DNA from: Sphingorhabdus sp. | GTDB lineage: Bacteria > Pseudomonadota > Alphaproteobacteria > Sphingomonadales > Sphingomonadaceae | NCBI GenBank assembly: GCA_051657985.1 | Contig: JBOFLS010000083.1 | Coordinates: 1,358-65,357 of the forward strand | Length of the DNA: 64,000 bases | Reading direction: 5' to 3' | Shown here: one piece after another, positions 1 through 64,000 of the stretch | Position numbering within the stretch: position 1 is the stretch's first letter | How the letters are laid out: every line of letters starts with the position of its first letter | The notes under the pieces: model-generated | What the model was told of the DNA's origin: nothing | The model's input: the letters and a program-made list of their open reading frames with translations, nothing else | Database searches by the model: none | Position numbers and translations under genes: made by a program

Positions 1-97
1 TCCGGCGTGCGCCTCATTCGACCAATTCAGGGATTTCGAGCATCGCGGCGATACTTTCCGCGAAATCGTCGCATCGTTACGCAATAGGGGGGCGTGA
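1..97 (+). CDS. murD: 3' end of UDP-N-acetylmuramoyl-L-alanine--D-glutamate ligase (partial)
   Basis: Manual translation from nt 2 gives [23 protein letters not shown]..., the MurD C-terminal [13 protein letters not shown] motif. The TGA at 95-97 overlaps the ftsW start. Confidence 0.85.
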
Positions 98-1317
98 TGT
101 TGGATATATTGAAAGGCAATGGACATAGTCTGCCGCAGGGTTTCGGCGGTAAACGCGATCTTTCGAACCGCCTCGGGAGGGGCGACCGCTCGCCTTTGAG
201 CATCTGGTTCTGGGAACTCGACCGCGTGCTCTTGTCGCTGATCCTGGTATTGATAGCCATCGGCCTGATTGCGGTTGCAGCCGGGTCTCCCGCAACAGCG
301 CGCAGGCTTTCGACCGACACCGCGACATTGAGCCCGCTTTATTTCTTCTACAAACAATTGGCGTGGGTCGCTTTTGGCATCCCAGTCATGTTCATCGTCT
401 CGCTCTATCCGCGCGAACAGGCGAAACGGATCGCCATTGGCGGATTTTGTCTGTTCTTGCTGCTGCTGCTGCTGATCCCGGTTTTGGGAAAGGAAGTGAA
501 CGGATCGCAGCGCTGGTTCGGCTTCGGCCCCGCCAGTTTTCAGCCTTCGGAATTTCTAAAGCCCTGCTATGCGGTGACGATGGCCTGGGTTATCAGCTGG
601 CGACAGCGCGATCCGACCTTGCCTGTGCGCACGATCACCATGGCGGTTACCGCATTGATCTGCGGTGCATTGATGCTGCAACCGGATCTGGGGCAGACGA
701 TCCTCTTTTGCGGCGTATGGTTTGCGCTCATGATGGTTTCAGGTGTGCAGGCCAAGCTGCTTTGGTCGAGCATCGTTGGCGGGATTGTCGGTATCGTTGC
801 CGCCTATAATCTCTACTCGGTCGCGCAACAGCGGATCGACGCCTGGATTTTTGGCACCGATGGCATTACGCATGATAAACTAGCGATGGCGACGCTTACC
901 GGTGGCGGGTTCGTCGGCACCGGCCCCGGCCTGGGCAAACGCAAATTCGCACTGCCTGAGGCGCACACCGATTATATCTTTTCGGTGGTGGGCGAGGAGT
1001 TCGGACTGCTTGCGTGCATGGTTATCGCGTTCCTGTTTTTCGCAATCCTGATCCGCGTGGTCGTTCGCATGCTCGATGAACAGGACCAATTCATTCTGCT
1101 GGCGGTGACGGGTTTAGTTACGCAATTTTGTGGGCAGGCAATGATCAACATTTCGGTCAATCTTGGCATTTCCCCCTCAAAAGGCATGACTTTGCCCTTC
1201 ATCAGCTATGGCGGATCATCGACGCTCGCGCTGTGTCTGTGCTGCGGACTGCTGCTCGCATTGACCCGTCGAAATCCCTTTCTTGACCAGTCCCCCTATA
1301 TCGGGAATGGACGCTGA
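94..1317 (+). CDS. ftsW: Peptidoglycan glycosyltransferase FtsW (SEDS family)
   Basis: Polytopic membrane protein with [30 protein letters not shown] and [10 protein letters not shown] motifs; dcw position. Confidence 0.97.
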
Positions 1318-1320
1318 AAT

Positions 1321-2505
1321 ATGAGCGTATCGCGTAACTTTGTATTGGCTGCAGGCGGCACTGGTGGGCATATTATTCCAGCTTATGCGCTGGGTGCCGA
1401 ATTGATACGCCGCGGGCATCAGGTCGCCCTTATTACCGACAATCGCGGCTCCGCCATTTCGGGCTGCCCGGAAGGGATGGAAGCGCATATCATGCCTGCT
1501 GGGCGCGTGGCCGGCGGCCCACGCGGCTGGCTGGCGGCAGCGCGCAACATCTGGCGCGGGCGGGCAATGGCAAAAGCGCTGTTCGCCGAACTTGATCCGA
1601 CGGCGGTGGTCGGTTTTGGCGGCTATCCGGCGCTGCCTGCGTTGCTGGCGGCCTTTTCGCATAGCGTACCAACTATCATTCATGAACAGAACGCCGTGCT
1701 CGGCCGCGTCAACCGGCTGGTCGCAGGTAAGGTCAATGCCATTGCCACAGCCTATCCCGACGTGCAGCGGGTGAAGCCCGGCCATTCTGCCAAGGTCCAT
1801 CTGGTCGGCAATCCGGTGCGTGCGGAAGTGATCGATCTGCGGGACGAGCCTTTCCCCCCTTTTATCGAGGACGGCGTGTTCCGGGTGCTTGTTACCGGGG
1901 GAAGCCAGGGCGCGTCGATCCTTTCGGAAGTGGTGCCCGATGCGCTGGCCCGTTTGCCACTGAATTTGCGGCGTCGCCTGCAGGTCACGCAGCAGTGCCG
2001 TGCTGAGGATCTGGAAAAGGTGCGCAAAACCTACGCCGATCATTCGATCCCGGCGCAGCTCGCGACCTATCTGGAAGATTTTCCGGAAAGGCTTGGTTGG
2101 TCGCATCTGGTGATCGGGCGGGCAGGAGCCTCGACCATTGCCGAACTCACTTGTGCGGGGCGCCCGGCAATCCTGATCCCACTGCCAAGCGCGATGGACA
2201 ACCATCAGGCTTTCAATGTGATCGAGATGGTGAAGGCAGGCGGTGCGCGTGCCATCCATCAAACGGCCTTTACGCCGGTCGAACTTGCCAAACAAATTCA
2301 GAAAATCGCGTTGTCCCCTGAGACTATCGAAAACGCAGCGCGTGCTGCGAAAAGCTGTGGGCGGCCCGATGCGGTGCATGATCTGGCCGATCTGATCGAA
2401 TCCTTCGGCCGCGCGCCGTTGATGCAGACATTGACCACCAAGGAAGACAAAGGCCTCAACCTGGGCGGCGCACAACCGGCGATGGCGAAGGAAGCGGCAA
2501 CATGA
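1321..2505 (+). CDS. murG: Lipid II GlcNAc transferase MurG
   Basis: GGTGGH, GFGGY, HEQN, GGSQGA and GRAGASTIAE motifs. Confidence 0.97.
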   Translation: MSVSRNFVLAAGGTGGHIIPAYALGAELIRRGHQVALITDNRGSAISGCPEGMEAHIMPAGRVAGGPRGWLAAARNIWRGRAMAKALFAELDPTAVVGFGGYPALPALLAAFSHSVPTIIHEQNAVLGRVNRLVAGKVNAIATAYPDVQRVKPGHSAKVHLVGNPVRAEVIDLRDEPFPPFIEDGVFRVLVTGGSQGASILSEVVPDALARLPLNLRRRLQVTQQCRAEDLEKVRKTYADHSIPAQLATYLEDFPERLGWSHLVIGRAGASTIAELTCAGRPAILIPLPSAMDNHQAFNVIEMVKAGGARAIHQTAFTPVELAKQIQKIALSPETIENAARAAKSCGRPDAVHDLADLIESFGRAPLMQTLTTKEDKGLNLGGAQPAMAKEAAT

Positions 2506-2684
2506 AGGCCCTTCGACAAGCGTATTATGATCGGGACACAACTCCTATGAGCACCTTTCCCTTTCCGTTCGTGTCGAGCGAAGACGAGACACCGTACAGG
2601 ACTGCGGGGCCTCTCGTCTATGCTCGAGGCGAACGGATCTGGGGGCTTAAGGCAAAACGGAAAAGCTTTAGAGGTGTCCAATGA
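2502..2684 (+). other. 60-codon open frame bridging the murG stop and the murC start, built around a palindromic repeat
   Basis: ATG 2502 overlaps the murG TGA (ATGA). Its own TGA 2682-2684 overlaps the murC ATG 2681 (ATGA). No recognisable protein family; translation is unproven. Confidence 0.3.
2565..2636. repeat. REP-like palindromic element (CCGTTCG...CGAACGG family)
   Basis: Left arm ccgttcgtgtcgagcgaagacgagac (2565-2590) pairs imperfectly with right arm ctctcgtctatgctcgaggcgaacgg (2611-2636). A truncated arm of the related 4103 family, cccttcgacaagc, lies at 2509-2521. Confidence 0.85.
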
Positions 2685-4090
2685 AAGGTGTGGGCACCGA
2701 TATCGGTACGATCCATTTCGTCGGCATTGGCGGCATCGGCATGTCGGGCATTGCCGAGGTGATGCACAATTTGGGTTATTCGGTGCAGGGCAGCGACATT
2801 GCCGAAGGCTATGTGATCGAGGGCCTGCGCAAGCACGGGATCAAAGTGATGATCGGCCATGACGCCACCAATCTGGGCGATGCGGCGGTGGTGGTAACCT
2901 CGACAGCCGTAAAGCGCGGCAACCCGGAAGTCGAGGCGGCGCTCGAAAAACGCGTGCCGTTGGTGCGCCGGGCGGAAATGCTCGCCGAGCTGATGCGGTT
3001 GAAATACACCGTTGCAGTTGCGGGCACGCATGGCAAGACCACCACGACGTCCCTGATTGCGGCAATGTTAGATGCGGGCGGGCTCGATCCCACGGTGATT
3101 AACGGTGGCATCATCAACAGTTATGGTTCGAACGCGCGGCTGGGCGACAGCGACTGGATGGTGGTTGAGGCCGACGAAAGCGATGGTAGTTTCCTTCGGC
3201 TGGACGGCACCATTGCGGTGGTTACCAATATCGATCCCGAACATCTCGATCATTATGGCGACTTCGATACCGCCAAGGCCGCCTATATCGAGTTTATCGA
3301 GAATGTGCCTTTCTATGGCGTGGCGATCCTGTGCCTCGATCATCCCGAAGTGCAGGCGATCATCCCGCGCATCCGCGATCGGCGGATACTGACCTATGGC
3401 TTTTCGGCCCAGGCCGATGTGCGTGCGGATAATGTGCGGCCCGAACTGGGCGGCAACACCTTTGACGTCGTCATTCGCGCGCGCGACGGTAGCAAGCGCG
3501 AGATCACGGACGTGTTCCTGCCCATGTCGGGCAAGCATAATGTGCAGAACGCGCTGGCCGCCATTGCCGTGGGGCTGGAACGCGGCATGACCGACGAACA
3601 GGTGCAGGCGGGCTTCGCCAAATTCGGCGGGGTCAAACGGCGTTTCACCAAGGTGGGCGAGGTCGATGGCGTGACCATCATCGACGATTATGGCCATCAC
3701 CCGGTTGAGATTCGCGCTGTGCTCTCGGCGGCGCGCGAGGGTGCCAAGGGCCGGGTGATCGCGGTTTGCCAGCCACACCGTTATTCGCGGCTCGGCAATC
3801 TGATGGACGACTTCGCGACCGCCTTCAACGATGCCGATGTCGTTTATATCAGCCCGGTCTATGCAGCGGGTGAAGCTCCGATTGAGGGTGTGTCTAGCGC
3901 CGAACTGGTTGGCAAGATCAAGCGGCGCGGTCACCATAGCGCGCAGGAAATCCAAAGTGCCGAGGCGCTGGCGAAGGAACTGGCAACGACGACGCGCGAA
4001 GGCGATCTTGTGGTCTGCTTGGGCGCGGGCGACATTACCAAATGGGCGGCCGGGTTGGCTGAGGCAATTAAAAGGGCAAAGCTTTCATGA
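2681..4090 (+). CDS. murC: UDP-N-acetylmuramate--L-alanine ligase
   Basis: [26 protein letters not shown] and DDYGHHP motifs. Confidence 0.97.
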
Positions 4091-5070
4091 CTTTTCCTTC
4101 ATCCGTTCGCCCTGAGCCTGTCGAAGGATTGTCTTGCTCTGTGTTGCAGAAAGAAGAACAGGGCTTCGACAAGCTCAGCCCGAACGGAATAAAAGAGATA
4201 AGAGGTAAACTGACGCCCGAGGCACCACTGGCCCCACTTGTATGGTTTAAATCAGGCGGCAGCGCTGAATGGCTGTTCGAGCCAAAGGATGTCGCCGATT
4301 TGCAGGCTTTCCTGCGCAATATCGATCCTGCGGTGCCTGTTATGGCGCTGGGGCTGGGATCGAACCTGATCGTCCGCGATGGTGGCGTTCCGGGCGTGGT
4401 CGTACGGCTGGGCAAGGCTTTTGCAAAGGTTGACAAAGTTGACACCAATATCCTCAACTGCGGGGGTGGGGCTTCCGGCATCCTTGTCTCCTCGACCGCG
4501 CGGGATGCGGGGATTGCAGGTATGGAATTCCTCCGCTCAATTCCCGGCACCGTAGGCGGTTTCGTTCGCATGAATGGCGGAGCCTATGGCGGCGAGGTAA
4601 AGGACATATTGGTCGATTGCGACGTAGTGATGCGCAATGGCGATTTGGTAAAGCTGTCAGTCGCCGACTTACACTACAGCTACCGTCACTCGGAACTGCC
4701 CGATGGCGCAATCGTCGTCGCGGCCCGTTTCCAAGGCCAACCCGGTGAACCCGAAGCCATACAAGCCGAAATGGACCGCATCTCCGCCAGCCGCGAGGCC
4801 TCGCAGCCGCTGCGTTCGAAAACCGGTGGCTCGACCTTCAAGAACCCCGATGGCCAGAAGGCTTGGGCATTGGTTGACGAAGCTGGATGCCGCGGGCTGC
4901 AAATCGGCGGCGCGCAGGTTTCGGAAAAGCACACCAACTTCCTGATCAACACCGGCAATGCCACCAGCGCCGAGATCGAGGAACTGGGCGAAGAAATCCG
5001 CCGCCGTGTGAAGGCGAAGTCGGGCGTCGAACTGCAATGGGAAATCCAGCGGGTGGGGGTTGCAAAGTGA
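4087..5070 (+). CDS. murB: UDP-N-acetylenolpyruvoylglucosamine reductase with a repeat-derived N-terminal insertion
   Basis: [27 protein letters not shown] and VSEKHTNF motifs. The ATG overlaps the murC stop; no other ATG precedes the conserved [12 protein letters not shown]. Confidence 0.95.
4103..4187. repeat. REP-like palindromic element inside the murB 5' coding region
   Basis: ccgttcgccctgagcctgtcgaagg (4103-4127) pairs with gcttcgacaagctcagcccgaacgg (4163-4187). It encodes VRPEPVEG...GFDKLSPNG in frame. Confidence 0.88.
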
Positions 5071-5228
5071 AGTTTCCAATATACCAGCACCGTCACCCTG
5101 AACTTGTTTCACCTTGCGGTGACTTCGTTCCAGGGTCCATTCTGCCTCTCTACCCTTCGGCCTGCGTGGCGCGATGGACCCTGAAACAAGTTCAGGGCGA
5201 CGAGTCTTGGTTGGAGTGCGCACCGTGA
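5067..5228 (+). other. 53-codon open frame bridging the murB stop and the ddl start
   Basis: GTG 5067 overlaps the murB TGA (GTGA). Its TGA 5226-5228 overlaps the ddl GTG 5225 (GTGA). It reads through the 5091-5202 repeat; translation is unproven. Confidence 0.25.
5091..5202. repeat. CGTC-tagged palindromic repeat
   Basis: cgtcaccctgaacttgtttca[ccttgcggtgacttcgttc]cagggtccat pairs with atggaccctgaaacaagttcagggcgacg (5174-5202). The left arm is interrupted by a short insert carrying its own tcacc/ggtga hairpin. Confidence 0.88.
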
Positions 5229-6148
5229 CCAAACCTATCCACGTCGCAGTCCTTATGGGTGGTTGGTCGAACGAGCGTCCTGTCTCACTGATGAGCGGTA
5301 ATGGCGTGGCCGATGCGCTTGAGCGCGTCGGCTATAAGGTCAGCCGGGTCGATATGGACCGCAATGTGGCAGTCTCGCTGGCCGAGCTGAAACCCGATGT
5401 CGTCTTCAACGCGCTCCATGGCGTACCCGGTGAGGATGGCAGCGTGCAGGGTATGCTCGACCTGATGGGGATCAAATATACCCATAGCGGCATGGTCACC
5501 TCGGTGATCGCGATCGACAAGGAACTGACCAAGCAAAGGCTGGTGCCCGCCGGTATCCCAATGCCCAAGGGGACGATGGTTCAGAGCGAAAGCCTGTATG
5601 CGGGCGATCCGCTGCCGCGGCCCTATGTGTTGAAACCGGTCAACGAGGGCAGCTCGGTCGGTGTCGCCATCGTCAAGGCCGACAGCAATTATGGCGATCC
5701 GATTTCCCGTAACGCCAAGGGGCCGTGGCAGGAATTTGACGAACTGCTCGCCGAACCCTTCATCAAGGGCCGCGAGCTGACTGTTGCCGTGCTTGGCGGG
5801 CAGGCGCTATGCGTGACCGAACTCAAGCCCAAAAGCGGCTTTTATGATTTCGATGCCAAATATACCGACGGCCTGACCGATCATATCTGCCCTGCCGAAA
5901 TCCCCAAGGATATCGAAGACTATATGATGGAGCTGGCGCTGAAGGCGCACCGGCTGCTCGGCTGCAAGGGTGCATCGCGCACCGATTTTCGCTGGGACGA
6001 CGAACTGGGCCGCGACGGCGTATTCGTGCTCGAAACCAACACCCAGCCGGGCATGACTCCCTTGAGCCTTGTACCCGAACAGGCCAAGAAGATGGGGATC
6101 AGCTATGAACAGCTGGTCGACATTCTGGTGAAGGAGGCGCTGGCATGA
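5225..6148 (+). CDS. ddl: D-alanine--D-alanine ligase
   Basis: LMGGWSNERPVSL, ALHGVPGEDG, KPVNEGSSVG, YDFDAKY and ETNTQPG motifs. Start placed at GTG 5225 (GGAG at 5213-5216); the upstream ATG 5174 lies inside the repeat. Confidence 0.95.
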   Translation: MTKPIHVAVLMGGWSNERPVSLMSGNGVADALERVGYKVSRVDMDRNVAVSLAELKPDVVFNALHGVPGEDGSVQGMLDLMGIKYTHSGMVTSVIAIDKELTKQRLVPAGIPMPKGTMVQSESLYAGDPLPRPYVLKPVNEGSSVGVAIVKADSNYGDPISRNAKGPWQEFDELLAEPFIKGRELTVAVLGGQALCVTELKPKSGFYDFDAKYTDGLTDHICPAEIPKDIEDYMMELALKAHRLLGCKGASRTDFRWDDELGRDGVFVLETNTQPGMTPLSLVPEQAKKMGISYEQLVDILVKEALA

Positions 6149-7065
6149 AGGCGGCGACCGGGCGCAAGACCACGGCCAAGGCCCGCAAGGCGACACCGCG
6201 TAAAAAAGTGCGGCAGACGGGACTGATCGACCGGTTGCTACGCATATTGCCGTTTACCGAACAGGATATCCAGCGCGTGCTGACCTGGGGTGTGCTGGCC
6301 GTATTGTTGCTGGTCGCGCTGATCATCGCCAACTGGTTCGGTGTTCCGCAGGCGGCCTATCAGCAATATGCGCAAGTTGCGGCGAGGGCCGGGTTTGAGG
6401 TCAAGCGGGTCGAGATCACCGGCATGGATCGGGTAGATCAGCTGAAAGTATATGATATCGTGCTCGCCGAAAAGGATCGGGCGATGCCGCTGGTCGATAT
6501 CGACAAGATCCGTGCCGACCTGATCCGCTATGGCTGGATCAAGGATGTCCGCGTCACGCGCCGTCTGCCCGATACGCTCGTCGTCGACATCACCGAGCGA
6601 AAGCCGACCGCCGTATGGCAGCGCGGCGGGGTCTATTCGCTGATCGACGATCAGGGCACCGAGCTTGAAAAAGTGACGCAAGGCGCAATCGGCAATCTGC
6701 CGGTGATCAACGGCGAAGGGGCCGACCGTCAGGTCGTGGCGCTCGCCGAACTGCTCGATAGTGCGCAATCGCTGAAGGATCAGGTCGCTGGCGCAAGCTG
6801 GGTGGGCAACCGCCGCTGGGATTTGCGCTTCAAGACCGGCGAGACGCTGGCTCTGCCCGAAGGCGAAAAGCTGGCAGCGCAGGCGCTGGTCAATTTCACG
6901 CGGATGGACGGCGTGCACCGGTTGCTGGGACGCGATATGATCCATTTCGACCTGCGCGATCCGGAACGCATTTACATGCGCAAGGCAGCCAAGGACAAGC
7001 CTGTCGAGATCAAGGCCGCGGACAAGCCCTCGGCAAAGGCCGAAAAGGACGGAGAGTCGGCCTGA
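6145..7065 (+). CDS. ftsQ: Cell division protein FtsQ
   Basis: Basic cytoplasmic N-terminus, one TM helix, POTRA region (V.RRLPDTL.V.I.ER.P), RRWDL and DLRDP; between ddl and ftsA. Confidence 0.93.
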   Translation: MKAATGRKTTAKARKATPRKKVRQTGLIDRLLRILPFTEQDIQRVLTWGVLAVLLLVALIIANWFGVPQAAYQQYAQVAARAGFEVKRVEITGMDRVDQLKVYDIVLAEKDRAMPLVDIDKIRADLIRYGWIKDVRVTRRLPDTLVVDITERKPTAVWQRGGVYSLIDDQGTELEKVTQGAIGNLPVINGEGADRQVVALAELLDSAQSLKDQVAGASWVGNRRWDLRFKTGETLALPEGEKLAAQALVNFTRMDGVHRLLGRDMIHFDLRDPERIYMRKAAKDKPVEIKAADKPSAKAEKDGESA

Positions 7066-8321
7066 TGGCGGTGCGCTACGACAAGATCATCTCCACGCTC
7101 GATATCGGATCGTCGAAGGTTTCGGCACTGATCGCCGGTGTCGATGAGGGCGGTGCGATCCATGTGCTGGGTACCGGCCAGCGCGAAAGCAAGGGCGTGG
7201 TTCGTGGCTGCATTTCCGATATGCAGCTCGCCGAATTGTCCGTACGCCATGCTGTCGAGCAGGCGGAACGGATCGCCGGGATCAATATCGACCGCGTATG
7301 GCTCGGCATGTCGGCCGGTGGTCTCGACAGCCTGCTTTCTCCGGTCGAGATTGATCTGGGCGGCGACAAGGTCGAGCAGGCCGATGTCGACGATCTGCTG
7401 ATGGCCGGGCGCGCCAATATCGACACCCGCGGAAAGGTCGTGCTGCATGTTGCACCGACGCTTTATGCGCTCGATGGCAACGCCGGCGTCGTCAATCCGC
7501 TAGGCCTATATGCCGATCGTCTGGGCGTGGAAATCCATGCAGTTCTTGCCGATCCCGCACCGGTGCGCAACCTGGATATGACCGCGCGGGCTTCGCATCT
7601 GGGCGTAGACGCCATTGTTGCCTCTCCCGTGGCCGCGGGGTTGGCCTGTCTCAGTGTCGAAGAACGCGAGCTGGGTGTTGCTCTTGTCGAAATGGGTGCA
7701 GCGGTTACCAATATTTCCGTTTTCATTGGCGGAATGTTGGCAGGACTCGTTACATTGAACCAGGGCGGAGCCGATATTACGGATGAAATAGCTTCGGTCT
7801 TTGGCCTGCGTCGCGCAGAAGCCGAACGGTTGAAATGCTTTCACGGCTCGGCCATAGCATCGCCGCGCGATCATCAGGAAAGCCTCGATGCGACCGCGCC
7901 TGGCGAAACTCCGCAGGCTGAACGCCCCAAAATCACACGCGCGCAGTTGAATGCGATCATCGCTCAGCGGATCGATGCGCTGGTGAGCGACATCGGACGT
8001 GCGCTCAAGGAAATGGGCTTTTCCAACCCCGGCAAGCATCATGTCGTGCTGACAGGCGGTGGAGCGGAGTTGAAGGGGCTGGCCGATCATATGCAGGCGG
8101 CACTTGGCAGGATAGTACGGATCGGACGGCCTACCGAGCTTCCGGGCCTTCCCGACGCGCATTCGGGCCCTGCGTTTTCAACAATGGCCGGTCTGGCTTT
8201 GCATGCTTTTTCAAACCCTTCCGATCTTCGTTTAGGGCTGCAAGGTTCTGATAGCGCACTAAATTCCGCAAATTCAAGCGTGATCTCGCGTATCGTGCAG
8301 GCCATTCGTGAAAACTTTTGA
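7065..8321 (+). CDS. ftsA: Cell division protein FtsA
   Basis: LDIGSSKV, AERLKCFHG and VLTGGGAEL.G motifs; C-terminal amphipathic helix ending ENF. Confidence 0.96.
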   Translation: MAVRYDKIISTLDIGSSKVSALIAGVDEGGAIHVLGTGQRESKGVVRGCISDMQLAELSVRHAVEQAERIAGINIDRVWLGMSAGGLDSLLSPVEIDLGGDKVEQADVDDLLMAGRANIDTRGKVVLHVAPTLYALDGNAGVVNPLGLYADRLGVEIHAVLADPAPVRNLDMTARASHLGVDAIVASPVAAGLACLSVEERELGVALVEMGAAVTNISVFIGGMLAGLVTLNQGGADITDEIASVFGLRRAEAERLKCFHGSAIASPRDHQESLDATAPGETPQAERPKITRAQLNAIIAQRIDALVSDIGRALKEMGFSNPGKHHVVLTGGGAELKGLADHMQAALGRIVRIGRPTELPGLPDAHSGPAFSTMAGLALHAFSNPSDLRLGLQGSDSALNSANSSVISRIVQAIRENF

Positions 8322-8459
8322 TCGCAGCGGCGAACCGCTTTGCGGCCTGTGGGAAACTTTTGCGTGTTTTACGTTGAAAACTGTGCCAGAAGGCTTGGTT
8401 AATAGGGGCTTTTGCAACCAATTATTATTTTTTCAGTCCGGTCAGGGGAGTGAACAAGA

Positions 8460-9959
8460 ATGAGCATCAACATCGGTCCGCCAATCGTCGATGAACTGAA
8501 ACCCAAAATTGCGGTCATCGGTGTCGGCGGGGCAGGGGGCAATGCGATTGCCAACATGATCGGCGCAAGGGTGGAAGGCGTCGATTTCGTTGTCGCCAAC
8601 ACCGACGCGCAGGCATTGAACGCTTCGCCTGCCGAATACCGTATTCAGCTTGGGCCCGATATCACGCAAGGCCTGGGCGCAGGTTCACGTCCCGAGGTCG
8701 GACGTGCGGCGGCTGAGGAAACGCTGGAGCAGGTCAAGAGCGCACTGCAAGGTGCGCATATGTGCTTTATCGCAGCCGGCATGGGCGGCGGCACTGGTAC
8801 GGGTGCGGCTCCAGTTATCGCGCGTGCGGCGCGGGAAATGAATATTCTGACCGTTGGCGTCGTGACCAAGCCCTTCCTGTTCGAAGGATCGCGCCGCATG
8901 CGTTCGGCGGAAACCGGGATTGCCGAACTGCAACAGCATGTCGATACGCTGATCGTCATTCCGAACCAGAACCTGTTCCTGGTCGCCAACCCGAACACCA
9001 CCTTCAAGGAAGCCTTCTCGCTTGCCGACGAGGTGCTGCAGCAAGGCGTGCGCGGGATTACCGACCTGATGGTCATGCCCGGCCTTATCAACCTCGACTT
9101 TGCCGACGTACGTTCGGTGATGCACGAAATGGGCAAGGCTATGATGGGCACCGGTGAAGCCGAAGGCGACGGTCGTGCGCTTGAAGCGGCGGAGAAGGCG
9201 ATCGCCAATCCGCTGCTTGACGGCGTATCGATGCAGGGTGCCAAGGGTGTTATCATCTCGATCACCGGCGGCGACGATATGCGCCTGATGGAGGTCGACG
9301 AGGCCGCCAACCATATCCGTGATCTAGTCGACCCCGATGCGAACATCATCTGGGGTTCGGCGTTCAACGAAAATCTGAACGGCAAGATCCGCGTTTCGGT
9401 GGTCGCAACGGGTATCGATCAGGATGGATCGGCTGCAGCCGCGCCTGCACCGGCACGCGCTTACAGTTTCGACAGTCGTCCTGCAGCACCGATCGGCGGG
9501 TTCGCGGCAGCAGCAGCGGCAGCACCTGCGGTCGCCGAGCCCGAACCATTGGAAGAGGCCGAACCCCTGGATCTTTCCGCATCGGAAATCGAACAAGAGC
9601 CTGTATCGGTCAATATGCTCGACAGTGCCGATCACCCCGATTATGAACAGGCTGCCGGTGAGGATGACAATATTCTCGACCTTGGCGAAGCTGCCAGCCA
9701 CGAATCCGAATTCGAACTTGGTGCAGCCCATGTTACCCGTGATGAAAGCGAAGCGGATAGCGAGTATGGATCGAACCATAGTGAGGCCGGTGTCGATCCG
9801 CTTCCCCCGCCGCCGCGTATCGCAAGCGGTGGAGGCACACTTTTTGAACGTATGTCCAACCTTTCGCGTGGTTTGACCCGCGGCAATGACGAGTCGGAGG
9901 AAGAAAATGACGGGAACGTAAATATTCCGCGTTTTCTCGATCGTCAAAGTAACAACTGA
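8460..9959 (+). CDS. ftsZ: Cell division protein FtsZ
   Basis: [18 protein letters not shown] and NLDFAD motifs, long acidic linker, C-terminal IPRFL peptide. Confidence 0.98.
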
Positions 9960-9967
9960 TATGTTCT

Positions 9968-9995
9968 GGTCGGCGCGCCCAATGGTGCGTCGACC
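9968..9995 (+). terminator. GC-rich hairpin just after ftsZ (3' stabiliser or weak terminator)
   Basis: ggtcggcgcgcc-caat-ggtgcgtcgacc forms a 12-bp stem with two G-U pairs. There is no U-tract. Confidence 0.4.
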
Positions 9996-10055
9996 GCATT
10001 GAAACCAGCGCCGTTCAGATTATGTTATATTGATGCACGGCAGAATAATGGGCCC

Positions 10056-12029
10056 ATGATGGCCATAAAACCGATCCTATCGACCTTATCGTCTCTCCTG
10101 CTCTTTGCCGGCTCATTGTCTGCACAGGATGCCGATGAGAGTGCGCTCGACCAGTTCGACAAATCAAAGCCTGTCCGTACAGCCTATGATTCTCCGGCGT
10201 CGGTCGAATTGCGCGATGCGGTGCGTCGAATGGCAATGCGGCCTAACGATCCGGTAGCTTTAAGCGATGCCGGACAGGCCTCTCTCAAACTTGGCGATGC
10301 TGCCGCCGCGCTCAATTTCTTTACCCGGGCAAACAGTTTGCAACCTGGCAATGCCCGCACGGTCGCTGGGCTTGCTTCGGCTATGGTACGCACTGAAAAC
10401 CCTTTCGAAGCGCTGCGCTATTTCGATGAGGCTATCCGGCTGGGCGCAAATGAGCGAACAATCGCACTCGACAGGGCTTTGGCATTCGATCTCCTAGGTA
10501 ATTTCAGTCGTGCGCAACAGGATTACCAACTTGCGCGTAGTTTTGTGCAGAGTGACGAATTGATCCGTCGTCAGGCTATGTCGATGGCATTGGCGGGAAT
10601 GTTCGATGAAGCCGATGGTTTGCTTGTACCGCTTTTGCAACGGAACGATCCTGAAGCCTGGCGTGCCCGTTCTATGATGTTGGCCACGCGAGGACAGTTG
10701 AAGGAAGCGGTGCAGATTTCACAAGGCTTTCTTTCTGCCGATGCAGCCCGCCGCATGGAGGGCTTTTTGCGACAGATGCCGCGGATGACCGATGCCCAAC
10801 GTGCCGCTGCGATGCATTTTGGTCACTTTCCCGTAAGCCGTATCGGCGAAGATACGCCCGAAATTCGCCAAATTGCCAGTGTCAATCCATCTACCCGTAC
10901 TGCCAGCACTTCAACCGCTACCGGCCAGGGTCGCCTTATCCCATCGGGAACACCACTGGGTTCCGTTGACAAAAAGCCGCTTGCAAAAAAGACCGATGAT
11001 AAGCCGAAGCGCGAAGACCGGCGCTTGGCAAAAGCGGAACCGGCCCCGGGTTTCTCTACGGCAATAGCCCAGAAGAAGTTTGAAGAGGCGGCAAGAGCCA
11101 AACCCGTGGTTATTGCCGCAGCCAAGCTGCCGCCCCCCGATACCGCCCGTGCGCCGGTTAAGATCATTCTGCCTGGCGCTTTGCCGCCGTCCGTTCCTGC
11201 GCCAGCCGTCGTAGTCGCAAGCGCTCCCGCTGCTGAGACTAGGGTAAAACCCGAAACCCCATCGCCTGGGGCTTCGGCACCTTTATCGAGCGGTCCCGTG
11301 CCGCAACAGCAGATCTCCATGAAAGCAGCCACGCAACCCACAAGCGTTGCGACGAGCAGCTCACCCAGTACATCTTCGCAGACGTCGGCGCCTGCTTCTT
11401 CTGTTGCCGCACCATCTTCGCAGATTATCGGTTCGGCTGAAGGCGGTATGGCTTCGACTGCCGCGGTTGCGCCGCAAGGTCCTATGCCGGATGGAGCTGT
11501 GACTTCGGTGGCGCAGCCGTCTGTTTCACCGGATATAGCAACGCCATCGGCTGCGCCGGCACCCGCCGTTACGGTTCAAGAGCCTGCCAAACCGGTTTCG
11601 TTCGATTTGGACGCCGTGGTCAAATCGATCGAGATTCCGGATAGCGAACAGACGCCAAGGGTTGCCGTTGTCGATCTGAAGGCAATCCAACGCACGCAAG
11701 CCAAAGCGGATGCCGAAGCCCGGGAAAAGGGCAAAGTTGACGTCAAGAAGCCTGCGGAACCGGCACGGATCTGGGTGCAGGTCGCTACCGGTGCCGAAGC
11801 GGCTATGGGAGGCGACTACCGCCGGTTGTCGCGAAAATCGCCGGATTTGTTCAAAGGCAAGGAAGGCTGGACGGCAATGTGGGGCAAGTCCGCCCGGTTG
11901 CTCGTCGGTCCTTTTGCCGACAGCAAGGCAGCAAAGAAATGGGAGGCCGAGTTTCGAAAGGAAGGCGGCAATGGCTTCGTCTGGCAAAGCGAGAATGGCG
12001 CGGTCGTAAAGAAGATAGGCGGAAAATAG
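10056..12029 (+). CDS. Exported TPR-repeat / C-terminal SPOR-domain protein
   Basis: Signal peptide (MAIKPIL...SLSA-QDA), TPR-like helices, Pro/Ala/Ser/Thr-rich linker, C-terminal WVQVA...RLLVGPF SPOR-like domain. Start chosen at ATG 10056 rather than TTG 9999. Confidence 0.8.
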   Translation: MMAIKPILSTLSSLLLFAGSLSAQDADESALDQFDKSKPVRTAYDSPASVELRDAVRRMAMRPNDPVALSDAGQASLKLGDAAAALNFFTRANSLQPGNARTVAGLASAMVRTENPFEALRYFDEAIRLGANERTIALDRALAFDLLGNFSRAQQDYQLARSFVQSDELIRRQAMSMALAGMFDEADGLLVPLLQRNDPEAWRARSMMLATRGQLKEAVQISQGFLSADAARRMEGFLRQMPRMTDAQRAAAMHFGHFPVSRIGEDTPEIRQIASVNPSTRTASTSTATGQGRLIPSGTPLGSVDKKPLAKKTDDKPKREDRRLAKAEPAPGFSTAIAQKKFEEAARAKPVVIAAAKLPPPDTARAPVKIILPGALPPSVPAPAVVVASAPAAETRVKPETPSPGASAPLSSGPVPQQQISMKAATQPTSVATSSSPSTSSQTSAPASSVAAPSSQIIGSAEGGMASTAAVAPQGPMPDGAVTSVAQPSVSPDIATPSAAPAPAVTVQEPAKPVSFDLDAVVKSIEIPDSEQTPRVAVVDLKAIQRTQAKADAEAREKGKVDVKKPAEPARIWVQVATGAEAAMGGDYRRLSRKSPDLFKGKEGWTAMWGKSARLLVGPFADSKAAKKWEAEFRKEGGNGFVWQSENGAVVKKIGGK

Positions 12030-12069
12030 CCACTGGCCTTATTCTCTAGGCTAATGCAAAGCCATTCTC

Positions 12070-13212
12070 ATGCAGTTACACGCCCCTTATGCCTGCGATC
12101 CCGGTTTAAGCCGGGGCCGTCTTCACCTTGAACCGAATGGCGAAAGGGGCGGGCCGCGCAACCTATTTCAGCGCGACCGTGATCGGATCATCCATTCGAT
12201 CGCCTTTCGCCGGTTGCGTCACAAAACCCAAGTCTTCATCGCTCCCGATGGCGATCATTACCGCGTCAGGCTGACACACAGTCTGGAGGTAGCGCAGATT
12301 GGGCGTACGATCGCTCGCGCTCTAGGTCTTGACGAAGATCTGACGGAGGCGCTTTGCCTTGCGCATGATATCGGTCACCCGCCCTTCGGTCATGCGGGCG
12401 AAGATGCGCTGGAAGAGGCAATGGAACCCTTTGGCGGTTTCGATCATAACGCCCAGACTTTACGCACGTTGACGACACTTGAGAGCCCCTATCCGCTTTG
12501 GCACGGCCTGAATCTCAGCTGGGAATTACTCGAAGGCCTGGCGAAACATAATGGGCCGGTAAGCACGCCAAGCTGGGCGCTTGCCGAAGTCGACAAGGCC
12601 TTTCCGCTGGATTTGGCGCACCATGCCTCTTTGGAGGCGCAAATCGCGGCAATTTCAGACGATATCGCCTACGATAATCACGATATCGATGATGGTATCC
12701 GCGCGGGTATATTGTCGATGGAGCAACTGTTCGAATTGCCTTTCGTCGAAAGGCGCTGGAGGGATATCTGCGGTCGTTATCCGGATGCGCGATATGAGAC
12801 TTTGGTGCGCGAACTGATCCGCGAACAGATCGGCGTCATGGTCAACGATGTGATCGACAGCACAAGGCAACGGATAAGCGAACTGGGTATAAAATCGGTC
12901 GAGGATGTTCGCACCGCCGGGCAGGCGATAGGTTGTTTTTCACCCGAACTTGCCGAACGCGAACGCGCTTTGAAGGCCTTTATGTATGCCAATCTCTATC
13001 ACCACGAAACACAATTGACCGCCGCCGCCGATGCGCGAAAGGTGATTTCTGAACTGTTTGCAGCCTATGACGGGAATGAAAAGCTCCTACCGATAGAATG
13101 GCTCGATACTCTGCCTGCCGATCAGCCTGAACGGGGCCGTCATATCGGCGACTTTCTGGCAGGAATGACCGACCGTTTTGCGCTCAACCGTCACAAAGAG
13201 ATTTTTGGATAG
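12070..13212 (+). CDS. dgt: Deoxyguanosinetriphosphate triphosphohydrolase-like HD protein
   Basis: [45 protein letters not shown] and DDIAY motifs. Confidence 0.93.
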
Positions 13213-13231
13213 AGCCTAAAGGAGGGGGGAC

Positions 13232-13888
13232 ATGAAGAAAATCGTAATAGCAGGCGCTACAGGCCTGATCGGCAAGCAGGTGATTGCATTGCTTGCGGAT
13301 CGTCAGGACGTCGAGACACATATCCTTGTGCGCCGTCAGCCGGACACCGTTTTTCCGAATATAAAGACGCATGTCGCCGATCCGGCCGACTGGTCGCATA
13401 AAGTTGCCGCAATCGCGCCCGATGTCGCCATTTCCTGTCTGGGAACGACGATGCGAACGGCGGGGTCAAAGGCGGCGTTTCGCGCGGTCGATTTCGACCT
13501 GATCGTCAGTGTTGCCAGAGCCGCCAAGGCGGCCGGAGCGGAGCATATGATTGCGGTGTCATCCACGATGGCGAAGCCCGATAGCAACAATTTCTATCTG
13601 AAAACGAAGGGAGAAACCGAAGCTGCGATCCTGTCGCTCGGTTTCGAGCGCACTGACTTCATGCGGCCTGGTCTGTTGACGGGCGGCAGGCGACCCGACA
13701 GCCGCCCTGGCGAGACTATCGGCATAATGCTAAGCCCGCTTACGGATTTGTTATTAGTGGGCAAGTTGCGCCGATACCGGTCCATACCCTCCGCTATTGT
13801 CGCACGGGCCATCGTCAAATTGGCCCTCGGTGACGGTGAAGGCCAACATATCCACGAAAATGACGCAATCCGCGTGCTCGCCGGTTGA
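13232..13888 (+). CDS. NAD(P)-binding atypical SDR / YraR-like protein
   Basis: GATGLIG Rossmann motif, CLGTT...AF..VD, FYLKTKGE.E, RPGLL.G. Confidence 0.85.
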   Translation: MKKIVIAGATGLIGKQVIALLADRQDVETHILVRRQPDTVFPNIKTHVADPADWSHKVAAIAPDVAISCLGTTMRTAGSKAAFRAVDFDLIVSVARAAKAAGAEHMIAVSSTMAKPDSNNFYLKTKGETEAAILSLGFERTDFMRPGLLTGGRRPDSRPGETIGIMLSPLTDLLLVGKLRRYRSIPSAIVARAIVKLALGDGEGQHIHENDAIRVLAG

Positions 13889-13920
13889 CTCTGACTACAG
13901 GCCCAGCCAGAGCCGAATCA

Positions 13921-14088
13921 GTCGCTGACGAAACGGGAGAGCGCAAGGGAAACCCTGCCGCCGAAGGAGCAACCGCCCCGGAATCTCTCAGGCAGAAGGA
14001 CCGTTTCGGCTTTTGCGACACTCTGGAAAGCGTCTGCCGTCAGGTGGGCCACCGAAGGGGTAAAGCTCTCAGGTATCCGTGACAGAGG
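13921..14088 (+). ncRNA. Tandem glycine riboswitch
   Basis: Aptamer 1 gaaacgggagagc...gccgaaggagcaa...ctctcaggcagaaggaccgtttc (13930-14007) and aptamer 2 ctctggaaagc...caccgaagggg...ctctcaggt...acagag (14021-14088), directly upstream of gcvT. Leader gtcgc pairs with linker gcgac. Confidence 0.95.
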
Positions 14089-14147
14089 GGGCAGTGAATG
14101 GTGTGGATCCGCGCCTTTCGTTGTGACTCTGATTGCGGGAAGACCGA

Positions 14148-15296
14148 ATGGCTGACGATACATCTCCTCTCAAATTGCCGCTCGATGGCTGGCACCGTGC
14201 TAATGGCGCGCGGATGGTGCCGTTTGCGGGCTATGACATGCCGATCCAATATGAAGGCATCATGGCCGAGCATCTGTGGACACGGGAAAAGGCCGGGCTG
14301 TTTGACGTATCGCATATGGGGCAGCTGCAGCTGATCGGCGATAATGTCGCCGAAAAGCTGGAACGGTTGGTGCCCGGCGATATCAGCGCGCTGAAAGTCG
14401 GCAAGATGCGCTATTCGCTGCTCTTGGCGGAAGACGGCGGGGTTCTCGACGATCTGATGATCACGAATATCGGCAGCCACCTTTATGTCGTCGTTAATGG
14501 AGCTGTAAAGCATCAGGATATCGCCTATCTGCGTGCAAAATTACCCGATGTCGATGTGCTGTATGGCGAAGAAGCGGCGCTTCTGGCTTTGCAGGGGCCG
14601 AAGGCCGGGGATGCGCTGGCACGGATCGGCATAAAGCCCGCGCATGAAGGCTGGCCGCTGCCGACCGATCTCTATTTCATGGAGGCTGGGCCATTCATCT
14701 GGAACGGTGTGCCGCTTGGTATCAGCCGGTCGGGTTATACCGGCGAAGATGGCTTTGAAATCTCGGTACCGGCCACCCATGTCGAAGCGCTTGCCGATAT
14801 CTTGTGCGCACAGCCGGAGGTGAAGCCCATCGGCCTTGGCGCACGCGATTCTCTGCGGCTGGAAGCGGGCTTGCCGCTCTATGGGCATGATATGGACCCA
14901 ACCACCGATCCGGTGGAGGCCAATGCCAGCTTCGCCATTTCGAAGCGACGTCGGGAAGAAGGCGGCTTTAACGGTGCGGACAGAATATTAAAGGCGTTGG
15001 CCGATGGTCCATCGCGTAAGCTGGTTGGTTTTTCGGTGGAGGGCAAAATGCCCGTGCGTGAAGGCGCGTCTATCTTTGTAGGCGATAGCCAGGTTGGCGT
15101 TGTGACGTCGGGTGGCTTTGGCCCCAGCGTTAGCGCACCGATCGCAATGGGCTATGTCGCTGCAACGCATAACGCCGTTGGATCCGGATTGGAGGCTGAA
15201 GTGCGGGGGAAGCGCATCGCGCTGACGATCACCGCCATGCCTTTTGTACAGCACAATTATCATCGCAGAGCGATTTCAAGTCAGGCGAAGTCCTGA
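14148..15296 (+). CDS. gcvT: Glycine cleavage system aminomethyltransferase T
   Basis: FAGYDMPIQY, FDVSHMGQ, SRSGYTGEDGFEI and GLGARDSLRLEAG motifs. Start placed at ATG 14148. Confidence 0.96.
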   Translation: MADDTSPLKLPLDGWHRANGARMVPFAGYDMPIQYEGIMAEHLWTREKAGLFDVSHMGQLQLIGDNVAEKLERLVPGDISALKVGKMRYSLLLAEDGGVLDDLMITNIGSHLYVVVNGAVKHQDIAYLRAKLPDVDVLYGEEAALLALQGPKAGDALARIGIKPAHEGWPLPTDLYFMEAGPFIWNGVPLGISRSGYTGEDGFEISVPATHVEALADILCAQPEVKPIGLGARDSLRLEAGLPLYGHDMDPTTDPVEANASFAISKRRREEGGFNGADRILKALADGPSRKLVGFSVEGKMPVREGASIFVGDSQVGVVTSGGFGPSVSAPIAMGYVAATHNAVGSGLEAEVRGKRIALTITAMPFVQHNYHRRAISSQAKS

Positions 15297-15338
15297 CGAC
15301 CCGGAAACCGCGGCGAACAAAAGACGAGGAGCGAGCAA

Positions 15339-15710
15339 ATGACGCGTTATTTTACCGACGAGCATGAATGGATCGAGGTGGATGGCAACAGCGCCACCGT
15401 CGGGATCACCGATTATGCGCAGAGCCAGCTGGGCGATATCGTCTTTGCCGAGGTTCCGGCGGCCGGTGCGAAGCTGACCAAGGGTGGCGATGCGGCGGTT
15501 GTGGAATCGGTGAAAGCGGCTTCTGATGTCTATGCGCCGGTTTCCGGGACGGTTACGGAAGGCAATGATGCACTGGCCGACGATCCGTCGCTGGTGAACA
15601 GCGACCCCGAAGGGGCCGGCTGGTTCTTTAAGCTGGAACTGGACGATCTTGGGCAACTCGACGGGTTGATGGACGAAGCGGCTTATAAGGCTTTTGTGGA
15701 CGGGCTTTGA
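15339..15710 (+). CDS. gcvH: Glycine cleavage system H protein
   Basis: [18 protein letters not shown] and lipoyl site [16 protein letters not shown]. Confidence 0.97.
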
Positions 15711-15715
15711 CATAT

Positions 15716-15844
15716 CCCCTCCCCTTCAGGGGGGGGGCAGTGAGACTTAGCGCCGTCAGGCGCTTAGTCGCAGCGGGGTGGGGTCTTTCACCGCTGCACT
15801 ATGCGGACAGACCCCACCCCAACCCCGCCCCTGAAGGGGAGGGG
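15716..15844. repeat. Nested palindromic REP-like element between gcvH and gcvPA
   Basis: Outer arms cccctccccttcagggggggg / ccccgcccctgaaggggagggg, inner ggggtggggtct / agaccccacccc, and side hairpin gacttagcgcc-gtca-ggcgcttagtc. Confidence 0.88.
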
Positions 15845-15859
15845 CTTGAAAGGAAGAAT

Positions 15860-17215
15860 ATGCGCTATTTACCCCTAACCGATACTGACCGCCAGGCGAT
15901 GCTGGGAGTCATCGGTGCGAAAACTATCGACGATCTGTTCGTCGATGTACCCGAAGAAGCCCGGCAGAGCGGCCCCATTGCCGGCCTGCCGATGCACGCC
16001 AGCGAAATGGCCGTAGAACGGCATTTTGCGGGGCTGGCTCGCAAAAATCTGGCCGCGTCGGACCATCCGTTCTTCCTGGGGGCAGGGGCTTACAAACATC
16101 ATGTGCCAGCGTCGGTCGATCATTTGGTCCAGCGCGGCGAATTTTTGACGGCCTACACGCCCTATCAGCCCGAAATCGCGCAGGGCACGCTGCAAATGCT
16201 GTTCGAATTCCAGACGCAGGTAGCGCGATTGTTCGGTTGCGACGTCGCCAATGCCTCGATGTACGATGGCTCGACGGCTTGTTGGGAAGCGATTGGGATG
16301 GCCGGGCGGATTACCAAGCGGAGAAAGGCTCTGCTTTCATCAGGTTTGCATCCGCATTATGTAAGTGTCGCCAAAACCATGGCGCATTTCACCGGCGATG
16401 CCCTGACGACAGCGCTACCGAATTTTGAGGCGACGGACACACAGCAATTGCTGGATAGCATCGACGGCGAAACCAGTTGTGTGGTCGTCCAGTATCCCGA
16501 TATCTTCGGTCGTATTGAGGACTTAACGGCTATAGCTCAGAAAGCGCATGAGCATGGCGTGCTGTTGATTGCAGTCGTAACGGAGCCGGTTGCGCTTGGA
16601 GCGATCAAATCCCCCGGAGAGATGGGGGCGGATATCGTCGTCGGTGAAGGTCAGTCACTCGGCGTCGGCCTTCAGTTCGGTGGACCTTATGTAGGGCTGT
16701 TCGCCTGCAAGGAAAAATTCGTTCGCCAGATGCCGGGGCGTCTGTGTGGCGAGACCGTCGATGCCGATGGTAAGCGTGGTTTTGTCCTGACACTGTCAAC
16801 ACGTGAACAGCATATTCGTCGTGAAAAGGCCACGAGTAATATTTGTACGAATTCAGGGCTTTGTGCTTTGGCGTTCACAGTTCATATGAGCTTGCTGGGC
16901 GAACGCGGCCTGCGTGATCTTGCGCTGCTGAACCATGCAAAGGCTGTGCAAGCCGCAGAGCGGTTAGCGAAAATAGACGGGGTGTCCGTTGTCAATGATG
17001 AGTTCTTCAACGAATTTACCCTGAAGCTGCCAGTCAATGCCCGCGACGTCGTGCACAAGCTCGCGGCTAAGAAGATATTGGGCGGTGTATCGCTGGGTCG
17101 ATTATATCCGGGTGAAGATCATCTTCAAAATGGCTTGTTAGTTGCTGTCACGGAAGTCGTGAGCGACGATGACATGGAGACATTTGTGGCGAGCTTGAAG
17201 GAAGTGTTGGCATGA
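15860..17215 (+). CDS. gcvPA: Glycine dehydrogenase (decarboxylating) subunit 1
   Basis: MRYLP..., [23 protein letters not shown] and [20 protein letters not shown] motifs. Start at ATG 15860 (AAGGA upstream); the frame is also open back to TTG 15707. Confidence 0.95.
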
Positions 17216-18807
17216 GCATGATCAATCAGAGTGGTTGGAAGCCCACAATGACGGCCAATGACGCCGTGACGTCACCCACATACACCGAAAACCGGGCATT
17301 AATGCTTGAGGAAAAGCTGATTTTCGAGATTGGCGATACGCAAACGACAGGCGTCGATCTGGATGCGCCGCCGCAGGTCCAGTCGCGGCTTGGCGGTTTG
17401 GAACGCAACCGGGAAATCGGCCTGCCGGGCCTGTCGGAGCCGGAGACCGTCCGACACTATACCCGGCTCAGTCGGCAAAATTACGCAATCGACCTCGGCC
17501 TGTTCCCGCTTGGATCATGCACGATGAAGCATAATCCGCGGCTCAACGAAAAAGTTGCGCGTATGAAGGGCTTTGCCGATGTCCATCCGCTGCAGCCCCA
17601 GGAAACCGTGCAGGGCGCTTTGCAGGTTATCAACGAACTGGCCTTCTGGCTGATCGATCTGACCGGCATGCACGGCGTTGCCATGTCCCCCAAGGCTGGC
17701 GCGCATGGCGAGCTTTGCGGCATATTGTGCATCAAGGCGGCGCTGGAGGCGCGGGGCGATCCGCGCTCGGTGATCCTCGTGCCCGAAAGCGCGCATGGCA
17801 CCAATCCGGCAACGGCGGCCTTTGCGGGCTTCGCCGTCGAAAATATTCCCGCCACCCCCGAAGGCCGCGTCGATCTGGCCGCACTCGAGGCGCGGCTAGG
17901 CCCCGATGTGGCGGGGGTGATGATCACCAATCCCAACACCTGCGGTCTGTTCGAACGCGATATGAAACGAATTTCGGATGCGGTGCATGCGGCGGGCGGC
18001 TATGTCTATTGCGACGGGGCGAATTTCAACGCGATCGTCGGCAAGGTCCGCCCCGGCGATCTGGGCATCGATGCGATGCATATCAATTTGCACAAGACTT
18101 TCTCCACCCCGCATGGCGGCGGCGGGCCGGGTTCGGGACCGGTAGTGCTTTCCGAAGCGCTTTCCCCCTTCGGTCCAATTCCCTATGCCGCCAAGATGCC
18201 CGACCCCGGATCGGGGTCCGGGGCAGGCGGCGGTTTCAAGCTGGTCGAGGAAGAGGATGCAGGCGAAATGCACCCGCAGACTTTCGGACGGATGACCGCC
18301 TTTCACGGCCAGATGGGCATGTTCACGCGTGCGCTCTCCTATATCATGAGCCACGGCGCCGATGGTTTGCGCCAGGTTGCCGAGGATGCGGTTCTGAACG
18401 CAAACTATATATTACGCAGTCTGGAAGATCTGCTGGACGCGCCCTTTGCGCATTCAGGCCCTTGTATGCACGAAGCCTTGTTCAGCGATAACGGCATGGC
18501 CGAAGGTTTCTCGACGCTCGATATCGCCAAGGGACTGATCGATGAAGGCTTCCACCCGATGACCGTCTATTTCCCGCTGGTCGTTCACGGCGCGATGCTG
18601 GTCGAGCCGACCGAAACGGAAAGCAAGGCGGCACTCGATCAGTTTATCGGGGCCCTGCGCTCGGTTGCCCAGCGGGCGAAGGCGGGGGACGCATTGCTCA
18701 AATCCGCCCCGCATCACGCGCCGCGTCGTCGCCTTGATGAGACGCAAGCGGCAAGGAAGCCTTTGCTGGTCTGGAAAGAACCGGAGCTGCCGGTAGCGGC
18801 CGAGTGA
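17212..18807 (+). CDS. gcvPB: Glycine dehydrogenase (decarboxylating) subunit 2
   Basis: [21 protein letters not shown] and PLP-lysine motif [16 protein letters not shown]. Confidence 0.96.
18197..18225. repeat. Short palindromic repeat remnant in frame within gcvPB
   Basis: tgcccgaccccggatcggggtccggggca contains ccccgga/tccgggg and gaccccg/cggggtc stems. It encodes PDPGSGSGA. Confidence 0.6.
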
Positions 18808-19448
18808 GCGATCGGTCGGAACCGTTTGTTTTCGATGGGGACGGCGAAGCCAAGCGCTTCGCGCCCGCGACGCAGCGGAACCGGGATGCCATTGCCGAAG
18901 TGTTGCAAGACATCTTGCCGACCCAGGGCGTCGTCGTTGAAATTGCCAGCGGAACCGGCGAGCATATCGTTCATTTCGCTTCCCGGTTCCCAAACCTCGA
19001 TTGGCAACCCAGCGACTATGATGAGGCCAGTTTGGCTTCGATAGCGGTTTGGAGAGACGAAAGCGGCCTTCCGAATATCCGGCCTGCTCTGCGGATTGAT
19101 GCCATCGCCGAAAATTGGCCGATTGAGCGTGCCCATGCCATGATCTGCATCAATATGACTCACATTTCCCCTTGGGCCGCAACCAAAGGGTTATTGGCCG
19201 GTGCAGCGAGGGTGCTGAACGTTGGGGCCCCACTTTACCTTTATGGCCCTTATCGTGAGAGCAACAGGCCAATTGCAGACAGCAACGAAGCTTTCGATCG
19301 ATCGTTGAAATTGCGTAATCCCGAATGGGGTTTGCGTCTGTTGGACGATGTGGTCGAGCTGGCCGCAGCCAATGGTCTGGCCTTTGAAAATCGCATCGCA
19401 ATGCCCGCGAACAATCTCTCTCTGGTGTTTCGCCGCTGCTCGCAATAA
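18804..19448 (+). CDS. DUF938-type SAM-dependent methyltransferase-like protein
   Basis: APAT.RN, EIASGTGEH, WQPSD, HISPW, YGPY, SNEAFD.SL, WGLR and MPANN motifs. Confidence 0.85.
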   Translation: MSDRSEPFVFDGDGEAKRFAPATQRNRDAIAEVLQDILPTQGVVVEIASGTGEHIVHFASRFPNLDWQPSDYDEASLASIAVWRDESGLPNIRPALRIDAIAENWPIERAHAMICINMTHISPWAATKGLLAGAARVLNVGAPLYLYGPYRESNRPIADSNEAFDRSLKLRNPEWGLRLLDDVVELAAANGLAFENRIAMPANNLSLVFRRCSQ

Positions 19449-19487
19449 CCAGTCTATCGCGACTCATTTACAGACAGGAGGTAGAAA

Positions 19488-19739
19488 ATGAACCCGCGCG
19501 CTATGATACAAACAATGATTTCCCTGGCATCCGCATCGCTGGGCCTTGTTGCGGCGTTGGCTTGGAATGAGGCAATCAAGGCCTTGCTGGCAAAACTTAA
19601 CTTGGGGGATGACCTTACAGGGCTGTTTACCTATGCCATCATAGCGACGGTGGTGGCCGTGCTTGTTCTGGTTTGGCTGGGTAAAATGGCATCCCGTATC
19701 GGCGGGGAAGCGGCGTTCGAGCGCGAAGCCGAAGGTTGA
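19488..19739 (+). CDS. Small two-helix membrane protein (DUF5654-like)
   Basis: GLVAALAWNEAIK...LFTYAIIATVVAV pattern; GGAGG RBS. Confidence 0.75.
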   Translation: MNPRAMIQTMISLASASLGLVAALAWNEAIKALLAKLNLGDDLTGLFTYAIIATVVAVLVLVWLGKMASRIGGEAAFEREAEG

Positions 19740-19748
19740 TAAAGCGAT

Positions 19749-19776
19749 AGGCAGGACAGAATATGTCCTGCCTTTT
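19749..19776 (+). terminator. Rho-independent terminator
   Basis: aggcaggaca-gaata-tgtcctgcct followed by a T run, between convergent genes. Confidence 0.8.
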
Positions 19777-19804
19777 CTGCTGATCACACACCTGGGTTCG
19801 ATGG

Positions 19805-21028
19805 TTATTTTATTGTCGTTGCGTCTGCTTTGGGCGATGCGACGAAAGGCTGATCGTAATTTTCCGGCGTGATGTCGATCCGTTCGATCCGGGGCACCGG
19901 TGAGCGCTGCCGTATGCGCGTGCCCGTCACCTCATCCAGATAACGTGCCGTGAATGTATAACGCTCGACCATATAAAACCCCGGTGCTGCCGCTTCGCCC
20001 CGCGATTTCAATGGAGCGTATACGCGCGAATTGATCGAATCGGTCACCAGCTTGGCCCATTTCGTATTGCCTGAGGATCTCAGTATTTCGGTATCGCTAA
20101 CCAAGCCGTTGGCGTTGATCCAAAAACCGACATCGATCCAGCGCTCTTCGATATTTCCTTGGCTGATCGCCAGCACATTGCTGGTATCTTGCAACATACC
20201 CTGGGTATCAGGCATCTTAATGGGTTCGGATGAAAGCAAAATCGGTCGATTGGTACCGCCTTTGTCGGCAAAACGCTTAACGATCGCGGCAGTGGATTCG
20301 TTATTGCCTGCCTTGCGATCAAGACGCGCCAGCGTAACCGCTGCTATCAGACCAAAATCTTCGGCACCTTGTGCGGGTTTGTCTGCGATTTCTCTTAGTC
20401 CGGCCAAGGCCTGGTCCATATCGGCTTTATAGTCCTTTTCATTGGCGATGGCATATTCGAGCAGCAGGCGACGTAGATTGGCATAGGTGCCGACCCTGGC
20501 ATGCCCGGCCATGAAAGCTTTTTCAGCGACGTCCTTATAAATGCGGATTGCTTCCTTGGGATAACCGAGCTTGGAACGGCTGTCGCCCACTTCAATCTGA
20601 GCAACCATGGTTCGTGGATCGTTTGCGGGCAGATTATCACGCAGCGTGTCGCGCATGTCCAATACCGCAAGGCGGAACTGATCGCCTTCGCCAAGATGTT
20701 CCGAAATCCGGCTTGAGGCGCGAAACAGATCCGAGACCTCTATCGGATATTTCTCGCCATGTTTCCGGTTGCGTCCGACCGTTTTATTCAGCGTCGATTT
20801 GGCGTTGCGATAGTCGCCGGTTATGAATTGGTTCTCGGCATGTGCAAGCGCTGCGCGGATTTCTTCATCCGGCGGGCATCCGCGTGCGACACAATCCGCA
20901 AGGGCTTTAGCCGTATCTTTTAAAGATTGACCGATGACAACGATTTCACGGTTTTGTTGTTCTTGGACAGCAATAGCGGCGCTTATCGGCAATGCCATAG
21001 ACAGGGCGAAAACAATATGTTGAAACAT
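19805..21028 (-). CDS. Exported hypothetical protein with helical repeats and a C-terminal TonB_C-like domain
   Basis: Signal peptide from M at 21028, EIVVIG motif after it, and C-terminal WIDVGFWINANG.VSD.EILRSSG pattern typical of TonB C-terminal domains. Confidence 0.6.
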   Translation of the reverse strand: MFQHIVFALSMALPISAAIAVQEQQNREIVVIGQSLKDTAKALADCVARGCPPDEEIRAALAHAENQFITGDYRNAKSTLNKTVGRNRKHGEKYPIEVSDLFRASSRISEHLGEGDQFRLAVLDMRDTLRDNLPANDPRTMVAQIEVGDSRSKLGYPKEAIRIYKDVAEKAFMAGHARVGTYANLRRLLLEYAIANEKDYKADMDQALAGLREIADKPAQGAEDFGLIAAVTLARLDRKAGNNESTAAIVKRFADKGGTNRPILLSSEPIKMPDTQGMLQDTSNVLAISQGNIEERWIDVGFWINANGLVSDTEILRSSGNTKWAKLVTDSINSRVYAPLKSRGEAAAPGFYMVERYTFTARYLDEVTGTRIRQRSPVPRIERIDITPENYDQPFVASPKADATTIK

Positions 21029-21316
21029 GAAGGTCCTTTCGATTTGCACAGCCAACTACCGTAAATGTATCCAAAATCCTGCCCTGTAAGCATGGCATCG
21101 ATAAACGTCGCCGGAGCCTCTGCCAACTGCAACGCTTGCGTGTCGACCGCAGGCTATGGTTCTCTTTAATGCCATCACACCATAGGTCCCGATCCTAGCG
21201 ATTTTATGGATTTGTCCGAACCCGCATTGACTTCATAAAATCAGGGTTCACATCTATCTTGCGATTGAAGCTCGTATATCTGCGCTTTGATCGGATTTTC
21301 TTAGGAGAGGAGAAAT

Positions 21317-22873
21317 ATGACGAACATATCGGATCTTTCGACTTTCGACGAATTTATTCGTCATTGGAGCGTCGAGCGCGCCGATCGTCTTGCCATACAG
21401 GAAGAAGATCGTGCTTATTCCTACGCGGAAGTCGAGGAACGAACGGCGCGCATCGCGAGCGCGCTTTTAGCCATGGGTTTGAAAAAAGGCGATCGGATCG
21501 CCTGGATCGGCAAGAATAGCGATCTTTACTTCACGCTGTTTTACGGCGCAGCACGCGTCGGTATTGTCATTGTACCCATTGGCTGGCGTCTGGCGCCACC
21601 GGAATGGGCGTTTATCGTCAATGATACCAAAGCCAGATTGCTGTTCCTTGGCCCCGGCTTTGAAAATACGGGCCATGCGCTTGACGGAATGCTCGATCAT
21701 GTCGAACATATCTTCACGGCCGATAAGGGAAGAGCGTTGGTCGAAGACACTCCTCGCGTTCGGTTCGAACCTGCAGGGCCCGATGATGCGGTATTGCAGC
21801 TTTATACGTCGGGAACCACAGGCAATCCCAAGGGCGCGGTTATGACAAACCACAATCTGTTCGCATTGCGAAAGCATGCCAACGACGCTGAGCTTGCCTA
21901 TACCAGATGGGACGACGACGAAGTCGTGCTTGTCGCCATGCCGTGCGCGCATATCGGTGGTACGGGGCTTGGGATCATGGCGATCGCTGCGGGTCTGCCC
22001 GCCTATATCCTGTCCGAATTCACGCCCGACGGCTTTTTCGATGCCGTCGAGACGGGTGGGGTGACACGGTTGTTTATCGTACCGGCAGCGCTGCATATAT
22101 TGCTTCAGCATCCGCGCTGCGCGCAGGTGGATTTCAGCCGTCTTAAATATATTCTTTATGGCGCTGCCCCGATACCTCTTGAACTGCTGCGGCAGTGCAT
22201 GGCCATGTTCAAATGCGAATTCATTCAGGCTTACGGGATGACGGAAACGACAGGCACCATTGTTATGTTACCACCCGAAGACCATGATCCCAATGGGCAT
22301 CCCAGGATGCGTAGCGCAGGCAAGGCCTTGCCGGGCGTCGAATTGAAAATCGTCGACGCCAAAGGCGATGAATTGCCGATCGGCGAGGTCGGAGAAGTAT
22401 GGACGCGATCGTCGAACAATATGGTCGGATACTGGAATCTGCCCGACGCAACGCGCAGTACCGTGGTTGAGGGCGGATGGATCCGGACGGGCGATGCGGG
22501 CTATATGGATGAAGACGGTTATCTCTATATTCACGATCGGGTGAAGGACATGATCATATCCGGCGGAGAAAATGTCTATCCGGCGGAGGTCGAAAGCGCG
22601 ATCTACGGACACCCCGATATACTCGAGGTTGCGGTAATAGGCGTTCCCGATGAAAAATGGGGTGAAGCGGTGAAGGCCGTGTGCGTGCCAAAGCCGGGAT
22701 CGTCGATCGATGCCGAAAGCATTATCAACTGGTCGCGGGAACGCATCGCAGGTTTCAAGGTGCCCAAGTCGATCGATATAATCCCCGCGCTCCCCCGCAA
22801 CGCCTCTGGCAAGATTTTGCGCAAGGATTTGCGCGCACCCTATTGGCAGGGATTTGAGCGACAGGTGAATTGA
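21317..22873 (+). CDS. Long-chain fatty-acid--CoA ligase family protein
   Basis: LYTSGTTGNPKG, YGMTE, RTGDAG, DRVKDMIISGGENVYPAEVE and PRNASGK motifs. Confidence 0.92.
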   Translation: MTNISDLSTFDEFIRHWSVERADRLAIQEEDRAYSYAEVEERTARIASALLAMGLKKGDRIAWIGKNSDLYFTLFYGAARVGIVIVPIGWRLAPPEWAFIVNDTKARLLFLGPGFENTGHALDGMLDHVEHIFTADKGRALVEDTPRVRFEPAGPDDAVLQLYTSGTTGNPKGAVMTNHNLFALRKHANDAELAYTRWDDDEVVLVAMPCAHIGGTGLGIMAIAAGLPAYILSEFTPDGFFDAVETGGVTRLFIVPAALHILLQHPRCAQVDFSRLKYILYGAAPIPLELLRQCMAMFKCEFIQAYGMTETTGTIVMLPPEDHDPNGHPRMRSAGKALPGVELKIVDAKGDELPIGEVGEVWTRSSNNMVGYWNLPDATRSTVVEGGWIRTGDAGYMDEDGYLYIHDRVKDMIISGGENVYPAEVESAIYGHPDILEVAVIGVPDEKWGEAVKAVCVPKPGSSIDAESIINWSRERIAGFKVPKSIDIIPALPRNASGKILRKDLRAPYWQGFERQVN

Positions 22874-22951
22874 TTTGCGCGTCGGGACCGTGGAATTTTT
22901 GTAAAGACAATGTCATTTTTTTGGCTTGGCTGATATAAGCCGGAAGATACC

Positions 22952-25249
22952 ATGCCAAAAACGAAAACCCGCCCGGTAAAACCCGATACCGCCACACTCG
23001 AAGCGTTGGACAGCCGCCTGCGCTGGTTATCGTCTTGGATAATTCATAATGCCAACCATATACGGGAAAGCCGTGACGGCCTGAAAGTCGGCGGGCATCA
23101 GGCAAGCTGCGCCTCGATCACGGCGATAATGACGGCGCTCTATTTTCATGCGTTAAGGCCTAATGACAAGGTCGCCGTCAAACCGCATGCCGCGCCCGTG
23201 CTGCATGCCATTCATTATTTGCTGGGTAGTCAAAGTCTGGAAAAATTGCAGGCATTCCGGGCGTTGGGCGGAGCGCAAAGCTATCCCTCACGCACCAAAG
23301 ATACGATCCCGGTCGATTTTTCGACGGGTTCGGTTGGGCTGGGTGTGGCGATCACGGCTTTCGCTTCGTTAATCCAGGATTATCTCATTGCGCATCGTGG
23401 CATGGCCGAGGCCAATGCCGGGCGCATGATCGCGCTAATGGGCGATGCAGAGCTTGATGAGGGCAATATATATGAATGCCTGATCGAGGCTTACAAGCAC
23501 CAGATCCGCAATTGCTGGTGGATCGTCGACTACAACCGGCAGAGCCTCGACAGCACCACGGCCGACCGCATGTTCCGCCGCTTCGACGATATTTTCGAAA
23601 CCTGCGGCTGGCGGGTGGTGACGATCAAATCGGGTAAGCTGCAAAAGGCGGCTTTCAGGGAGCCGGGCGGACAGGCGCTGTCGGACTGGATCGACGAAAC
23701 CCCCAATGCCGAATATGCGGCACTCACCTTTCAGGGTGGCCCGGCTTGGCGCGAGCGGTTGTTGCGTGACATCGGGCATGTGCGCGGTGTCCCCGAACTG
23801 CTGGCCAGGCGCGGCGATAGCGAGCTCGCGGCGCTGATGACCAATCTGGGCGGGCATTGCATCGAAAGCGTGTGCGAGGCTTTCGACAGCGCGCAGGATG
23901 ACAAGCCAACCCTTTTCATCGCCTATACCGTAAAGGGCTATGGACTACCCTTTGCCGGGCACAAGGACAATCATGCCGGGCTGATGACGCCGACGCAGAT
24001 CGAAGGGCTGCGTGCGCAATTGGGAATAGCCGAAGGCGATGAGTGGGAGCCTTGGGCTGGGCTGGGCGACAATATGGCAGCTGCGGCCAAAGCCCTCGCC
24101 GAAAGATCGCCCTTGGTACGCGAAAAGCGCAGCGGTTCAGCCTTTGTCGACGTGCCGGCGATATTGCCGCCCGAAGGTGCGCAGCAATCGACGCAGGCGG
24201 CGTTTGGGAAGATATTGCTCGAGCTTGCCAAGGGTGGCAGCGATCTCGCGGCGCGCATCGTCACCACCTCGCCCGACGTCACGGTTTCCACCAATCTCGG
24301 CGCCTGGGTCAATCAGCGTGGGCTGTTCCGGCGGCAGGAACTGCCCGACGTCTTCCGTACCGCCAAGATTCCCAGCGTGCAGAAATGGGGCGGTTCGGCA
24401 GCGGGGCAGCACATCGAGCTCGGCATTGCCGAAAACAACCTGTTCCTGATGCTCGCCGCGATGGGGCTAGCGGGCGATATCTTTGGCGAACGGCTGATCC
24501 CTATAGGTACCGTCTATGATCCCTTCATCGCGCGCGGCCTCGATGCGCTCAACTATGCCTGTTATCAGGACGCGCGCTTTCTGCTGGTGGCGACCCCTTC
24601 GGGCCTTACGCTGGCGGCTGAGGGCGGCGCGCATCAGTCGATCAACCCGCCGTTGATCGCGATGGGGCAACCGGGGCTTAGGCATTATGAGCCCGCCTTT
24701 GTCGATGAACTCGCGCTGTTTATGGAAGAGGCGTTCCATCAGTTGCAGGCTCCGGACGGGGAAAGCGTGTATTTGCGGCTGACAACACGCGAGATTGAGC
24801 AGCCGGAGCGCGACCGGGCGTGGCAGGCTGATGCCGTCGCTGGCGGCTATTGGTTGAAACCGCCGGGTCCCGATTGTCAGGCAGCGATTGTCGCGATGGG
24901 TGCGGTGATGCCCGAGGCGCTGGAGGCGTGGGAAGCGATGCAGGATGACTTACCGGGACTTGGCCTGTTCAACGTCACTTCGCCCGATCGGCTGCATCAG
25001 GACTGGAGCGCCAATTCGGGTGCATCGCATATCGCGCGGCAATTGAGGCAAGCCTCGTCAGCGGTGCTGGTGACCGTCACCGATGGTTCGCCCGCAGCGC
25101 TTTCCTGGCTGGGTGCGGTGCATGGCCAAAAGGTTGCGCCGCTTGGCACCGACCGCTTTGGCCAGACAGGCGATTTGCCCGATCTCTACCGCGCCTATGG
25201 CCTTGATGCCGATGCAATTATTGCGGCTATGGCTGTGGTGTTGGCGTGA
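22952..25249 (+). CDS. Homodimeric AceE-type 2-oxoacid dehydrogenase E1 / transketolase-like TPP enzyme
   Basis: KVGGHQAS, SYPSR, STGSVGLG, TPP motif GDAELDEGN, HIELGIAENN and EGGAHQS. Confidence 0.85.
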   Translation: MPKTKTRPVKPDTATLEALDSRLRWLSSWIIHNANHIRESRDGLKVGGHQASCASITAIMTALYFHALRPNDKVAVKPHAAPVLHAIHYLLGSQSLEKLQAFRALGGAQSYPSRTKDTIPVDFSTGSVGLGVAITAFASLIQDYLIAHRGMAEANAGRMIALMGDAELDEGNIYECLIEAYKHQIRNCWWIVDYNRQSLDSTTADRMFRRFDDIFETCGWRVVTIKSGKLQKAAFREPGGQALSDWIDETPNAEYAALTFQGGPAWRERLLRDIGHVRGVPELLARRGDSELAALMTNLGGHCIESVCEAFDSAQDDKPTLFIAYTVKGYGLPFAGHKDNHAGLMTPTQIEGLRAQLGIAEGDEWEPWAGLGDNMAAAAKALAERSPLVREKRSGSAFVDVPAILPPEGAQQSTQAAFGKILLELAKGGSDLAARIVTTSPDVTVSTNLGAWVNQRGLFRRQELPDVFRTAKIPSVQKWGGSAAGQHIELGIAENNLFLMLAAMGLAGDIFGERLIPIGTVYDPFIARGLDALNYACYQDARFLLVATPSGLTLAAEGGAHQSINPPLIAMGQPGLRHYEPAFVDELALFMEEAFHQLQAPDGESVYLRLTTREIEQPERDRAWQADAVAGGYWLKPPGPDCQAAIVAMGAVMPEALEAWEAMQDDLPGLGLFNVTSPDRLHQDWSANSGASHIARQLRQASSAVLVTVTDGSPAALSWLGAVHGQKVAPLGTDRFGQTGDLPDLYRAYGLDADAIIAAMAVVLA

Positions 25250-25559
25250 AATTTCGGATTGTGTCGGTTTCGATCCTAACACGCATAATGCCTTGACTTC
25301 GATGTTTGTTCCTGTATTGTTCCAGATTGTTCTTTGAATTTGTCTGTGTTCTTCTCTCATCCGCGATTTCGTGGAGTCCTATGATGCTATTTTGTCGCTT
25401 GATCCAGGGTTGGATTTGCAACCATTAATATGTCAACTTGCACGTAAATCCGCCATTTTGGCGATTGGGAAATTATCCCTGTCCGGCAAGCGGATCTTGC
25501 TGATGCCGGCAAATTTATCGCGTTGGATGGTGCATCCGATTCGATCAGGACTTTGGAAG

Positions 25560-26279
25560 TCACATCGCTTTGAAAACCCGACCCACCAGTTCTTTCCGAC
25601 AGACCAACAGGTCGGGCAGATAGGGGTCGGCATTGTTATAGCGCATCGGTGAACCATCGATACGGCTTACATGCAGTCCCGCGGCCTCAGCCACCGCGAC
25701 AGGAGCGCAATTGTCCCATTCGAACTGGCCGCCGGTGTGGAGGTAGATGTCCGCCTCGCCGCGCACCACGGCCATTGCCTTGGCCCCGGCCGAGCCCATC
25801 GGCAGCAATTCGGCATCTAGCGCTTCCGCAACCTTCACCGCTTCGGCGGCCGGACGGCTACGGCTGACCACCATTTTGAGCGAGGCATGGGCGGGCTGGA
25901 GCAACAGCGGCGTCTGCGTCGACAGCGTCTGACCAAGCCCGGGCAGGGCAACCGCGCCCACAGTTGCAACGCCATCGATCGCCAACGCGACGTGCACTGC
26001 CCAATCGCTCCGTCCCTCGCCATATTCGCGCGTGCCATCGAGCGGGTCGATGATCCACACACGACGGGCGTTCAAACGCAGGCCATCGCAGCGTTCTTCC
26101 TCAGACAGGATAGCGTCCTCAACGCGCCGCATCCGCAACATGCCCATCAGGAAATCGTTGGCAATCCGGTCGCCCTCGTCCCCCAGCTCTTTGCCCGAAA
26201 GCCCGCCGGTTTGCTGCAGGACGAGCAGCATTCGACCGGCTTCCTCGGCCAGGAAATGGGCAAGCTCGCCGTCCGTCAC
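25560..26279 (-). CDS. cysQ: 3'(2'),5'-bisphosphate nucleotidase
   Basis: [24 protein letters not shown] and EWDNCAP inositol-monophosphatase family motifs; follows cysNC. Confidence 0.9.
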
Positions 26280-28207
26280 AAGTCGGGACTCCAGATGCCG
26301 ATGACTTTCTCGACGATCATCTCGGCCGCACTTTCGGGGCTGACTTTTGTCGTGTCGATATGGATTTCCGGTTTATCAGGCGTTTCATAGGGGCTGTCGA
26401 TCCCGGTGAAGTTTTTAAGCGCGCCTGATCGGGCTTTTTTATAGAGGCCTTTCACGTCGCGGGTTTCGGCAACCTCCAGCGGTGTATCGATGAAAATCTC
26501 GATAAACTCGCCCTTGGGCAGCATCGATCGCGCGAGGTCGCGTTCGGCGCGGAAGGGGGAGATGAAGGCGGTGAGGACGATCAATCCGGCATCGGTCATC
26601 AACTTGGCAACCTCACCAATACGCCGAATATTCTCGATGCGGTCGGCATCGGTAAAGCCGAGATCCTTATTCAGCCCATGCCGTACATTGTCGCCATCAA
26701 GCAGGAAGCTGTGCTTGCCCAGCGCATAGAGCTTTTTCTCGACCAGGTTGGCAATCGTCGATTTGCCCGAACCCGAAAGCCCCGTGAACCATAGCAGGCG
26801 CGGTTCCTGGCCCTTTTGCCGTGCATGCGCCTCACGGCTGATATCGACCGCCTGCCAGTGGACATTTTCCGCCCGCCGCAGCGCAAAGTTGAGCATGCCG
26901 GCTGCAACGGTCGCGTTCGACATTTTGTCGATCAGGATGAAGCCGCCCAGCGCGCGGTTTTGCGCATAGGGTTCGAACACCAGCTGGCGGTCGGTGGTGA
27001 CGACTGCGGCCCCGATTGCGTTCAGCTCCAGCGTTTTGGCCGCGAGCTGCTCCCCGGAACTACCGACGGCGTTGACGTTCACCTGATATTTGGGTTGCTG
27101 CACCGTTGCCGAAACCATCTGGGTGCCGAGCTTCAGCCAATAGGCGCGGCCGGGAATCAACGGTTCGTCGGCCATCCAGACAAGACTGGCCTCGAACTGG
27201 TCGGCGGCTTGCGGTGGGTTGTCGGCGGCGGCGATCACATTGCCGCGCGAACAATCGATCTCATCGGCAAGGCACAGCGTGACCGATTGCCCAGCCAGAG
27301 CCTCATCGAGATCGCCGTCGAAAGCTGCAATCCGGCTGACTGTGCTGGTCTTGCCGGAGGGTAATATGCGCACGGTATCGCCGGGTTTTACGCTGCCGCT
27401 TGCAATCTGCCCGGCAAAGCCGCGGAAATCGAGATTGGGGCGGTTGACCCATTGTACGGGCAGGCGGAAAGGCTTGGCCTGGTCGACATCGCCGTCGATC
27501 TCGACCGTTTCCAGCTCCTCGATCAGCGTCGGCCCGCCATACCAGGGCGTGTGCTCTGACCGTGTCGCGATATTGTCGCCGGCCAGCCCCGAGATTGGAA
27601 TGCAGGTAAAGTCGTCGATGCCGATCTGGCGTGCAAAGGCGCGGTAATCGTCGCAAATCGCATTGTACCTGTCCGGATCGAAGCCGATCAGGTCCATCTT
27701 GTTCACCGCAAGCACAATGTGCCGCACGCCGACAAGCTGCGCCAAATAGCTGTGCCGCCGGGTTTGGGTCAGCACGCCCTTGCGCGCGTCGATCAGGATC
27801 ACGGCCAAATCGGCCGTTGACGCCCCCGTGACCATATTGCGCGTATATTGCTCATGCCCCGGGCAGTCGGCGACGATGAACTTACGCTTTTCGGTCGCGA
27901 AAAAGCGATAGGCAACGTCAATGGTGATTCCCTGTTCGCGCTCGGCAGCAAGGCCGTCGACGAGCAGGGCAAAGTCGATCTCCTGACCCTGCGTGCCGAC
28001 ACGCTTGCTATCGTTTTCGAGAGCCGCGAGCTGATCCTCAAAGATCATCTTGCTGTCATAGAGCAGCCGCCCGATCAGCGTCGACTTGCCATCGTCGACA
28101 CTGCCGCAGGTGATGAAGCGCAGCATCGACTTGTGTTGGTGTTGATCGAGATAGGCGTTGATATCCTCGGCAATCAGGGCGTCGGTTTCGTAAACGGGGT
28201 GGGTCAT
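26276..28207 (-). CDS. cysNC: Bifunctional sulfate adenylyltransferase subunit 1 / APS kinase (CysN-CysC, NodQ-like)
   Basis: [22 protein letters not shown] and DCPGHEQY GTPase motifs fused to [19 protein letters not shown] and [13 protein letters not shown] kinase motifs. Confidence 0.96.
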
Positions 28208-29121
28208 CAGAAATAACCCTCCTGCTTCTTCTTCTCCATCGATGCATCGCCGCCATCCTTGTCGATGATGCGGCCCTGCCGTTCGCTGGTGGTGGTCAGC
28301 AGCATTTCCTGGATCACGTCAGACAGCGTCGCCGCTTCACTCTCGACCGCCCCGGTCAGCGGAAAGCATCCCAGGGTACGGAAACGGATTGAACGTATCT
28401 GCGTTTCGATCTTGCGCCCGAGTACCTGTTCAAGCCGCTCCGGATCGTCGGCCATGAACAGTTGCCCATCCTGTTCATAGGTCGGGCGCGGTGCGCTGAA
28501 ATAGAGCGGCACAATCTTGATATTGTTCAGATGGATATATTGCCAGATATCAAGCTCGGTCCAGTTCGAGATCGGGAAGACGCGAATGCTCTCCCCCTTC
28601 TTCTTGCGGGCATTGTATAGGTTCCACAACTCGGGCCGCTGGTTCTTCGGATCCCAGCCATGATTGACGTTACGGAAAGAAAATATACGTTCCTTCGCGC
28701 GGCTCTTTTCCTCATCGCGCCGCGCGCCGCCAAAGGCCGCATCGAAGCCATAATGGTCGAGCGCTTGTTTCAGCCCTTCGGTCTTCCACATATCGGTATG
28801 CAGCGGGCCATGATCGAACGGGTTGATGCCCTGTTCACGCGCCTCCGGATTTTGCCAGACAAGCAATTCCATGCCTGCATCTGCAGCGGATTTTTCGCGC
28901 AGCGCATACATGTCCTTGAACTTCCATGTCGTATCGACATGCAACAGCGGGAAGGGCGGCGGGGCGGGGTGAAAGGCTTTCCTGGCCAAGTGCAGCATCA
29001 CCGCGCTGTCCTTGCCAATGCTGTAAAGCATGACCGGCTTTCCCGCCTCAGCCACCACTTCACGCATGATGTGGATCGCCTCGGCCTCCAGCCTTTCGAG
29101 ATGAGTTAGTATGCGGGACAT
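28207..29121 (-). CDS. cysD: Sulfate adenylyltransferase subunit 2
   Basis: [22 protein letters not shown] and RFRTLGC motifs. Start placed at ATG 29121. Confidence 0.96.
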
Positions 29122-29196
29122 GGGCTGCTCATTTGGCCAATGCACGTCGCGCCGCAAGCATTTATGCCTTTGCCTCGGGCAAGCTGTACTTTTGCA

Positions 29197-30501
29197 TCAG
29201 CGTCCGACGCTGAAATAGTCGAAGCCGGCTTTGACACCTTCTTCCGGTCGGTAAATGTTACGCAGGTCGACCAGCACATCGCCCTTCATCGCTCTCTTCA
29301 GCTTGGCAAGGTCTAGCGCGCGATAGGCATCCCATTCGGTAACAATGGCGACTGCGTCAGCGCCGTCCGCGGCGGCATAGGCGCTGTTGGTCATCTCAAC
29401 CTCAGGCAGGATTTTCGATGCTTCCTCCATGCCTTCAGGGTCATGCGCTGCAATCTTGGCCCCCGCATCGATCAGCGTTTGCACAATGGCGATCGAGGGT
29501 GCGTCGCGCATATCATCAGTATTGGGTTTGAAGGTCAGGCCGAGCAGCGCGACTTTCTTCCCCCGTGCATCGCCGCCCAGCGCATTGACGATCTTGCGAC
29601 CCATCGCCCGCTTGCGCAGGTCGTTCGCCTGCACCACCGCCTCGACGATCCGCACCGGCGTATCGTTATCTTGCGCGGTCTTGAGCAGCGCGAGCGTATC
29701 CTTCGGAAAACAGCTCCCCCCATAGCCCGGCCCTGCGTGCAGGAACTTCGCTCCGATCCGGTTGTCGAGACCTATGCCGCGCGAAACGTCCTGCACATTG
29801 GCGCCCAGCTTTTCGCACAGATCGGCCATTTCGTTGATGAAGGTAATTTTGGTCGCAAGGAATGCATTGGCCGCATATTTGATAAGCTCCGATGAACGGC
29901 GGCTGGTGAACAGGATCGGCGATTCGTTAAGGAAAAGCGGGCGATAGACCGCGCGCATAACCTCACGCGCCCATTCGACATCGGTGCCGACAACGATCCG
30001 GTCGGGCCGTTTAAAATCGCCGATAGCAGCGCCTTCGCGGAGGAATTCCGGATTTGAGACCACTTCGAATTCCAGGTCGGGGCGCACCTCGCGAATGATC
30101 CGCTCGACTTCGTCGCCAGTGCCTACGGGAACGGTCGATTTGGTGACGACAACGGTTTTCGGGCCAATAGCCAGGCCAATCTCTTTCGAGGCAGCATAGA
30201 CATAGCTCAGATCCGCATGGCCATCGCCGCGTCGCGAAGGGGTTCCAACGGCAATGAACACAGCGTTGCAACCTTCAACCGATCCAGCAAGGTCTGTCGA
30301 GAAACTCAATCGTCCGGCATCGACATTTGATTTGACGAGTGCATCAAGCCCTGGTTCGTAAATCGGCATGACATTGGCGTTCAGCCGGTCGATTTTGCTT
30401 TGATCCTTATCGACGCAGATTACTTCATGACCGAAATCGGCAAAGCAAGCCCCCGAAACCAGACCTACATAGCCGGAACCAATCATCGCGATTTTCATCA
30501 A
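29197..30501 (-). CDS. ugd: UDP-glucose 6-dehydrogenase
   Basis: GSGYVGLV, SNPEFLREG, KYAANAFLA, GYGGSCFPKD and FKPNTDD.R motifs. Confidence 0.95.
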   Translation of the reverse strand: MMKIAMIGSGYVGLVSGACFADFGHEVICVDKDQSKIDRLNANVMPIYEPGLDALVKSNVDAGRLSFSTDLAGSVEGCNAVFIAVGTPSRRGDGHADLSYVYAASKEIGLAIGPKTVVVTKSTVPVGTGDEVERIIREVRPDLEFEVVSNPEFLREGAAIGDFKRPDRIVVGTDVEWAREVMRAVYRPLFLNESPILFTSRRSSELIKYAANAFLATKITFINEMADLCEKLGANVQDVSRGIGLDNRIGAKFLHAGPGYGGSCFPKDTLALLKTAQDNDTPVRIVEAVVQANDLRKRAMGRKIVNALGGDARGKKVALLGLTFKPNTDDMRDAPSIAIVQTLIDAGAKIAAHDPEGMEEASKILPEVEMTNSAYAAADGADAVAIVTEWDAYRALDLAKLKRAMKGDVLVDLRNIYRPEEGVKAGFDYFSVGR

Positions 30502-30570
30502 TATTATCCTATTATTCTTTGCATGAAATGCCCCGTAGTTGGCGCGTAGAAAGTTACAATCGCGATTGTA

Positions 30571-31869
30571 TCAACTTACCAAGCGAACTGCAAAAGGGCT
30601 GTTAGGAGCTGAAGGCTGATCAGGCCATATCCCACGCGTATCGTAGACCATTTTATCCCTACGTTCGGCAAGCGGAATTGCCTTGAAAGCGTCATGATCG
30701 ACCAGCGGGATCAATATCTCGCAGTCGAGTAGCGCACTGTCTATATCAATCAGTCTTGCCTCGGTTGCATCGAATTCCACTGGAAGGGCTGTCGCATAAG
30801 GTTCTACGATGCGAACAGATGAACCGAATTTTTCGGCTAGTGCAGCAGCAACCTTCTTAGCCGGACTTTCACGAAAATCGTCGATATTGGCTTTGAAAGC
30901 GAGACCTAAAAGCGCGACCATCTTGCCAGGATTGGCTTCAATAAGTGCAGTCGCACACGACACGACATGATCGACTTTGCGATCATTGACTTCACGCGCG
31001 GTGCGGATCAGCGGCGTATGTTCGGGTGCCCCGTGGACAATGAACCAAGGATCGACTGCAATACAATGCCCGCCGACGCCGGGGCCGGGCTGCAGAATAT
31101 TGACACGCGGATGACGGTTGGCGAGACGAATGACTTCCCAGACATCCAAACCCATATGGTCGGCAACGATCGACAATTCGTTGGCAAACGCAATGTTAAC
31201 GTCGCGAAAGGCATTCTCGACAAGTTTGGTCATTTCCGCCGAGCGCGCATCGGTGGTTACGCACTCGCCGCGTACGAAACGTTTATAGAAAGAGAGGGCC
31301 TTGCGCGCGCATCGTGGGGTAATGCCTCCGATCGAACGATCGTTCGATATCAGTTCTTCGAGAATCTTGCCGGGTAATACCCGCTCTGGGCAATAGGCTA
31401 TCGCGACATCTGGAGTTTCGGCGGTTACGCCTGGAACCTTTAGGTCTGGACGCAGTCGCGCAATCAAGTCCTTTACCCTATCGGTGGTACCGACCGGTGA
31501 AGTTGACTCGACGATTACCGTATCACCTGTCTTCAGCACGGCAGCGATGCTGGTTGCAGCAGCAAGAACATAACTCACATCGGGTATATGGTTCTCACCG
31601 AACGGAGTCGGTACTGCAATTACAAAAACGTCGGCGGGTTCCACCATTATCGAAGCCCGCAGCAGTTTGCGTTGAACAACGCCTTGCACCAGGCCGTCAA
31701 GATCGACTTCCTCGATATGGATTTCACCCCGATTGATCGTATCGACCACATGGGTGCTTACATCCACGCCCAGGACTTGGCAGCCCGAACGGGCAATTAC
31801 CGCAGCGGTGGGCAAGCCGATATAGCCAAGCCCCATTACGCAAACATCGGGTTTCTTATCGGCAAGCAT
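30571..31869 (-). CDS. wecC: UDP-N-acetyl-D-mannosamine dehydrogenase
   Basis: GLGYIGLP, YCPERVLPG, KLVENAFRDVNIAFAN and GVGGHCIAVDP motifs; follows wecB. Confidence 0.92.
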   Translation of the reverse strand: MLADKKPDVCVMGLGYIGLPTAAVIARSGCQVLGVDVSTHVVDTINRGEIHIEEVDLDGLVQGVVQRKLLRASIMVEPADVFVIAVPTPFGENHIPDVSYVLAAATSIAAVLKTGDTVIVESTSPVGTTDRVKDLIARLRPDLKVPGVTAETPDVAIAYCPERVLPGKILEELISNDRSIGGITPRCARKALSFYKRFVRGECVTTDARSAEMTKLVENAFRDVNIAFANELSIVADHMGLDVWEVIRLANRHPRVNILQPGPGVGGHCIAVDPWFIVHGAPEHTPLIRTAREVNDRKVDHVVSCATALIEANPGKMVALLGLAFKANIDDFRESPAKKVAAALAEKFGSSVRIVEPYATALPVEFDATEARLIDIDSALLDCEILIPLVDHDAFKAIPLAERRDKMVYDTRGIWPDQPSAPNSPFAVRLVS

Positions 31870-32986
31870 TGGCTACCAGTCCTGATATTCTTATCGCAGC
31901 GTTGCCATCCCCGAAGGGATTGTGCGCGCGTGCCATTTGCGAATAGGCCGCTTCATCATCCAAAAGCGTAAATATTTCGGAAACTATACGGTTTTTGTCC
32001 GTGCCGACAAGCTTTGCCGTACCCGCTGTCACGCCCTCAGGCCGTTCGGTTGTGTCCCGCATCACCAATACGGGCTTGCCAAGGGCGGGCGCTTCTTCCT
32101 GTACACCGCCACTGTCTGTTAGCATGATATGGCTTATTGAGAGCAACCTTCCGAAGTGGGGATAATCGAGCGGTTCGATCATGGCGATCCTGGGATGGTT
32201 GCCAAGCCTAGCCTCCATCACTTTGCGAACATTCGGGTTTAAGTGAACAGGGAAGATAATGGCGACATCTTCTCGTGCTGCAATCTCATTCAGTGCGGAG
32301 GCTATGTTTTCCATTCCATCACCGAAATTTTCCCGCCGATGGGTCGTAACACCAATAATGCGCTTACCGGCAAATTCCTTTTCGATTTCGGCAAGTTTTG
32401 CGGCCAATTCAGGCTGTCGTTCGAGTTTCGCAGTTACCCAATGCAATGCATCGATCACGGTATTGCCAGTTATGAATATTCTTTCTTCTGGTATTGCCTC
32501 GGCCTGCAAGGCACTCGCGGACACTTCCGTCGGGGCAAAATGCTGATCCGCTATCGTACCAATGATCTTGCGGTTAACTTCTTCTGGCCAAGGCTGATAG
32601 ATATTGCGACTGCGCAAGCCCGCCTCGACATGGCTTACCGGAATTTTGCGGTAATAGGCTGCAAGGGCGCCAACCATAGCGGTCGCAGTATCGCCTTGAA
32701 CAATGACCCGTGAAGGTTTTTCCATATCCATGATTTCGCCGATGCCCGTTAAAAGCCTTGCTGTCAGCGTATCAAGTGTTTGATCGGGAACCATCACATC
32801 GAGATCATAGTCGGGCGTGATCTCGCCAATCTGTAGGACCTGATCGAGCATCTGCCTATGCTGTCCTGTTACCAAGACCCGGGTTACTAATGCGGGCTGC
32901 TGTCGAAGCGCATGCACAACAGGAAACAGTTTAATCGCCTCGGGACGAGTCCCAAAAACGACAAGAGTGGAAGGATCGGTCGACAT
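31856..32986 (-). CDS. wecB: UDP-N-acetylglucosamine 2-epimerase (non-hydrolysing)
   Basis: FGTRPEAIK, QGDT, HVEAGLR, HRREN, DSGGVQEEAP and NPFGDG motifs. Confidence 0.96.
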   Translation of the reverse strand: MSTDPSTLVVFGTRPEAIKLFPVVHALRQQPALVTRVLVTGQHRQMLDQVLQIGEITPDYDLDVMVPDQTLDTLTARLLTGIGEIMDMEKPSRVIVQGDTATAMVGALAAYYRKIPVSHVEAGLRSRNIYQPWPEEVNRKIIGTIADQHFAPTEVSASALQAEAIPEERIFITGNTVIDALHWVTAKLERQPELAAKLAEIEKEFAGKRIIGVTTHRRENFGDGMENIASALNEIAAREDVAIIFPVHLNPNVRKVMEARLGNHPRIAMIEPLDYPHFGRLLSISHIMLTDSGGVQEEAPALGKPVLVMRDTTERPEGVTAGTAKLVGTDKNRIVSEIFTLLDDEAAYSQMARAHNPFGDGNAAIRISGLVANACR

Positions 32987-33132
32987 GTCAGCGCCTTAAT
33001 CGCAATCCTGTTAATTTGAAACTAAAGCTAACATTCATACTTACTATCGTAGATTTTGACAAAATCGCACTGGAACCAGTTGGCGGCATCGTCTAGCAGG
33101 TCTTCAAAACCAGTTTCGGAAAACGAAAAAAT

Positions 33133-33846
33133 ATGAAGAATATTGTTCTGTCAGTTATCGCCTTGTCGTTTTTATCGGCTTGCGCAGGGTCTAATGCGCT
33201 TGGTGGTGCCTCCAATATAAATGTTATCCAAGGCAGCGAATTGCCTCCACCAGACCGTTCCGATCTTTTGGGCGAGGCACGACCCTATCTGATTGGTCCT
33301 TTTGACAAGTTGACGATCGATGTTTTCGGAATAGAGGAACTGAGCGAAAAAGAGGTGCAAACGGATGCTAGCGGACGCATATCTTTTCCTTTAGCCGGGA
33401 TCATCGAAGCGGCCGGCAAGACGCCTGGCGAGATCGAGGATGAAATTGAGGATCGCTTGCGTTCGCGCTATGTGCGTAGCCCCCAGGTTACGGTCAATCT
33501 GAAGGAAACGGTCAGCCAGGTTATCACCGTGGATGGGCAGGTGAAGAAGCCTGGTCTTTATCCCGTGATCGGCAAAATGACACTTATGCGTGCAGTGGCG
33601 ACGGCAGAAGGAGTCGCAGAATTCGCAAAGCTGAATGACGTAGTCATATTTCGCACCGTAAAGGGACAACAGCTTGCCGCGCTTTACGATCTGAAAGCCA
33701 TTCGTCGGGGTAATTATTCAGATCCCGAAGTGTTTGCGAACGATGTTGTGGTAGTAGGCGACTCACAAGCGCGGCGCTTGTTCCGTGATGCGTTGCAGGT
33801 CGTGCCGCTATTGACCACACCGCTGATCATCGCGTTGCAAAATTGA
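33133..33846 (+). CDS. Polysaccharide export outer-membrane lipoprotein (Wza/OPX family, short form)
   Basis: Lipobox FLSAC, Poly_export domain (Y.IGPFDKL.IDVFG, G.ISFPLAG.I.AAGKT), SLBB domain (V.GQVKKPGLYP). Confidence 0.88.
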   Translation: MKNIVLSVIALSFLSACAGSNALGGASNINVIQGSELPPPDRSDLLGEARPYLIGPFDKLTIDVFGIEELSEKEVQTDASGRISFPLAGIIEAAGKTPGEIEDEIEDRLRSRYVRSPQVTVNLKETVSQVITVDGQVKKPGLYPVIGKMTLMRAVATAEGVAEFAKLNDVVIFRTVKGQQLAALYDLKAIRRGNYSDPEVFANDVVVVGDSQARRLFRDALQVVPLLTTPLIIALQN

Positions 33847-33863
33847 TCGGGTTCTAGGCTTGA

Positions 33864-34556
33864 TTAAGCTGTGGGCATTTCCAGTGCATAGCCTGCGGAA
33901 CGTACTGTACGGATCAGGTCTGCTGTTCCAGGCAAGTTGATCGCTTTCCTCAGGCGCCGAATATGCACGTCGACGGTGCGCAGATCTATGGCACTGTCAA
34001 AGCCCCAGACCGCGTCCAACAGTTGATCACGCGACAAGACCCGGTTCGGACGTTCGAGAAAATGTTTGAGAAGGCGAAATTCGGTCGGACCAAGATGAAC
34101 CGGTTCGCCGCAACGTTTTACACGATAGGAAACAGGGTCCAGCTCAAGATCCGCAAAGACCATGACATTATTTGACAGCGCCGGTCGGCTTCTGCGTAGC
34201 ACCGCTTCTGCGCGAGCGAGTAATTCGCGCGGCGAAAAAGGTTTTGTAATATAATCGTCCGCGCCGGTTTTCAGACCGCGAATTCGATCTTCTTCCTCCC
34301 CCCGGGCTGTCAGCATGACGATAGGGACCGATGCGGTTTCGCTCTGCTTGCGCAGCTGGCGACATATTTCGATGCCCGATACGTTTTCGATCATCCAGTC
34401 GAGAATTATCAAATCGGGCAGCTGCTCCTGAACCATGACCAGTGCCTCTTCGCCATCGCCGGTCTGGCGGACGTCATACTCTTCCTTGTTGAAAGTCCAC
34501 ACGAGCAATTCAGCAATGGCGGCTTCATCTTCGACGATCAGGACTGAGGGTTTCAC
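33864..34556 (-). CDS. phoB: Phosphate regulon response regulator PhoB
   Basis: Receiver domain (LDWM, GADDYITKPFS) plus OmpR wHTH (RTVDVHIRRLRK); follows phoU. Confidence 0.95.
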   Translation of the reverse strand: MKPSVLIVEDEAAIAELLVWTFNKEEYDVRQTGDGEEALVMVQEQLPDLIILDWMIENVSGIEICRQLRKQSETASVPIVMLTARGEEEDRIRGLKTGADDYITKPFSPRELLARAEAVLRRSRPALSNNVMVFADLELDPVSYRVKRCGEPVHLGPTEFRLLKHFLERPNRVLSRDQLLDAVWGFDSAIDLRTVDVHIRRLRKAINLPGTADLIRTVRSAGYALEMPTA

Positions 34557-34573
34557 CCTTTGACAACTCCTTC

Positions 34574-35245
34574 TTACACACTGTCTTGTTCGGAATGATA
34601 CATGCCCGTCGCGGCAAAATAGACCATTTCGGCGACGTTGGTTGCATGATCGCCGATACGTTCGAGGTTGCGAGCGACGAACAGAAGTTGGGCTGCGCTG
34701 CTGATCGTGGCCGGGTTTTCCATCATGTGTGCCACGAGATTGCGAAAGATGCTGTTATAGAAATTGTCAACTTTCTCATCGCGGTCGATCACCTGTACAG
34801 CCAGCGCGGAGTCCCGCGAACCATAGGCATTCAGCACATCGCGTACCATCGACTGGGAAATTTCCGCCATTGCCGGAATCAACGTCAGGGGCTCGAATTT
34901 CGAGGCCCGTTCCATCTGGGCGACGCGTTTGGCGATATTTTTCGCATAGTCTCCGATCCGTTCGACGACGCCGGAAATCTTCAGTGCCGCGATGACATCA
35001 CGCAGATCGTCGGCCATCGGCGCGCGCAAGGCGATGATGCGGATGGCAAGACGATCAACCTCCGCCTCAAGCGCATCAAGCTTTGCATCATTTACTACGA
35101 CCTGTTTTGCCTTATCATGATCGTGGCGGATCAGCGCCTCGATCGCATCGGCGATCGCTACCTCGGCCAAACCGCCCATTTCGGCGATAAGCCCGCGCAA
35201 CTGACCTATATCGGTGTCAAAGGCCTTGACGGTATGTTCAGACAT
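34574..35245 (-). CDS. phoU: Phosphate signalling protein PhoU
   Basis: P.A.DLR, ERIGDYAKNIA and LERIGDHATNVAE repeats. Confidence 0.96.
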   Translation of the reverse strand: MSEHTVKAFDTDIGQLRGLIAEMGGLAEVAIADAIEALIRHDHDKAKQVVVNDAKLDALEAEVDRLAIRIIALRAPMADDLRDVIAALKISGVVERIGDYAKNIAKRVAQMERASKFEPLTLIPAMAEISQSMVRDVLNAYGSRDSALAVQVIDRDEKVDNFYNSIFRNLVAHMMENPATISSAAQLLFVARNLERIGDHATNVAEMVYFAATGMYHSEQDSV

Positions 35246-35256
35246 GGAGGAAATCC

Positions 35257-36021
35257 TTATCCATAGCGACCGGTAATATAGTCCTTGGTACGCTCTTCGC
35301 GCGGATTGGTGAAGATTGTCGATGTATCGTCATATTCCACAATCTTTCCCAAATGAAAGAAAGCGGTTTTCTGCGAAACGCGCGCGGCCTGCTGCATGGA
35401 ATGGGTCACGATGACAAGAGCGTAGCGACTCTTCAGTTCGTCGATCAATTCCTCGATCCGCGCCGTGGCGATAGGATCAAGTGCGGAGCAGGGTTCGTCC
35501 ATCAGGATGACTTCAGGACTTACGGCAATTGCGCGGGCGATGCAAAGACGCTGTTGCTGCCCTCCTGAAAGCGCGGTACCCGCCTCGTTAAGACGGTCCT
35601 TCACCTCCTCCCACAATCCCGCTCGGCGCAGAGATTTTTCTACAATCGCGTCCATATCGGCTTTTGTCGGTGCAAGGCCATGGATGCGCGGACCATAAGC
35701 GACATTTTCGTAGATCGATTTGGGAAAGGGATTTGGTTTCTGAAACACCATGCCAACGCGTGCGCGCAGTTGCACCACATCCATCCGGTCGCCATAGATG
35801 TCTTCGCCGTCAAGCTCGATATCACCGGTTACGCGGCAGCCGGGAATGGTATCGTTCATGCGGTTCAGGGTACGTAAAAAAGTCGATTTGCCGCAGCCCG
35901 ATGGACCGATGAAAGCCGTCACGTTTTCGGTTGCGATGTCGATCGATACATTGTCGATCGCTTGCTTGGCCCCATAGAACACGTCTACACCACGCGCTGC
36001 GATTTTAAGGACTTCGGTCAT
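35257..36021 (-). CDS. pstB: Phosphate ABC transporter ATPase
   Basis: [25 protein letters not shown] and DEPCSALDP motifs. Start placed at ATG 36021. Confidence 0.96.
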
Positions 36022-36025
36022 AGGT

Positions 36026-36907
36026 CTACCAACGTGTTTCGAACTTGTTGCGCAAATAGATCGCAAGGCCGTTCATAGCGAGAAGGAATGCAAGAAGGAC
36101 GATGATCGCTGCCGATGTATTTTGCACGAAACCCTGATCGATTTCATCGGACCAGAGGAAAATCTGCATCGGAAGAACGGTAGCCGCATCGGTTACGCCC
36201 TCCGGCGGGGCAGCGGCGAACATGCGCATGCCGATGATAAGCAACGGTGCGGTCTCACCCAGTGCACGGGCCATTCCGATAATCGTACCGGTAAGGATGC
36301 CGGGCAGGGCAAGGGGAAGCACATGATGAAAGACCGTTTGAACTTTGCTCGCTCCGATGGCGAGTGCCGCATCGCGGATCGAAGGCGGTACGGCATTGAT
36401 TGCGTTACGGCCGGAAATGACAATCACCGGCATTGTCATCAACGCCAGCGTCATACCGCCTACAAGCGAAGAAGAGCGCGGTAACCCCATGAATTGAATA
36501 AAGATCGCCAAGCCGAGCAACCCGAAGATGATTGAGGGCACGGCAGCCAGATTGTTGATCGAAACCTCGACCCATTCCACCCAGCGTTTCTTGGGAGCAA
36601 ATTCTTCCAGATAGATGGCAGCGAGTACACCCATGGGAAATGACAGGGTAAGGGTTACCGTCATTGTCAAAAGCGAGCCTTTAAACGCACCCCAGACACC
36701 CGCATTGGCCGGATCGGTCGAATCCGAACCGGTCAGAAAGGCCCAGTCAATGCCAACGATGCCGTTGCGGACCATTACAAAAAGCAGAAACGCTAAAAAA
36801 CCAAGCGAAAGGGCAATGGCCGCGATCCCAACCGCCTTGAATCGTTTCTCAGCCGCATAACGACGTTTTAGCCGTGCGCTTGCTTCGGGCGATTGCCAAT
36901 TACTCAT
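36026..36907 (-). CDS. pstA: Phosphate ABC transporter permease PstA
   Basis: [12 protein letters not shown] and [10 protein letters not shown] motifs; operon position. Confidence 0.94.
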
Positions 36908-38279
36908 AAGCCTCCCGGAAACGCTTTACGACACGCAACGCGACGATGTTGAGAATCAGGGTTACGACGAACAGCACCAAGCCAAGTGCAAAAGCGGAAA
37001 GCGTAGCGGGATGATCGAAATCCCCATCCCCTGTCAGCAGCCTTGCGATCTGATAGGTAACCGTAGTCATGCTCGCGAAAGGATTGGCCGAAAGATTTGC
37101 CGCCGCACCTGCCGCCATATAAACGATCATCGTTTCGCCGATAGCACGGCTGATTGCCAGCATGATCCCCGCGACGATGCCGGGCAGGGCGGCAGGAATC
37201 ATCACCTTTTTGATCGTTTCGGATGGCGTCGCCCCCATTGCAAGCGAACCGTCGCGCATCGATTGAGGCACTGCGGCGATACTGTCGTCTGCCATTGAGG
37301 AGACGAAAGGAATGATCATGATTCCCATAACCAATCCTGCCGCCAGTGCGCTTTCGGTCGTAGGATTGTCGATACCGATAAAGCCTGCAAAATCGCGCAC
37401 CATGGGCGCAACGGTAAGCGCGGCGAAATAGCCGTAAACGACCGTTGGCACTCCGGCGAGGATCTCAAGCAGGGGCTTGGCCCATCTGCGAAACTGCGCC
37501 GAAGCATATTGACTTAGATAGATCGCACTCATCAGACCGAACGGAATGGCGACGATCATCGCGATGACGGCACCGATGAAGAGCGTACCCCAGAAAAGCG
37601 GAACCGCACCCAGCTTTTCACCCATTTCGGGCGTTACCGGAGCGAACGGATCGGGGTTCCAGTTAAGGCCAAAGAGGAAATCGATAGGGCTGACATAGCT
37701 GAAGAAACGTATCGTTTCGAATATAAGCGAACCGATAATTCCGATCGTCGTCAATATCGCAACAAAGGATGCAAGCAGAAGAATCGCCAAAACGCCGCGT
37801 TCGACCTTGGTCCTTGCCGGAAAATCGGCTTTGATACGCGTATAACCATAGGCCCCACCTGCCAGGGCAAGAACAAAAACAAGCGCTGCCCCGATCCAGT
37901 TGAATCGCCACAACATCGCCTGGATCGGTTTGACCAGCCCAGCGGATTCAGGGCGGAAGGCACCCATGCCATCGTTAAGCGCTGCATTCCATGCCTCGTC
38001 GATGATGGCGGCACGTTCCATATCCATCGCAGGAAGGTTTGCCGCTGCCGGATCCGACAGGATTGCTGCGTGGATCAAGCCAGGCGTCACGGCATTCCAG
38101 ATCAACCAGCCGATCAGCGCCGGAATGACCACCCAAAGCGCCATATGCCACCCGTGCTGATTGGGCAGGGCCCGCAAAGAGCCCCGGCCCGTGAAAAGCG
38201 CCTGTGCTTTCGCACGGGCGCTCCACCATGCAATGGCACCAAGCGCCAACAACAGGAGAGATGTTATCGTTGGTGCCAC
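36900..38279 (-). CDS. pstC: Phosphate ABC transporter permease PstC
   Basis: LAGVPTVVYG and SRAIGETM motifs, N-terminal extension; operon position. Confidence 0.94.
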   Translation of the reverse strand: MAPTITSLLLLALGAIAWWSARAKAQALFTGRGSLRALPNQHGWHMALWVVIPALIGWLIWNAVTPGLIHAAILSDPAAANLPAMDMERAAIIDEAWNAALNDGMGAFRPESAGLVKPIQAMLWRFNWIGAALVFVLALAGGAYGYTRIKADFPARTKVERGVLAILLLASFVAILTTIGIIGSLIFETIRFFSYVSPIDFLFGLNWNPDPFAPVTPEMGEKLGAVPLFWGTLFIGAVIAMIVAIPFGLMSAIYLSQYASAQFRRWAKPLLEILAGVPTVVYGYFAALTVAPMVRDFAGFIGIDNPTTESALAAGLVMGIMIIPFVSSMADDSIAAVPQSMRDGSLAMGATPSETIKKVMIPAALPGIVAGIMLAISRAIGETMIVYMAAGAAANLSANPFASMTTVTYQIARLLTGDGDFDHPATLSAFALGLVLFVVTLILNIVALRVVKRFREAYE

Positions 38280-38288
38280 CGGTCGGGC

Positions 38289-39329
38289 TTATTTCAAGCT
38301 AGCAGGATCCATCAACGTCATTGACGCGACGATCTCTTCGTTCTTCCTACGAACATCGTCAGGAGCGATGACCATGCCTTTTTTCTTCAATGCGCCATCC
38401 GGACCCCACATTTTGGGCCATTGGGCAACGAATTCCTTGAGACCCTTTACCGCGTTCAAATGCGCTTGCTTCACATAGATATAGAGGGGGCGGGCACCGG
38501 GATAGCTGAAATCCGAAATTGCCGCATAGGTCGGCGCAACACCTGACATTGGAATGCCTTTCAGGACATTCATATTCTCTTCAAGGTAGGAAAAGCCGAA
38601 AACGCCGATGGCTTTGGGATTGGCGGAAATTTTCTGCACAATCAGATTATCCGCCTCGCCTGAATCGACATAGGCTCCATCCTCACGGACGCCGGTGCAG
38701 ATTTTCTTGTGCTCGTCCTTGTTGCTGTCCTTTAGAGCTTTCATCGCCGGATCGCTTTCGCAACCCTTGGTCAGGATCAGTTCGGCCAGCGCATCGCGCG
38801 TACCGCTGGTCGAGGGCGGACCATAGACAAGGATCGGAATGGCGGGAAGCGCAGGGTTTACGTCGTTCCAGTTTTTCGCGGTTTGCGGTTTGCCGAACGG
38901 ATTTGCGGCAAGTGCCTTGTACACATCTTCGGGGGTCAGTTTCATGTCCGGCCCGCCCTTGGCTTCGGCAAAAGCGATACCATCAAGACCCACTTGAATT
39001 TCGATGATCTTGTCAACTCCCGACTTTACGCAATCCTCATGCTCGGATTTCTTCATCCGGCGTGATGCATTGGCGATGTCTGGATGCTGCGACCCGATGC
39101 CGGCACAGAACAGTTTCATGCCCGCACCGGTGCCGTTCTGCTCGACCTTTGGAGCCTTTACGCCGGTCTTCGCCGTTTCTTCGGCAACTGCCGCGGCGAA
39201 ATGATAGACAGTGGATGATCCGACCGCCCAAGCATTGTCACGCCCGCCGCCAGAACCACCGCCGCTGCCACAGGCTGCAAGCGCAAGGCTTGAAATTGCC
39301 GTTATGGCGAAAACTTTAACTGAACGCAT
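38289..39329 (-). CDS. pstS: Phosphate-binding lipoprotein PstS
   Basis: Lipobox LAAC, GSSTV, GTGAG, ASRRMK, SGTRD and YPGARPLYIY motifs. Confidence 0.93.
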   Translation of the reverse strand: MRSVKVFAITAISSLALAACGSGGGSGGGRDNAWAVGSSTVYHFAAAVAEETAKTGVKAPKVEQNGTGAGMKLFCAGIGSQHPDIANASRRMKKSEHEDCVKSGVDKIIEIQVGLDGIAFAEAKGGPDMKLTPEDVYKALAANPFGKPQTAKNWNDVNPALPAIPILVYGPPSTSGTRDALAELILTKGCESDPAMKALKDSNKDEHKKICTGVREDGAYVDSGEADNLIVQKISANPKAIGVFGFSYLEENMNVLKGIPMSGVAPTYAAISDFSYPGARPLYIYVKQAHLNAVKGLKEFVAQWPKMWGPDGALKKKGMVIAPDDVRRKNEEIVASMTLMDPASLK

Positions 39330-39365
39330 ATTCGCACCCCTCTTTGCATGAGATATGGAGCCGCT

Positions 39366-39394
39366 ACGTCAGTTTCGTGACGCTTTTGTGACAA
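39366..39394 (-). promoter_or_regulatory. Pho box upstream of pstS
   Basis: Minus strand TTGTCAC-aaaa-GCGTCAC-gaaa-CTGACGT: three 7-mers at 11-nt period resembling CTGTCAT, 36 nt upstream of the pstS start. Confidence 0.8.
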
Positions 39395-39502
39395 AAGCTC
39401 AAGCGTTAAATCAGCTATCCGGAACTCTGGGCAAGCAAGACCTGTCAAATAGGCTTTCGACACAACAGAATGATAACGAGATCGGAAGAAAAATCTTTTA
39501 TT

Positions 39503-40687
39503 TCAACTTTGAATTCCCACAGCGCCATCGGCGATCATTTTCTCGATCAGGTAATCGGGATAGCCAAGATCATTCAGTATCGATAGGGAATCCTGCCCCG
39601 CCACAGGAAGCGAAACGGAAGCGTTCGGTCTTGTATCACCAAAGACAAGCGGCAGGCATGGCAGCATTGTTTTGCTACCATTTGATAGCGTAACGGGTTC
39701 CAAACCCTTCGATACAGCCAGATGCGGATCTTCAAACAGCTCTTCAGGCTTACCGATAGGGGCAAAGGGCAGTCCCGTTCCTTCAAGTTTGGCAATGATT
39801 TCGGCGCTGGTATAATCCGCAATCAGTTTGCGGATCGGCGGTAAGATGCGTTCGCGGGCCAGGACGCGATCGTTATTCTTACGAATGCTCTGATCGGCCC
39901 ACAGATCGTCCAGACCGAAAAGCACGCAGAATTTTTCCCACAGGGAATCGGTGACGACACCGATGAAGACCGGATCGTCCTTTGTTTCAAAAACATCGTA
40001 GATTGCCCAAGCTGAGATGCGCGCCGGCATTGGTGCAGCCGCTTTGCCGGTAACGGCGTATTGCGCCATATGCTGACCGACAAGATACACGGTGGTTTCG
40101 AACAGGGAGGCAATGACTTTCTGCCCCTTGCCGGTCCGGTGGCGTTCCTCAAGCGCGGCAAGAATGCCGATTACGCCGAACATACCGCCGGTAACGTCGA
40201 TAACGCTCGCACCCGCGCGCAGGGGTTTGCCTGGTGGCCCGGTCATGTACGCAAGTCCACCCATCATCTGCGCGACTTCGTCCAGCGCCGTGCGCTCTTC
40301 ATAGGGGCCAGGCAAAAAGCCTTTTTCCGAACAATAGATCAGGCGAGGATTGGCTGCGCTGAGTGTCTCGTAATCGAGGCCCAACCGATCGAGCGCGCCA
40401 GGGCGGAAATTTTCAACAAGGATATCGGCACGCGCGCATAATTTATGTGCAACATCGATCCCCCCTTCGGATTTCAGATCGAGGCAGATCGATTGTTTAT
40501 GCCGGTTATACATGGGGAAATAGCCTGCACCCGATCCAAGCAGGCGTCGGGTCTGATCGCCGCCGATCGGTTCGATACGGATCACCTCAGCCCCAAGGCT
40601 GGCCAATATATGCCCAACGGCCGGACCCATCACCATATGGGTGAATTCGACAACGCGTAGGCCTGAAAGGGGGGTGGGCAGGGTCAT
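39503..40687 (-). CDS. Class III (CaiB/BaiF) CoA-transferase
   Basis: LSGLRVVEF..MVMGP, ENFRPG, NPRLIYCS and catalytic Asp in ALDEVAQMMGG. Confidence 0.92.
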   Translation of the reverse strand: MTLPTPLSGLRVVEFTHMVMGPAVGHILASLGAEVIRIEPIGGDQTRRLLGSGAGYFPMYNRHKQSICLDLKSEGGIDVAHKLCARADILVENFRPGALDRLGLDYETLSAANPRLIYCSEKGFLPGPYEERTALDEVAQMMGGLAYMTGPPGKPLRAGASVIDVTGGMFGVIGILAALEERHRTGKGQKVIASLFETTVYLVGQHMAQYAVTGKAAAPMPARISAWAIYDVFETKDDPVFIGVVTDSLWEKFCVLFGLDDLWADQSIRKNNDRVLARERILPPIRKLIADYTSAEIIAKLEGTGLPFAPIGKPEELFEDPHLAVSKGLEPVTLSNGSKTMLPCLPLVFGDTRPNASVSLPVAGQDSLSILNDLGYPDYLIEKMIADGAVGIQS

Positions 40688-41586
40688 GAAGCAAACCCCA
40701 AAGGAAGCCCGGCATCGGGGGTGAAGCCATATAACGGTTCGCCCGGTAAGGCCGCGGCAAGGATTTCCCGAACTTTCAGCAATCTCGGCAGGTCGATACC
40801 CGTTTCGATTCCCATCGCCTGCAGCATGAAAACGAGATCCTCCGTCACGATGTTTCCCGATGCCCCGGGCGCAAAAGGACAGCCGCCGATCCCTCCGAGC
40901 GATGCATCGAGTGTCGTGATGCCTTCTTCCAGCCCGGCGAGCGCATTGGCGAGGCCAAGGCCCCGTGTATTATGCAGATGAAGCGTGGTCATCTTATTCG
41001 CACCGACCGCTGCTTTCACCTTGCGGACTAGCCGTTTGACCTGCGCCGGATTGGCATAGCCGGTGGTGTCCGAAAGGCTGAATTCCTGTGCGCCCGCTTC
41101 CGCCGCCGCATCGGCAAGACGCACGACCTGGTCCTCGTTGATCGGTCCTTCCATGGTGCATCCGAAAGCCGTCGACAGCCCAACGGCAAAATGAATTCCT
41201 GCGTCCTTCGCGATCTGTGCCGCCGCGCGGATTTCCTGGAGCATCGCCGAATGGTCCTTGCGCACATTCTTGATGCTGTGCGTTTCCGACATGGAAAAGG
41301 GCATTGACATGCCGTCTACGCCAGCGTCCACCGCGCGCAGCGCGCCCTTTGCATTTGGAATCAAGGTGACCACGGTCAGACCGGGTAATGTCTTGGCAAA
41401 GGCCACAATGTCTGCGGTATCCGCCATTTGCGGAAGCAACGAAGGTGGCACGAAGCTTCCGACCTCAATCTCTCGCACCCCTGCTTCAGCTTCGGCCCTG
41501 ACCCACGCCTTTTTCGCCTCCAGCGGCATGATCCGCTGCGTCGATTGCAGACCATCGCGCGGGCCGACTTCGGAAATCAGAATCAT
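40684..41586 (-). CDS. HMG-CoA lyase family (DRE-TIM) acyl-CoA lyase
   Basis: EVGPRDGLQ, LSDTTG, HLHNTRG and GGCPFAPGASGN motifs. The start ATG 41586 overlaps the upstream stop. Confidence 0.9.
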   Translation of the reverse strand: MILISEVGPRDGLQSTQRIMPLEAKKAWVRAEAEAGVREIEVGSFVPPSLLPQMADTADIVAFAKTLPGLTVVTLIPNAKGALRAVDAGVDGMSMPFSMSETHSIKNVRKDHSAMLQEIRAAAQIAKDAGIHFAVGLSTAFGCTMEGPINEDQVVRLADAAAEAGAQEFSLSDTTGYANPAQVKRLVRKVKAAVGANKMTTLHLHNTRGLGLANALAGLEEGITTLDASLGGIGGCPFAPGASGNIVTEDLVFMLQAMGIETGIDLPRLLKVREILAAALPGEPLYGFTPDAGLPLGFAS

Positions 41587-42164
41587 AGATACACCCATGG
41601 GCGCTTTGCCGTGTCTTGCGCTTGCCAAGCGGAGATGGCGTCACGGTGTTTAAGGGTCAAGTCGACAGCATCAAGGCCCTCGAGCAGCATTAATTTCGTT
41701 TCAGCCTCTATGTCGAAATGAGGATCGTCCACCTTTTGCTTGTTCAGATCAACCGTGACGATGGCGCCTATGATCGAACGGATTGCCTTTTTGCCAAGCA
41801 CAACCGGCAACAGGCCGTTGCGAATGCAATTGTTGTAGAAGATAGGCGCGAAGCTTTCGGCGATCACGCAGTCGATACCATATTCCCTGAGCGCCCAGAC
41901 GGCATGCTCGCGACTTGATCCGCAACCAAAATTCGCGCCGGACAGCAATATGCGGGCTTCGACAAAGTCACGCCGATTCAGAATGAATTCGGGATTGCGC
42001 ACGCGTGTATCGACGTCGGTATAGCGCCAGGGCGCGAACAGACCGTCGGCGAGGCCGGTCTTGCCAGTCGACTTCATCTCGCGCGAGGGGATGATTGTGT
42101 CGGTATCGATATTGTCGAGGATCAGCGGTGCGGCGACGCTGGTGAGAGTGGCGAACGGTTTCAT
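41583..42164 (-). CDS. LeuD-like hydratase/isomerase small subunit
   Basis: NIDTDTIIP, NFGCGSSREHAVWAL and FAPIFYNNC..NG motifs. Confidence 0.92.
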   Translation of the reverse strand: MKPFATLTSVAAPLILDNIDTDTIIPSREMKSTGKTGLADGLFAPWRYTDVDTRVRNPEFILNRRDFVEARILLSGANFGCGSSREHAVWALREYGIDCVIAESFAPIFYNNCIRNGLLPVVLGKKAIRSIIGAIVTVDLNKQKVDDPHFDIEAETKLMLLEGLDAVDLTLKHRDAISAWQAQDTAKRPWVYL

Positions 42165-43525
42165 GGTGCGGTAATTCTGCCTGCAATGGCGCTGGCCGCA
42201 ACAACCTCGGGGCTGGCAATGTGCGTGCGAATGCCCGGACCCTGTCGTCCTTCGAAATTGCGGTTGGTGGAGGAGATTACCCGGCTTCCGGGCGGGAAAC
42301 TTTCACCGCCTGCATAGAAGCACAGCGAGCAGCCGCTTTCCCGCCATTGAAAGCCGGCATCGATGAAAATACGATCCAGCCCTTCGGATTCTGCCGCGCG
42401 CTTGACCGCAGTGGAGCCGGGGACAACCAACGCCAAAATGCCTTCCGCGATCTTCCTGCCCTTCACGATTTCAGCCGCACGGCGAAGATCGGAAACGCGG
42501 CTGTTGGTGCAACTGCCGATAAAAGCGACGTCGATCGGCAACCCGGCAAGGGGCTGACCGGCTTGCAAACCCATATATTCAACAGCGCGAAGGACTGTCC
42601 CTTTGGGGACAGTCCCCAAAGGGACAGTCCCTAAGATTGGGATGCTTTGTTCGGGCGAGGTGCCCCAACTGACCATAGGCGTAAGCTTACCGGCATCGAT
42701 GACAATTTCCCGATCGAAAACGGCGTCTTCATCGGTAGCAAGATCGTCCCAGTCGGGCAGGGGGTCGGGTGCGTAACGTCGACCTTTGAGATAAGCGAGG
42801 GTCTTGGCATCGGGCGCGATGATCCCGCTAAAGGCGCTGAATTCGGTCGCCATATTGCACAGCGTCATCCGTGCTTCCATGTCTAGCGCCCGGACGGCTC
42901 CGCCTGCGAACTCAAGAATATGTCCCTTGCCGCCACCTGCACCTTCTTGTGCAATCAGCGTCAGGATCATATCCTTGGCGGTGACGCCCCCGGGCAGAAT
43001 ACCATCGAACATGACACGCATCGTTCTTGGCTTTGTCACCCGCAACGTCCCGGTCGCCATCGCATGTTCGGCCTCAGACGACCCAATCCCCCAGGCAAGC
43101 GCGCCAAACGCACCTTGCGTACACGTATGACTGTCGGGCGCAATCAGGGTAAGCCCTGGTAACACGATGCCCAGTTCGGGCGAAATGACATGGGTTATGC
43201 CCTGATCGGGATCGTTCACATCGAACAAAGTGATCCCCGCCTGATGGCAGGCGGCGCGGGTTTCGGTAATAAAGGCTTCGCCGCCCTGCATCGGGGTATC
43301 ATCCCCGCGACCGGGCCTGGTATCGACGATATGATCCATGACGGCAAAGACCCGCGCCGGATCGACGACCTTGCGACCGGCTTCCGCCATCGATTTCAGC
43401 GCCGCCGCCCCGGTGCGTTCGTGTAGGAAGATGCGGTCGATCGCGATCAACGCATTTTCCTGCCCCAGGTCGGCAACGACATGGGTATCCCAGATTTTAT
43501 CGAAAAGGGTGCGCGGAAAATTCAG
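42161..43525 (-). CDS. LeuC-like [4Fe-4S] hydratase/isomerase large subunit, probably CTG-initiated
   Basis: DSHTCT.GAFG, FIGSCTN, GCSLC and STNRNFEGRQG motifs. The frame extends upstream of the ORF-track start through conserved PRTLFDKIWDTHVV. The only plausible start is CTG 43525, 6 nt after GGAGG. Confidence 0.88.
   Translation of the reverse strand: MNFPRTLFDKIWDTHVVADLGQENALIAIDRIFLHERTGAAALKSMAEAGRKVVDPARVFAVMDHIVDTRPGRGDDTPMQGGEAFITETRAACHQAGITLFDVNDPDQGITHVISPELGIVLPGLTLIAPDSHTCTQGAFGALAWGIGSSEAEHAMATGTLRVTKPRTMRVMFDGILPGGVTAKDMILTLIAQEGAGGGKGHILEFAGGAVRALDMEARMTLCNMATEFSAFSGIIAPDAKTLAYLKGRRYAPDPLPDWDDLATDEDAVFDREIVIDAGKLTPMVSWGTSPEQSIPILGTVPLGTVPKGTVLRAVEYMGLQAGQPLAGLPIDVAFIGSCTNSRVSDLRRAAEIVKGRKIAEGILALVVPGSTAVKRAAESEGLDRIFIDAGFQWRESGCSLCFYAGGESFPPGSRVISSTNRNFEGRQGPGIRTHIASPEVVAASAIAGRITAP
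42592..42630. repeat. Perfect 39-nt palindrome inside the LeuC-like gene
   Basis: ggactgtccctttggggac-a-gtccccaaagggacagtcc has 19-bp perfect arms. It encodes the GTVP-L-GTVP-K-GTV triplication. Confidence 0.9.
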
Positions 43526-43526
43526 A

Positions 43527-44015
43527 TCAGGCCTCCAGACTGCGCCAGTCTCTACTCACAAGCGTTTCCTGGATTGCGGTGCGCGTTTCGAGCTTGCCGT
43601 TCCTGATCCAGTGCCAGGTGCGGCAGCGGCTTTGCCCATCATCGGCAAGCTGGATCATCTCGTACAGATAAAGCGACGGATCGCCCTGCCGCTGCCAGTA
43701 GAGCATCACGGTGCGGTTATATTCGTCCAGCCCAACTTCTGCGGCCCAGCCGACGATCAACTCGTTATCCCACCATATCCGCTTGTCTCTATATTCGGCT
43801 GGAAAATCGCGGATGTCGGTGCGGCCGTCATCCCATGTGTAGTGATTGGTCTGGTGATAGGGGTGGGGTCCGCTATCAGGAAAGCGGCAGAACAAGCGCG
43901 ATTTATGCTGATCGATCTGTTCGTCCTTATCGTTGAAATAGGTATAGACGCCGTCCCAGACACCTTCATGGCGGGCAAGCAGCGGCATATCTTCGCGGAT
44001 CGACATGATGTTCAT
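43527..44015 (-). CDS. Hypothetical aromatic-rich beta-barrel-like protein (DUF3598/lipocalin-like, tentative)
   Basis: Translationally coupled in the operon; HEG.W.G.Y N-terminus, many Trp/Tyr and alternating strand pattern. The family name is from recall only. Confidence 0.6.
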   Translation of the reverse strand: MNIMSIREDMPLLARHEGVWDGVYTYFNDKDEQIDQHKSRLFCRFPDSGPHPYHQTNHYTWDDGRTDIRDFPAEYRDKRIWWDNELIVGWAAEVGLDEYNRTVMLYWQRQGDPSLYLYEMIQLADDGQSRCRTWHWIRNGKLETRTAIQETLVSRDWRSLEA

Positions 44016-45391
44016 TCTCCTCGGGTGCTAAGGGCAATATGAAAGGCTTTGGCTGCCGTCGCCTTGAGCAGCGCGCGGTGCTCGCGGGCGAGCCTTTCGG
44101 CAGTAATCATCGCAGGATCGAAATCGATCGCATGCTCTGCATCGGCTTCGTACCAGGGGGCAAAGAAATGACGCGCGCGAACGATATTCCATGCCTTGTT
44201 CAAATAGGTCCCATGCCGATTTGGCGAAAGGTCTGGAAAAAGTAAGGAAGGGTCGCCTTGGTGGTGATGTTGTTCAATCACTATGGCGGTTGAACCCCTT
44301 TCCTTGGCAACAACGTCAAAAACGGCTTGCCATGCGTGCCAATCTGTTGGTGCTTTACCGTTCCAATCATCAGACAGGCCATGACCTGGCGGATCCATGA
44401 CAAAAGCCGATTGTTCGAACATATCTAACGAGCGTCCTGGCGCGGGGATATGCATCGTCTCGCCGCCGCTTGAGCCGCGCCAATGGATAAGGCCGTCGAA
44501 GAGATCGGTCTGTACATGGAGAAATTGCGAATCTTGATCCTCGGCAAAGACTGCAACTTCCGGTCCGGCATGGGCCTTTAAAAAAGCGCGGCTCCGCTCT
44601 TCCAATTCCTGGGGCGTCGCCACTTTACACGCTTCCCAGTTTGCAGGCATTTGACCTAGCCGGTCGATATGCGCTTGCAGCGGATCGCCATCATAAGCGC
44701 TGATCATCACCGGCGGCGTCCTGGCACCAGCTAGAGGAATGTCGCGTGACGCGCGCAAGACCGCGCCATAGCCAAGCCGATAGGCATCGCCACTGTCGAG
44801 CATTTCCATAACGATCGCGTGCACCTTTGCCGGATCGGCATGAGGATGCGATAACCGTGCAGCCGGTCTTATATCGAACCACGGGAAAAACCAGCTTTGT
44901 TCCAGGATACGGTTCCACAGCCAAGTCAGATGTTCGCCATAAAGCGATGGCTGGAAAGGCGGCAGATAGGCTTCACCGAAGATCGCCATTTCCTCCGGCG
45001 TCCAGATCGCATAGCCTCCGACGGCAAGGCCGGTGAACAGTTCCGGATGGCGCTTCAAGGCGGTTACCAGAATGATCCCGCCCGAATGGAAGCCGTAAGC
45101 CAAGGTTCGTTCGATTCTGATCGCACGGACGAATTCGACAACCGCATCGGCATAGTCGTTTATGTCGGGATCGGCTCCATTGGCTTTTGAGGGCAGCGGA
45201 TGCGATTGGCCAAAGCCCGGCGTGTCGGGCGCAATGCAAGTGAAATGTTCGCCCCATTCCAGCATAAGCATGGCATATTCGGCTGATGATCGTGGACTTT
45301 GGTGTACCATGATCAACGGCGGTCCCTTGCCGCAGCGGCGGTAATGGACTTGTCGGCCATCAATTGTCAGATAGTGACGCGTAATCTGCAT
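44012..45391 (-). CDS. Alpha/beta-hydrolase-fold protein, two-domain, non-canonical elbow
   Basis: VHYRRCG.G.PL..VHQSP and APDTPGFGQS motifs, elbow YGFHSGG, and a degenerate second domain with MDPPGHGLSD. Start placed at ATG 45391. Confidence 0.8.
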   Translation of the reverse strand: MQITRHYLTIDGRQVHYRRCGKGPPLIMVHQSPRSSAEYAMLMLEWGEHFTCIAPDTPGFGQSHPLPSKANGADPDINDYADAVVEFVRAIRIERTLAYGFHSGGIILVTALKRHPELFTGLAVGGYAIWTPEEMAIFGEAYLPPFQPSLYGEHLTWLWNRILEQSWFFPWFDIRPAARLSHPHADPAKVHAIVMEMLDSGDAYRLGYGAVLRASRDIPLAGARTPPVMISAYDGDPLQAHIDRLGQMPANWEACKVATPQELEERSRAFLKAHAGPEVAVFAEDQDSQFLHVQTDLFDGLIHWRGSSGGETMHIPAPGRSLDMFEQSAFVMDPPGHGLSDDWNGKAPTDWHAWQAVFDVVAKERGSTAIVIEQHHHQGDPSLLFPDLSPNRHGTYLNKAWNIVRARHFFAPWYEADAEHAIDFDPAMITAERLAREHRALLKATAAKAFHIALSTRGE

Positions 45392-45397
45392 GCTGCG

Positions 45398-45417
45398 AAA
45401 GTTGTCCGGACAAATTT
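45398..45417. promoter_or_regulatory. Palindromic operator, copy 1
   Basis: aaagTTGTCCGGACAAattt in the 84-bp divergent promoter region between the hydrolase and isochorismatase operons. Confidence 0.8.
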
Positions 45418-45475
45418 TGCTCGACAAGCCTGTACGTCCAAGTCAAAAGCGATGCAAGCTATGGAAGGAAAATTA

Positions 45476-46156
45476 ATGAACGTCGTCGGTACCAAAATGG
45501 TCAGCGATGGAAAGACCGCCAGGCAGATATTCGAGGAAGTGATAGCCAATCCGGCGCGCAAAAAGTTCGGGTTCGGAGAAAAACTGGCGATCATCAATGT
45601 CGATTTCCAGCAGGCCTATACGCGGACGGACATGTTCGTGACCGCCTATGAAACCGATCCGCGGCAGATCGAATATGCCAATAGCATCTCCCGATTGGCG
45701 CGGGCAAAAGGCATGCCGGTAGTCTGGACTCGTGTTGCTTATATGGACAATGCGGATGACGCCGGTGTTTGGGGAACGCGCACCAATATGCCCGATAGCC
45801 TGCAGAATATCAAATACGGGTCCGACCGCCATGCTTATGATCCGCGATGCGAGATCGATGCGAACGATCTGCAATATACCAAACGCATGCCGAGCGCGTT
45901 TTTCGAAACGCAGTTGGCGAGCTATCTGGTTTGGCACAAGGTCGATACCGTCGTGGTGACCGGTGGCAGCACGTCGGGCTGCGTTCGTGCAACCGCAGTG
46001 GATGCTCTCTCGCATGGCTATCGCACGATTGTGCCGATCGAAACCTGCGCAGACAAGCATGAGAGCTACCATTTCGCCAATCTGACCGACCTGCAGTTAA
46101 AATATGCCGATGTCGAACCGGTGCAAGCAGTGATCGACTGGCTGGAGGCGCGCTGA
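45476..46156 (+). CDS. Isochorismatase-family cysteine amidohydrolase (NicF / N-carbamoylsarcosine amidase-like)
   Basis: Asp-Lys-Cys triad in INVDFQ, YTKRMPSAF and GSTSGCVRAT. Start ATG 45476 with GGAAGGA RBS. Confidence 0.88.
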   Translation: MNVVGTKMVSDGKTARQIFEEVIANPARKKFGFGEKLAIINVDFQQAYTRTDMFVTAYETDPRQIEYANSISRLARAKGMPVVWTRVAYMDNADDAGVWGTRTNMPDSLQNIKYGSDRHAYDPRCEIDANDLQYTKRMPSAFFETQLASYLVWHKVDTVVVTGGSTSGCVRATAVDALSHGYRTIVPIETCADKHESYHFANLTDLQLKYADVEPVQAVIDWLEAR

Positions 46157-47031
46157 TGCAGGAGCGCAGCGCCGACCCCGGACTATATGATTATTCTTCC
46201 TATCGTGGTCGCAAGAAAATCACTTGGCCAGGCGGAAAGGCTGTTGCTGTCTGGATTGCGCCAAATCTGGAATATTATGAAATCAATCCCCCCGCGCATC
46301 CCAAGCGAAAGGCCTGGGGGCGTCCGCATCCCGATGTCGTAGGTTGGTCGCATCGCGATCATTCGAACCGGGTTTCGCATTGGCGGATGGCCGATGTTAT
46401 GACCAGGCATGGCTTTCCGGGATCGGTTTCGCTTTCGGTCGCGCTTTGCCAACATCATCCAGAAGTGGTTGCCGATGCCGATGCCCGTGGCTGGGAATTC
46501 TTCAGTCATGGTATCTATAATACGCGTTATGCTTATGATATGTCGGAGGAACAGGAGCGGTCGATTATTGAAGATTCGATCGCAACGGTGCGTGAATGCA
46601 CCGGCCAGACAATCCGTGGCTGGCTTGCCCCCGCGCTGACGCACACCCCGCGCACGCTCGATCTGATCGCTGAATATGGTCTCGATTATACCTGCGATCT
46701 GTATCATGACGATCAAGTGCAGTCGGTAAAGACCAAGTCGGGCGAGCTGGTTTCGATCCCCTACAGTCTGGAAGTCAACGACCACTACGGCTTCTTCGTC
46801 TACAACATGTCGGGCCGCGAATATGCCGACACGCTGATCCGGCAATTCGAACGACTGGCAACCGAGGGTGAGGCTTCGGGCACGGTCATGTGCATCCCGC
46901 TGCATGCCTATCTTATCGGGCAGCCGCACCGCATCGGCCCGTTCGAGCAGGCCCTGAAGCATATCGCCGCCGATGGTCGTGCCTGGATTGCGACGGCAGG
47001 GCAAATCGTCGATGCGTGGAAGGCACAGTAA
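46156..47031 (+). CDS. Polysaccharide-deacetylase-fold hydrolase 1 (PuuE-like)
   Basis: ITWPGGKAVAVW..PNLEY, RD.SNRV, SHG and RGWLAP motifs; IPYSLEVND; HAYLIGQPHRI. Confidence 0.82.
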   Translation: MQERSADPGLYDYSSYRGRKKITWPGGKAVAVWIAPNLEYYEINPPAHPKRKAWGRPHPDVVGWSHRDHSNRVSHWRMADVMTRHGFPGSVSLSVALCQHHPEVVADADARGWEFFSHGIYNTRYAYDMSEEQERSIIEDSIATVRECTGQTIRGWLAPALTHTPRTLDLIAEYGLDYTCDLYHDDQVQSVKTKSGELVSIPYSLEVNDHYGFFVYNMSGREYADTLIRQFERLATEGEASGTVMCIPLHAYLIGQPHRIGPFEQALKHIAADGRAWIATAGQIVDAWKAQ

Positions 47032-47936
47032 TGACGCTCGATCCCACCTATCTTCAATATTCCAACCGCCGCCATGGGTACGATCACGACCTGTTCGAAT
47101 GGACGGCAATCCACGATCGCAAACCCGTCGTCTGGCCCGGCGGGAAGTCGGTCGCAATATGGCTGTGCGTCAGTCTAGAATGGTTCCCTATCACTCCTAA
47201 CGATACACCCTTTCGCGCGCCGGGGCATATGCAGACCGCCTATCCCGATTATCGTCATTACACCGCACGCGATTATGGCAACCGGGTGGGTGTCTATCGG
47301 CTGCTCGATGCCTTCGCAAAAGTCGGAACCAAGGCAAGTTTCGCCACCAACAGCGCGATTGCGGAACGCTACCCTGCACTGATTGCCGACATTGTGCATG
47401 ACGGTCATGAAATTATCGCGCATTCGACCGATATGAACGGGACGATTGCGACCGGCATAGCTGTCGAGGAGGAGCGCAGGCTGATCGGCAGTTCGCTTGA
47501 CACATTTGAAAGTATAACGGGCAAGCGCCCCCAGGGCTGGTTGTCGATCGCCCGATCGCAAAGCTGGAATACGCCTGATCTGCTTAAAAAGGCCGGAGTG
47601 CGCTATTGCTGCGACTGGGTGAATGATGAACTGCCCTGGCGTTTCAAAAATGGCTTGATCAACCTGCCCTTGAACCACGAACTGAGCGATCGACAGATCA
47701 TCACCGTGCAGCAGCAATCGGCGGACAGCTATGCGCAATCGATGCGCGATGCGTTCGACTGGCTGGCCGGCGAAGCGACCGGTAGAATATTGCCGATGCA
47801 CCTGACGCCTTACATCATGGCCTTACCTTACCGTATCGATGCGCTTGAGGATTTGCTGGTGGATCTAGCCGGTCGTCAACAGGCTTGGGTCGCAACCGGG
47901 GCCGATATCGTCGATGCGTGGGAGGCGCAAATATGA
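47031..47936 (+). CDS. Polysaccharide-deacetylase-fold hydrolase 2 (PuuE-like paralogue)
   Basis: VVWPGGKSVAIW...SLEW, RDYGNRVG and GWLS motifs; LPLNHELSD; HLTPYIM..PYRI. The start ATG 47031 overlaps the upstream TAA. Confidence 0.82.
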   Translation: MTLDPTYLQYSNRRHGYDHDLFEWTAIHDRKPVVWPGGKSVAIWLCVSLEWFPITPNDTPFRAPGHMQTAYPDYRHYTARDYGNRVGVYRLLDAFAKVGTKASFATNSAIAERYPALIADIVHDGHEIIAHSTDMNGTIATGIAVEEERRLIGSSLDTFESITGKRPQGWLSIARSQSWNTPDLLKKAGVRYCCDWVNDELPWRFKNGLINLPLNHELSDRQIITVQQQSADSYAQSMRDAFDWLAGEATGRILPMHLTPYIMALPYRIDALEDLLVDLAGRQQAWVATGADIVDAWEAQI

Positions 47937-49354
47937 AGGTTCGAAACCCCCGTACCGGCGAATATGATTATGAAATCAAGCCTGCGGGTGCAGAGGATGT
48001 CGCGGCGACTGCACAGCGCCTGCGCGCTGCGCAACCCGCTTGGCAAAGCCTTGGTCCCCAAGGACGGGCCGATGTGCTTGAACGCTTTGCACAGGCGATC
48101 GAGCGTCATGCGCAGACGATCGTTGATTCGCTTACTATCGATACCGGCCGCCGGTCGGTGTCCTGGATCGAAGTCGAAGGGTTGCCGCGTACGATCCGCC
48201 GCTGGGCCGCGCGCGGGCAGGAGCTTATGAATGCGTTCGATGCGACCGAACGGCCATCGGCAACGCCGGGCATCATGCTTAAAGAGGAATACATTCCCTA
48301 TTCGCTGTTTGGAGCGATTGCGCCTTGGAACTTTCCGGTCATCCTTAGCCATATCGATGCCATTCCGGCATTGATGGCGGGCTGTGCGGCACTGGTAAAG
48401 CCAAGCGAGGTTACGCCGCGCTTCATTGCGCCGATGCGCGCCGCGCTTGCCGAGGTGCCCGAACTCGAGGCCGTCTTCGCCTATGTTGAGGGCGGTGCGG
48501 AAACCGGACAGGCGTTGATCGAAGCTGTCGATTATGTCTGCTTCACGGGTTCGACCGATACCGGGCGCAAGGTGGCCGAGGCTGCAGCTCGTGCATTGAT
48601 CCCCGCCAATCTGGAACTGGGCGGCAAAGATCCGATGATTATCCTTTCCAGTGCCGATCCTATCCAGGCCGCGCAAGTGGCTTTGCGGGCAAGCGTCGTT
48701 GCCACAGGCCAAGCCTGCCAGTCGATCGAGCGCATCTATGTGGCGCGCGAAATTGCTGCGCTATTTATGGACGCGCTGGTGCATGCCGCATCCGAAGTGC
48801 GTCTGACCTACCCCGATATCGGATCGGGCGATCTTGGGCCCTTTATCTTTGCAGCCCAAGCCGACAAGATTGCCGAGCAGTTGAACGACGCCGTCGCCAA
48901 GGGCGCACGCATTCTGACGGGCGGTAGTGTCGAAACACTTGGCGGCGGCAGATATCTACGCCCTACCGTCATCGTCGATGTAAAGCCCGACATGGCGTTG
49001 ATTGCCGAGGAGACATTCGGCCCGATCCTTCCGGTGACGATATTCGACAATGTCGACGAGGCTGTAATGCTGGCCAATGACAGTCGCTATGGCCTGTCTG
49101 CTGCGGTGCTGGCGGGAACGCTTGAAGAGGCGGAGGCGGTGGGCGTGCGCCTGGAAGCGGGTGCGGTATCGCTGAATGACGGCGCGCTGACCTCGATGGT
49201 ATGGGATGCAACCAACAGTTCGATGAAGGCATCGGGGTTAGGGCCTTCGCGGATGGGCGATGAGGGGATGCTGCGTTTCTTTCGGCGGCAGGCACTGATC
49301 AAGCAAACCGGACAGCCCCTGCCGCTCGCGGCCTATGCGGAAAGAGTGACATGA
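47933..49354 (+). CDS. Aldehyde dehydrogenase
   Basis: PWNFP, KPSE.TP, FTGST.TG, LELGGKDP, catalytic GQAC and EETFGP motifs. Start placed at ATG 47933. Confidence 0.93.
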   Translation: MKVRNPRTGEYDYEIKPAGAEDVAATAQRLRAAQPAWQSLGPQGRADVLERFAQAIERHAQTIVDSLTIDTGRRSVSWIEVEGLPRTIRRWAARGQELMNAFDATERPSATPGIMLKEEYIPYSLFGAIAPWNFPVILSHIDAIPALMAGCAALVKPSEVTPRFIAPMRAALAEVPELEAVFAYVEGGAETGQALIEAVDYVCFTGSTDTGRKVAEAAARALIPANLELGGKDPMIILSSADPIQAAQVALRASVVATGQACQSIERIYVAREIAALFMDALVHAASEVRLTYPDIGSGDLGPFIFAAQADKIAEQLNDAVAKGARILTGGSVETLGGGRYLRPTVIVDVKPDMALIAEETFGPILPVTIFDNVDEAVMLANDSRYGLSAAVLAGTLEEAEAVGVRLEAGAVSLNDGALTSMVWDATNSSMKASGLGPSRMGDEGMLRFFRRQALIKQTGQPLPLAAYAERVT

Positions 49355-49932
49355 AACCCTTCATAGCCTTCGTAGCTTTTGCGCTGGCAGCCTGTGCGAT
49401 CCCTGCCGAGCGCCCGCAGGTCGCCGTTTCTTCCCCTGGGGTTGAAAAGCCCGTCGAAAAACTGCCGACCGACATTCGCCGTGTTACGATGATCGTACGT
49501 AATATGGAGAACAGCCTTAAACTCTACCGCGATGTCATGGGACTGAAGGTCAATTATGATACCGTGCTGCCGATGTCGGGCGTTGCGCTTCCGGCTGGGG
49601 AGCCGGGCGCGAAGGCTCGGTTGGTATTATTGAACGGAAACGATCCCTTTATCGGCTGGATCGGCCTGATGGAATGGCTCGATCCGCGGCTGCCCGACCC
49701 CGGTCCCTACCCAAAACATATGGGAATAGGCGGGCATATCATTGTGACTCAGACCGACGATATCGACCGCCGCTGCGCCGAGGCGGCAAGGCTGCCCGGT
49801 ATTACCGTCACGGCTCTGCCACGCGATCAAAGCTATCCCGGGCGCAACGGCGCGCCGCCGATCAAGGTGCGCGGGTGCAACTTCTTCGATCCCGACGGTA
49901 CGCTGATCGAACTCAATCAATTGATCGGATGA
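49351..49932 (+). CDS. VOC / glyoxalase-superfamily protein with lipoprotein signal
   Basis: N-terminal lipobox LAAC; V..ME.SL..YRDV.GL and FFDPDGTLIELNQ VOC motifs. Confidence 0.8.
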   Translation: MKPFIAFVAFALAACAIPAERPQVAVSSPGVEKPVEKLPTDIRRVTMIVRNMENSLKLYRDVMGLKVNYDTVLPMSGVALPAGEPGAKARLVLLNGNDPFIGWIGLMEWLDPRLPDPGPYPKHMGIGGHIIVTQTDDIDRRCAEAARLPGITVTALPRDQSYPGRNGAPPIKVRGCNFFDPDGTLIELNQLIG

Positions 49933-49936
49933 AGGC

Positions 49937-50959
49937 ATGAAGGCTTACGGCATAGGACCGCAATCGGGTATCGAAGGGCTGCATCTCTTTGCAGCCGCCG
50001 AACCGGTGATCGAACCGGGCAAGATCGTCGTTCGCGTTACCGCTGCAGGGCTCAATTATCGCGATCTCATGCTATTGCGCGGGCAATATGGCGCGGCGCA
50101 ACCGGAAAAGCGGATACCCTTGTCCGATGGCGTCGGCATTGTCGAGGCAATCGGGGACGATGTAACAGGATTTCAAATTGGCGACCGCGTGATTGCCCCG
50201 CATTTTTTGGGTTGGGCTGATGGGCCGTTTTCGATGGCTGCCTTCGGCCAGGATATGGGCGTTACCGCCGATGGCTGGTTGGCTGAAAAAATCGCTTTTC
50301 CGGCGACCGCCGCGATCAAGCTTCCTGGCGCGATATCCGATGCCACCGCCGCTACATTGGCAGTCGCCGGTGCCACGGTATGGCATGCAATGGTCGCTTT
50401 CGGACAGGTGAAGCCAGGCGAATTGGTTCTGGCGCAGGGGACGGGGGGCGTGGCTATTTTCGCTCTGCTGCTCGCCAAGGCGCTTGGTGCTCGGTTTGCA
50501 ATCACGTCTTCGAGCGATGCGAAGCTTGAAAGATGCAAGGCCATGGGTGCGGACTTTGTCGGGAATTACCAAACGCAACCCGATTGGCCCTCGGCTCTAT
50601 TGGCGCAAACCGGGGGGCAGGGGGCTGATGTCATCATCGATACGCTCGGCTTTCCGGCATTCACCCAAACGATCCAGGCAGCGGCGGTTAATGGCCGGAT
50701 CGGCACTCTGGGGGCGCTTTCGGGTAGTCCACAGGATGCAGCCACGGGCAGCCAGGGTTTGATCATAGCAAAAAACTTGACAATTAAGGGCATTGCTTCG
50801 GGCAGTCGTGCGATGCTTCAGGCCGTTCTCGAGATTGTGGCGCGGCATGGCATCGAAATGCCCATCGATCGCGCATTCGATTTCTCCGATACGCCAGCCG
50901 CCTTTACCCATCTCAACAGCGGGACGCATTTGGGGAAAGTGTTAATTAGGATTAACTAG
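49937..50959 (+). CDS. MDR-family NAD(P)H oxidoreductase (zinc-independent, quinone-reductase-like)
   Basis: GLNYRD, IP.SDGVG.V, QGTGGVA.F and HLGKV motifs. Confidence 0.88.
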   Translation: MKAYGIGPQSGIEGLHLFAAAEPVIEPGKIVVRVTAAGLNYRDLMLLRGQYGAAQPEKRIPLSDGVGIVEAIGDDVTGFQIGDRVIAPHFLGWADGPFSMAAFGQDMGVTADGWLAEKIAFPATAAIKLPGAISDATAATLAVAGATVWHAMVAFGQVKPGELVLAQGTGGVAIFALLLAKALGARFAITSSSDAKLERCKAMGADFVGNYQTQPDWPSALLAQTGGQGADVIIDTLGFPAFTQTIQAAAVNGRIGTLGALSGSPQDAATGSQGLIIAKNLTIKGIASGSRAMLQAVLEIVARHGIEMPIDRAFDFSDTPAAFTHLNSGTHLGKVLIRIN

Positions 50960-51675
50960 CGCTTTAGCTCGACCAGTTCATACCAGGTCATCATATAACC
51001 GCCCACTCCGCCTTTTAGGAAAATGGCGTCTTCATCATTGGTAATCCACAGGTCATAGGGTGGATGCGCGCCTGCCATGCCTGCGCTACCATCGTCAACG
51101 AACTGGAAATGCCGCGCATTGAAAGTACCTGCTTGAACGGTTACTTCCTCCTGGCCTAGAAAGATGCCGTCGATCTTCACTTGCGCGATCATCGGTGGGG
51201 TCGCGCCGCGATGGTCGGGGCTGGGAAGGTAGCAATTGAACTTGTGCCGCTCGCCCTCATGGCTCCAGCGATGCATGCCCAGCATATAGCCATCGGCTAC
51301 GATCGGGTGCGTACCGAAACCGTCCAGAGGAAGTTCCGCCTCCACGCGCTGCGAAAGCCGGCCGATCGATGGACCGAAGCTTTCGCATTCGATCGTCTGG
51401 CCATCGAAGCGCAGCCAACCCGATCCCATAAAAGCATCGCCGACGGTCAAACGCACATGCAGATCTATGGGTTGGCCATGCTCGTCCAGGCTATAGATGA
51501 CGTCTCGCATAACGGTAGGTGCCGGTTCTTCGATCTCGCAATGCGCACGCAGAGTGACCTTGCCGTCGCTATGGCGGGTGAACAGGAAAGTTTCAAAACC
51601 GCGTGGTTCATCGAGGCGTTCGGGCTTTTTCGAGGTGTAGGCGATCCGGCCTTCGATGCTGCGATGCTGCATCAC
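50956..51675 (-). CDS. Hypothetical beta-rich protein
   Basis: 239 aa, coupled to the upstream gene by ATGA overlap. No family recognised. Confidence 0.7.
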   Translation of the reverse strand: MMQHRSIEGRIAYTSKKPERLDEPRGFETFLFTRHSDGKVTLRAHCEIEEPAPTVMRDVIYSLDEHGQPIDLHVRLTVGDAFMGSGWLRFDGQTIECESFGPSIGRLSQRVEAELPLDGFGTHPIVADGYMLGMHRWSHEGERHKFNCYLPSPDHRGATPPMIAQVKIDGIFLGQEEVTVQAGTFNARHFQFVDDGSAGMAGAHPPYDLWITNDEDAIFLKGGVGGYMMTWYELVELKR

Positions 51676-52034
51676 ATTTCCCGCAATGTTTTTGAAAGCT
51701 CCTCGACACTAGGCTCGGCCAATTCCTCCAGCGCTTCCATATCCTGCTGCACGCCGCGCATGATGCGGGCGATATATTCGCGGGTTTGCATCCCACGTTC
51801 GTTCCCCGCTGCGCGATCGGGCGTATAGGCTTCGATATCGGCACGGCTGATCGTACCTTTGGCTTCAAGCAATCGTTCGATGGTATCGAGCCGTTCGCGC
51901 AGCACCGAAACCTCACCGGCCAGGGCCATTACGATAGAAAGCGTACGATCGATCGCCGGATCGTCGAAATAGTGTGGCCGCTTGCCTTTGGCTTTGGCCC
52001 CGGCGCGAGCGATCCAGTCTATGTCATCGTTCAT
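51672..52034 (-). CDS. Small hypothetical helical/coiled-coil protein
   Basis: 120 aa, coupled on both sides; heptad segment LAGEVSVLRERLDTIERLL. Confidence 0.7.
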   Translation of the reverse strand: MNDDIDWIARAGAKAKGKRPHYFDDPAIDRTLSIVMALAGEVSVLRERLDTIERLLEAKGTISRADIEAYTPDRAAGNERGMQTREYIARIMRGVQQDMEALEELAEPSVEELSKTLREM

Positions 52035-53233
52035 GCAGCCGGTTTCCAGGCGCCATAGGCGTTCCAGCTAGCGGCGCGACCATGGTCTTCGCCTTCGCCC
52101 TGGCGCTGTTTGGGGAACACGGTTTCGTCGACCACCGCGGTTACTCCGGTTACGAACTGGCAATCGTGCGGCAGACCCTTTTCGGCCATTATGCCCTTGA
52201 GGTCGAGCGCATGCATAGACGACCAGAAGGGTTCGTTGTTGTTGAACGCATCCCAATCGCGGATGAACTGCTCGTAAAGTGGCATCGCGTCGGAATATTG
52301 CGGCTGTTCCAGATGCAGCATCAGCCCACCGGGCGCAAGTATGCGCGCGCTTTCCCCGATGATACGGGGAAGCGCGGAACCGGATAGCTCGTGCAGATAC
52401 ATCGTCGTTTGCACCCAATCGAAGCTTTCATCCTCGAACGCGTTCATATCCTCGGCATTCATCTGGATAAATTTCAGGTTGTGCGCGCCAAGCGCCTGCG
52501 CGCGCGCATGACCGTAGCGAAGAGACGGGGCAGCGGTATCGATCGCGATCACTTCCGTATCCGGAAAGGCGAGCGCCAGCGGCACGACGTTATGGCCGAT
52601 CGTACAGCCAAGGTCGAGAATGCGCCGTGGCACCCAGCCGGGGCGCTCCTTTTTGATCCATTCGACCAGCGCTTGTCCCCCACCATCCGACAAAGCGCCA
52701 AGGCCGCCGCCGGTGGTTGCGAAGATGCCGCAGTCGTAATTCGCACCCGCAGAAACGTCGCCCGGACGTTCCTCGCCATGATAGCTGCCGGGCATGCAGT
52801 GAATGTCGATTGCTGCCTGATAGCGCGGCACCTGCACCGAGGGATCAAGCCGCAACGTATCGCGGCCCTCGTTATACTGCCGCGCCTTGGCATCGAGTTC
52901 GTCCAACTGGCGCAACACCATCGACCGACCGTTCTGCTGGCGCATTTCCATCGAGTTGCGCTTCAATGCCGACCAGAAGCGGTGCCAGGAATCCTTGTTC
53001 ATCGCATGACGGATCTCGAACCGGTCCTTGGGCTCGCGGCCCTGTTCTTTCATAAAAGTGGGCAGCACGCGTTTGTCATAGGCAAGCTTGTTTCCAGGGC
53101 CTAGCGCGGACGCCATATATTTGTTGAAGTTTGCCAGAAAATTGAACCGCGCCGCTTCGTCATGGCTGGGTGTGGGAAACACCGCATGGCGGGTGACGGC
53201 AGTGTAGGGTGGTGGGATTTCAGGCTTGCTCAT
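52031..53233 (-). CDS. Class I SAM-dependent methyltransferase-fold protein with N-terminal extension
   Basis: ILDLGCTIG motif I variant, IDTA, NAEDM..F.DESFD.V...MYLHE and LAPGG. Confidence 0.82.
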   Translation of the reverse strand: MSKPEIPPPYTAVTRHAVFPTPSHDEAARFNFLANFNKYMASALGPGNKLAYDKRVLPTFMKEQGREPKDRFEIRHAMNKDSWHRFWSALKRNSMEMRQQNGRSMVLRQLDELDAKARQYNEGRDTLRLDPSVQVPRYQAAIDIHCMPGSYHGEERPGDVSAGANYDCGIFATTGGGLGALSDGGGQALVEWIKKERPGWVPRRILDLGCTIGHNVVPLALAFPDTEVIAIDTAAPSLRYGHARAQALGAHNLKFIQMNAEDMNAFEDESFDWVQTTMYLHELSGSALPRIIGESARILAPGGLMLHLEQPQYSDAMPLYEQFIRDWDAFNNNEPFWSSMHALDLKGIMAEKGLPHDCQFVTGVTAVVDETVFPKQRQGEGEDHGRAASWNAYGAWKPAA

Positions 53234-54360
53234 ATCAGTCCATCCTTGGCCAAACGGGCAATGGTTTCTTCGCTGATACGCTTGAAATGGTCACGGCCAG
53301 GGGTTTTGACAACACCATTTTCAAGCAGGCTGTCGGCGTGTTGATGCGTATCCGCGGCATAGGTTGCGGCGAACAGGGCATTGCGCTGGCGGGACAATGT
53401 GTTCGTCATTCCAGGCTTGCGCCGAGCGGCGCGAAGAGCGGCCAGATCGAGATCGGCAAAAGCGGTAAACGTTTCGCCACTGTTCGACTGCGCAAGGATA
53501 TTGCCTTTCCAGTCGATCACCATCGAATTGCCGTCGGCAGACGCCTCGGGAAGCGGGGTGTCGGTAATGCCGGCGGTGTTGGCGGAGATGACATAAGCCA
53601 GATTTTCGAAGGCCCGAGCTCGCTTGGCGATCATTTTGGGGGTCGCCATCGGGGAACCGATTTCGGACGAGCTATGCACGAAAATTTCCGCACCGCGCAG
53701 TGCGTGCGCGCGGGCGATTTCCGGATAGAGAATTTCTTCTGACGCGATTGCCGCCAGATTGCCGATTTCGGTCCGCGCAACGGGAAACGCGCCGTCAAGA
53801 CCATAGATATCCAGATATTTCGACCAGACATCATGCGGTGTAGGCGCAAACATCGAGTTTAAACGGCGATAGCGCAGTACGACATTGCCGTTGGGTGCGA
53901 TAACGAAGCTTGCCTGAAAATAAAGGCCGGGGAAGTGGCGGTCGGCCTCGTAAGCGTTGCCGGCAAGGAACAGTTTTTGTTCCTGCGCGATTTGGCTCAG
54001 CGCTTCATATTCAGGGCCGTCGACTTCCAGCGCGGCCTTATCGGTGAATTCCGGTATCGAAATGGCTCCCGGATAGCTGGTAAGAATATATTCGGGCAAT
54101 ACGGCAAGGCGCACGCGTGTGCCGCTATATTGATTGATGAACTTGGTGGCCGCACGAATCTTGGGATCGAGTGCAGCAATGGTCTCCAGCATCTGCTTGC
54201 GCGCGGCAGCCTTATCGGGCGTTCGCTCGATCGAACGAGCGGCGAACTGCAACGCCACGGCAGCATAGTTTTTTGGATCAGCCATTCCTTGTGCCCCTAC
54301 CGGCAGGGGCAGTGCGCCTGCCATTATTACTGCCAAAGCATCCCGTCTTCTCATCTTCAT
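53230..54360 (-). CDS. Nitrilase/CN-hydrolase-fold protein with variant triad and possible Tat signal
   Basis: VLPEY (Glu), YRRL where YRK is expected, IASEEILYPE where ICYD/E..FPE is expected, and N-terminal RRRDAL...VGA. Confidence 0.8.
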   Translation of the reverse strand: MKMRRRDALAVIMAGALPLPVGAQGMADPKNYAAVALQFAARSIERTPDKAAARKQMLETIAALDPKIRAATKFINQYSGTRVRLAVLPEYILTSYPGAISIPEFTDKAALEVDGPEYEALSQIAQEQKLFLAGNAYEADRHFPGLYFQASFVIAPNGNVVLRYRRLNSMFAPTPHDVWSKYLDIYGLDGAFPVARTEIGNLAAIASEEILYPEIARAHALRGAEIFVHSSSEIGSPMATPKMIAKRARAFENLAYVISANTAGITDTPLPEASADGNSMVIDWKGNILAQSNSGETFTAFADLDLAALRAARRKPGMTNTLSRQRNALFAATYAADTHQHADSLLENGVVKTPGRDHFKRISEETIARLAKDGLI

Positions 54361-54371
54361 CGGTCATGCCT

Positions 54372-55916
54372 CTATAGACCCAGCGCGCCAGGGTTCATCA
54401 AGCCCCTGGGGTCGATATTCGCTTTGACCGCCTGCAAAATTTGCCAGCCGCGCGGATCGCTGCGTTCCTTGATTGGATAGGTGCGGCCCAGCTGAAAATG
54501 AATGCCGTCCATGCGTCCGAAAATAGCAATCACTTCGCGCCGCAATTTTTCGACCAGCGCACGCGCCGCTTCGTTGCGCGGGTGGATCGGCAGCTTTTTG
54601 AAATGTGCATCCTCGATGAAATGCTTGTGAATTTCCCACTGCTCGTCGGGCCAGTAAAAGCAGGGCTCGATCAGGAAGCCGGTAGTACCGACCACAAGGA
54701 ACATATAGCCTGCGCCCACCCCTAACCGCTCCATTTCGGCAGCGTTCGTTTCAAACAAGGCGGTCAGTGTGTCGATCGTTTCCAACGCTTTGGAATGACG
54801 GACGATGCCATGTACCGGTGCCCAGCGTTCGCCTTCGGGGCCAGCCATCGAATTGGGCGGGAGGAAGGGGTTGGCACGCAATATTTTGGGAATGGTGTTT
54901 TCCACGATGCGTCCGCCATTCGCGGCAACGATCGCCTCGACTGCGGCCATATCGGCATCGACAGCGGCTTGAGATCGGCCTTCGCAGATCAGATGGATCG
55001 AAAAGGCGCAATCATCAAGGAAGGAACGACCGGCAGCGACCACCTTTGCCCCCTCCTTCAATCCTTTCCAGAACCCGCCTTGCGACTTGACCATATTGAC
55101 CAGCGATTTCGTATCGGAAACCAGACTGTCGCGCTTCATCCGTTGCGCTTGCAGGAATGGATCGAACCCGAAGGCTTCGGATGCCAGTCCGCGCCGTCCG
55201 ATCTCGCTCATCGCGGCGCAATATTGCTTGGGTGCATCGAAGGCGAAGCTGCCATAAGCGAAAGCTTCGCCATCATGGATCAGGGGCAGGGTAATCGTTG
55301 CTTTTACCCCAAATGCGCCGGCATCTGCGCCGAAAAGGCCCGTCAGGTCGGGGCCAAAGGGACGTAAAAAATCGCTTCCGGTTTTGACGATCGAACCGTT
55401 AGCGAGTACGATTTCAGCGCAGATGATGTTCGGGGCGATCGTGCCGTCGCGTCCGCCCCAGAACAAACCGTTCTGGCTCATTCCGCCTCCGATGCTGGCA
55501 TAGAGGCCCGAAAGCGTGCCCCATAGAGGCGTGCGCAATCCCTTGGGACGGAGCGCTTCGTAAAGCGCATGCCAGGTGCAGCCCGCTTCGACGGTAGCCG
55601 TCATATCGACCATATTGATATCGAGAATGCGCTGCATCCGCCCCATATCGACAATCAGAGCACCTGCCTCAGGAGCAACATAGCCGCTCGTATAGCTCAT
55701 CCCGCCACCGCGCGGTACGATCGCGATTCCGGCTGCGGTCGCTAGGCCGATGCCATGGGCCAGTTCTTCCTTGTTTCCCGGCCGGAACACCGCAATCGGC
55801 GCAGGACCTTTGGTGAAGATATCCTGTGCATAAAGCGCACATTGCGCCGGATCGGTGATCAACGCCTCGGTTGCAATGCCGTTCAACGGGTGATCGGTTC
55901 GAAGCTGCGTTGCCAT
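54372..55916 (-). CDS. FAD-binding oxidoreductase (VAO/PCMH, GlcD-like)
   Basis: P.AVFRP, VPRGGG.S...G, V.AG, ASIGG and DLTGLF..G.FGV motifs. Confidence 0.88.
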   Translation of the reverse strand: MATQLRTDHPLNGIATEALITDPAQCALYAQDIFTKGPAPIAVFRPGNKEELAHGIGLATAAGIAIVPRGGGMSYTSGYVAPEAGALIVDMGRMQRILDINMVDMTATVEAGCTWHALYEALRPKGLRTPLWGTLSGLYASIGGGMSQNGLFWGGRDGTIAPNIICAEIVLANGSIVKTGSDFLRPFGPDLTGLFGADAGAFGVKATITLPLIHDGEAFAYGSFAFDAPKQYCAAMSEIGRRGLASEAFGFDPFLQAQRMKRDSLVSDTKSLVNMVKSQGGFWKGLKEGAKVVAAGRSFLDDCAFSIHLICEGRSQAAVDADMAAVEAIVAANGGRIVENTIPKILRANPFLPPNSMAGPEGERWAPVHGIVRHSKALETIDTLTALFETNAAEMERLGVGAGYMFLVVGTTGFLIEPCFYWPDEQWEIHKHFIEDAHFKKLPIHPRNEAARALVEKLRREVIAIFGRMDGIHFQLGRTYPIKERSDPRGWQILQAVKANIDPRGLMNPGALGL

Positions 55917-55919
55917 GTT

Positions 55920-57173
55920 TCAAGCCTTTTGCTGATCGGGATAGCGCCCAAGCGCCAACAACATTGCCCCCCCAATCACGAACATCGCTGCTGCCGCCAT
56001 CAGCATGCCGTCATAGCTGCCCGTGTTTACACGAACCGTACCGTAAATGACCGGCGAGATTGCCGACATCAGTCCGAAAGGCATGTACAGCATACCGTAT
56101 ATCCGCCCGAAATGCGCCATGCCGAAATAGCGTGCAGCCAAGAATGCAATGAGGTCGCTTTCCGCACCCGCCGCAAAACCCAAGAAAAAAGCGGCGGTGG
56201 AGATGGCGGGCATTGCACTATCGGTACCAAGCAATAGATAGCATGCGACCGCGGGCAAGCACAGCACGGGAAAGGCAATTGCCGGGCCCCAGACCTTGTC
56301 AAGCATGTAGCCAACACCAATACGGCCGCAAAGCAGGCCGATGCCAACAATCCCCATGATTCTGGCGGCAGTGTCCCGATCAATGCCATGATCGCCGACG
56401 ATTGCGGGTAAGTGGATATGGGCGCCGCCATAGGCGCTGGCGATCAAAAAGATCGAGAACCATAACACCCAGAACTGGCGGGTCCTTACCGCCTGCTTGA
56501 AAGTCATCCCCGCCAGCTCGCCAGTCATGGTAGAAAGCGCGGCAGGCCGTTCGTCGGCGCGAGGTTCGCGAAAAAAGGCGATCGTCGCTGGTAAGGCAAT
56601 CAGCAGCGGCAGCAATGCCACAATCGGAAACATCGCCCGCCAACCGAAATTATCACTACTCCAAACGGCAAGGCTTGGAACGATAAAGGCAGCCGCACTC
56701 GTACCGACCAACATTATGCCCAATGCCAGTCCGCGCTGTCGTACGAACCACAGGCTTAGGCCTCTGCTCCATGTGACCGGAGTGGATCCGATACCGATCA
56801 TACCCACGAGCAGCCAAAGAAAATAAAAGCCAATCAAGGTGGGCGGGGTAAAATAAAGCGAGGAAAAGGCAAGAATGAAGCCGACGAGCGACCAGATACC
56901 CACTTTACGCACGCCATAACGATCCGCTAGCCAGCCGAAAAAAGGGGCAAGCAGCGATGCCGTAATGCCGAATACCGTTATACCGATGCTAACCTGTTGG
57001 ACGTTCCAACCATATTCGGCCTCAAGCGGCGTGAACAGGAAGCCCAGAACATTGAAAGGGAGGGGCGATGCACCGCACATCGTGCCCAAAAAACCGGCAA
57101 GCAAAACTTTCCAGCCGAGTTTAAATTCCGATTGCTGCGCGTTCAGAGCCTCTACACTTTTTGATGCTATCAT
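55920..57173 (-). CDS. MFS transporter
   Basis: About 12 hydrophobic segments; GWLADRYGVRK MFS motif A; GYMLDK in the second half. Confidence 0.9.
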   Translation of the reverse strand: MIASKSVEALNAQQSEFKLGWKVLLAGFLGTMCGASPLPFNVLGFLFTPLEAEYGWNVQQVSIGITVFGITASLLAPFFGWLADRYGVRKVGIWSLVGFILAFSSLYFTPPTLIGFYFLWLLVGMIGIGSTPVTWSRGLSLWFVRQRGLALGIMLVGTSAAAFIVPSLAVWSSDNFGWRAMFPIVALLPLLIALPATIAFFREPRADERPAALSTMTGELAGMTFKQAVRTRQFWVLWFSIFLIASAYGGAHIHLPAIVGDHGIDRDTAARIMGIVGIGLLCGRIGVGYMLDKVWGPAIAFPVLCLPAVACYLLLGTDSAMPAISTAAFFLGFAAGAESDLIAFLAARYFGMAHFGRIYGMLYMPFGLMSAISPVIYGTVRVNTGSYDGMLMAAAAMFVIGGAMLLALGRYPDQQKA

Positions 57174-57204
57174 ATGAGGTTAAAGCTTTCGCGCTATAAT
57201 GGGC

Positions 57205-57229
57205 AAAAAACGGGATCTTTCGACCCCGT
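57205..57229 (-). terminator. Rho-independent terminator after the TonB-dependent receptor gene
   Basis: Minus strand acggggtc-gaaa-gatcccgt followed by a T run. Confidence 0.7.
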
Positions 57230-57241
57230 CCAATTTACATA

Positions 57242-59749
57242 TCAGAATTTATATTTTGCCCTAACTGTCCATTCCATCGGTCGATTTAAATAGGAGTAAT
57301 TGGCCAATGTCGATTGTACGAAACTTTCGTTGAAGCAATTGGTACAATCGACTGAAAGCGACCATTTGTTATCGGGGCCTTTGAGTGCGAGGCCGGCGTT
57401 CACCAACCAAGCCGCCTCGCTGAAGGATCCGACAATGAACCGACCATTGTTCAGATTTGCGGGAAAAGTGCCATTTGTCCCGGTTACCGAACCGCTGTAG
57501 ATCGTAAGATTGCTGGTACCGGTTTCCTGATCCGATCGATAGGTGGCGTTAACCGACGGAACGATCGCCAAGTCATTGCCGATTTCTGCGCGATAACTTC
57601 CTCCGATGGCCAACGACCATTTAGGTGTACGCACTGGGGTCGAGATATTGCCTTGCGGATTGACAATTCCCTGTCCGCAAGATGCTGTTCCCGGACCTCC
57701 TGCGATATTCCCTGCAGCAAGAGCTGCACGACATTGAGCCTGTAGGCCCGCTGAAGTCGGAATTCCATAAATGTCGATAAGAGGAGCGCCATTTGGGATG
57801 ATATAGCGGTCATCTTGATAACCGACGTTGGCGTATAGATTCAGGCCATCGACTGGTTGAAAGCTCAGTTCCGCTTCGATCCCCTTGTTCCTGTAGTCGG
57901 CAAAATTCTGGGTAATGAATACCGGAGCACCGACCGGGGGAAGGAAAGCCGAAGGCGTTTGTAGATTTTTCACATCCATCCAGAAAAACGTCACATTTGC
58001 CCGAACCCGGCGATCGAAGAGATCGGACTTAATGCCGGCTTCATAAGACCAGACCTTTTCCGGCGCGAAAGGCGTCAGTAAGGTAGCTGAGGTTGCCCGT
58101 GCATTCCACCCGCCCGATTTGAACCCGCGCGTTGCCGAAGCAAAAAGCAGGACGTCTTCGTTGGGTTTGAAGTTGATCGCAAAACGCGGCGTCCATAATT
58201 TTGCGGTTTGCGAGCGAGGAATGGCTCGTCCGCTTGGAGAGACAAGCAAGCTATTGTCAAGACATGTGGCCTCAATGCTGCCATCGTTGCAGGAAGCCCG
58301 ATTATCTGCGATACTGAAAGTCTTCTTTTCATCAGTGTAACGAATACCCGCCGTCAGTTTGATCTGCTCTGTAATGTTGAAATCCGCTTGAGCATAGCCT
58401 GCAAGTGCTGTCGTTTTATTCCGAAGGATGCGATCTCCGAGCAACAATGAAAACCCGCCCGGCACAACCGTAAACGGAGGGAAGGGCAATGCGTTTAGCG
58501 AAAATATATCGGCAAAATCGGTGCGGTTGCGCTCATCCAGATAATAACCACCGGCTACGAAATCCACAAAACCATCGCCAAAACTTCCTGCAATTTTGAT
58601 TTCCTGTGAAAACTGCTCGTGCTGGCCATCGTTTAAGATGGTAAATCCGCCGCGTGTAAATCCGCGAACTACGGGATTTGGTGTGCTTATGCTTGGAGCG
58701 CCTCGACCATCAAAGAAGTCGAGCGCGAATTTTTGGCTCACATTGACATAGCCTGTAATGAGGCTGAGCGTTATGTCGCTTGAAAGGTCTATATCGAGAT
58801 TGGAGGTAATAAGGTCGGTTGCAGAACGGTTCCCTTGCAGATAATTCGCCTTTTCTCCGCGTATTACCAAAGGCGCATAAGTTGACGTTGATACCGTATT
58901 GCCAACCTGAAGGCCTGTTGTTGCAAACCGGCCCTTGCAATCATCGGAATCGGCTGGATTACAATCAAAATTCAGGATGTTTTCGCCATTGGCTTCAAGA
59001 TGCGCATAAGCTGCTTTCCAGCGAGCGCCGCCAAGATCGCCTGACAAGCCAAGCCGAACCCCCCAGCCATCATCGTCGTTCATACGCTGGCCTGTCGTGA
59101 CGTTTTTCACATATCCGTCATCGTTCTGCCAATAGCCACTAATTTTCGCCCCAAAACTGGGAGCCAGCGGGATATCAACCGATGCACGGGCAATCTTGCG
59201 ATCGTAGCGGCCATAACCGATCTCCGCATAGCCGCCGAAATCAGGGCCAGGTTCCCGCATGACCACGCTTACGGCACCGCCGGTTGTATTACGTCCGAAT
59301 AGCGTACCCTGGGGTCCACGCAAAACCTCTATGCGTTCGACATCGAACAGAGAAAGATTGTTCGCATTCTGGCGACTGAGATAGATATCATCTACATAAG
59401 TGCCCACCGGAGGATCAAAGGTCGCGATGGTCTCGGTATTGCCCAATCCTCTCAAAAAATAGGCATTAGCCGAGCCTATTCCGGTATTGTTCTGGGCTGT
59501 CATATTGGGAATAAACTGACCCAGCTGCAAAGCATTCGAAACACCCTGAGCCTCAAGCTGTTCAGACGAAAAAGCCGAAATCGCGATGGGTACATCTTGA
59601 ACATTTTCATTGCGGCGCTGCGCGGTAACGACGATTTCCTCGATCCCGCCCTGTTCGGCAGCATCATCGCCAGCGTCTTGAGCAAAGCTTGGAAAAGCAG
59701 TGATCATTACGGCAACCGCCGTTCCGCTTTTCAACATAGTGCGTAACAT
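57242..59749 (-). CDS. TonB-dependent receptor
   Basis: Signal peptide, TonB box EEIVVTAQRR, plug motif RIEVLRGPQGTLFGRNTTGGA, C-terminal aromatic strand ending YKF. Confidence 0.95.
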   Translation of the reverse strand: MLRTMLKSGTAVAVMITAFPSFAQDAGDDAAEQGGIEEIVVTAQRRNENVQDVPIAISAFSSEQLEAQGVSNALQLGQFIPNMTAQNNTGIGSANAYFLRGLGNTETIATFDPPVGTYVDDIYLSRQNANNLSLFDVERIEVLRGPQGTLFGRNTTGGAVSVVMREPGPDFGGYAEIGYGRYDRKIARASVDIPLAPSFGAKISGYWQNDDGYVKNVTTGQRMNDDDGWGVRLGLSGDLGGARWKAAYAHLEANGENILNFDCNPADSDDCKGRFATTGLQVGNTVSTSTYAPLVIRGEKANYLQGNRSATDLITSNLDIDLSSDITLSLITGYVNVSQKFALDFFDGRGAPSISTPNPVVRGFTRGGFTILNDGQHEQFSQEIKIAGSFGDGFVDFVAGGYYLDERNRTDFADIFSLNALPFPPFTVVPGGFSLLLGDRILRNKTTALAGYAQADFNITEQIKLTAGIRYTDEKKTFSIADNRASCNDGSIEATCLDNSLLVSPSGRAIPRSQTAKLWTPRFAINFKPNEDVLLFASATRGFKSGGWNARATSATLLTPFAPEKVWSYEAGIKSDLFDRRVRANVTFFWMDVKNLQTPSAFLPPVGAPVFITQNFADYRNKGIEAELSFQPVDGLNLYANVGYQDDRYIIPNGAPLIDIYGIPTSAGLQAQCRAALAAGNIAGGPGTASCGQGIVNPQGNISTPVRTPKWSLAIGGSYRAEIGNDLAIVPSVNATYRSDQETGTSNLTIYSGSVTGTNGTFPANLNNGRFIVGSFSEAAWLVNAGLALKGPDNKWSLSVDCTNCFNESFVQSTLANYSYLNRPMEWTVRAKYKF

Positions 59750-59798
59750 TCACATCCTCCTCTGAAAAACTTAATCTTGCTCAACCCCGCAATTTATG

Positions 59799-59816
59799 AT
59801 TTGTCCGGACAACTTT
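59799..59816. promoter_or_regulatory. Palindromic operator, copy 2
   Basis: atTTGTCCGGACAActtt in the divergent region between the receptor and the membrane protein. Its reverse complement is identical over 18 nt to 45398-45415. Confidence 0.8.
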
Positions 59817-59862
59817 GATGGATTCGATGCGTCTGTCAAGCATGTAAAAATACGGGGGTGCC

Positions 59863-60543
59863 ATGGTTCTAGCCGATTATGCCTATCCGACGCTAGTGTA
59901 TGTTCATCTGCTTCTGTTCGTGTTGTGGCTGGGTGCCGACGTCGGAGTGTTCTTGCTCGGCCAGCATTTTCGCAAGCGTCATGTCTATTCTCTCGACCAA
60001 CGTATTGCACTGCTGAAACTGCTTGTGATCGTCGATCTGACGCCGCGTACCGCCTGGGCGCTCATGGTGCCGCTTTCGTTGACCGTCAGTTCTATGGGCG
60101 GCTGGTGGGAGGTTCCCGCTTTGCTGGTCTGGGGATCTTGGGCAGTGGCCGCTTTTTGGCTTTGGCTCGTCTTCGATGCGCATGCGCACGACATGACCCC
60201 ACGGGCCGCACGCGATCGGCGGTGGGAAGGTTGGCTGCGTTATCTGTTGTGCGCTGCCTATTTATGGCTGGGGCTGCAGTCGGTGCTGACCGGTAACCCG
60301 ATCGCCCCTGGATGGCTGGCATGGAAGGCGCTGCTCTTTGGACTGATCTTTGCTGCAGCGATCATGATCGATGTGACGTTCAAGCCCGTAGGTGCGCAGC
60401 TTGGCCGCTTGCTCTCCGAGGGATCATCCGACGAAACCGAAATTCCGCTTTTGCAGACAATGAATCGTACGCGGCTGTGGGTCTGGTGCGTCTACGCACT
60501 ACTGGTTGCCACCTCTTGGCTCGGCGTAGTGAAACCTACATGA
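59863..60543 (+). CDS. Hypothetical integral membrane protein
   Basis: 226 aa, about 5-6 hydrophobic segments, His in the first helix (VHLLLFVLWLG). No family recognised. Confidence 0.75.
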   Translation: MVLADYAYPTLVYVHLLLFVLWLGADVGVFLLGQHFRKRHVYSLDQRIALLKLLVIVDLTPRTAWALMVPLSLTVSSMGGWWEVPALLVWGSWAVAAFWLWLVFDAHAHDMTPRAARDRRWEGWLRYLLCAAYLWLGLQSVLTGNPIAPGWLAWKALLFGLIFAAAIMIDVTFKPVGAQLGRLLSEGSSDETEIPLLQTMNRTRLWVWCVYALLVATSWLGVVKPT

Positions 60544-60560
60544 AACAAAAAAGGCTTGAC

Positions 60561-60582
60561 TAAAGTTGTCCGGACAACTTTA
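60561..60582. promoter_or_regulatory. Palindromic operator, copy 3 (perfect 22-mer) abutting a -35-like hexamer
   Basis: TAAAGTTGTCCGGACAACTTTA, starting at the last base of TTGACT (60556-60561), 18 nt upstream of the CitE-like start. Confidence 0.85.
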
Positions 60583-60600
60583 CAGAAAGTCGTGATCGCA

Positions 60601-61410
60601 ATGCAATCCATACTCTTCGTTCCCGGCAATCGGCCGGAGCGTTTCGCTAAAGCGTTGGCAAGCGGGGCGGATTGCGTATGCATCGATCTGGAAGATGCGG
60701 TTCCCGCTGCCAATAAGGCGAGTGCAAGGGATGCAGCGCTTGCCGCCATTACCGATGATGCGCGTCTGGCGCTTCGGATCAACGCCGTCTCAACCCGTGC
60801 CGGACTAGCCGATATTCTTGCCCTTACCGAGACTGGAAAGCGACCGTCGCTGCTGTTCCTGCCAATGGTCGAAGCCGCTGCCGAGGTCGCAATCGTACGT
60901 TCGCTGCTTGCCGATGCGGACATAGGTTTCGTACCGCTGATTGAAACCGTCGCAGGGCTGCGCAACGCCGATGCGATCGCGGCGGAGCCTAATGTAGCAT
61001 CGATCATGCTGGGTGGGGCGGATTTTTCGGCACAGCTCGGCGTCACGCTAAGTTGGGAACCCTTGTTATTTGCGCGAAGTCAATTGGTGATGGCGGCGGC
61101 CGGCGCGGGGAAATCGGTAATCGATGTGCCGTATATCCATCTCGATGACGAAGCCGGGCTGATCGAAGAGGCGCAGAAAGCAAAGGCGCTTGGTTTTTCG
61201 GCAAAGGCTGCAATTCATCCTGCACAGATTGCACCAATCCATTCGGTTTTCCGTCCGATTGCCAGCGAAATTGCCGAAGCCAAGGAAGCAGAGGATGCTT
61301 TTGCCTCGGCAAATGGTGCCGCGGTGCGTTTCAGAGGCCGGATGCTCGAAGCGCCCGTGATGGCACGCTATCGACAGATACTTTCTTTGAAGGACAGGAT
61401 AGATGCGTGA
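60601..61410 (+). CDS. CitE/HpcH-family acyl-CoA lyase (citryl/citramalyl/malyl-CoA lyase-like)
   Basis: SILFVPG, DLEDAV, LRIN, LIET..GL, G.ADF and AIHPAQI motifs. Start placed at ATG 60601. Confidence 0.9.
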   Translation: MQSILFVPGNRPERFAKALASGADCVCIDLEDAVPAANKASARDAALAAITDDARLALRINAVSTRAGLADILALTETGKRPSLLFLPMVEAAAEVAIVRSLLADADIGFVPLIETVAGLRNADAIAAEPNVASIMLGGADFSAQLGVTLSWEPLLFARSQLVMAAAGAGKSVIDVPYIHLDDEAGLIEEAQKAKALGFSAKAAIHPAQIAPIHSVFRPIASEIAEAKEAEDAFASANGAAVRFRGRMLEAPVMARYRQILSLKDRIDA

Positions 61411-61912
61411 AGCCGTGAAGGAAGTCGCACCAGGGCGTTTCCGTGAAGTACAAGGTCGTTTTTTTGAAGATTTCGAAGTTGGCCATATTTATGAACACCG
61501 CCCTGGACGGACTATCACCGATGCCGACAACGTCTGGTTCACGCTTCTGACGATGAATACCCACCCGGCGCATTTCGACTATGAATTTTCGAAGAAGACC
61601 GAATTTGGCAAGCCTCTTGTCGTCAGCCCGCTGACGATTGCGCTGATGACAGGCATGAGCGTTTCAGACACCAGCGGCAAGGCGATCGCCAATCTTGGTT
61701 GGGACGAAGTACGGATGGTGCATCCACTGTTCGTTGGCGATACACTCTATTGCGAGAGCGAAGTGCTTGAAAAACGCGAAAGCAAGAGCCGACCCGATCA
61801 GGGAATCGTCACCTTCAAGACGATCGGCAAAAATCAGGAAGGGATCATTGTGAGCCATTACAAGCGCACCGTGCTTGTATGGAAGAAGGGTTGCGGCCCG
61901 GTAGATGATTAA
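61403..61912 (+). CDS. MaoC-family (hotdog-fold) acyl-CoA hydratase
   Basis: GRFFEDF.VG, RTITDADN..F..LTMNTHP.HFD and ANLG.DEV...HP.FVGDT motifs. Confidence 0.9.
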   Translation: MREAVKEVAPGRFREVQGRFFEDFEVGHIYEHRPGRTITDADNVWFTLLTMNTHPAHFDYEFSKKTEFGKPLVVSPLTIALMTGMSVSDTSGKAIANLGWDEVRMVHPLFVGDTLYCESEVLEKRESKSRPDQGIVTFKTIGKNQEGIIVSHYKRTVLVWKKGCGPVDD

Positions 61913-61923
61913 GGAGCTCCGAT

Positions 61924-63102
61924 ATGGCAACCGCCCCCAATCTTAGTTCGGCGCCAATGAGCGCCGATGAAGAAACAGCATTGCTCGACGCGATTCAGAA
62001 ATGGATCGACAGGGAGGTCGCGCCCAATGTGCAGAAATATGATCATGACGATATCTGGCCGGAAGAGATCGTCCAGCAGATGACCGAGATGGGCTTGTTC
62101 GGAGCTACTATCGGCCAGCAATATGGTGGGCTGGGTCTTTCTGCGGTAACATATGCGAAGATCGTTGCGCTGATATCGTCCTATTGGATGGCCATTACCG
62201 GCATCTTCAATTCCCACCTAATTATGGCCTGTGCAGTCGAACGTTTTGGAACGCCAGCACAAAAAGCGAAATGGCTGCCCAAATTCGCGAGCGGTGAGAT
62301 TCGCGGCGGTCTGGCGCTTACAGAACCAAATGCAGGCACCGATCTTCAAGCGATCCGCACTGTCGCGGAAAGAGACGGCGACGATTATGTGATCAATGGA
62401 ACCAAGACCTGGATTTCCAATGGGATCAACGGCAGCTGTTTCGCGCTGCTGGCAAAGACCGATTCCAAGGCGGAGCCGCGCTACAAAGGGATGAGCTTTT
62501 TTATCGCGCCCAAACAGGAAGGCTTCACTACGGGAAAGAAATTCAAAAAACTGGGCTATAACTGCATTGATAGCGCCGAATTGATCTTCGACAATTATCG
62601 CATCCCGGCCGAAAATCTGATTGGCGGTGTCGAAGGGCAAGGCTTCTTTCAGGCCACCGGAGGGCTCGAACTTGGGCGTATCAACGTTGCTGCGCGCGGC
62701 GTCGGGCTTTCGGAAGGGGCCTTGCGGATGGCAACCGAATATGCGCAGCTTCGCCAGACGATGGGCAAGCCGATCAGCGAGCACCAAGCAATCCAGCTTT
62801 ATCTCGGTGAAATGGTTACGCGTGCTCGCGCGGCGCGCTTGCTCACTTTCGATGCAGCCGAAGCTTACGACCGCGGCGAACGCTGTGACATGCAGGCGGG
62901 CATGGCAAAATATTTCGCCTCCGAAGCCGCCGTCGAAAATAGCCAGACCGCGATGCGTATATTCGGCGGTTACAGCTATTCGAAGGAATATGACATCGAA
63001 CGGTTGTACCGGGATTCGATGCTGATGTGCATCGGCGAGGGGACCAACGAGATGCAGCGCATGATTATTTCCAAACAATGGATTGCCAGGAACAAGATTT
63101 GA
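61924..63102 (+). CDS. Acyl-CoA dehydrogenase
   Basis: LALTEPNAGTD, INGTKTWISNG, GRINVAA, MAKYFASE, FGGYSY and IGEGTNE motifs. Confidence 0.93.
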   Translation: MATAPNLSSAPMSADEETALLDAIQKWIDREVAPNVQKYDHDDIWPEEIVQQMTEMGLFGATIGQQYGGLGLSAVTYAKIVALISSYWMAITGIFNSHLIMACAVERFGTPAQKAKWLPKFASGEIRGGLALTEPNAGTDLQAIRTVAERDGDDYVINGTKTWISNGINGSCFALLAKTDSKAEPRYKGMSFFIAPKQEGFTTGKKFKKLGYNCIDSAELIFDNYRIPAENLIGGVEGQGFFQATGGLELGRINVAARGVGLSEGALRMATEYAQLRQTMGKPISEHQAIQLYLGEMVTRARAARLLTFDAAEAYDRGERCDMQAGMAKYFASEAAVENSQTAMRIFGGYSYSKEYDIERLYRDSMLMCIGEGTNEMQRMIISKQWIARNKI

Positions 63103-64000
63103 GCGTTCGCCTCCCCTTAAAAGGCTTTCGCATCATCAGCGCGGAACAATATGGTGCCGGTCCTTACGGCACGCTCTTTCTGGCGCAGATGGGGGCGGAG
63201 GTTATCAAGATCGAGCCGCCAAAAGGCGGGGATACCGCGCGCAGCGTTGGTCCGCATTTCTTACGTGAGGGCGAAAGCCTGTATTTCCAGACCTTTAATC
63301 TAAATAAGCGTTCGTTGACTTTGGACTTGATGACAGAGCAAGGCCAAGAGGTGCTGCACCGACTGGTGAAAGACGCGCATGTCGTCGCCAACAATCTGCG
63401 TGGTGACGTTCCTGCAAAAGCGGGGCTGACCTACGAACAGCTGAAGATTGTCAATCCAGCTATAGTCTGTGCTCATGCCTCTGCCTATGGTCGCGATAAC
63501 GACCGCGCGAAATGGCCGGGGTATGACTATCTGATGCAGGCCGAGGCTGGGTTCTGCGCATTGACTGGCGAACCGGATGGTCCTCCCGCGCGCATGGGGC
63601 TGTCGATGGTCGATTTTGCCACCGGTACGCAAATGGCGGTTGGCTTGCTTGCAGCTTTGCTCGATGCACAACGGACGGGCGTCGGCTGCGATATCGACGT
63701 CGATCTGTTGTCGAGCGCGCTGCATCAAATGACCTATCCCGCGATCTGGTATATGAACGAGGGCGACGTGACCCAGCGGGTAGAACGATCGGCGCATCCC
63801 TCGGCTACCCCCAGCCAGATGTTCCGCGCCGCCGATGGGTGGATGTTCGTGATGGCACAGATCCCGAAATTCTGGCCAATTCTCTGCGAACGGATTGGTT
63901 ATCGCGAATTGATCGACGACGCGCGCTTCGCGAATTCCAAGGCGCGATTGGCGAACCGATCCGTTTTGACCGAAATTCTAGATGCGATCTTTGTATCCCA
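63099..64000 (+). CDS. Second class III (CaiB/BaiF) CoA-transferase, runs off the window end
   Basis: Absent from the ORF track. Manual translation from TTG 63099 (overlapping the upstream TGA) gives MSVRLPLKGFRIISAEQYGAGPYGT..LAQMGAEVIKIEP...NLNKRSLTLDL and later GYDYLMQAEAG. Confidence 0.88.
   Translation, partial: MSVRLPLKGFRIISAEQYGAGPYGTLFLAQMGAEVIKIEPPKGGDTARSVGPHFLREGESLYFQTFNLNKRSLTLDLMTEQGQEVLHRLVKDAHVVANNLRGDVPAKAGLTYEQLKIVNPAIVCAHASAYGRDNDRAKWPGYDYLMQAEAGFCALTGEPDGPPARMGLSMVDFATGTQMAVGLLAALLDAQRTGVGCDIDVDLLSSALHQMTYPAIWYMNEGDVTQRVERSAHPSATPSQMFRAADGWMFVMAQIPKFWPILCERIGYRELIDDARFANSKARLANRSVLTEILDAIFVS

Follow-up and report, generated by a model that had tools for sequence, protein, structure and literature searches.

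Three consecutive gene junctions in the dcw locus of this Sphingorhabdus sp. contig, murG/murC, murC/murB and murB/ddl, each carry a palindromic repeat, and in each case a reading frame is left open across the repeat. This raises the question of whether the open frames are an accident of palindromic sequence, a property of the inserted elements or the outcome of selection in an operon of overlapping genes. We analysed these junctions in the window (the whole stretch of 64,000 nt), together with other repeats of the same genome and the corresponding junctions of relatives.

The inverted repeats reported at the three junctions in the preliminary description were confirmed, with coordinates within 1 nt, and the three junctions described there as clean, ftsW/murG (3-nt gap), ddl/ftsQ (ATGA) and ftsQ/ftsA (TGATG), contained no insert. 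The overlapping start followed by stop-free reading through the repeat was likewise found as described at all three expanded junctions. Stop/start overlaps of the −4 or −1 coupling type were present as ATGA at 2502, 2681 and 4087 and as GTGA at 5067 and 5225. At murG/murC and murB/ddl the bridging frame is a separate short ORF, here called a relay ORF, whereas at murC/murB the frame from ATG 4087 continues through the 87-nt element without a stop into MurB, whose FAD_binding_4 domain begins at residue 63, past the codons encoded by the element (Table 1). Both murC (GAGG at 2671–2674) and ddl have their own Shine-Dalgarno motif, outside and downstream of the hairpin, so occlusion of the ribosome binding site by the hairpin is not the reason for the arrangement. 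No promoter-like or terminator-like sites were found on the + strand in 2300–5500.

Table 1. Genes, bridging frames and repeat elements at the three expanded junctions (window positions)
Feature	Coordinates	Strand	Description
murG	1321..2505	+	TGA stop 2503–2505 overlapping ATG 2502
Relay ORF 1	2502..2684	+	60 codons; putative relic murC start (ATGA) to TGA 2682–2684, overlapping murC ATG 2681
Truncated E2-type arm (CCCTTCGACAAGC)	2509..2521	+	14-nt exact match to approximately 30 E2-type arms
E1	2564..2637	+	74-nt palindromic repeat, termini TCCGTTCG...CGAACGGA; arms 2564–2589/2612–2637 (26 nt, 85% complementary)
Right part of older spacer	2638..2680	+	Shares homology with the 56-nt insert at murG/murC in relative G017
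murC	2681..4090	+	Stop overlapping ATG 4087
murB	4087..5070	+	Read from ATG 4087, which overlaps the stop of murC; codons 6–34 are E2
E2	4102..4188	+	87-nt (29-codon) palindromic repeat, in frame in the MurB N-terminus; arms 4102–4143/4147–4188 (42 nt, 74% complementary)
Relay ORF 3	5067..5228	+	53 codons; GTG 5067 (GTGA with the murB stop) to TGA 5226–5228, overlapping ddl GTG 5225
E3	5091..5202	+	112-nt nested palindrome, CGTC...GACG-tagged; arms 5091–5111/5182–5202 (21 nt, 95% complementary)
ddl	5225..6148	+	GTG 5225, start position conserved in relatives; GGAG at 5213–5216

A blastn-short search of the same genome returned 48 HSPs for E1, 133 for E2 and 62 for E3, and the copies of E1 had sharp, common ends set in unrelated flanks. 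RNA folding gave −48, −45 and −59 kcal/mol for E1, E2 and E3, respectively (z = −7.1, −5.7 and −8.4), and 0 of 200 shuffled sequences folded as well as the elements. The elements are REP-like in having many dispersed copies, defined ends, unrelated flanks and a stable stem-loop. They had been introduced as three different REP-like repeats, with CGTC-tagged REP families as background; E1 and E2, which begin with TCCGTTCG, have both termini in common and so are not entirely different elements, and the CGTC...GACG tag is confined to E3. The units are composite hairpins of 74–112 nt rather than single REPs of 20–40 bp. Terminal inverted repeats were present, and no consistent direct repeats flanked the E1 copies. 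An Rfam search yielded no family, only sub-threshold hairpin look-alikes.

Alignment of the dcw locus with insert-free relatives revealed the ancestral state. Members of the genus showed −4 or −1 overlaps at murG/murC, murC/murB and murB/ddl, in nearly all relatives 4-nt overlaps (ATGA or GTGA), which puts the inserts of the window at +179, +87 and +158 nt, in that order. All three inserts were absent from the closest relatives (MurC identity 96% and 95%), and at murC/murB relatives have an 8-codon MurB leader in place of E2. The whole inserts exceed the hairpins at murG/murC (179 vs 74 nt) and murB/ddl (158 vs 112 nt) and hold 20–60 nt of non-repeat sequence on the hairpin flanks; ATGAAGG/ATGAAAGG and GTGA/GTGA stand on either side of the complete inserts rather than of the hairpins. 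A long target-site duplication was considered as the source of these flanks and rejected, as they did not resemble the ends of the adjacent genes. The left flank is not an old N-terminus of the downstream gene either, since GatA, MurC and Ddl have retained their N-termini in full. Homologous inserts differ in length by multiples of 3 (179 vs 56 nt; 158 vs 134 nt), and they remain open at approximately 79% column identity. The CCCTTCGACAAGC arm is what is left of an earlier insertion between murG and murC, and comparison of the inserts indicates that insertion at this junction happened in more than one step, with the frame kept.

We consider it probable that REP-like repeats entered the 4-nt overlaps and that inserts survive there as a relay ORF or as an in-frame fusion. 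After such an insertion, the upstream stop would still hold a copy of the former downstream start codon, and the new downstream start a copy of the former upstream TGA. For a relay (murG/murC and murB/ddl), the relic start would open a stop-free frame ending exactly on the relic TGA; in the fusion case (murC/murB), it would read directly into the downstream protein. A ribosome finishing murG would restart at ATG 2502, melt the hairpin over 60 codons, stop on the TGA within the ATGA at 2681 and restart on murC, and the same stop and restart would occur at murB/ddl via relay ORF 3. With these restarts, translation would cover the operon without interruption. Our best reading is that selection keeps only those inserts that would preserve uninterrupted coupled translation; purifying selection, acting as the survival of permissive insertions, would then produce the arrangement, possibly helped by an insertion preference next to stop codons. 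The selected property would be continued translational coupling, the avoidance of a ribosome-free structured stretch, or both.

The simplest alternative is chance: these palindromes contain few stops, so an open frame across each is unsurprising, and three consecutive ones would be luck. To evaluate it, we used an incomplete catalogue of 347 repeated hairpins from this one genome, formed as the union of two imperfect methods, with gene calls from a home-made caller (85% coding); a 12-mer k-mer catalogue merged everything and was discarded. At least one sense frame was open in 89% of the elements and at least one antisense frame in 79%, with a per-frame openness of 0.33–0.41. Whole spacers were open in at least one frame equally often in sense (42%) and antisense (44%), and one antisense frame is open at each of the three window junctions too, a tendency of palindromes. 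An open frame alone is therefore not special; what is special is which frame is open. In the window it always runs from the upstream stop to the downstream start. Genome-wide, the overlap frame, which starts in the upstream stop, was free of stops over the full spacer in 41 cases, and the other two frames in 24 and 20. An overlapping start was associated with openness of the overlap frame (OR 6.3, p = 2e-5) and not with that of the other two frames (OR approximately 1.2, p = 0.8). The association persisted in three gene sets when the dcw junctions were dropped (OR 4.8–5.7, p = 5e-4 to 6e-5). The genome-wide count thus gave a divided answer, with no enrichment of plain openness and a clear enrichment of the frame that begins in the upstream stop.

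With a relic start, the overlap frame was open in 21 of 36 gaps of 1 mod 3, compared to 5 of 21 and 4 of 20 in the other classes. Perfect double-overlap relays were found at 12–14 of approximately 150 junctions with elements vs 15–16 of approximately 770 without, and further relays in the same genome lie at nuoB/C, nuoG/H, nuoJ/K, nuoK/L and gatC/A. Antisense frames as a control for openness showed no difference; since the antisense and sense frames of a palindrome depend on each other, frame-specific and context controls were used. Convergent junctions as a control for ORFs starting at a stop were confounded because stop codon usage differs there (TAG 42%, TGA 25%). Simulated insertion of the genome's own elements gave a relay or fusion in 10–27% of trials, so three of three would be expected with a probability of approximately 0.1–2%.

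The comparative data speak against chance far more strongly than this simulation figure. A complete stop/start chain was present in 28 of 30 expanded junctions of Sphingomonadales dcw loci, not all of which are independent events; one of the two exceptions had a −8 overlap and the other a longer overlap. Among other Alphaproteobacteria, the chain was present in 6 of 32 (Fisher p = 1e-9). Within the genus, it was kept in every expansion at nuoJ/K (5/5), nuoK/L (2/2) and gatC/A (6/6), 13 of 13 in all, and 16 of 17 relay-type gaps were 1 mod 3 (p = 3e-7). The gatC/A inserts, all with a relay, belong to at least three unrelated repeat families, which excludes one inherited event. We therefore regard luck as very improbable. 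The supposition that the bridging frames go beyond accident was borne out by both the frame-specific enrichment and the chains retained in relatives. The stronger proposal, that insertions persist only when translation covers the hairpin, applies to formerly coupled junctions and fails for same-strand junctions as a whole, as approximately three quarters of the co-directional junctions with elements are unbridged genome-wide.

A different account is that translation only removes the hairpin, through its effect on mRNA decay, processing or Rho access, and that no reinitiation is involved; any covering ORF would then suffice, and the overlaps would be relics. As the relay start and stop are leftovers of the ancestral ATGA, the exact overlaps need no selection of their own, and the great stability of the hairpins and the downstream genes' own Shine-Dalgarno motifs, which make independent initiation possible, are also in keeping with this account. 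However, it predicts that frames ending anywhere past the hairpin should be equally common, whereas the in-genus gaps and the relic-start overlap frames both favoured 1 mod 3, as given above. We consider this account doubtful.

The arrangement could also stem from the insertion mechanism rather than from selection, with elements that target overlaps and bring their own frame, perhaps with a Shine-Dalgarno flank, as has been proposed for MIRUs. The same 4-nt sites have been struck repeatedly and independently, by the families at gatC/A and by several at nuoJ/K and murB/ddl, and approximately 30 bridged junctions vs approximately 324 existing overlap junctions imply, by estimate, far denser insertion than in ordinary intergenic DNA. 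Left flanks of approximately 20–27 nt and purine-rich right flanks of approximately 10–28 nt recur as well. These flanks are, however, unconserved within a family and variable in length, and the rule is followed by unrelated families and even by non-repeat DNA, namely a hydrophobic ORF of 30–35 aa at nuoJ/K and a gene of approximately 165 aa at murB/ddl. Elements at convergent junctions had no phase preference relative to the stop, the stepwise growth of the murG/murC insert kept the frame, and a search for a RAYT gene, the Y1 transposase (Y1_Tnp, PF01797), gave no match in the draft genome (99.98% complete), whereas control genomes matched. An origin in the insertion mechanism instead of selection is thus unlikely in our judgement. 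Returning to selection, a wider form of our reading is offered more tentatively, at somewhat short of even confidence: the overlaps of coupled Sphingomonadales operons (dcw, nuo, gatCAB) would be recurrent landing sites for several palindrome families, and no DNA landing there would survive unless it formed a relay cassette, in which a relic start is followed by a stop-free frame with a gap length of 1 mod 3, then by a tail resembling a Shine-Dalgarno motif and finally by a relic stop. On this reading, the repeats may have become adapted to such sites or may actively target them.

That the bridging ORFs are functional small proteins, with the repeats incidental, we find hardly credible. Relatives do have real small genes at such positions, including a conserved ORF of 64–66 aa between murC and murB in Sphingomonas and a hydrophobic ORF of 30–35 aa between nuoJ and nuoK. 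The relay peptides of the window (relay ORF 1 included), by contrast, had no Pfam match and are mostly repeat-encoded, and relay peptides at one junction are wholly different between genomes and absent in the closest relatives.

The idea has precedents in kind, the closest being the MIRUs (Supply et al. 1997). These are described as short dispersed repeats between co-directional genes of mycobacterial operons, with a small ORF whose ends overlap the neighbours' stop and start at −4 spacing, and they have been read as inserting with minimal effect on expression via translational coupling (PMC12548453, PMC3184786). They form one family of 40–100 bp units, often in tandem arrays (VNTR), and the ORF is seen there as a property of the element, inserted at start codons (PMC12548453, PMC3184786). 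The same-strand small ORF through the repeat, with start and stop overlapping the neighbours, is found here too. The present case differs from MIRUs in its alphaproteobacterial (Sphingomonadales) host and in its elements, which are single, strongly palindromic units (−45 to −59 kcal/mol) from several unrelated families; even DNA that is not a repeat follows the rule here. Flanking non-repeat sequence is also part of the relay, and the evidence chiefly favours a filter by selection. The resemblance to MIRUs lies in the working and not in family membership.

RPEs (Ogata et al. 2000) are palindromes in frame in Rickettsia protein genes, translated as an extra peptide; they lie within genes, measure approximately 150 bp and encode a conserved peptide (PMC10969869, PMC3733652). 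E2, in frame and without a stop in a conserved protein, resembles them in its position, whereas at the other two junctions the relay ORF is separate and lies between genes. Di Nocera et al. (2013, PMC3733652) reported high-copy palindromes with a CGTC end from S. wittichii, S. alaskensis and E. litoralis; E3 has the CGTC...GACG tag, and E1 and E2 do not. Sphingomonadales REPs are said there to lie mostly between unidirectional or convergent ORFs, near the upstream stop, with some inside ORFs, often N-terminally, many of the N-terminal cases being judged probably extragenic (PMC3733652). The passages of that paper on these repeats describe neither relay ORFs nor stop/start overlaps. Termination-reinitiation coupling at −4/−1 overlaps (ATGA, TGATG) is well documented, often for genes of complex subunits, and short upstream ORFs that merely deliver a ribosome have been discussed (PMC6728339, PMC10666635, PMC12548453). 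Native coupled pairs differ from the present case, in which two overlaps form a chain across a spacer that is inserted and highly structured.

A full-text search for papers that connect REP or MITE elements with translational coupling gave no relevant results. In work by Liang, Rudd and Deutscher from 2015, a REP hairpin a few nucleotides past the stop reportedly meets the terminating ribosome, and the stalling lowers upstream expression; the hairpins here, unlike those, lie 11–58 nt past the stop, and the proposal is that ribosomes translate through them. Among MITEs, Chunjie is an element of Geobacter uraniireducens (Chen et al. 2008, cited in PMC10969869).

If the relays are needed, natural insertions would test how far cell-wall synthesis, complex I and tRNA amidotransferase operons depend on unbroken coupling, and would explain how selfish repeats colonise the most constrained junctions harmlessly. 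The combined mod 3 and no-stop rule would then be a sequence-only marker of coupled gene pairs. Should the landing-site reading prove true, it would amount to a general counterpart of the MIRU arrangement that spans several families, and to a natural mutagenesis experiment showing strong selection for uninterrupted coupled translation. Needed relays would also mean that annotators should keep such short ORFs and avoid internal starts for genes like murB. For ddl, the same-frame starts GTG 5216 or ATG 5174 are possible alternatives.

E1, E2 and E3 are the palindromic repeats at three consecutive junctions of the dcw operon (murG/murC, murC/murB and murB/ddl, respectively). At murG/murC and murB/ddl they lie within relays, that is, stop-free ORFs that start in the upstream stop and end on a TGA inside the downstream start. 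E2, of 87 nt, adds 29 codons to MurB, in frame, directly following codon 5 and preceding the FAD-binding domain. No promoter-like or terminator-like sites were found on the plus strand between 2300 and 5500. The features are summarized in the table.

Coordinates of genes, repeats and relays in the window
Feature	Position (nt)	Remarks
ftsW	94-1317	
murG	1321-2505	
Relay murG/murC	ATG 2502 to TGA 2682-2684	ends inside murC start; 60 codons
Truncated E2-type arm	2509-2521	
E1	2564-2637	inverted repeat
Shine-Dalgarno, murC	2671-2674	GAGG
murC	2681-4090	
murB	4087-5070	
E2	4102-4188	inverted repeat
Relay murB/ddl	GTG 5067 to TGA 5226-5228	ends inside ddl start; 53 codons
E3	5091-5202	inverted repeat; nested CGTC...GACG palindrome
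Shine-Dalgarno, ddl	5213-5216	GGAG
ddl	5225-6148	start GTG 5225
ftsQ, ftsA, ftsZ		after ddl
Repeat, CCCCTCCCCTTCAGGGG... family	15716-15844	129 nt
Palindrome GGACTGTCCCTTTGGGGACAGTCCCCAAAGGGACAGTCC	42592-42630	39 nt, near-perfect

blastn-short revealed dispersed copies of all three elements (48, 133 and 62 HSPs for E1, E2 and E3) in the window's own genome, which comprises 3.48 Mb in 282 contigs with 56.7% G+C and represents an uncultured genus of Sphingomonadales. Copies of E1 share sharp ends and have unrelated flanks, and the termini TCCGTTCG...CGAACGGA are common to E1 and E2. RNA folding gave -48, -45 and -59 kcal/mol for E1, E2 and E3, each beating all 200 shuffles. An Rfam search of the three elements matched no family, and no Y1 (RAYT-type) transposase gene was found in the own genome.

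A survey of the same junctions in 23 genomes of the genus revealed a -4 overlap (once -1) at murG/murC in all but one genome, an ATGA overlap at murC/murB, where MurB then begins with an 8-codon leader, and a short overlap at murB/ddl in all but three. Because relatives have these short overlaps and the two closest ones (MurC 96% and 95% identical) are without all three inserts, the window has gained inserts of +179 nt at murG/murC, +87 nt at murC/murB and +158 nt at murB/ddl. At murG/murC, the insert is enclosed by ATGAAGG...ATGAAAGG, and at murB/ddl by GTGA...GTGA. The upstream stop still contains the old downstream start, and the new downstream start still contains the old upstream TGA.

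The murG/murC insert is composite: a truncated E2-type arm is followed by E1 and then by a right-hand segment that shares homology with the 56-nt insert of a relative (G017), which forms a 19-codon relay; the two inserts differ by 123 nt (179-56), a multiple of 3. At murB/ddl, another relative (G018) carries an E3-type insert homologous to that of the window (134 vs 158 nt, a difference of 24; approximately 79% identity in aligned columns), forming a perfect GTGA...TTGA relay. The hairpins have unique flanks of 20-60 nt inside the inserts; an origin of these flanks from duplicated neighbouring gene ends was ruled out, as no such duplication was present. The unique flank at murG/murC is partly composed of remnants of older insertions. 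Among the relatives' loci, murG is approximately 78 nt longer, in frame, in L015, L018 and L019, and, in L005 and L023, stretches of 36 and 69 nt are tandemly duplicated, in frame, in the murB C-terminus.

Whole-genome counts, which rest on this one genome, were based on 3,110 genes from a simple home-made Markov caller and a home-made catalogue of 347 repeated hairpins (192 co-directional, 71 convergent, 22 divergent, 26 intragenic and 36 at contig ends). At least one frame was open across the element in 89% of cases in sense and 79% in antisense, and, among 160 co-directional junctions, 42% had a whole spacer open in at least one sense frame and 44% in at least one antisense frame; one antisense frame is also open at each of the three window junctions. 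The preliminary description had singled out the open frame left by all three palindromes, a property that is thus common to these repeats and not distinctive. At convergent junctions, flanking genes ended in TAG in 42% and TGA in 25% of cases with a repeat, and in 24% and 43%, respectively, without one; one possibility is that TAG stops are brought in, or favoured, by the elements or by the sites they target. Many E2-type arms lie less than 100 nt from contig ends, and the fragmentation of the assembly is probably due largely to the catalogued repeats.

The excess lay in one specific frame, the overlap frame, defined as the sole frame, relative to the upstream stop, of any start overlapping that stop (NTGA or TGATG). 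Whole spacers were open in this frame in 41 cases, vs 24 and 20 for the other two. Across 153 element-bearing junctions, it was open in 30/77 with an overlapping start vs 7/76 without (OR 6.3, p = 2e-5), and an overlapping start showed no association with openness of the other two frames (OR 1.2-1.3, p = 0.8). When an overlapping start was present, the overlap frame was open in 21 of 36 junctions with gaps of 1 mod 3, the length class that brings it onto the TGA within the downstream NTGA, and in 5/21 and 4/20 of the other classes. At element-free junctions with an overlapping start and a gap of 1 mod 3, it was open in 22/97, despite shorter gaps. The association was kept with dcw junctions removed and across three gene sets (OR 4.8-5.7, p = 5e-4 to 6e-5). 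Simulated insertion of own-genome elements between two NTGA copies, with 0-50 nt of native flanks and in either orientation, produced a relay or a fusion (a start at the upstream stop reading in frame into the downstream protein) in 10-27% of trials.

Relays in the own genome include those at nuoB/C, nuoG/H, nuoJ/K, nuoK/L and gatC/A and upstream of a homocysteine methyltransferase gene. Mirroring the dcw arrangement, nuoJ/K and nuoK/L (C66:818-1369) are consecutive junctions, each with a relay through a different repeat family. Elsewhere in the window, the 129-nt repeat lies between two co-directional genes in a fusion-type layout, with a TTG overlapping the upstream stop and a frame that is open across the element and in frame with the downstream gene; the downstream gene has, in addition, an ATG of its own, closely preceded by AAAGGAAG. 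The 39-nt palindrome belongs to another multi-copy family, one copy of which forms a relay (C240:1785-1828).

In relatives, where expansion events are partly non-independent, we then traced stop/start chains, made of successive -4/-1 overlaps that lead from the upstream stop to the downstream gene. In Sphingomonadales dcw loci (L001-L065), the chain was complete in 28 of 30 expanded junctions; the two misses were one -8 overlap and one longer overlap. All three dcw junctions are bridged in Sphingomonas longa BT552 (L044) and S. floccifaciens CGMCC 1.15797 (L064), as in the window. In other Alphaproteobacteria, a chain was present in only 6/32 expanded dcw junctions (Fisher p = 1e-9 vs Sphingomonadales), so the chain is not a by-product of G+C-rich spacers. 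The earlier proposal that such insertions are kept only when translated gained partial support, limited to formerly coupled junctions, both from the overlap-frame excess and from the comparison with insert-free relatives, in which short overlaps are ancestral and expanded Sphingomonadales junctions keep the chain.

Within the genus, expansions formed relays in 5/5 cases at nuoJ/K (ancestrally -4), 2/2 at nuoK/L (ancestrally +5 to +9 nt) and 6/6 at gatC/A (ancestrally -1). At least three unrelated repeat families contributed the six gatC/A inserts, whose gaps (127, 103, 106, 124, 103 and 115 nt) are all 1 mod 3, as are 16 of the 17 gaps at in-genus relay-type junctions (p = 3e-7). An apparent exception outside the genus, nuoJ/K of G030, was rejected, since it does have a relay, beginning 1 nt beyond the stop and terminating on the nuoK ATGA.

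This strong, non-random excess of relay and fusion layouts, observed together with the insertions, the ancestral overlaps and the relic starts and stops, is probably the result of purifying selection acting on inserts where genes are coupled. What is selected would be that ribosomes leaving the upstream gene go on translating across the hairpin and so reach the downstream start. The benefit may lie in avoiding Rho polarity, in mRNA processing or in stoichiometric coupling. The mod-3 rule, pointing to selection at the 3' end of the relay, argues for delivery or reinitiation, or at least for avoidance of out-of-frame ribosomes over the downstream start. Simple occlusion of the ribosome binding site was ruled out as the reason, because the Shine-Dalgarno motifs of murC and ddl lie outside the hairpins. 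A purely mechanistic origin, in which insertion itself generates the relay frames, is argued against by the flanks of the elements, which are not conserved, and by convergent junctions, where the elements show no phase preference. An extra preference for insertion beside stop codons, acting in addition to purifying selection, is suggested because different families reused the same 4-nt sites independently.

The closest precedent is the mycobacterial MIRU, described as an operon repeat with a small ORF that overlaps the stop and start of its neighbours; this layout has been read as letting the element insert while leaving expression almost undisturbed (PMC12548453, which cites Supply et al. 1997; PMC3184786). 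In contrast to MIRU, several unrelated, strongly structured palindromic families are involved here, in Alphaproteobacteria. In-frame palindromic insertions are described for Rickettsia (RPE), and intragenic REPs for several species, among them Sphingomonadales carrying CGTC REPs (PMC3733652, PMC10969869). Full-text literature searches yielded no paper connecting translational coupling with REPs or MITEs. In the genomic comparisons, a MIRU-like relay rule held across several unrelated palindromic families and was near-universal at coupled junctions.

Non-repeat DNA at nuoJ/K, murC/murB and murB/ddl followed the same relay rule. A hydrophobic ORF of 30-35 aa (MMAFSIIHILILLALVALPILGIIVAIKMFGKGKK) occupies the overlap position at nuoJ/nuoK in L116 (G023) and L131 (G007); it had no Pfam match and may be a small membrane protein. 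A conserved ORF of 64-66 aa (M.DW...MQR.LL.AQKAQMD.AQK.LDAG...AEANL.AW..W...WGW), overlapping its neighbours by ATGA/GTGA at each end, occupies murC/murB in three Sphingomonas spp. (L035, L044 and L064). It likewise matched no Pfam family and resembles a genuine small gene belonging to the dcw cluster. At murB/ddl, L004 (G017), L022 (G011) and L059 contain an inserted gene of approximately 165 aa, with the motifs FSYSIGF, FGL, FQLVWP and GLFPWE.GC and a start overlapping the murB stop; in L004, this gene is split into two ORFs with the stop-to-start overlap retained.

Follow-up and report, generated by a model that had tools for sequence, protein, structure and literature searches.

Closest Described Enzymes and Extent of the Island

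PuuE opens the ring of a hydantoin, not of an imide. For the cyclic imidase HxnM/P. putida CIH, 3qbu has been reported as the closest structure (PMC9304392). The island described here carries two relatives of these hydrolases within a gene set for which no matching described pathway was found in the literature or in the searched model libraries. Curated HMMs and the Pfam/NCBIfam scans gave no equivalog-level assignment of any of its genes to a described pathway, as the earlier note had claimed in stating that the island matches no described cluster, and since no enzyme reaches an equivalog cut-off, each function is assigned at family level.

The window, the whole analysed stretch of 64,000 nt, comes from a freshwater sphingomonad of the genus Sphingorhabdus. 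From position 39503 to the window end, the ORF listing together with the Pfam/NCBIfam scans gives 24 contiguous genes in four or five transcription units, in agreement with the roughly 25 genes counted previously; the families named then hold, while a SAM-methyltransferase-like gene and a VOC lipoprotein had been overlooked. The left border is pstS (38289–39329). The contig continues for just 168 nt beyond the window and stops about 1.5 kb after the last gene start, so the island is truncated, and the complete uptake-to-central-metabolism island described earlier does not lie within the window: G011, a completely sequenced genome from this genus, has a regulon of about 41 genes over about 45 kb. 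The additions in G011 are two PrpD genes and a third PuuE-like gene, a PaaK-like ligase together with an amidase, further VOC proteins, and genes for a lipocalin and an amine oxidase.

Operator Palindrome and Conservation

Three copies of the palindrome TTGTCCGGACAA were counted where 0.01 would be expected, all of them at operon heads; the 20-nt palindrome AAAGTTGTCCGGACAACTTT lies at 45398, 59797 and 60562, and its 12-nt core likewise has three copies against 0.01 expected. Copy 1, AAAGTTGTCCGGACAAATTT, occupies 45398–45417 in the divergent opA/opB promoter, copy 2 occupies 59797–59816, and copy 3, a perfect palindrome, lies at 60562–60581 between a TTGACT and the HpcH start. Outside the island, the 3.48-Mb assembly has only two looser counterparts of the 12-nt core, both on contig C247. 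Of 52 equivalent divergent promoters between the alpha/beta-hydrolase and isochorismatase genes of other species, Steroidobacter included, 51 have the identical core; operators upstream of HpcH also occur in loci L085, L091 and L097, other operon heads carry sites too, and every exact site in G011 falls within 173–211 kb. The proposal that one palindrome links three promoters is thus confirmed, and an operator common to these units and conserved across genomes supports reading the island genes as one regulon. No regulator gene was found within the island.

Conservation was counted over 47 fully flanked loci from other species. The isochorismatase, both PuuE-like proteins, LeuCD, the HMG-CoA-lyase-like enzyme and a CoA-transferase form a core kept in 42–47 loci, and the upper-pathway genes are kept in 31–40. 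Gene order is identical in G011, G018 and G024. The expected co-conservation holds in many species and reaches plasmids and a second proteobacterial class. Sphingorhabdus contaminans KCTC 32445 and Sphingobium chungbukense DJ77 are examples of cultured strains with the cassette.

The plasmid versions are compact and combine the same amidase cassette and LeuCD with either HMGL/CoA-transferase or a PrpB/dimethylmalate-lyase-like enzyme, two of them adding a TcuA-like dehydrogenase. pJE1 carries HMGL, isochorismatase, two PuuE-like genes, LeuCD, a PrpB-like ICL/PEPM lyase and an Asp/Glu-racemase-family gene. On B. plantarii p1, an arm of isochorismatase, two PuuE-like genes and MFS diverges from one with a non-orthologous archaeal-type LeuCD, a TcuA/fumarate-reductase-like FAD dehydrogenase, an ICL/PEPM lyase, a porin, ETF, ACAD and a CoA-transferase. 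Acidiphilium has a CoA-transferase and, grouped separately, HMGL, isochorismatase, two PuuE-like genes, LeuCD, a TcuA-like enzyme, a porin and MFS; Agrobacterium pAt has two PuuE-like genes, MFS and an amidase. This swapping in of analogous enzymes independently supports the suggested logic of imide, half-amide, substituted maleate, LeuCD hydration and CoA-lyase.

Amidase and Paired PuuE-like Hydrolases

Unit opB, on the plus strand, begins with an isochorismatase-family amidase (45476–46156, PF00857), a proposed half-amide amidohydrolase present in 46 of 47 loci. The positions of its Asp-Lys-Cys motif align with its best PDB matches, which are 4l07/4l08 (E 3e-30), the N-carbamoylsarcosine amidase 1nba (1e-27) and 3ot4/3uao. 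The 1nba value almost equals that of 4l07, so the substrate could instead be a ureide or carbamoyl compound, and the opening of a hydantoin ring by PuuE likewise counts against an imide reading of the two proteins that follow. PuuE/CE4-like hydrolase 1 (46156–47031, PF01522), a proposed ring-opening imidase subunit, is present in 47 of 47 loci, overlaps its neighbour on either side by 1 nt, scores 114 bits with TIGR03212 against a cut-off of 425, and matches 1z7a, 3cl6 and 3qbu. Its paralogue, hydrolase 2 (47031–47936, PF01522; 32% identity), always adjacent to it, scores 88 bits against the same cut-off and matches 3cl6 and 3qbu; it has 3682 homologues at E ≤ 1e-20, and at least 571 species genomes encode relatives. 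Both proteins thus match PuuE (3cl6) and HpPgdA (3qbu), and their likeness to HxnM/P. putida CIH runs via the common structure match 3qbu.

The unit continues with an aldehyde dehydrogenase (47933–49354, PF00171, E 5e-106; 36 of 47 loci), whose top NCBIfam model is succinic semialdehyde dehydrogenase at 372 bits against a cut-off of 521. Two accessory genes close it: a VOC/glyoxalase-fold protein with a lipoprotein-type signal (LAAC; 49351–49932, PF00903; 16 of 47 loci) and an MDR oxidoreductase of the zinc-ADH/quinone-reductase type (49937–50959, PF00107 and PF08240; 6 of 47 loci), with an orthologue also in G011 and G024.

LeuCD Hydratase and Acyl-CoA Lyase

The divergent opA, on the minus strand, starts with a 459-aa alpha/beta-hydrolase-fold protein, abH (44012–45391, PF00561; 38 of 47 loci), which has a C-terminal extension and an elbow motif G-F-H-(S/T)-G-G whose His is invariant across 54 orthologues. 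The 162-aa hyp162 (43527–44015; 33 of 47 loci) is modelled as a ten-stranded calycin-type beta-barrel (AF2 pLDDT 92.6); it had no family match in the Pfam or NCBIfam scans, and its top Foldseek matches are BFA1/DUF3598, Ycf58 (3bdr), the S-type phycobiliprotein lyase CpeS (4tq2) and nitrobindins, with TM 0.6–0.67 at 10–15% identity.

The aconitase-family hydratase follows, both subunits being present in 42 of 47 loci. The LeuC-like large subunit (42161–43525, PF00330, E 1e-140) scores 479 bits with TIGR00170 leuC against a cut-off of 560 and is 45% identical to the housekeeping LeuC. Its conserved N-terminus PRTLFDKIWD lies upstream of every ATG/GTG/TTG, and GGAGG-N6-CTG stands 1 nt past the upstream stop, so translation most likely starts at the CTG at 43525–43523. 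The LeuD-like small subunit (41583–42164, PF00694) is 39% identical to the housekeeping LeuD on C16 and has a polar substrate loop, SREMKSTGK, against AAWLKTISR in the latter. The HMG-CoA-lyase-like (DRE-TIM) acyl-CoA lyase (40684–41628, PF00682, E 9e-51; 42 of 47 loci) probably starts at an internal ATG near 41586–41598; it scores 273 bits with the PRK05692 subfamily against a cut-off of 246 and has a paralogue on contig C201 (43% identity). The last gene, CoAT1, encodes a family III CoA-transferase (39503–40687, PF02515, E 6e-106; 42 of 47 loci) whose top NCBIfam models are succinate-glutarate and mesaconate transferases, all far under cut-off.

Uptake, Upper-Pathway Genes and the Second CoA Module

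Unit opC, on the minus strand, opens with a TonB-dependent outer-membrane receptor (57242–59749, PF07715 and PF00593); fragments with at least 45% identity occur in 21 of 47 loci, even though the gene falls at the limit of the flanking sequence analysed. It is followed by an MFS transporter of the oxalate/formate-lactate type (55920–57173, PF07690; SfMCT model 132 bits against a cut-off of 320; 31 of 47 loci) and a VAO/PCMH-type FAD oxidoreductase (54372–55916, PF01565; 34 of 47 loci), whose nearest PDB entries are D-lactate dehydrogenase, glycolate oxidase and D-2-hydroxyglutarate dehydrogenase, the match being limited to the FAD domain. CNhyd, a nitrilase-superfamily protein with a twin-arginine signal (53230–54360, PF00795, E 2e-32; 33 of 47 loci), has Glu-Arg-Ser in place of Glu-Lys-Cys; LPEY, YRRL and IASEE are invariant in nine orthologues, and the RR signals are conserved. 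The 400-aa SAM-methyltransferase-like protein (52031–53233; PF13649 and others; 36 of 47 loci) has a class I fold in its C-terminal part, with Pfam and PDB matches only at residues 200–310 and an N-terminal half without a family. Translationally coupled to it is the 120-aa hyp120 (51672–52034), present in 40 of 47 loci, among them variant loci without LeuCD, and the 239-aa hyp239 (50956–51675; 31 of 47 loci) is beta-barrel-like (AF2 pLDDT 85.8), with DUF1849 (6ntr) and DUF1089 as top Foldseek matches; neither had a family match in the scans. In pJE1, the protein at the position equivalent to hyp239, likened by position alone, is annotated DUF3108.

Unit opD, on the plus strand, begins with a 226-aa protein (59863–60543) that had no family match in the Pfam/NCBIfam scans and whose orthologues adjoin the receptor gene in G018 and G024; with its hydrophobic sequence it is a polytopic membrane protein and not a regulator. 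There follow an HpcH/CitE-type acyl-CoA lyase (60601–61410, PF03328) and a MaoC-type (R)-enoyl-CoA hydratase (61403–61912, PF19315 and PF01575), whose nearest models are RipC_Ccl (224 bits against a cut-off of 375) and RipB_Ich (239 against 340), respectively. An acyl-CoA dehydrogenase (61924–63102; PF00441, PF02771 and PF02770) reached no NCBIfam equivalog, and CoAT2, a family III CoA-transferase (63105–64000, PF02515), is cut by the window/contig end and covers profile positions 1–289 of 366. In G011 and G024, CoAT2 is followed by CoAT3, an uncharacterised gene, two PrpD genes, a PaaK-like ligase and an amidase.

Proposed Pathway and Alternatives

From gene content, the shared operator, co-conservation and family-level homologies, we infer every substrate and reaction given here. 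The genes most likely encode a route that opens a small N-heterocycle of the cyclic imide type, removes the nitrogen and breaks down the branched maleate-type acid that results; that an operator-linked conserved regulon degrades a cyclic imide via an alkyl-maleate-type acid to central metabolites is given a probability of about 0.55. The TonB-dependent receptor, replaced by a porin in the plasmid versions, would admit a small carboxylated N-compound across the outer membrane, and the oxalate/lactate-type MFS carrier would take it across the inner one. A precursor would be converted to the imide, probably by the VAO flavoprotein, ALDH, the Tat-exported CNhyd, both beta-barrel proteins, and the SAM-methyltransferase-like protein together with hyp120. 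The two PuuE/CE4-like proteins, obligately paired, would hydrolyse a C-N bond within a ring, which is most likely a five-membered cyclic imide (alkyl-substituted maleimide or succinimide), and the Ami/NicF-like amidase may free the remaining amide nitrogen as ammonia, leaving an alkyl-substituted maleate or succinate. The LeuCD paralogue would turn the cis-enedioate into a 2-hydroxy acid, CoA-transferase 1 would activate it, and the HMG-CoA-lyase-like enzyme would cleave it to an acyl-CoA and a 2-oxo acid (acetyl-CoA and pyruvate in the methyl case). The second module of acyl-CoA dehydrogenase, MaoC hydratase, HpcH lyase and two or three further CoA-transferases may handle saturated or isomeric diacids of the alkylsuccinate, itaconate or mesaconate type via the (S)-series.

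Tetrapyrrole-derived alkyl maleimides are possible natural substrates, weakly supported by fold-level Foldseek hints and chemical plausibility. Against the proposed pathway count at least seven conserved genes outside the assigned steps (the methyltransferase-like gene, hyp120, hyp239, hyp162, abH, CNhyd and VAO), the oddity of a SAM-dependent methyltransferase in a catabolic route, and a TonB-dependent receptor, unexpected for a maleimide-sized molecule. A larger heteroaromatic compound whose ring is cleaved oxidatively could be the substrate instead, in line with the two-domain VOC proteins, second alpha/beta hydrolase, CMD-family protein and amine oxidase of the extended island. The region is best explained as the greater part, cut off by the contig end, of one catabolic regulon under a common operator, which has probably spread horizontally among Sphingomonadales and beyond.

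Organization and Conservation of the Island

The genes of the island (39503–64000) may be read as a pathway in which a cyclic imide would be opened to a half-amide, the half-amide hydrolyzed to an alkyl-substituted diacid, and the diacid hydrated and cleaved; on the sequence comparisons described here, this core mechanism, already proposed in the earlier note, is given a probability of roughly 0.55. By analogy, the system would work like an imidase/half-amidase route joined to modules for C5-dicarboxylate assimilation. According to the ORF list and the Pfam and NCBIfam scans, 24 genes lie between the pstSCAB operon (35257–39329), the left neighbor of the island, and the end of the window; inside the operons, neighboring genes mostly overlap by 1 or 4 nt. 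In transcription order, opA (minus strand) encodes an α/β-hydrolase-fold protein, a 162-aa protein (hyp162), LeuC, LeuD, an HMG-CoA-lyase-like protein (HMGL), and a family III CoA-transferase (CoAT1); opB (plus) encodes an isochorismatase-family amidase, two PuuE-like hydrolases (PuuE1 and PuuE2), an ALDH, a VOC lipoprotein, and an MDR protein; opC (minus) encodes a TonB-dependent receptor, an MFS transporter, a VAO-type FAD oxidoreductase, a nitrilase-fold protein, a SAM-MTase-like protein, and proteins of 120 aa (hyp120) and 239 aa (hyp239); and opD (plus) encodes a 226-aa membrane protein, followed by an HpcH/CitE lyase, a MaoC hydratase, an acyl-CoA dehydrogenase, and a second CoA-transferase, which is cut. 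The inventory drawn up in the earlier note therefore stands, apart from the SAM-MTase-like gene and the VOC protein, which it had overlooked.

The pathway had also been thought complete within the window, but the end of the contig cuts the island: the source assembly (3.48 Mb, 56.7% GC) is divided into 282 contigs, and the present one (C83), of which the window is 1358–65357, stops 168 nt past the window. In G011, a complete genome of the same genus, and in G024, opD runs on with a third CoA-transferase, a hypothetical protein of about 280 aa, two MmgE/PrpD proteins, a PaaK-like ligase, and an amidase-signature enzyme, and then an SDR, a third PuuE-like gene (PuuE3), and an enoyl-CoA hydratase. 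In G011 the operator also heads units for VOC proteins, a lipocalin-domain protein, a CMD-family protein, a TonB receptor, an MDR of the alkenal-reductase type, a flavin amine oxidase, a second MFS, and a second α/β hydrolase. The G011 island extends from about 171.7 to 216.5 kb with about 41 genes, bordered on one side by an AbiE toxin–antitoxin pair and on the other by polysaccharide-synthesis genes. The AbiEii-type toxin gene at its left border (G011:C1, 170.8–171.7 kb; L103, 5965–7735) is preceded by a 296-aa ORF, a putative AbiEi partner, and its position is consistent with acquisition as a mobile block. In the assembly of the window itself, the PuuE3 and enoyl-CoA hydratase genes, which follow the island in G011, are found at the end of contig C247, preceded by a cut ORF at the place expected for the SDR; C247 probably continues the island beyond a gap. 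The same contig (L001) has a separate unit at 725–7108, in which no operator copy was seen, with a cupin_8 (JmjC-like) gene, a tryptophan-halogenase-family flavoprotein, and a 987-aa TonB-dependent receptor.

Concatenated-protein searches of other whole genomes recovered the same gene set in the same order in G011, G018, and G024, and a reduced core of the isochorismatase, PuuE1, PuuE2, HMGL, CoA-transferase, and LeuCD in G026 and G039. When all 24 window proteins were compared by tblastn with 47 loci having a full 10-kb flank on each side, PuuE1 was found in 47 and the isochorismatase in 46, followed by CoAT1, HMGL, LeuC, and LeuD (42 each), hyp120 (40), the α/β hydrolase (38), the ALDH and MTase-like proteins (36 each), the VAO protein (34), hyp162 and the nitrilase-fold protein (33 each), and hyp239 and MFS (31 each); the VOC and MDR proteins recurred in 16 and 6 loci, respectively, and the TonB-dependent receptor was detected in 21, though at the edge of the flank. 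The expectation that the genes are conserved together across genomes is borne out by these high counts, 42–47 of 47 for the core genes and 31–40 for the upper genes. The closest named relatives of PuuE2, used as the marker protein, belong to Sphingomonadaceae, namely Sphingorhabdus contaminans (78%) and MAGs of Sphingopyxis and Sphingomonas. Within the genus, only 4 of 25 genomes, the one with the window among them, have a PuuE2 orthologue, yet it is also present in three other families of the order, which is the pattern of an accessory, mobile island. With one genome scanned per species, relatives of PuuE2 were found in at least 571 genomes, and those of the marker gene form 3682 protein clusters. 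Variant loci (L052, L055, L056, L065, L083, L093, and L099, for example in Sphingomonas sp. ERG5 and Novosphingobium aquae) contain the isochorismatase, PuuE1, PuuE2, and a hyp120-like gene without LeuCD and lyases; some of them also have the MTase-like gene, and L056, L065, and relatives add a GntR/HutC regulator, an SDR, and a 309-aa VOC-like protein.

The Amidohydrolase Cassette

The isochorismatase gene lies upstream of the PuuE pair and is translationally coupled to it in 46 of 47 loci. The protein aligns over 191 residues with PDB 4l07/4l08 (E 2.7e-30 for 4l07) and also matches 3ot4/3uao (E 4e-21); the Asp-Lys-Cys triad is aligned, and the motifs VDF, TKR, and TSGCVRAT line up with those of 4l07, 3ot4, and 3uao, which we take to be the maleamate amidases Ami (4l07) and NicF (3ot4/3uao). 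PuuE1 and PuuE2 are 32% identical, always adjacent, and translationally coupled; on visual inspection they share one motif pattern (LE..., H-x-x-x, P-L/M-H), and both match PuuE (3cl6) and HpPgdA (3qbu), the latter with E values of 3e-6 and 1e-8, the link to imidases running via the nearest structure of HxnM. It has been reported that HxnM, a cyclic imidase of Aspergillus nidulans, is 64% identical to the imidase of P. putida, has 3qbu as its closest structure, is related to PuuE, and is followed in its pathway by the amidase HxnN (PMC9304392). A ring-opening hydrolase followed by a half-amidase is therefore an established design in the CE4/PuuE fold group, to which the two proteins described here are likewise linked by their matches to 3qbu. 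In the HxnM/HxnN route, with the imidase of P. putida YZ-26, and in Blastobacter sp. A17p-4, a further imidase-then-half-amidase pathway, the imide ring is opened hydrolytically and the half-amide is deamidated to a dicarboxylate, and the same is proposed here. Unlike in the HxnM route, the putative ring-opener would be an obligate tandem pair of paralogues, the half-amidase would be an isochorismatase-family Cys hydrolase rather than an amidase-signature enzyme, and the cassette is part of a 25–45 kb regulon with diacid-degrading modules.

The likeness to NicF and Ami, enzymes of nicotinate and nicotine catabolism with the same isochorismatase fold, also invites another explanation, in which the island would form the lower part of an aerobic route for hydroxypyridines or pyridones, similar to those for nicotinate, picolinate, or mimosine. 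The heteroaromatic ring would then be cut oxidatively by a VOC-type dioxygenase or the odd α/β-fold protein, the PuuE-like pair would deformylate or deacylate an N-acyl-(alkyl)maleamate, the isochorismatase would have the role of NicF, and LeuCD would stand in for maleate isomerase. CE4-fold enzymes are typically de-N-acylases, the extended island contains several VOC proteins, a second α/β hydrolase, and a CMD-family protein, and the plasmid pJE1 cluster includes a gene of the Asp/Glu-racemase family, to which maleate isomerase belongs. However, the molybdenum hydroxylase, flavin monooxygenase, and NicX-type dioxygenase families are absent from the window and the G011 island; the NicC, NicX, NicD, and NicE families of a nic-type context are missing from the island, and NicAB does not adjoin the isochorismatase either; the VOC gene of the window encodes a small lipoprotein kept in a minority of loci; and compact plasmid clusters lacking any oxygenase keep the cassette together with LeuCD and a lyase. 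The proposed product would moreover be hydrated by the LeuCD paralogue, whereas it is isomerized to fumarate in the NicF route. The hydroxypyridine explanation is thus considered unlikely.

Proposed Hydration and Cleavage Modules

In the imide reading, the diacid would pass to the LeuCD pair, which is a paralogue of the housekeeping pair on contig C16 (45% and 39% identity). LeuC scores 479 bits against a cut-off of 560 with TIGR00170, the ORF scored being N-terminally short, and the substrate loop of LeuD is polar (SREMKSTGK) where that of the housekeeping copy is hydrophobic (AAWLKTISR). Assignment of the pair as the 3-isopropylmalate dehydratase of leucine biosynthesis was rejected, given the score below equivalog, the presence of another copy, and the different loop. 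The conserved N-terminus of LeuC (PRTLFDKIWDTHVV..., 43523–43556) lies upstream of all in-frame ATG, GTG, and TTG codons; the sole plausible start is the CTG at 43525–43523, which GGAGG precedes at a spacing of 6 nt and which is 1 nt away from the stop codon of the 162-aa gene, and several orthologues have ATG at the equivalent place. Within the same gene, a 39-nt perfect palindrome (GGACTGTCCCTTTGGGGAC A GTCCCCAAAGGGACAGTCC, 42592–42630) lies in frame and codes for part of GTVPLGTVPKGTV; owing to it, a variable surface loop exceeds that of 13 orthologues by about 5 residues.

LeuCD-type Fe-S hydratases that act on substituted maleates before C–C cleavage are represented by the maleate hydratase HbzIJ and by DmdAB, which works with 2,3-dimethylmalate lyase in the nicotinate fermentation of Eubacterium barkeri, and the same order is proposed here. 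The present organism differs in being aerobic and alphaproteobacterial, and the window uses a CoA-transferase and an HMGL-type lyase rather than an ICL/PEPM lyase, the likeness being drawn at the level of families; the window has no ICL/PEPM gene, while one follows LeuCD in the clusters of pJE1 and Burkholderia plantarii p1. The HMGL-like enzyme would cleave an (R)-2-hydroxy-2-alkylsuccinyl-CoA. In Chloroflexus, the combination of HMGL and family III CoA-transferase cleaves (R)-citramalate, and the succinyl-CoA:D-citramalate CoA-transferase and (R)-citramalyl-CoA lyase of C. aurantiacus show the same adjacency of the two families, again a likeness at the level of families; here, by contrast, the context is catabolic and the hydroxy acid would come from the LeuCD paralogue.

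The opD module has the same three families in one operon as the itaconate Ict-Ich-Ccl/RipABC system of Pseudomonas and Yersinia: a family III CoA-transferase, a MaoC hydratase, and an HpcH lyase. The best model of HpcH is RipC_Ccl (224 bits against 375) and that of MaoC is RipB_Ich (239 against 340), so that, unlike RipABC, both fall below the equivalog cut-offs, and the module stands under the same operator as the amidohydrolase cassette. With the acyl-CoA dehydrogenase in the operon and the MmgE/PrpD proteins in G011 and G024, it appears from these scores and families to be an itaconate-like module of shifted specificity, in which the dehydrogenase would serve saturated diacids.

It is quite unlikely that the island serves free C5-branched dicarboxylates (itaconate, mesaconate, citraconate, methylsuccinate, or citramalate), with amidohydrolases acting only on side substrates such as mono-amides and no N-heterocycle involved. 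The acyl-CoA dehydrogenase, three CoA-transferases, and two PrpD/MmgE proteins resemble the itaconate cluster of P. aeruginosa, the HpcH and MaoC models point the same way, and LeuCD with HMGL and a CoA-transferase fits the sequence from citraconate through (R)-citramalate to (R)-citramalyl-CoA. Against this, the three amidohydrolases are the most tightly conserved genes (46–47 of 47 loci) and the Rip-like genes are not, the Rip-like scores lie well under the curated cut-offs, and the cassette occurs with a dedicated amidase and transporter, without diacid enzymes, on Agrobacterium pAt and in variant loci.

Plasmid Versions of the Cluster

The marker protein is found on 25 plasmids. Sphingomonas pJE1 carries HMGL, isochorismatase, two PuuE-like proteins, LeuC, LeuD, an ICL/PEPM-family lyase, an ADH, an acyl-CoA synthetase, and the racemase-family gene, with a second LeuCD and CoA-transferase on the other side. 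Burkholderia plantarii p1 has a GntR regulator beside two divergent arms, one consisting of isochorismatase, two PuuE-like proteins, and MFS, and the other of an archaeal-type (non-orthologous) LeuCD, an FAD dehydrogenase, an ICL/PEPM lyase, a porin, ETF, an ACAD, and a CoA-transferase. The Acidiphilium multivorum plasmid has a CoA-transferase divided from HMGL, isochorismatase, two PuuE-like proteins, LeuCD, the same FAD dehydrogenase as B. plantarii p1, a porin, and MFS; and on Agrobacterium pAt a TetR gene is divided from two PuuE-like genes, MFS, and an amidase-signature enzyme in place of the isochorismatase. The plasmid ICL/PEPM proteins are PrpB-like (253 and 277 bits against a cut-off of 354), and the nearest matches of the FAD dehydrogenases are flavocytochrome-c fumarate reductases and the tricarballylate dehydrogenase TcuA. 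The TcuA-like enzyme would convert a substituted succinate to a cis-enedioate, an aconitase-family enzyme would hydrate it, and a PrpB/dimethylmalate-lyase-like or HMGL-like enzyme would cleave the product. The same logic is thus assembled repeatedly from different parts around one amidohydrolase cassette, and nothing else argues as strongly for the core mechanism proposed; it also points to small substrates, in view of the porin and MFS, and to alkyl-substituted succinimide or maleimide rings.

The plasmid enzymes also bear on a ureide, hydantoin, or N-carbamoyl pathway, in which the PuuE-like pair would open a hydantoin-type ring, as PuuE opens that of allantoin, and the isochorismatase would resemble N-carbamoylsarcosine amidase. 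The PuuE allantoinase TIGR03212 is indeed the best NCBIfam model for both PuuE-like proteins, and N-carbamoylsarcosine amidases are the second-best PDB matches of the isochorismatase (E 1e-27 and 2e-23), with slightly lower scores. However, PuuE1 and PuuE2 score 113.7 and 87.9 bits against an equivalog cut-off of 424.6, no urate or allantoin catabolism families occur in the window or the G011 island, the allantoate, ureidoglycolate, urease, and sarcosine genes are likewise absent from the island, and LeuCD, the lyase and CoA-transferase genes, and the TcuA-like and PrpB-like plasmid enzymes would be left without a role, which makes the explanation very unlikely. The earlier note could match the set to no single described cluster, and no curated model places it in a described pathway: none of the 24 genes, nor the 6 downstream G011 genes, exceeds an NCBIfam equivalog cut-off. 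Judged by the features that define the nic, allantoin, and itaconate pathways, membership in them was rejected.

The Operator and Its Regulon

The palindrome AAAGTTGTCCGGACAACTTT, noticed earlier as linking three promoters, is present in three exact copies at operon heads (45398, 59797, and 60562), opA and opB diverging around the first; the 12-nt core thus occurs 3 times against 0.01 expected from shuffles, and in the whole assembly the exact operator is confined to the island. Two looser copies, AAATTTGTCTGGACATATTT and AAATTTGTCCAGACAAATTT, lie on C247 (L001) at 8376 and 12217, one before a DUF1838 gene and one between a second TonB receptor and a DUF1330 gene. The core is letter-identical in 51 of 52 intergenic regions between the α/β-hydrolase and isochorismatase genes of other genomes, a set that includes the gammaproteobacteria Steroidobacter and Peristeroidobacter, and the operator also stands before the units of hyp239, MFS, the TonB-dependent receptor, the 226-aa membrane protein, and HpcH in various genomes. 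In G011, exact copies are located at 173002, 179199, 198905, and 210573, all within 173–211 kb, with a one-mismatch copy at 177904. Because the operator is common to the operon heads, conserved across genomes, and restricted to one island in G011, the operator-linked units form one regulon. Chance juxtaposition of unrelated operons, which the variation of the VOC, MDR, and TonB-dependent receptor genes between genomes and the patchy occurrence of the island in the genus might suggest, is scarcely credible, being contradicted by the exact operator at three operon heads, its conservation across classes, its confinement to one island in the complete genome, and the co-conservation of 16 genes in 31–47 of 47 loci.

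No regulator gene is found in the window or in the whole 45-kb G011 island, and clustering of all ORFs in 80 loci yielded no recurrent HTH gene beside the main cluster type and a GntR/HutC gene in variant loci only. GntR-family regulators flank the Burkholderia and Acidiphilium plasmid versions, and the operator has the shape T-GT-N4-AC-A, which is common for this family; the shape and the plasmid neighbors are consistent with a GntR-type factor and identify none.

Upper-Pathway Proteins

The D-2-hydroxy-acid dehydrogenase likeness of the VAO-type flavoprotein is confined to its FAD domain. The nitrilase-fold protein (53230–54360; PF00795, E 2e-32) has a conserved twin-arginine signal, and its Glu (in LPEY), Arg (in YRRL), and Ser (in IASEE), which stand in place of the Glu-Lys-Cys triad, do not vary among 9 orthologues of several genera; it is predicted to be either a non-canonical periplasmic hydrolase or a binding protein. 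In the α/β-fold protein (44012–45391), the elbow motif is G-F-H-(S/T)-G-G, and since His102 is invariant, with both flanking Gly residues, in 54 orthologues, and the following Ser is sometimes Thr, His occupies the nucleophile position; the C-terminal extension of about 190 aa has no family match. The known-fold match of the MTase-like protein is limited to residues 200–310, and its gene is always coupled to that of the 120-aa protein, also in cassette-only variant loci. The 162-aa protein is a confident calycin barrel, with DUF3598/BFA1, Ycf58, S-type phycobiliprotein lyase, and nitrobindins as best fold matches (TM 0.6–0.67, identity 10–15%); the fold search for the 239-aa protein returned DUF structures only, and profile searches of two of the hypothetical proteins against PDB sequences gave no matches.

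Possible Substrates and Significance

A doubtful but far-reaching proposal is that the regulon is the missing bacterial route for mineralizing the monopyrrolic compounds in which the breakdown of chlorophyll, heme, and bilins ends, and it is similarly doubtful that the substrates are methyl-ethyl- and methyl-vinyl-maleimide, hematinic acid, and their reduced succinimide forms. The cassette would open and deamidate each differently substituted imide, the LeuCD, PrpD, CoA-transferase, and lyase modules would take over the dialkyl-maleates or tricarboxylates so formed, and the upstream flavoproteins, ALDH, and barrel proteins would trim dipyrrolic or formyl-/hydroxy-pyrrolinone precursors. There are hints in this direction: the modeled barrel of the 162-aa protein has S-type bilin lyases and nitrobindins as its nearest folds, the extended island includes a lipocalin and a PPOX-family amine oxidase, the plasmid versions have PrpB/dimethylmalate-lyase-like enzymes, and the polar LeuD loop may suit a non-isopropyl substituent. 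The conserved upper genes, the lipocalin, and the PPOX-family oxidase are compatible with tetrapyrrole fragments as substrates, the leading guess of the earlier note, without establishing them. In the literature searched, no paper dealt with a cluster of this kind or with alkyl-maleimide catabolism in bacteria, and none with the bacterial breakdown of methyl-ethyl- or methyl-vinyl-maleimide or hematinic acid; neither the curated libraries nor the literature searched link imide-to-diacid chemistry of this kind to bacterial genes.

If the imide reading is true, the pathway would be widespread, since its marker gene has relatives in at least 571 species genomes, in 3682 protein clusters, and on conjugative plasmids, and it would take nitrogen from small cyclic imides and burn the resulting branched C4–C8 diacids. 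Its enzymological oddities include an obligate PuuE-like heteropair, a nitrilase-fold protein with Glu-Arg-Ser that is exported by Tat according to its signal, an α/β-hydrolase fold with His at the nucleophile elbow, and a SAM-methyltransferase-like protein within a catabolic regulon, to which is added an operator that is deeply conserved although no regulator gene lies close to it. There are cultured carriers, among them Sphingorhabdus contaminans KCTC 32445, Sphingobium chungbukense DJ77, Sphingobium jiangsuense DSM 26189, and Steroidobacter agaridevorans, which makes the question of the substrate directly testable. Should maleimides derived from tetrapyrroles prove to be the substrates, the pathway would matter for what becomes of chlorophyll and heme nitrogen in the environment.

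Follow-up and report, generated by a model that had tools for sequence, protein, structure and literature searches.

A central question raised by this locus from a Sphingorhabdus sp. is whether two divergent operons that face a common operator encode a single catabolic route and, if so, what that route consumes. The window analysed here, a 64,000-nucleotide stretch of the genome, had been given a sequence-only reading in which six of its genes carry an imide through maleamate and maleate to malyl-CoA and cleave it, with no outside gene needed. These genes prove to be the core of a widespread, uncharacterised bacterial gene set, and we put at about even the prospect that they form the core of a regulon for the breakdown of a five-membered cyclic imide or a closely related cyclic amide.

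Gene identities were assigned from Pfam and NCBIfam profile matches (Table 1). As had been read, the plus operon opens with an isochorismatase-family gene (ISO) and two PuuE-like hydrolase genes (PuuE1 and PuuE2), and the minus operon ends with LeuC, LeuD, an HMG-CoA-lyase-like gene (HMGL) and a class III CoA-transferase gene (CoAT1). An 84-bp divergent spacer (45392-45475), which holds the shared operator, separates the two operons, and the tight coupling claimed for them is borne out by their junctions, which overlap by 4 nt (ATGA type) or by 1 nt. The CoAT1 start and the HMGL stop share 4 nt, the HMGL start meets the LeuD stop in an ATGA overlap that can be read directly in the sequence, and PuuE2 joins ALDH through another ATGA. 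The LeuC frame lacks a canonical start; its conserved N-terminus opens at an apparent CTG start (43525), and its orthologues carry an ATG 2-4 codons ahead of the conserved (P)RTLF. Left out of the earlier reading were ABH and U162, two conserved genes that head the minus operon. The plus operon also runs on past PuuE2, through ALDH, a VOC/glyoxalase lipoprotein and a Zn-ADH, as far as 50959.

Table 1. Features of the divergent operons, with positions in the window
Feature	Coordinates	Strand	Supporting match or remark
CoAT1, class III (CaiB/BaiF/Frc-type) CoA-transferase, 394 aa	39503..40687	-	PF02515 (CoA_transf_3) E=6e-106
HMGL, HMG-CoA-lyase-family lyase, ~300 aa, ATG start 41586	40684..41586	-	PF00682 E=9e-51
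LeuD-like small subunit, paralogous Fe-S hydratase, 193 aa	41583..42164	-	PF00694 (Aconitase_C); PRK01641 219 bits
LeuC-like large subunit, paralogous Fe-S hydratase, 454 aa	42161..43525	-	PF00330 E=1e-140
U162, conserved unknown, 162 aa	43527..44015	-	predicted 10-strand calycin/FABP-like beta-barrel
ABH, atypical two-domain alpha/beta-hydrolase-fold protein, 459 aa	44012..45391	-	PF00561, residues 36-134
Operator palindrome TTGTCCGGACAA	45402..45413	.	within 84-bp divergent promoter region
ISO, isochorismatase-family cysteine amidohydrolase, 226 aa	45476..46156	+	PF00857
PuuE1, PuuE-like CE4-fold hydrolase 1, 291 aa	46156..47031	+	PF01522 (Polysacc_deac_1)
PuuE2, PuuE-like CE4-fold protein 2, ~302 aa	47028..47936	+	PF01522 (Polysacc_deac_1)
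ALDH, succinate-semialdehyde-DH-like, 473 aa	47933..49354	+	PF00171; NF006916 372 bits vs cut-off 521
VOC/glyoxalase-fold protein, lipoprotein signal	49351..49932	+	PF00903
Zn-ADH/quinone-oxidoreductase-like protein	49937..50959	+	PF00107/PF08240

Followed by tblastn through 85 related loci, the gene arrangement is far beyond chance. PuuE1 and PuuE2 are each found in all 85, with PuuE2 always directly 3' of PuuE1, while ISO is found in 84, LeuC in 72, HMGL in 69 and CoAT1 in 65. The counts for the other genes are 76/85 for ABH, 68/85 for U162, 60/85 for ALDH, 44/85 for the VOC/glyoxalase protein and 27/85 for Zn-ADH. The ISO-PuuE1-PuuE2 cassette and the LeuCD module are syntenic in 65-72 of these loci, and the association of the cassette with the LeuCD/lyase module extends across classes and persists at a separation of 45 kb: in family f15, where ALDH adjoins the cassette, the LeuCD-CoAT1-HMGL(-U162) module lies some 45 kb away in the same genomes. 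In a sample of 400 genomes of the phylum, cluster-type LeuC is present in 4 of the 7 that carry the cassette and in 1 of the 393 that do not (Fisher p = 1.7e-7). An intact cluster-type LeuC is missing from the other three cassette genomes (none in G135 and G079, a truncated copy in G204), so the hydratase route is not obligatory.

The alternative neighbours of the cassette appear, from their families, to be C4/C5-dicarboxylate cleavage modules again in every case. At locus L093 the cassette adjoins CitE-MaoC-ACAD-CoAT2, and at L094 it is accompanied by LeuCD, a PEP-mutase/ICL-family lyase, a TRAP dicarboxylate transporter and a GntR/UTRA regulator. The PEP-mutase/ICL family includes 2,3-dimethylmalate lyase, and at L094 an enzyme of the dimethylmalate-lyase family seems to stand in for the CoA route.

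The two modules also share their regulatory signal. Exact copies of the operator TTGTCCGGACAA number three in the 3.48-Mb genome, all inside the window and confined to three promoters, the third of which fronts a CitE/MaoC/ACAD/CoA-transferase operon. The exact sequence recurs at the homologous position in ~70 of the 85 related loci, and in L093, from a genome of another class, it occupies the space between the cassette and CitE operons. A GntR/UTRA regulator adjoins the locus in L008, L015 and L094, with an orthologue (57% identical) on C59 of G000, and the regulon is probably under repression by a regulator of this type. The six genes belong to a conserved regulon of ~22 genes that also holds a TonB receptor, an MFS carboxylate transporter, a GlcD-like FAD oxidase, an exported Cys-less nitrilase-fold protein, a methyltransferase, ALDH, ABH and two beta-barrel unknowns, and that in the window includes a mesaconyl-CoA-hydratase/CitE/ACAD operon. 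The notion of a route complete in itself is wrong, because conservation extends to ABH and U162, within the operon, and to ALDH, the FAD oxidase, the nitrilase-fold protein, U239, the methyltransferase, the MFS transporter and the TBDR.

These distributions bear on the possibility, which we consider rather unlikely, that the modules are co-regulated but serve separate pathways, LeuCD, CoA-transferase and lyase assimilating a free branched dicarboxylate of environmental origin (citraconate, D-citramalate or D-malate) and the amidase/PuuE cassette scavenging nitrogen from an unrelated cyclic amide. A distance of 45 kb between modules would suit such a division, as would the cassettes of G135 and G079 and some Novosphingobium loci in which an MFS transporter and a Zn-ADH are all that lies within range of the cassette. 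It is countered by the strength of the genome-level co-occurrence, by a divergent promoter and operator common to both modules at ~70 loci, and by the dicarboxylate-cleaving character of all the cassette's alternative neighbours.

The ring-opening and amidase steps depend on the cassette. Among solved structures, ISO is closest to 4L07/4L08 (E=3e-30), followed by N-carbamoylsarcosine amidohydrolase (E=1e-27 and 2e-23) and by 3OT4/3UAO (E=4e-21), the latter identified as the NicF maleamate amidohydrolase (PMC5806882); these matches place it at a similar distance from N-carbamoylsarcosine amidase and from the maleamate amidases. Its Asp-Lys-Cys motifs (VDF, TKRMPSAF and GGSTSGCVRAT) recur in 83-84 orthologues. 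PuuE1 and PuuE2 score 114 and 88 bits on the PuuE model TIGR03212 (cut-off 425), are only ~25-30% identical to PuuE, and both lack the Trp of its Glu-His-Trp triad, so the reaction could differ. PuuE1 matches 1Z7A, 3CL6 and 3S6O with E values from 1e-17 to 1e-21 and is ~80-89% identical between Sphingomonadales genera; N37-x-E39, H118 and the His259-equivalent stay unchanged in orthologues with as little as 51% identity, with N122 at the Trp position, and it is likely the catalytic ring-opening subunit. In distant orthologues of PuuE2, Gln takes the place of the Glu, and Thr, Asn or Gln that of the His259-equivalent, so PuuE2 is probably a non-catalytic or partner subunit, and the PuuE pair of the earlier reading probably does not consist of two enzymes acting in series. 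There is precedent for such chemistry: BpIH and AfIH, which belong to the PuuE family and have an N-x-E / H-x3-W site, are proven imidases (PMC11424739), and the CE4-fold cyclic-imide hydrolases CIH293 and HxnM act with the amidase HxnN in nicotinate catabolism (PMC8478523).

Could the PuuE-like proteins instead act on an allantoin- or hydantoin-like ring and yield an N-carbamoyl compound by opening it, with ISO as the N-carbamoyl amidase and the carbon skeleton passing to other cluster enzymes? We think this unlikely. Allantoinase PuuE is the best family match of both CE4 proteins, and the similarity of ISO to N-carbamoylsarcosine amidohydrolases is of the expected kind, yet both proteins fall far under the PuuE equivalog cut-off and are without its Trp. 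Moreover, the regulon contains no further purine or ureide genes, and a decarbamoylated amine would be no obvious substrate for LeuCD or MaoC/CitE, though those modules are conserved partners.

The cluster LeuCD is a second, diverged copy with altered substrate-loop motifs. Housekeeping leuC/leuD genes are present elsewhere in the genome (C16; 48% identity), the cluster LeuC scores 479 bits on TIGR00170, under the 560-bit cut-off, whereas the housekeeping copy scores 730, and the tree places the two types in separate clades with 100/100 support. By these results LeuCD is neither the only copy nor grouped with the housekeeping isomerases; the opposite would have been one of the outcomes that the sequence-only reading had named as fatal to it. 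LeuC retains the three Cys ligands and SxNRNF and in all orthologues has HERTGAAAL in place of HEVTSPQAF; the LeuD substrate loop, IIPAAWLKTIS in the housekeeping protein of the same genome, reads IIPSREM[KR]STG and is kept in orthologues. CoAT1 reaches no NCBIfam equivalog (best 233 bits, cut-off 750), is closest to the solved structures 4ED9, formyl-CoA transferase, YfdE and SUGCT, and appears to group with dicarboxylate CoA-transferases; its motif ALDEVAQMMGG is kept in 64 of 65 orthologues. HMGL reaches 273 bits against PRK05692, the model of the HMG-CoA lyase subfamily (cut-off 246), and at most 95 against any synthase model, has HMG-CoA lyases 1YDO and 6NDS as its closest solved structures, and conserves RDGLQ and HLHNTRG (HxH) in its orthologues. 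The precedents that had been invoked are indeed in the literature: a LeuCD with maleate hydratase activity (PMC8307300), and the pair of (R)-citramalate CoA-transferase (EC 2.8.3.20), which takes (R)-malate too, and (R)-citramalyl-CoA lyase (EC 4.1.3.46).

The same precedents for maleate hydration and (R)-malate activation would also accommodate a lower pyridine-ring pathway of the nicotinate, nicotine or picolinate type, a reading we regard as decidedly doubtful. Here ABH and ISO, an alpha/beta hydrolase and a NicF/Ami-like amidase that flank the promoter, would act as a NicD-like N-formylmaleamate deformylase and a maleamate amidase, LeuCD would hydrate maleate in place of a maleate isomerase, and D-malate would be activated and cleaved to glyoxylate and acetyl-CoA. 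But the regulon ORFs include neither a pyridine hydroxylase nor a cytoplasmic ring-cleaving dioxygenase, whether of the NicX type (peptidase M29) or another, the sole VOC protein is an exported lipoprotein (N-terminus MKPFIAFVAFALAAC, read directly), ABH has no canonical Ser or Asp nucleophile, and two invariant PuuE-like proteins would be left without a role. A biosynthetic cluster, in which an HMGL-family condensing enzyme and LeuCD extend a 2-oxoacid in leucine- or homocitrate-like fashion for a secondary metabolite, is highly improbable: the family does include isopropylmalate and homocitrate synthases, partners of LeuCD-type isomerases, and the regulon has a methyltransferase, but HMGL scores as a lyase, there is no LeuB-type dehydrogenase, and the TonB receptor, MFS importer, amidases, CoA-transferases and GntR/UTRA control are typical of catabolism.

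The analysis establishes who the genes are, the paralogy, the conserved catalytic motifs, the synteny, and the co-occurrence and common operator of the two modules; for the breakdown of a cyclic imide or amide, the reading we favour, we infer both the substrate and all catalytic assignments. The ring carbons would be a C4-dicarboxylate skeleton. PuuE1, a metal-independent CE4-fold hydrolase probably in complex with its degenerate paralogue PuuE2, would open the ring to a half-amide, from which ISO, the Asp-Lys-Cys amidase, would free ammonia to leave a cis-2-ene-1,4-dicarboxylate: maleate itself or, more probably, a maleate with an alkyl or carboxyalkyl substituent. The Fe-S hydratase LeuCD would then hydrate it to a citramalate- or 2,3-dialkylmalate-type (R)-2-hydroxy acid, the class III CoA-transferase would form the CoA thioester, and HMGL would cleave this to a 2-oxoacid (pyruvate/glyoxylate type) and an acyl-CoA. 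This order of ring opening, deamidation, hydration, CoA transfer and retro-Claisen cleavage is the one proposed earlier, and in its general form it fits all the evidence from homology and co-occurrence. The L094 lyase, together with the regulon's mesaconyl-CoA-hydratase/CitE/ACAD operon, indicates alkyl-substituted C4-dicarboxylates; a substituted maleimide or succinimide is more likely than plain maleimide, and the unsubstituted maleate to malyl-CoA version is the least supported. The CitE/MaoC/ACAD/CoA-transferase operon would probably take saturated (succinate-type) or CoA-activated congeners, and the remaining regulon members probably serve to take up a precursor and turn it into the imide.

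A point against the favoured reading is that ABH and U162, though conserved, are given no part in its six-step scheme. The closest solved structures to ABH, and to its N-terminal part only, are the Cif epoxide hydrolase, AidH and haloalkane dehalogenases; its motifs VHQSPRSS and GFHSGG are conserved, but a His occupies the position of the Asp nucleophile of epoxide hydrolases and dehalogenases. U162 matches no Pfam or NCBIfam family, and its AF2 model (pLDDT 92) has Foldseek matches to DUF3598/BFA1, the S-type bilin lyases CpcS/CpeS and nitrobindins at TM 0.6-0.67.

All seven genes on which an imide-to-maleamate-to-maleate-to-malyl-CoA route had been proposed from the sequence are present as claimed. 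An ORF listing combined with Pfam and NCBIfam scans identifies a class III CoA-transferase (CoAT1), an HMG-CoA-lyase-family protein (HMGL), LeuD- and LeuC-like proteins, an isochorismatase-family amidase (ISO) and two PuuE-like proteins (PuuE1 and PuuE2), distributed over two divergent operons. The tight coupling ascribed to them is borne out as well, since the overlaps between neighbouring genes are 4 nt (ATGA type) or 1 nt. The proposed list did not, however, cover the complete operons, from which ABH, U162, an aldehyde dehydrogenase (ALDH), a VOC/glyoxalase-fold protein and a Zn-ADH-like protein had been omitted. An unrelated pstSCAB-phoU-phoB operon lies downstream of CoAT1.

Positions of the regulon features in the window, with the number of 85 related loci in which each gene was found by a tblastn matrix
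Feature	Position	Strand	Assignment or context	Loci (of 85)
CoAT1, class III CoA-transferase	39503-40687	minus	PF02515	65
HMGL, HMG-CoA-lyase-family protein	40684-41586	minus	PF00682	69
LeuD-like protein	41583-42164	minus	Pfam/NCBIfam	71
LeuC-like protein	42161-43525	minus	Pfam/NCBIfam	72
U162, 162-aa protein	43527-44015	minus	ORF, no family	68
ABH, 459-aa alpha/beta-hydrolase-fold protein	44012-45391	minus	first gene of minus operon	76
Operator copy 1	45402-45413		spacer between divergent operons	
ISO, isochorismatase family	45476-46156	plus	PF00857	84
PuuE1, Polysacc_deac_1/PuuE-like	46156-47031	plus	Pfam/NCBIfam	85
PuuE2, Polysacc_deac_1/PuuE-like	47028-47936	plus	Pfam/NCBIfam	85
ALDH, aldehyde dehydrogenase	47933-49354	plus	same operon as ISO-PuuE1-PuuE2	60
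VOC/glyoxalase-fold protein with lipoprotein signal	49351-49932	plus	same operon as ISO-PuuE1-PuuE2	44
Zn-ADH-like protein	49937-50959	plus	same operon as ISO-PuuE1-PuuE2	27
U120 (120-aa helical protein) and U239	50956-52034	minus	seven-gene operon	56 and 51
Nitrilase-fold protein	53230-54360	minus	seven-gene operon	50
Methyltransferase			seven-gene operon	61
FAD oxidase			seven-gene operon	44
MFS transporter			seven-gene operon	37
Operator copy 2	59801		between U226 gene and seven-gene minus-strand operon	
U226, six-TM membrane protein	59863-60543		after operator copy 2	
Third operon	60556-64000		CitE-like lyase, MaoC/mesaconyl-CoA-hydratase-like protein, ACAD, class III CoA-transferase	
Operator copy 3	60566		precedes third operon	

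An operator is indeed common to both divergent operons, the palindrome TTGTCCGGACAA being contained in the 84-bp spacer between them. The operator 12-mer, AAAGTTGTCCGGACAACTTT, occurs exactly three times in the window, and these same three copies are the only ones in the whole 3.48-Mb assembly. The second copy adjoins a seven-gene minus-strand operon encoding a TonB receptor, an MFS transporter, an FAD_binding_4 oxidase, a nitrilase-fold protein, a methyltransferase, U120 and U239. About 70 of the 85 related loci, which come from different species, have the exact 12-mer in the corresponding ABH/ISO spacer, and in a locus from another class (L093) the operator stands between the operon of the ISO-PuuE1-PuuE2 cassette and a CitE-MaoC-ACAD-CoAT operon.

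PuuE1 is 80-89% identical across many genera of Sphingomonadales and one Steroidobacter MAG, and its relatives are encoded in at least 575 species-level genomes. Most carriers are Sphingomonadales from water and soil, and some belong to other proteobacterial classes; cultured carriers are Novosphingobium taihuense CGMCC 1.3432, Erythrobacter tepidarius DSM 10594, Sandarakinorhabdus cyanobacteriorum TH057 and Sphingomonas radiodurans. The same supercluster was seen in four relatives by both gene-caller and Pfam views and, together with the tblastn counts, this places the named genes at the centre of a wider conserved system; self-consistent chemistry with no outside gene, as had been claimed, is therefore not upheld. 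ABH, U162, ALDH, the VOC protein, the FAD oxidase, the nitrilase-fold protein, the methyltransferase and U239 probably act upstream of this core, importing a precursor and converting it. Two loci, one labelled as a Synechococcus MAG (L036) and one as a Rhodospirillaceae MAG (L041), carry a Sphingomonadales-type cluster with 75-87% protein identity, which suggests mis-binned contigs.

The nitrilase-fold protein, exported and Cys-less, has a Tat-like signal and presents Glu, YRR and ASEE in place of the superfamily Glu-Lys-Cys; in all 54 orthologues examined, distant ones included, Ser replaces the Cys and Arg the Lys. ABH carries VHQSPRSS, an oxyanion motif of the HxxP type, and GFHSGG, both conserved in about 70 orthologues; its C-terminal domain, about 170 aa long, matches no family. 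At its nucleophile elbow, where epoxide hydrolases and dehalogenases have Asp, ABH appears to have His, an assignment made by motif since the PDB alignment stops short of the elbow. The VOC protein begins with a lipoprotein-type signal, MKPFIAFVAFALAAC, and so is probably exported, unlike its cytoplasmic neighbours. No NCBIfam model matched U162, U239, U120 or U226, and a Pfam search of U162 at E values up to 10 gave just a sub-threshold DUF3598_N match. U239 and U226 remain associated with the cassette in distant families too.

PuuE1 and PuuE2 are remote relatives of PuuE (E values of 1e-17 to 1e-21, about 25-30% identity), scoring 113.7 and 87.9 bits, respectively, against the 424.6-bit cut-off of the TIGR03212 PuuE equivalog. 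Both keep the Glu (in N-x-E) and the His of the PuuE-type site, and the Trp is replaced by Asn in PuuE1 and by Met in PuuE2. Alignment places no Asp-His-His metal triad of the CE4 type in either protein, and metal independence is plausible for that reason. The PuuE1 site (N37-x-E39, H118, N122 in the Trp place and a His259 equivalent) is invariant down to 51% identity; among distant orthologues of PuuE2, Glu gives way to Gln and the His259 equivalent to Thr, Asn or Gln. The proposal that the pair opens the ring would thus hold for PuuE1, whose site residues do not vary, and probably not for PuuE2 as a second catalyst, given the residues lost. PuuE1 may be read as the catalyst and PuuE2 as its partner subunit.

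Imidase activity has precedents among such proteins. The PuuE-family enzymes BpIH and AfIH are proven imidases with the site N36/E38/H127/W131 (PMC11424739), and PuuE1 has the N-x-E, His and His259-equivalent positions of PuuE and BpIH. CE4-fold cyclic-imide hydrolases, namely P. putida AAY98498 and the fungal HxnM, precede an amidase in nicotinate catabolism (PMC8478523). The cassette resembles the systems of P. putida CIH293 and of A. nidulans HxnM and HxnN in that a CE4-fold hydrolase opens the ring and an amidase then releases ammonia, leaving a dicarboxylate (PMC8478523, PMC9304392). Its amidase is an isochorismatase-fold Cys hydrolase, unlike the HxnN type, HxnN itself being given just as a putative amidase, EC 3.5.1.4 (PMC8478523). 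Unlike known imidase systems, moreover, the window has PuuE1 and PuuE2 as an obligate tandem pair of which one member is degenerating. The pathway of Blastobacter sp. A17p-4 is a further cyclic-imide route consisting of an imidase and a half-amidase; unlike systems of that kind, the window continues downstream with an Fe-S hydratase, CoA transfer and a lyase.

ISO is an isochorismatase-like Cys amidohydrolase, of the group that contains NicF/Ami, CSHase, RutB and BiuH, by its PF00857 fold and by the Asp-Lys-Cys triad in place on alignment to 4L07, and the triad motifs are conserved in 83-84 orthologues; no NCBIfam equivalog matched it. The nearest solved structures are 4L07 and 4L08, putatively Ami, the P. 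putida S16 maleamate amidase; N-carbamoylsarcosine amidohydrolases (CSHase) come next, and then the NicF maleamate amidohydrolase (3OT4/3UAO). The cluster is reminiscent of NicD-NicF(-NicE) and of Ami of P. putida S16 in having a NicF-related amidase beside an alpha/beta-fold protein and, as in the NicD-NicF pathway, the amidase product would be a maleate-type acid. That said, a nicotinate-type lower pathway fits poorly. The ORFs between 33 and 64 kb include no match to a 2,5-dihydroxypyridine dioxygenase (the NicX type, peptidase M29 fold) or to a maleate isomerase, ABH differs from the Nic alpha/beta protein in its apparent His at the nucleophile position and its extra C-terminal domain, and the two CE4 proteins are the most conserved members of the cluster.

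The foreseen objection, that LeuC and LeuD might be the only genomic copy and group with housekeeping isopropylmalate isomerases, does not hold. A second leuC (48% identical to the cluster LeuC) and a leuD are found on another contig, C16, and the cluster LeuC scores 479 bits against the 560-bit cut-off of the TIGR00170 LeuC equivalog, compared with 730 for the C16 copy. When 13 cluster-type LeuC sequences and 10 housekeeping ones, drawn from one set of genomes in several classes, were placed in a maximum-likelihood tree, each type fell on its own long stem and the split had 100/100 support. The signatures of aconitase-superfamily Fe-S hydro-lyases (GSCTNS, GCSLC, STNRNF, DSHT and MDHIVD) are present and conserved in the cluster LeuC, and with them the three Cys that bind the Fe-S cluster, the catalytic Ser of SxNRNF and the Asp-His pairs. 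The substrate loops have changed from HEVTSPQAF to HERTGAAAL in LeuC and from IIPAAWLK to IIPSREM[KR] in LeuD, changes that are invariant among orthologues and introduce an Arg into the loops of both. With a second copy present, the equivalog cut-off missed, a separate clade and altered loops, the cluster LeuCD is, on sequence grounds, a specialised hydratase paralogue; neither a sole genomic copy nor a housekeeping 3-isopropylmalate dehydratase is compatible with these results. A biosynthetic reading is rejected on model scores and gene context. The LeuC start itself is unusual: on the minus strand between 43450 and 43558 there is no ATG, GTG or TTG upstream of the conserved N-terminus (P)RTLFDKIWD, and the sole plausible start is a CTG at 43525, which GGAGG precedes by 6 nt and the stop codon of the preceding gene by 1 nt. 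In orthologues the start is an ATG, 2-4 codons ahead of this (P)RTLF motif.

A related chemistry is known from nicotinate fermentation in Eubacterium barkeri, where the 2,3-dimethylmaleate hydratase DmdAB, a LeuCD-type enzyme, acts on a disubstituted maleate and the 2,3-dimethylmalate lyase Dml then cleaves the C-C bond to pyruvate and a carboxylic acid. By description, the window LeuCD differs from DmdAB in being of the bacterial two-subunit LeuC/LeuD type, and in place of the free-acid lyase Dml the window has a CoA-transferase and an HMG-CoA-lyase-family enzyme. Hydration of maleate by a LeuCD is also documented (PMC8307300).

HMGL belongs to the HMG-CoA lyase family (PF00682; 273 bits against the 246-bit cut-off of PRK05692), with its catalytic Arg-Asp (RDGLQ) and its HxH metal site conserved. 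That family includes (R)-citramalyl-CoA lyase, and the family match does not distinguish between the HMG-CoA and citramalyl-CoA types. CoAT1 matches PF02515 over its full length and conserves the Asp-containing ALDEVAQ motif; it resembles the dicarboxylate CoA-transferases Frc, YfdE and SUGCT, at scores below the cut-off of every named equivalog (at most 233 bits against 442-750). Chloroflexus aurantiacus has a succinyl-CoA:(R)-citramalate CoA-transferase (EC 2.8.3.20) and an (R)-citramalyl-CoA lyase (EC 4.1.3.46) (PMC8307300). Compared by family, this is the same pairing of a class III CoA-transferase with an HMG-CoA-lyase-family lyase; its substrate is an (R)-2-hydroxy-dicarboxylate, and the two window genes show translational coupling. 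What sets the window pair apart from that of Chloroflexus is its further coupling, within a catabolic regulon, to a hydratase and to a front end that hydrolyses amides.

The third operon, which lies outside the 39503-47936 stretch of the original proposal, resembles the CoA-dependent Ict-Ich-Ccl degradation of itaconate and methylsuccinate, branched C5-dicarboxylates, by P. aeruginosa PA0878-0883 (PMC9875883). Unlike that cluster, it shares an operator with the amidase/PuuE cassette. PA0878-0883 does not metabolise citraconate or (R)-citramalate (PMC9875883), substrates that the LeuCD module (LeuC, LeuD, HMGL and CoAT1) could cover.

In a sample of 400 genomes of the phylum, seven have a PuuE1 orthologue (identity of 50% or more, PuuE2 in tandem), five have cluster-type LeuC (E of 1e-140 or below) and four have both (Fisher p = 1.7e-7). 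A fifth cassette-bearing genome, G204, has a truncated cluster-type LeuC; the match at G204:C1:1468205-1469230 spans residues 5-346 only and is possibly a pseudogene. Elsewhere the partners are rearranged or exchanged. One family (f15) has the LeuC-LeuD-CoAT1-HMGL(-U162) module about 45 kb from a cassette joined to the nitrilase-fold protein, U239, U226, the FAD oxidase and ALDH. Genome G079 (locus L094) has a PEP-mutase/ICL-family lyase in the cassette operon, facing GntR/UTRA, LeuC, LeuD and a TRAP dicarboxylate transporter, an arrangement that agrees with the logic of dimethylmaleate cleavage by DmdAB and Dml. At L094:13805-15243 the LeuC is split into two overlapping ORFs, by frameshift or as a genuine split. 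Genome G135 (locus L093), of another class, has no cluster-type LeuC, and its cassette faces CitE-MaoC-ACAD-CoAT2 genes 43-65% identical to the window's third operon; CitE-MaoC-ACAD was not found within 10 kb of the cassette in the 85 loci. Every conserved cassette partner is thus a C4/C5 dicarboxylate cleavage route, as a five-membered imide would yield, which argues against a ureide as the substrate, the reading that the PuuE likeness might invite.

The most likely scheme has five steps, all of whose catalysis is predicted. PuuE1, perhaps with PuuE2, would open the ring; ISO would deamidate the product to a maleate-type acid; LeuCD would hydrate this to an (R)-2-hydroxy acid; CoA transfer would follow, as with the Chloroflexus (R)-citramalate transferase; and an HMGL-type cleavage, with the Chloroflexus lyase as precedent, would give a 2-oxoacid and an acyl-CoA. 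The order of chemistry first proposed is retained. Because of the variant lyases and the mesaconyl-CoA-hydratase-type operon, substituted maleates and succinates are more likely substrates than plain maleate leading to malyl-CoA.

A more specific reading, which we consider improbable, would dedicate the regulon to the monopyrroles that arise when tetrapyrroles (chlorophylls, bacteriochlorophylls, haem and bilins) are oxidised. Its substrates would be 3-methyl-4-R-maleimides (methyl-ethyl-maleimide, methyl-vinyl-maleimide and hematinic acid) and their reduced succinimide counterparts, taken up by the TonB receptor and by the MFS transporter, which is of the monocarboxylate type. After ring opening by PuuE1/2 and deamidation by ISO, dialkylmaleates would pass through LeuCD, the CoA-transferase and the lyase to pyruvate and acyl-CoA, and the saturated congeners through the ACAD/MaoC/CitE operon. 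The circumstantial grounds are the hosts, mostly aquatic Sphingomonadales with many phototroph-associated or bacteriochlorophyll-containing genera, the Arg in the LeuC and LeuD loops, the dimethylmalate-lyase-family variant and the fold of U162, predicted by AF2 and Foldseek to be a calycin barrel resembling S-type bilin lyases and haem-binding nitrobindins. U239 (239 aa; AF2 model pLDDT 92) is likewise predicted by Foldseek to be a DUF1849/DUF1089-like beta-barrel, and as modelled both are generic ligand-binding barrels that do not fix a function. Our literature search found no description of enzymatic degradation of hematinic acid or other pigment-derived alkylmaleimides.

Nor did it find a characterised cluster with this gene combination. 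Imidase with half-amidase, NicF, DmdAB/Dml and Sct/Ccl are each known separately; the literature found describes neither this way of combining them, nor the catalytic/degenerate CE4 pair, nor the regulon. If the five-step scheme is correct, it would represent a widespread bacterial route for mineralising cyclic imides, present in those 575 or more species-level genomes and joining CE4-fold imidases, NicF-type amidases, LeuCD hydration and CoA-dependent retro-Claisen cleavage. It would also explain what genes labelled 'polysaccharide deacetylase' and 'isochorismatase' do, and likewise a LeuCD paralogue that annotation routinely mistakes for isopropylmalate dehydratase, and would provide an example of a catalytic/degenerate CE4 pair. 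The natural substrate, in turn, may point to a missing microbial sink for pigment-derived maleimides.

The scheme would further supply an operator and a GntR/UTRA regulator as a well-defined pair, and the effector of that pair could disclose the natural substrate. In three loci (L008, L015 and L094) the cluster has a GntR/UTRA regulator next to it, and the orthologue of this regulator in the source genome, 57% identical to the L008 protein, is encoded at positions 65-766 of contig C59; this protein is the likely repressor of the regulon. The GT-N4-AC core of the operator is of the kind seen in GntR-family operators. Counts from a promoter and terminator scan of 39-52.5 kb were near shuffle expectation and carry no information. 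The window's contig stops inside its last CoA-transferase gene and the GntR/UTRA gene stands at the very start of C59, so the two contigs may be neighbours in the genome.
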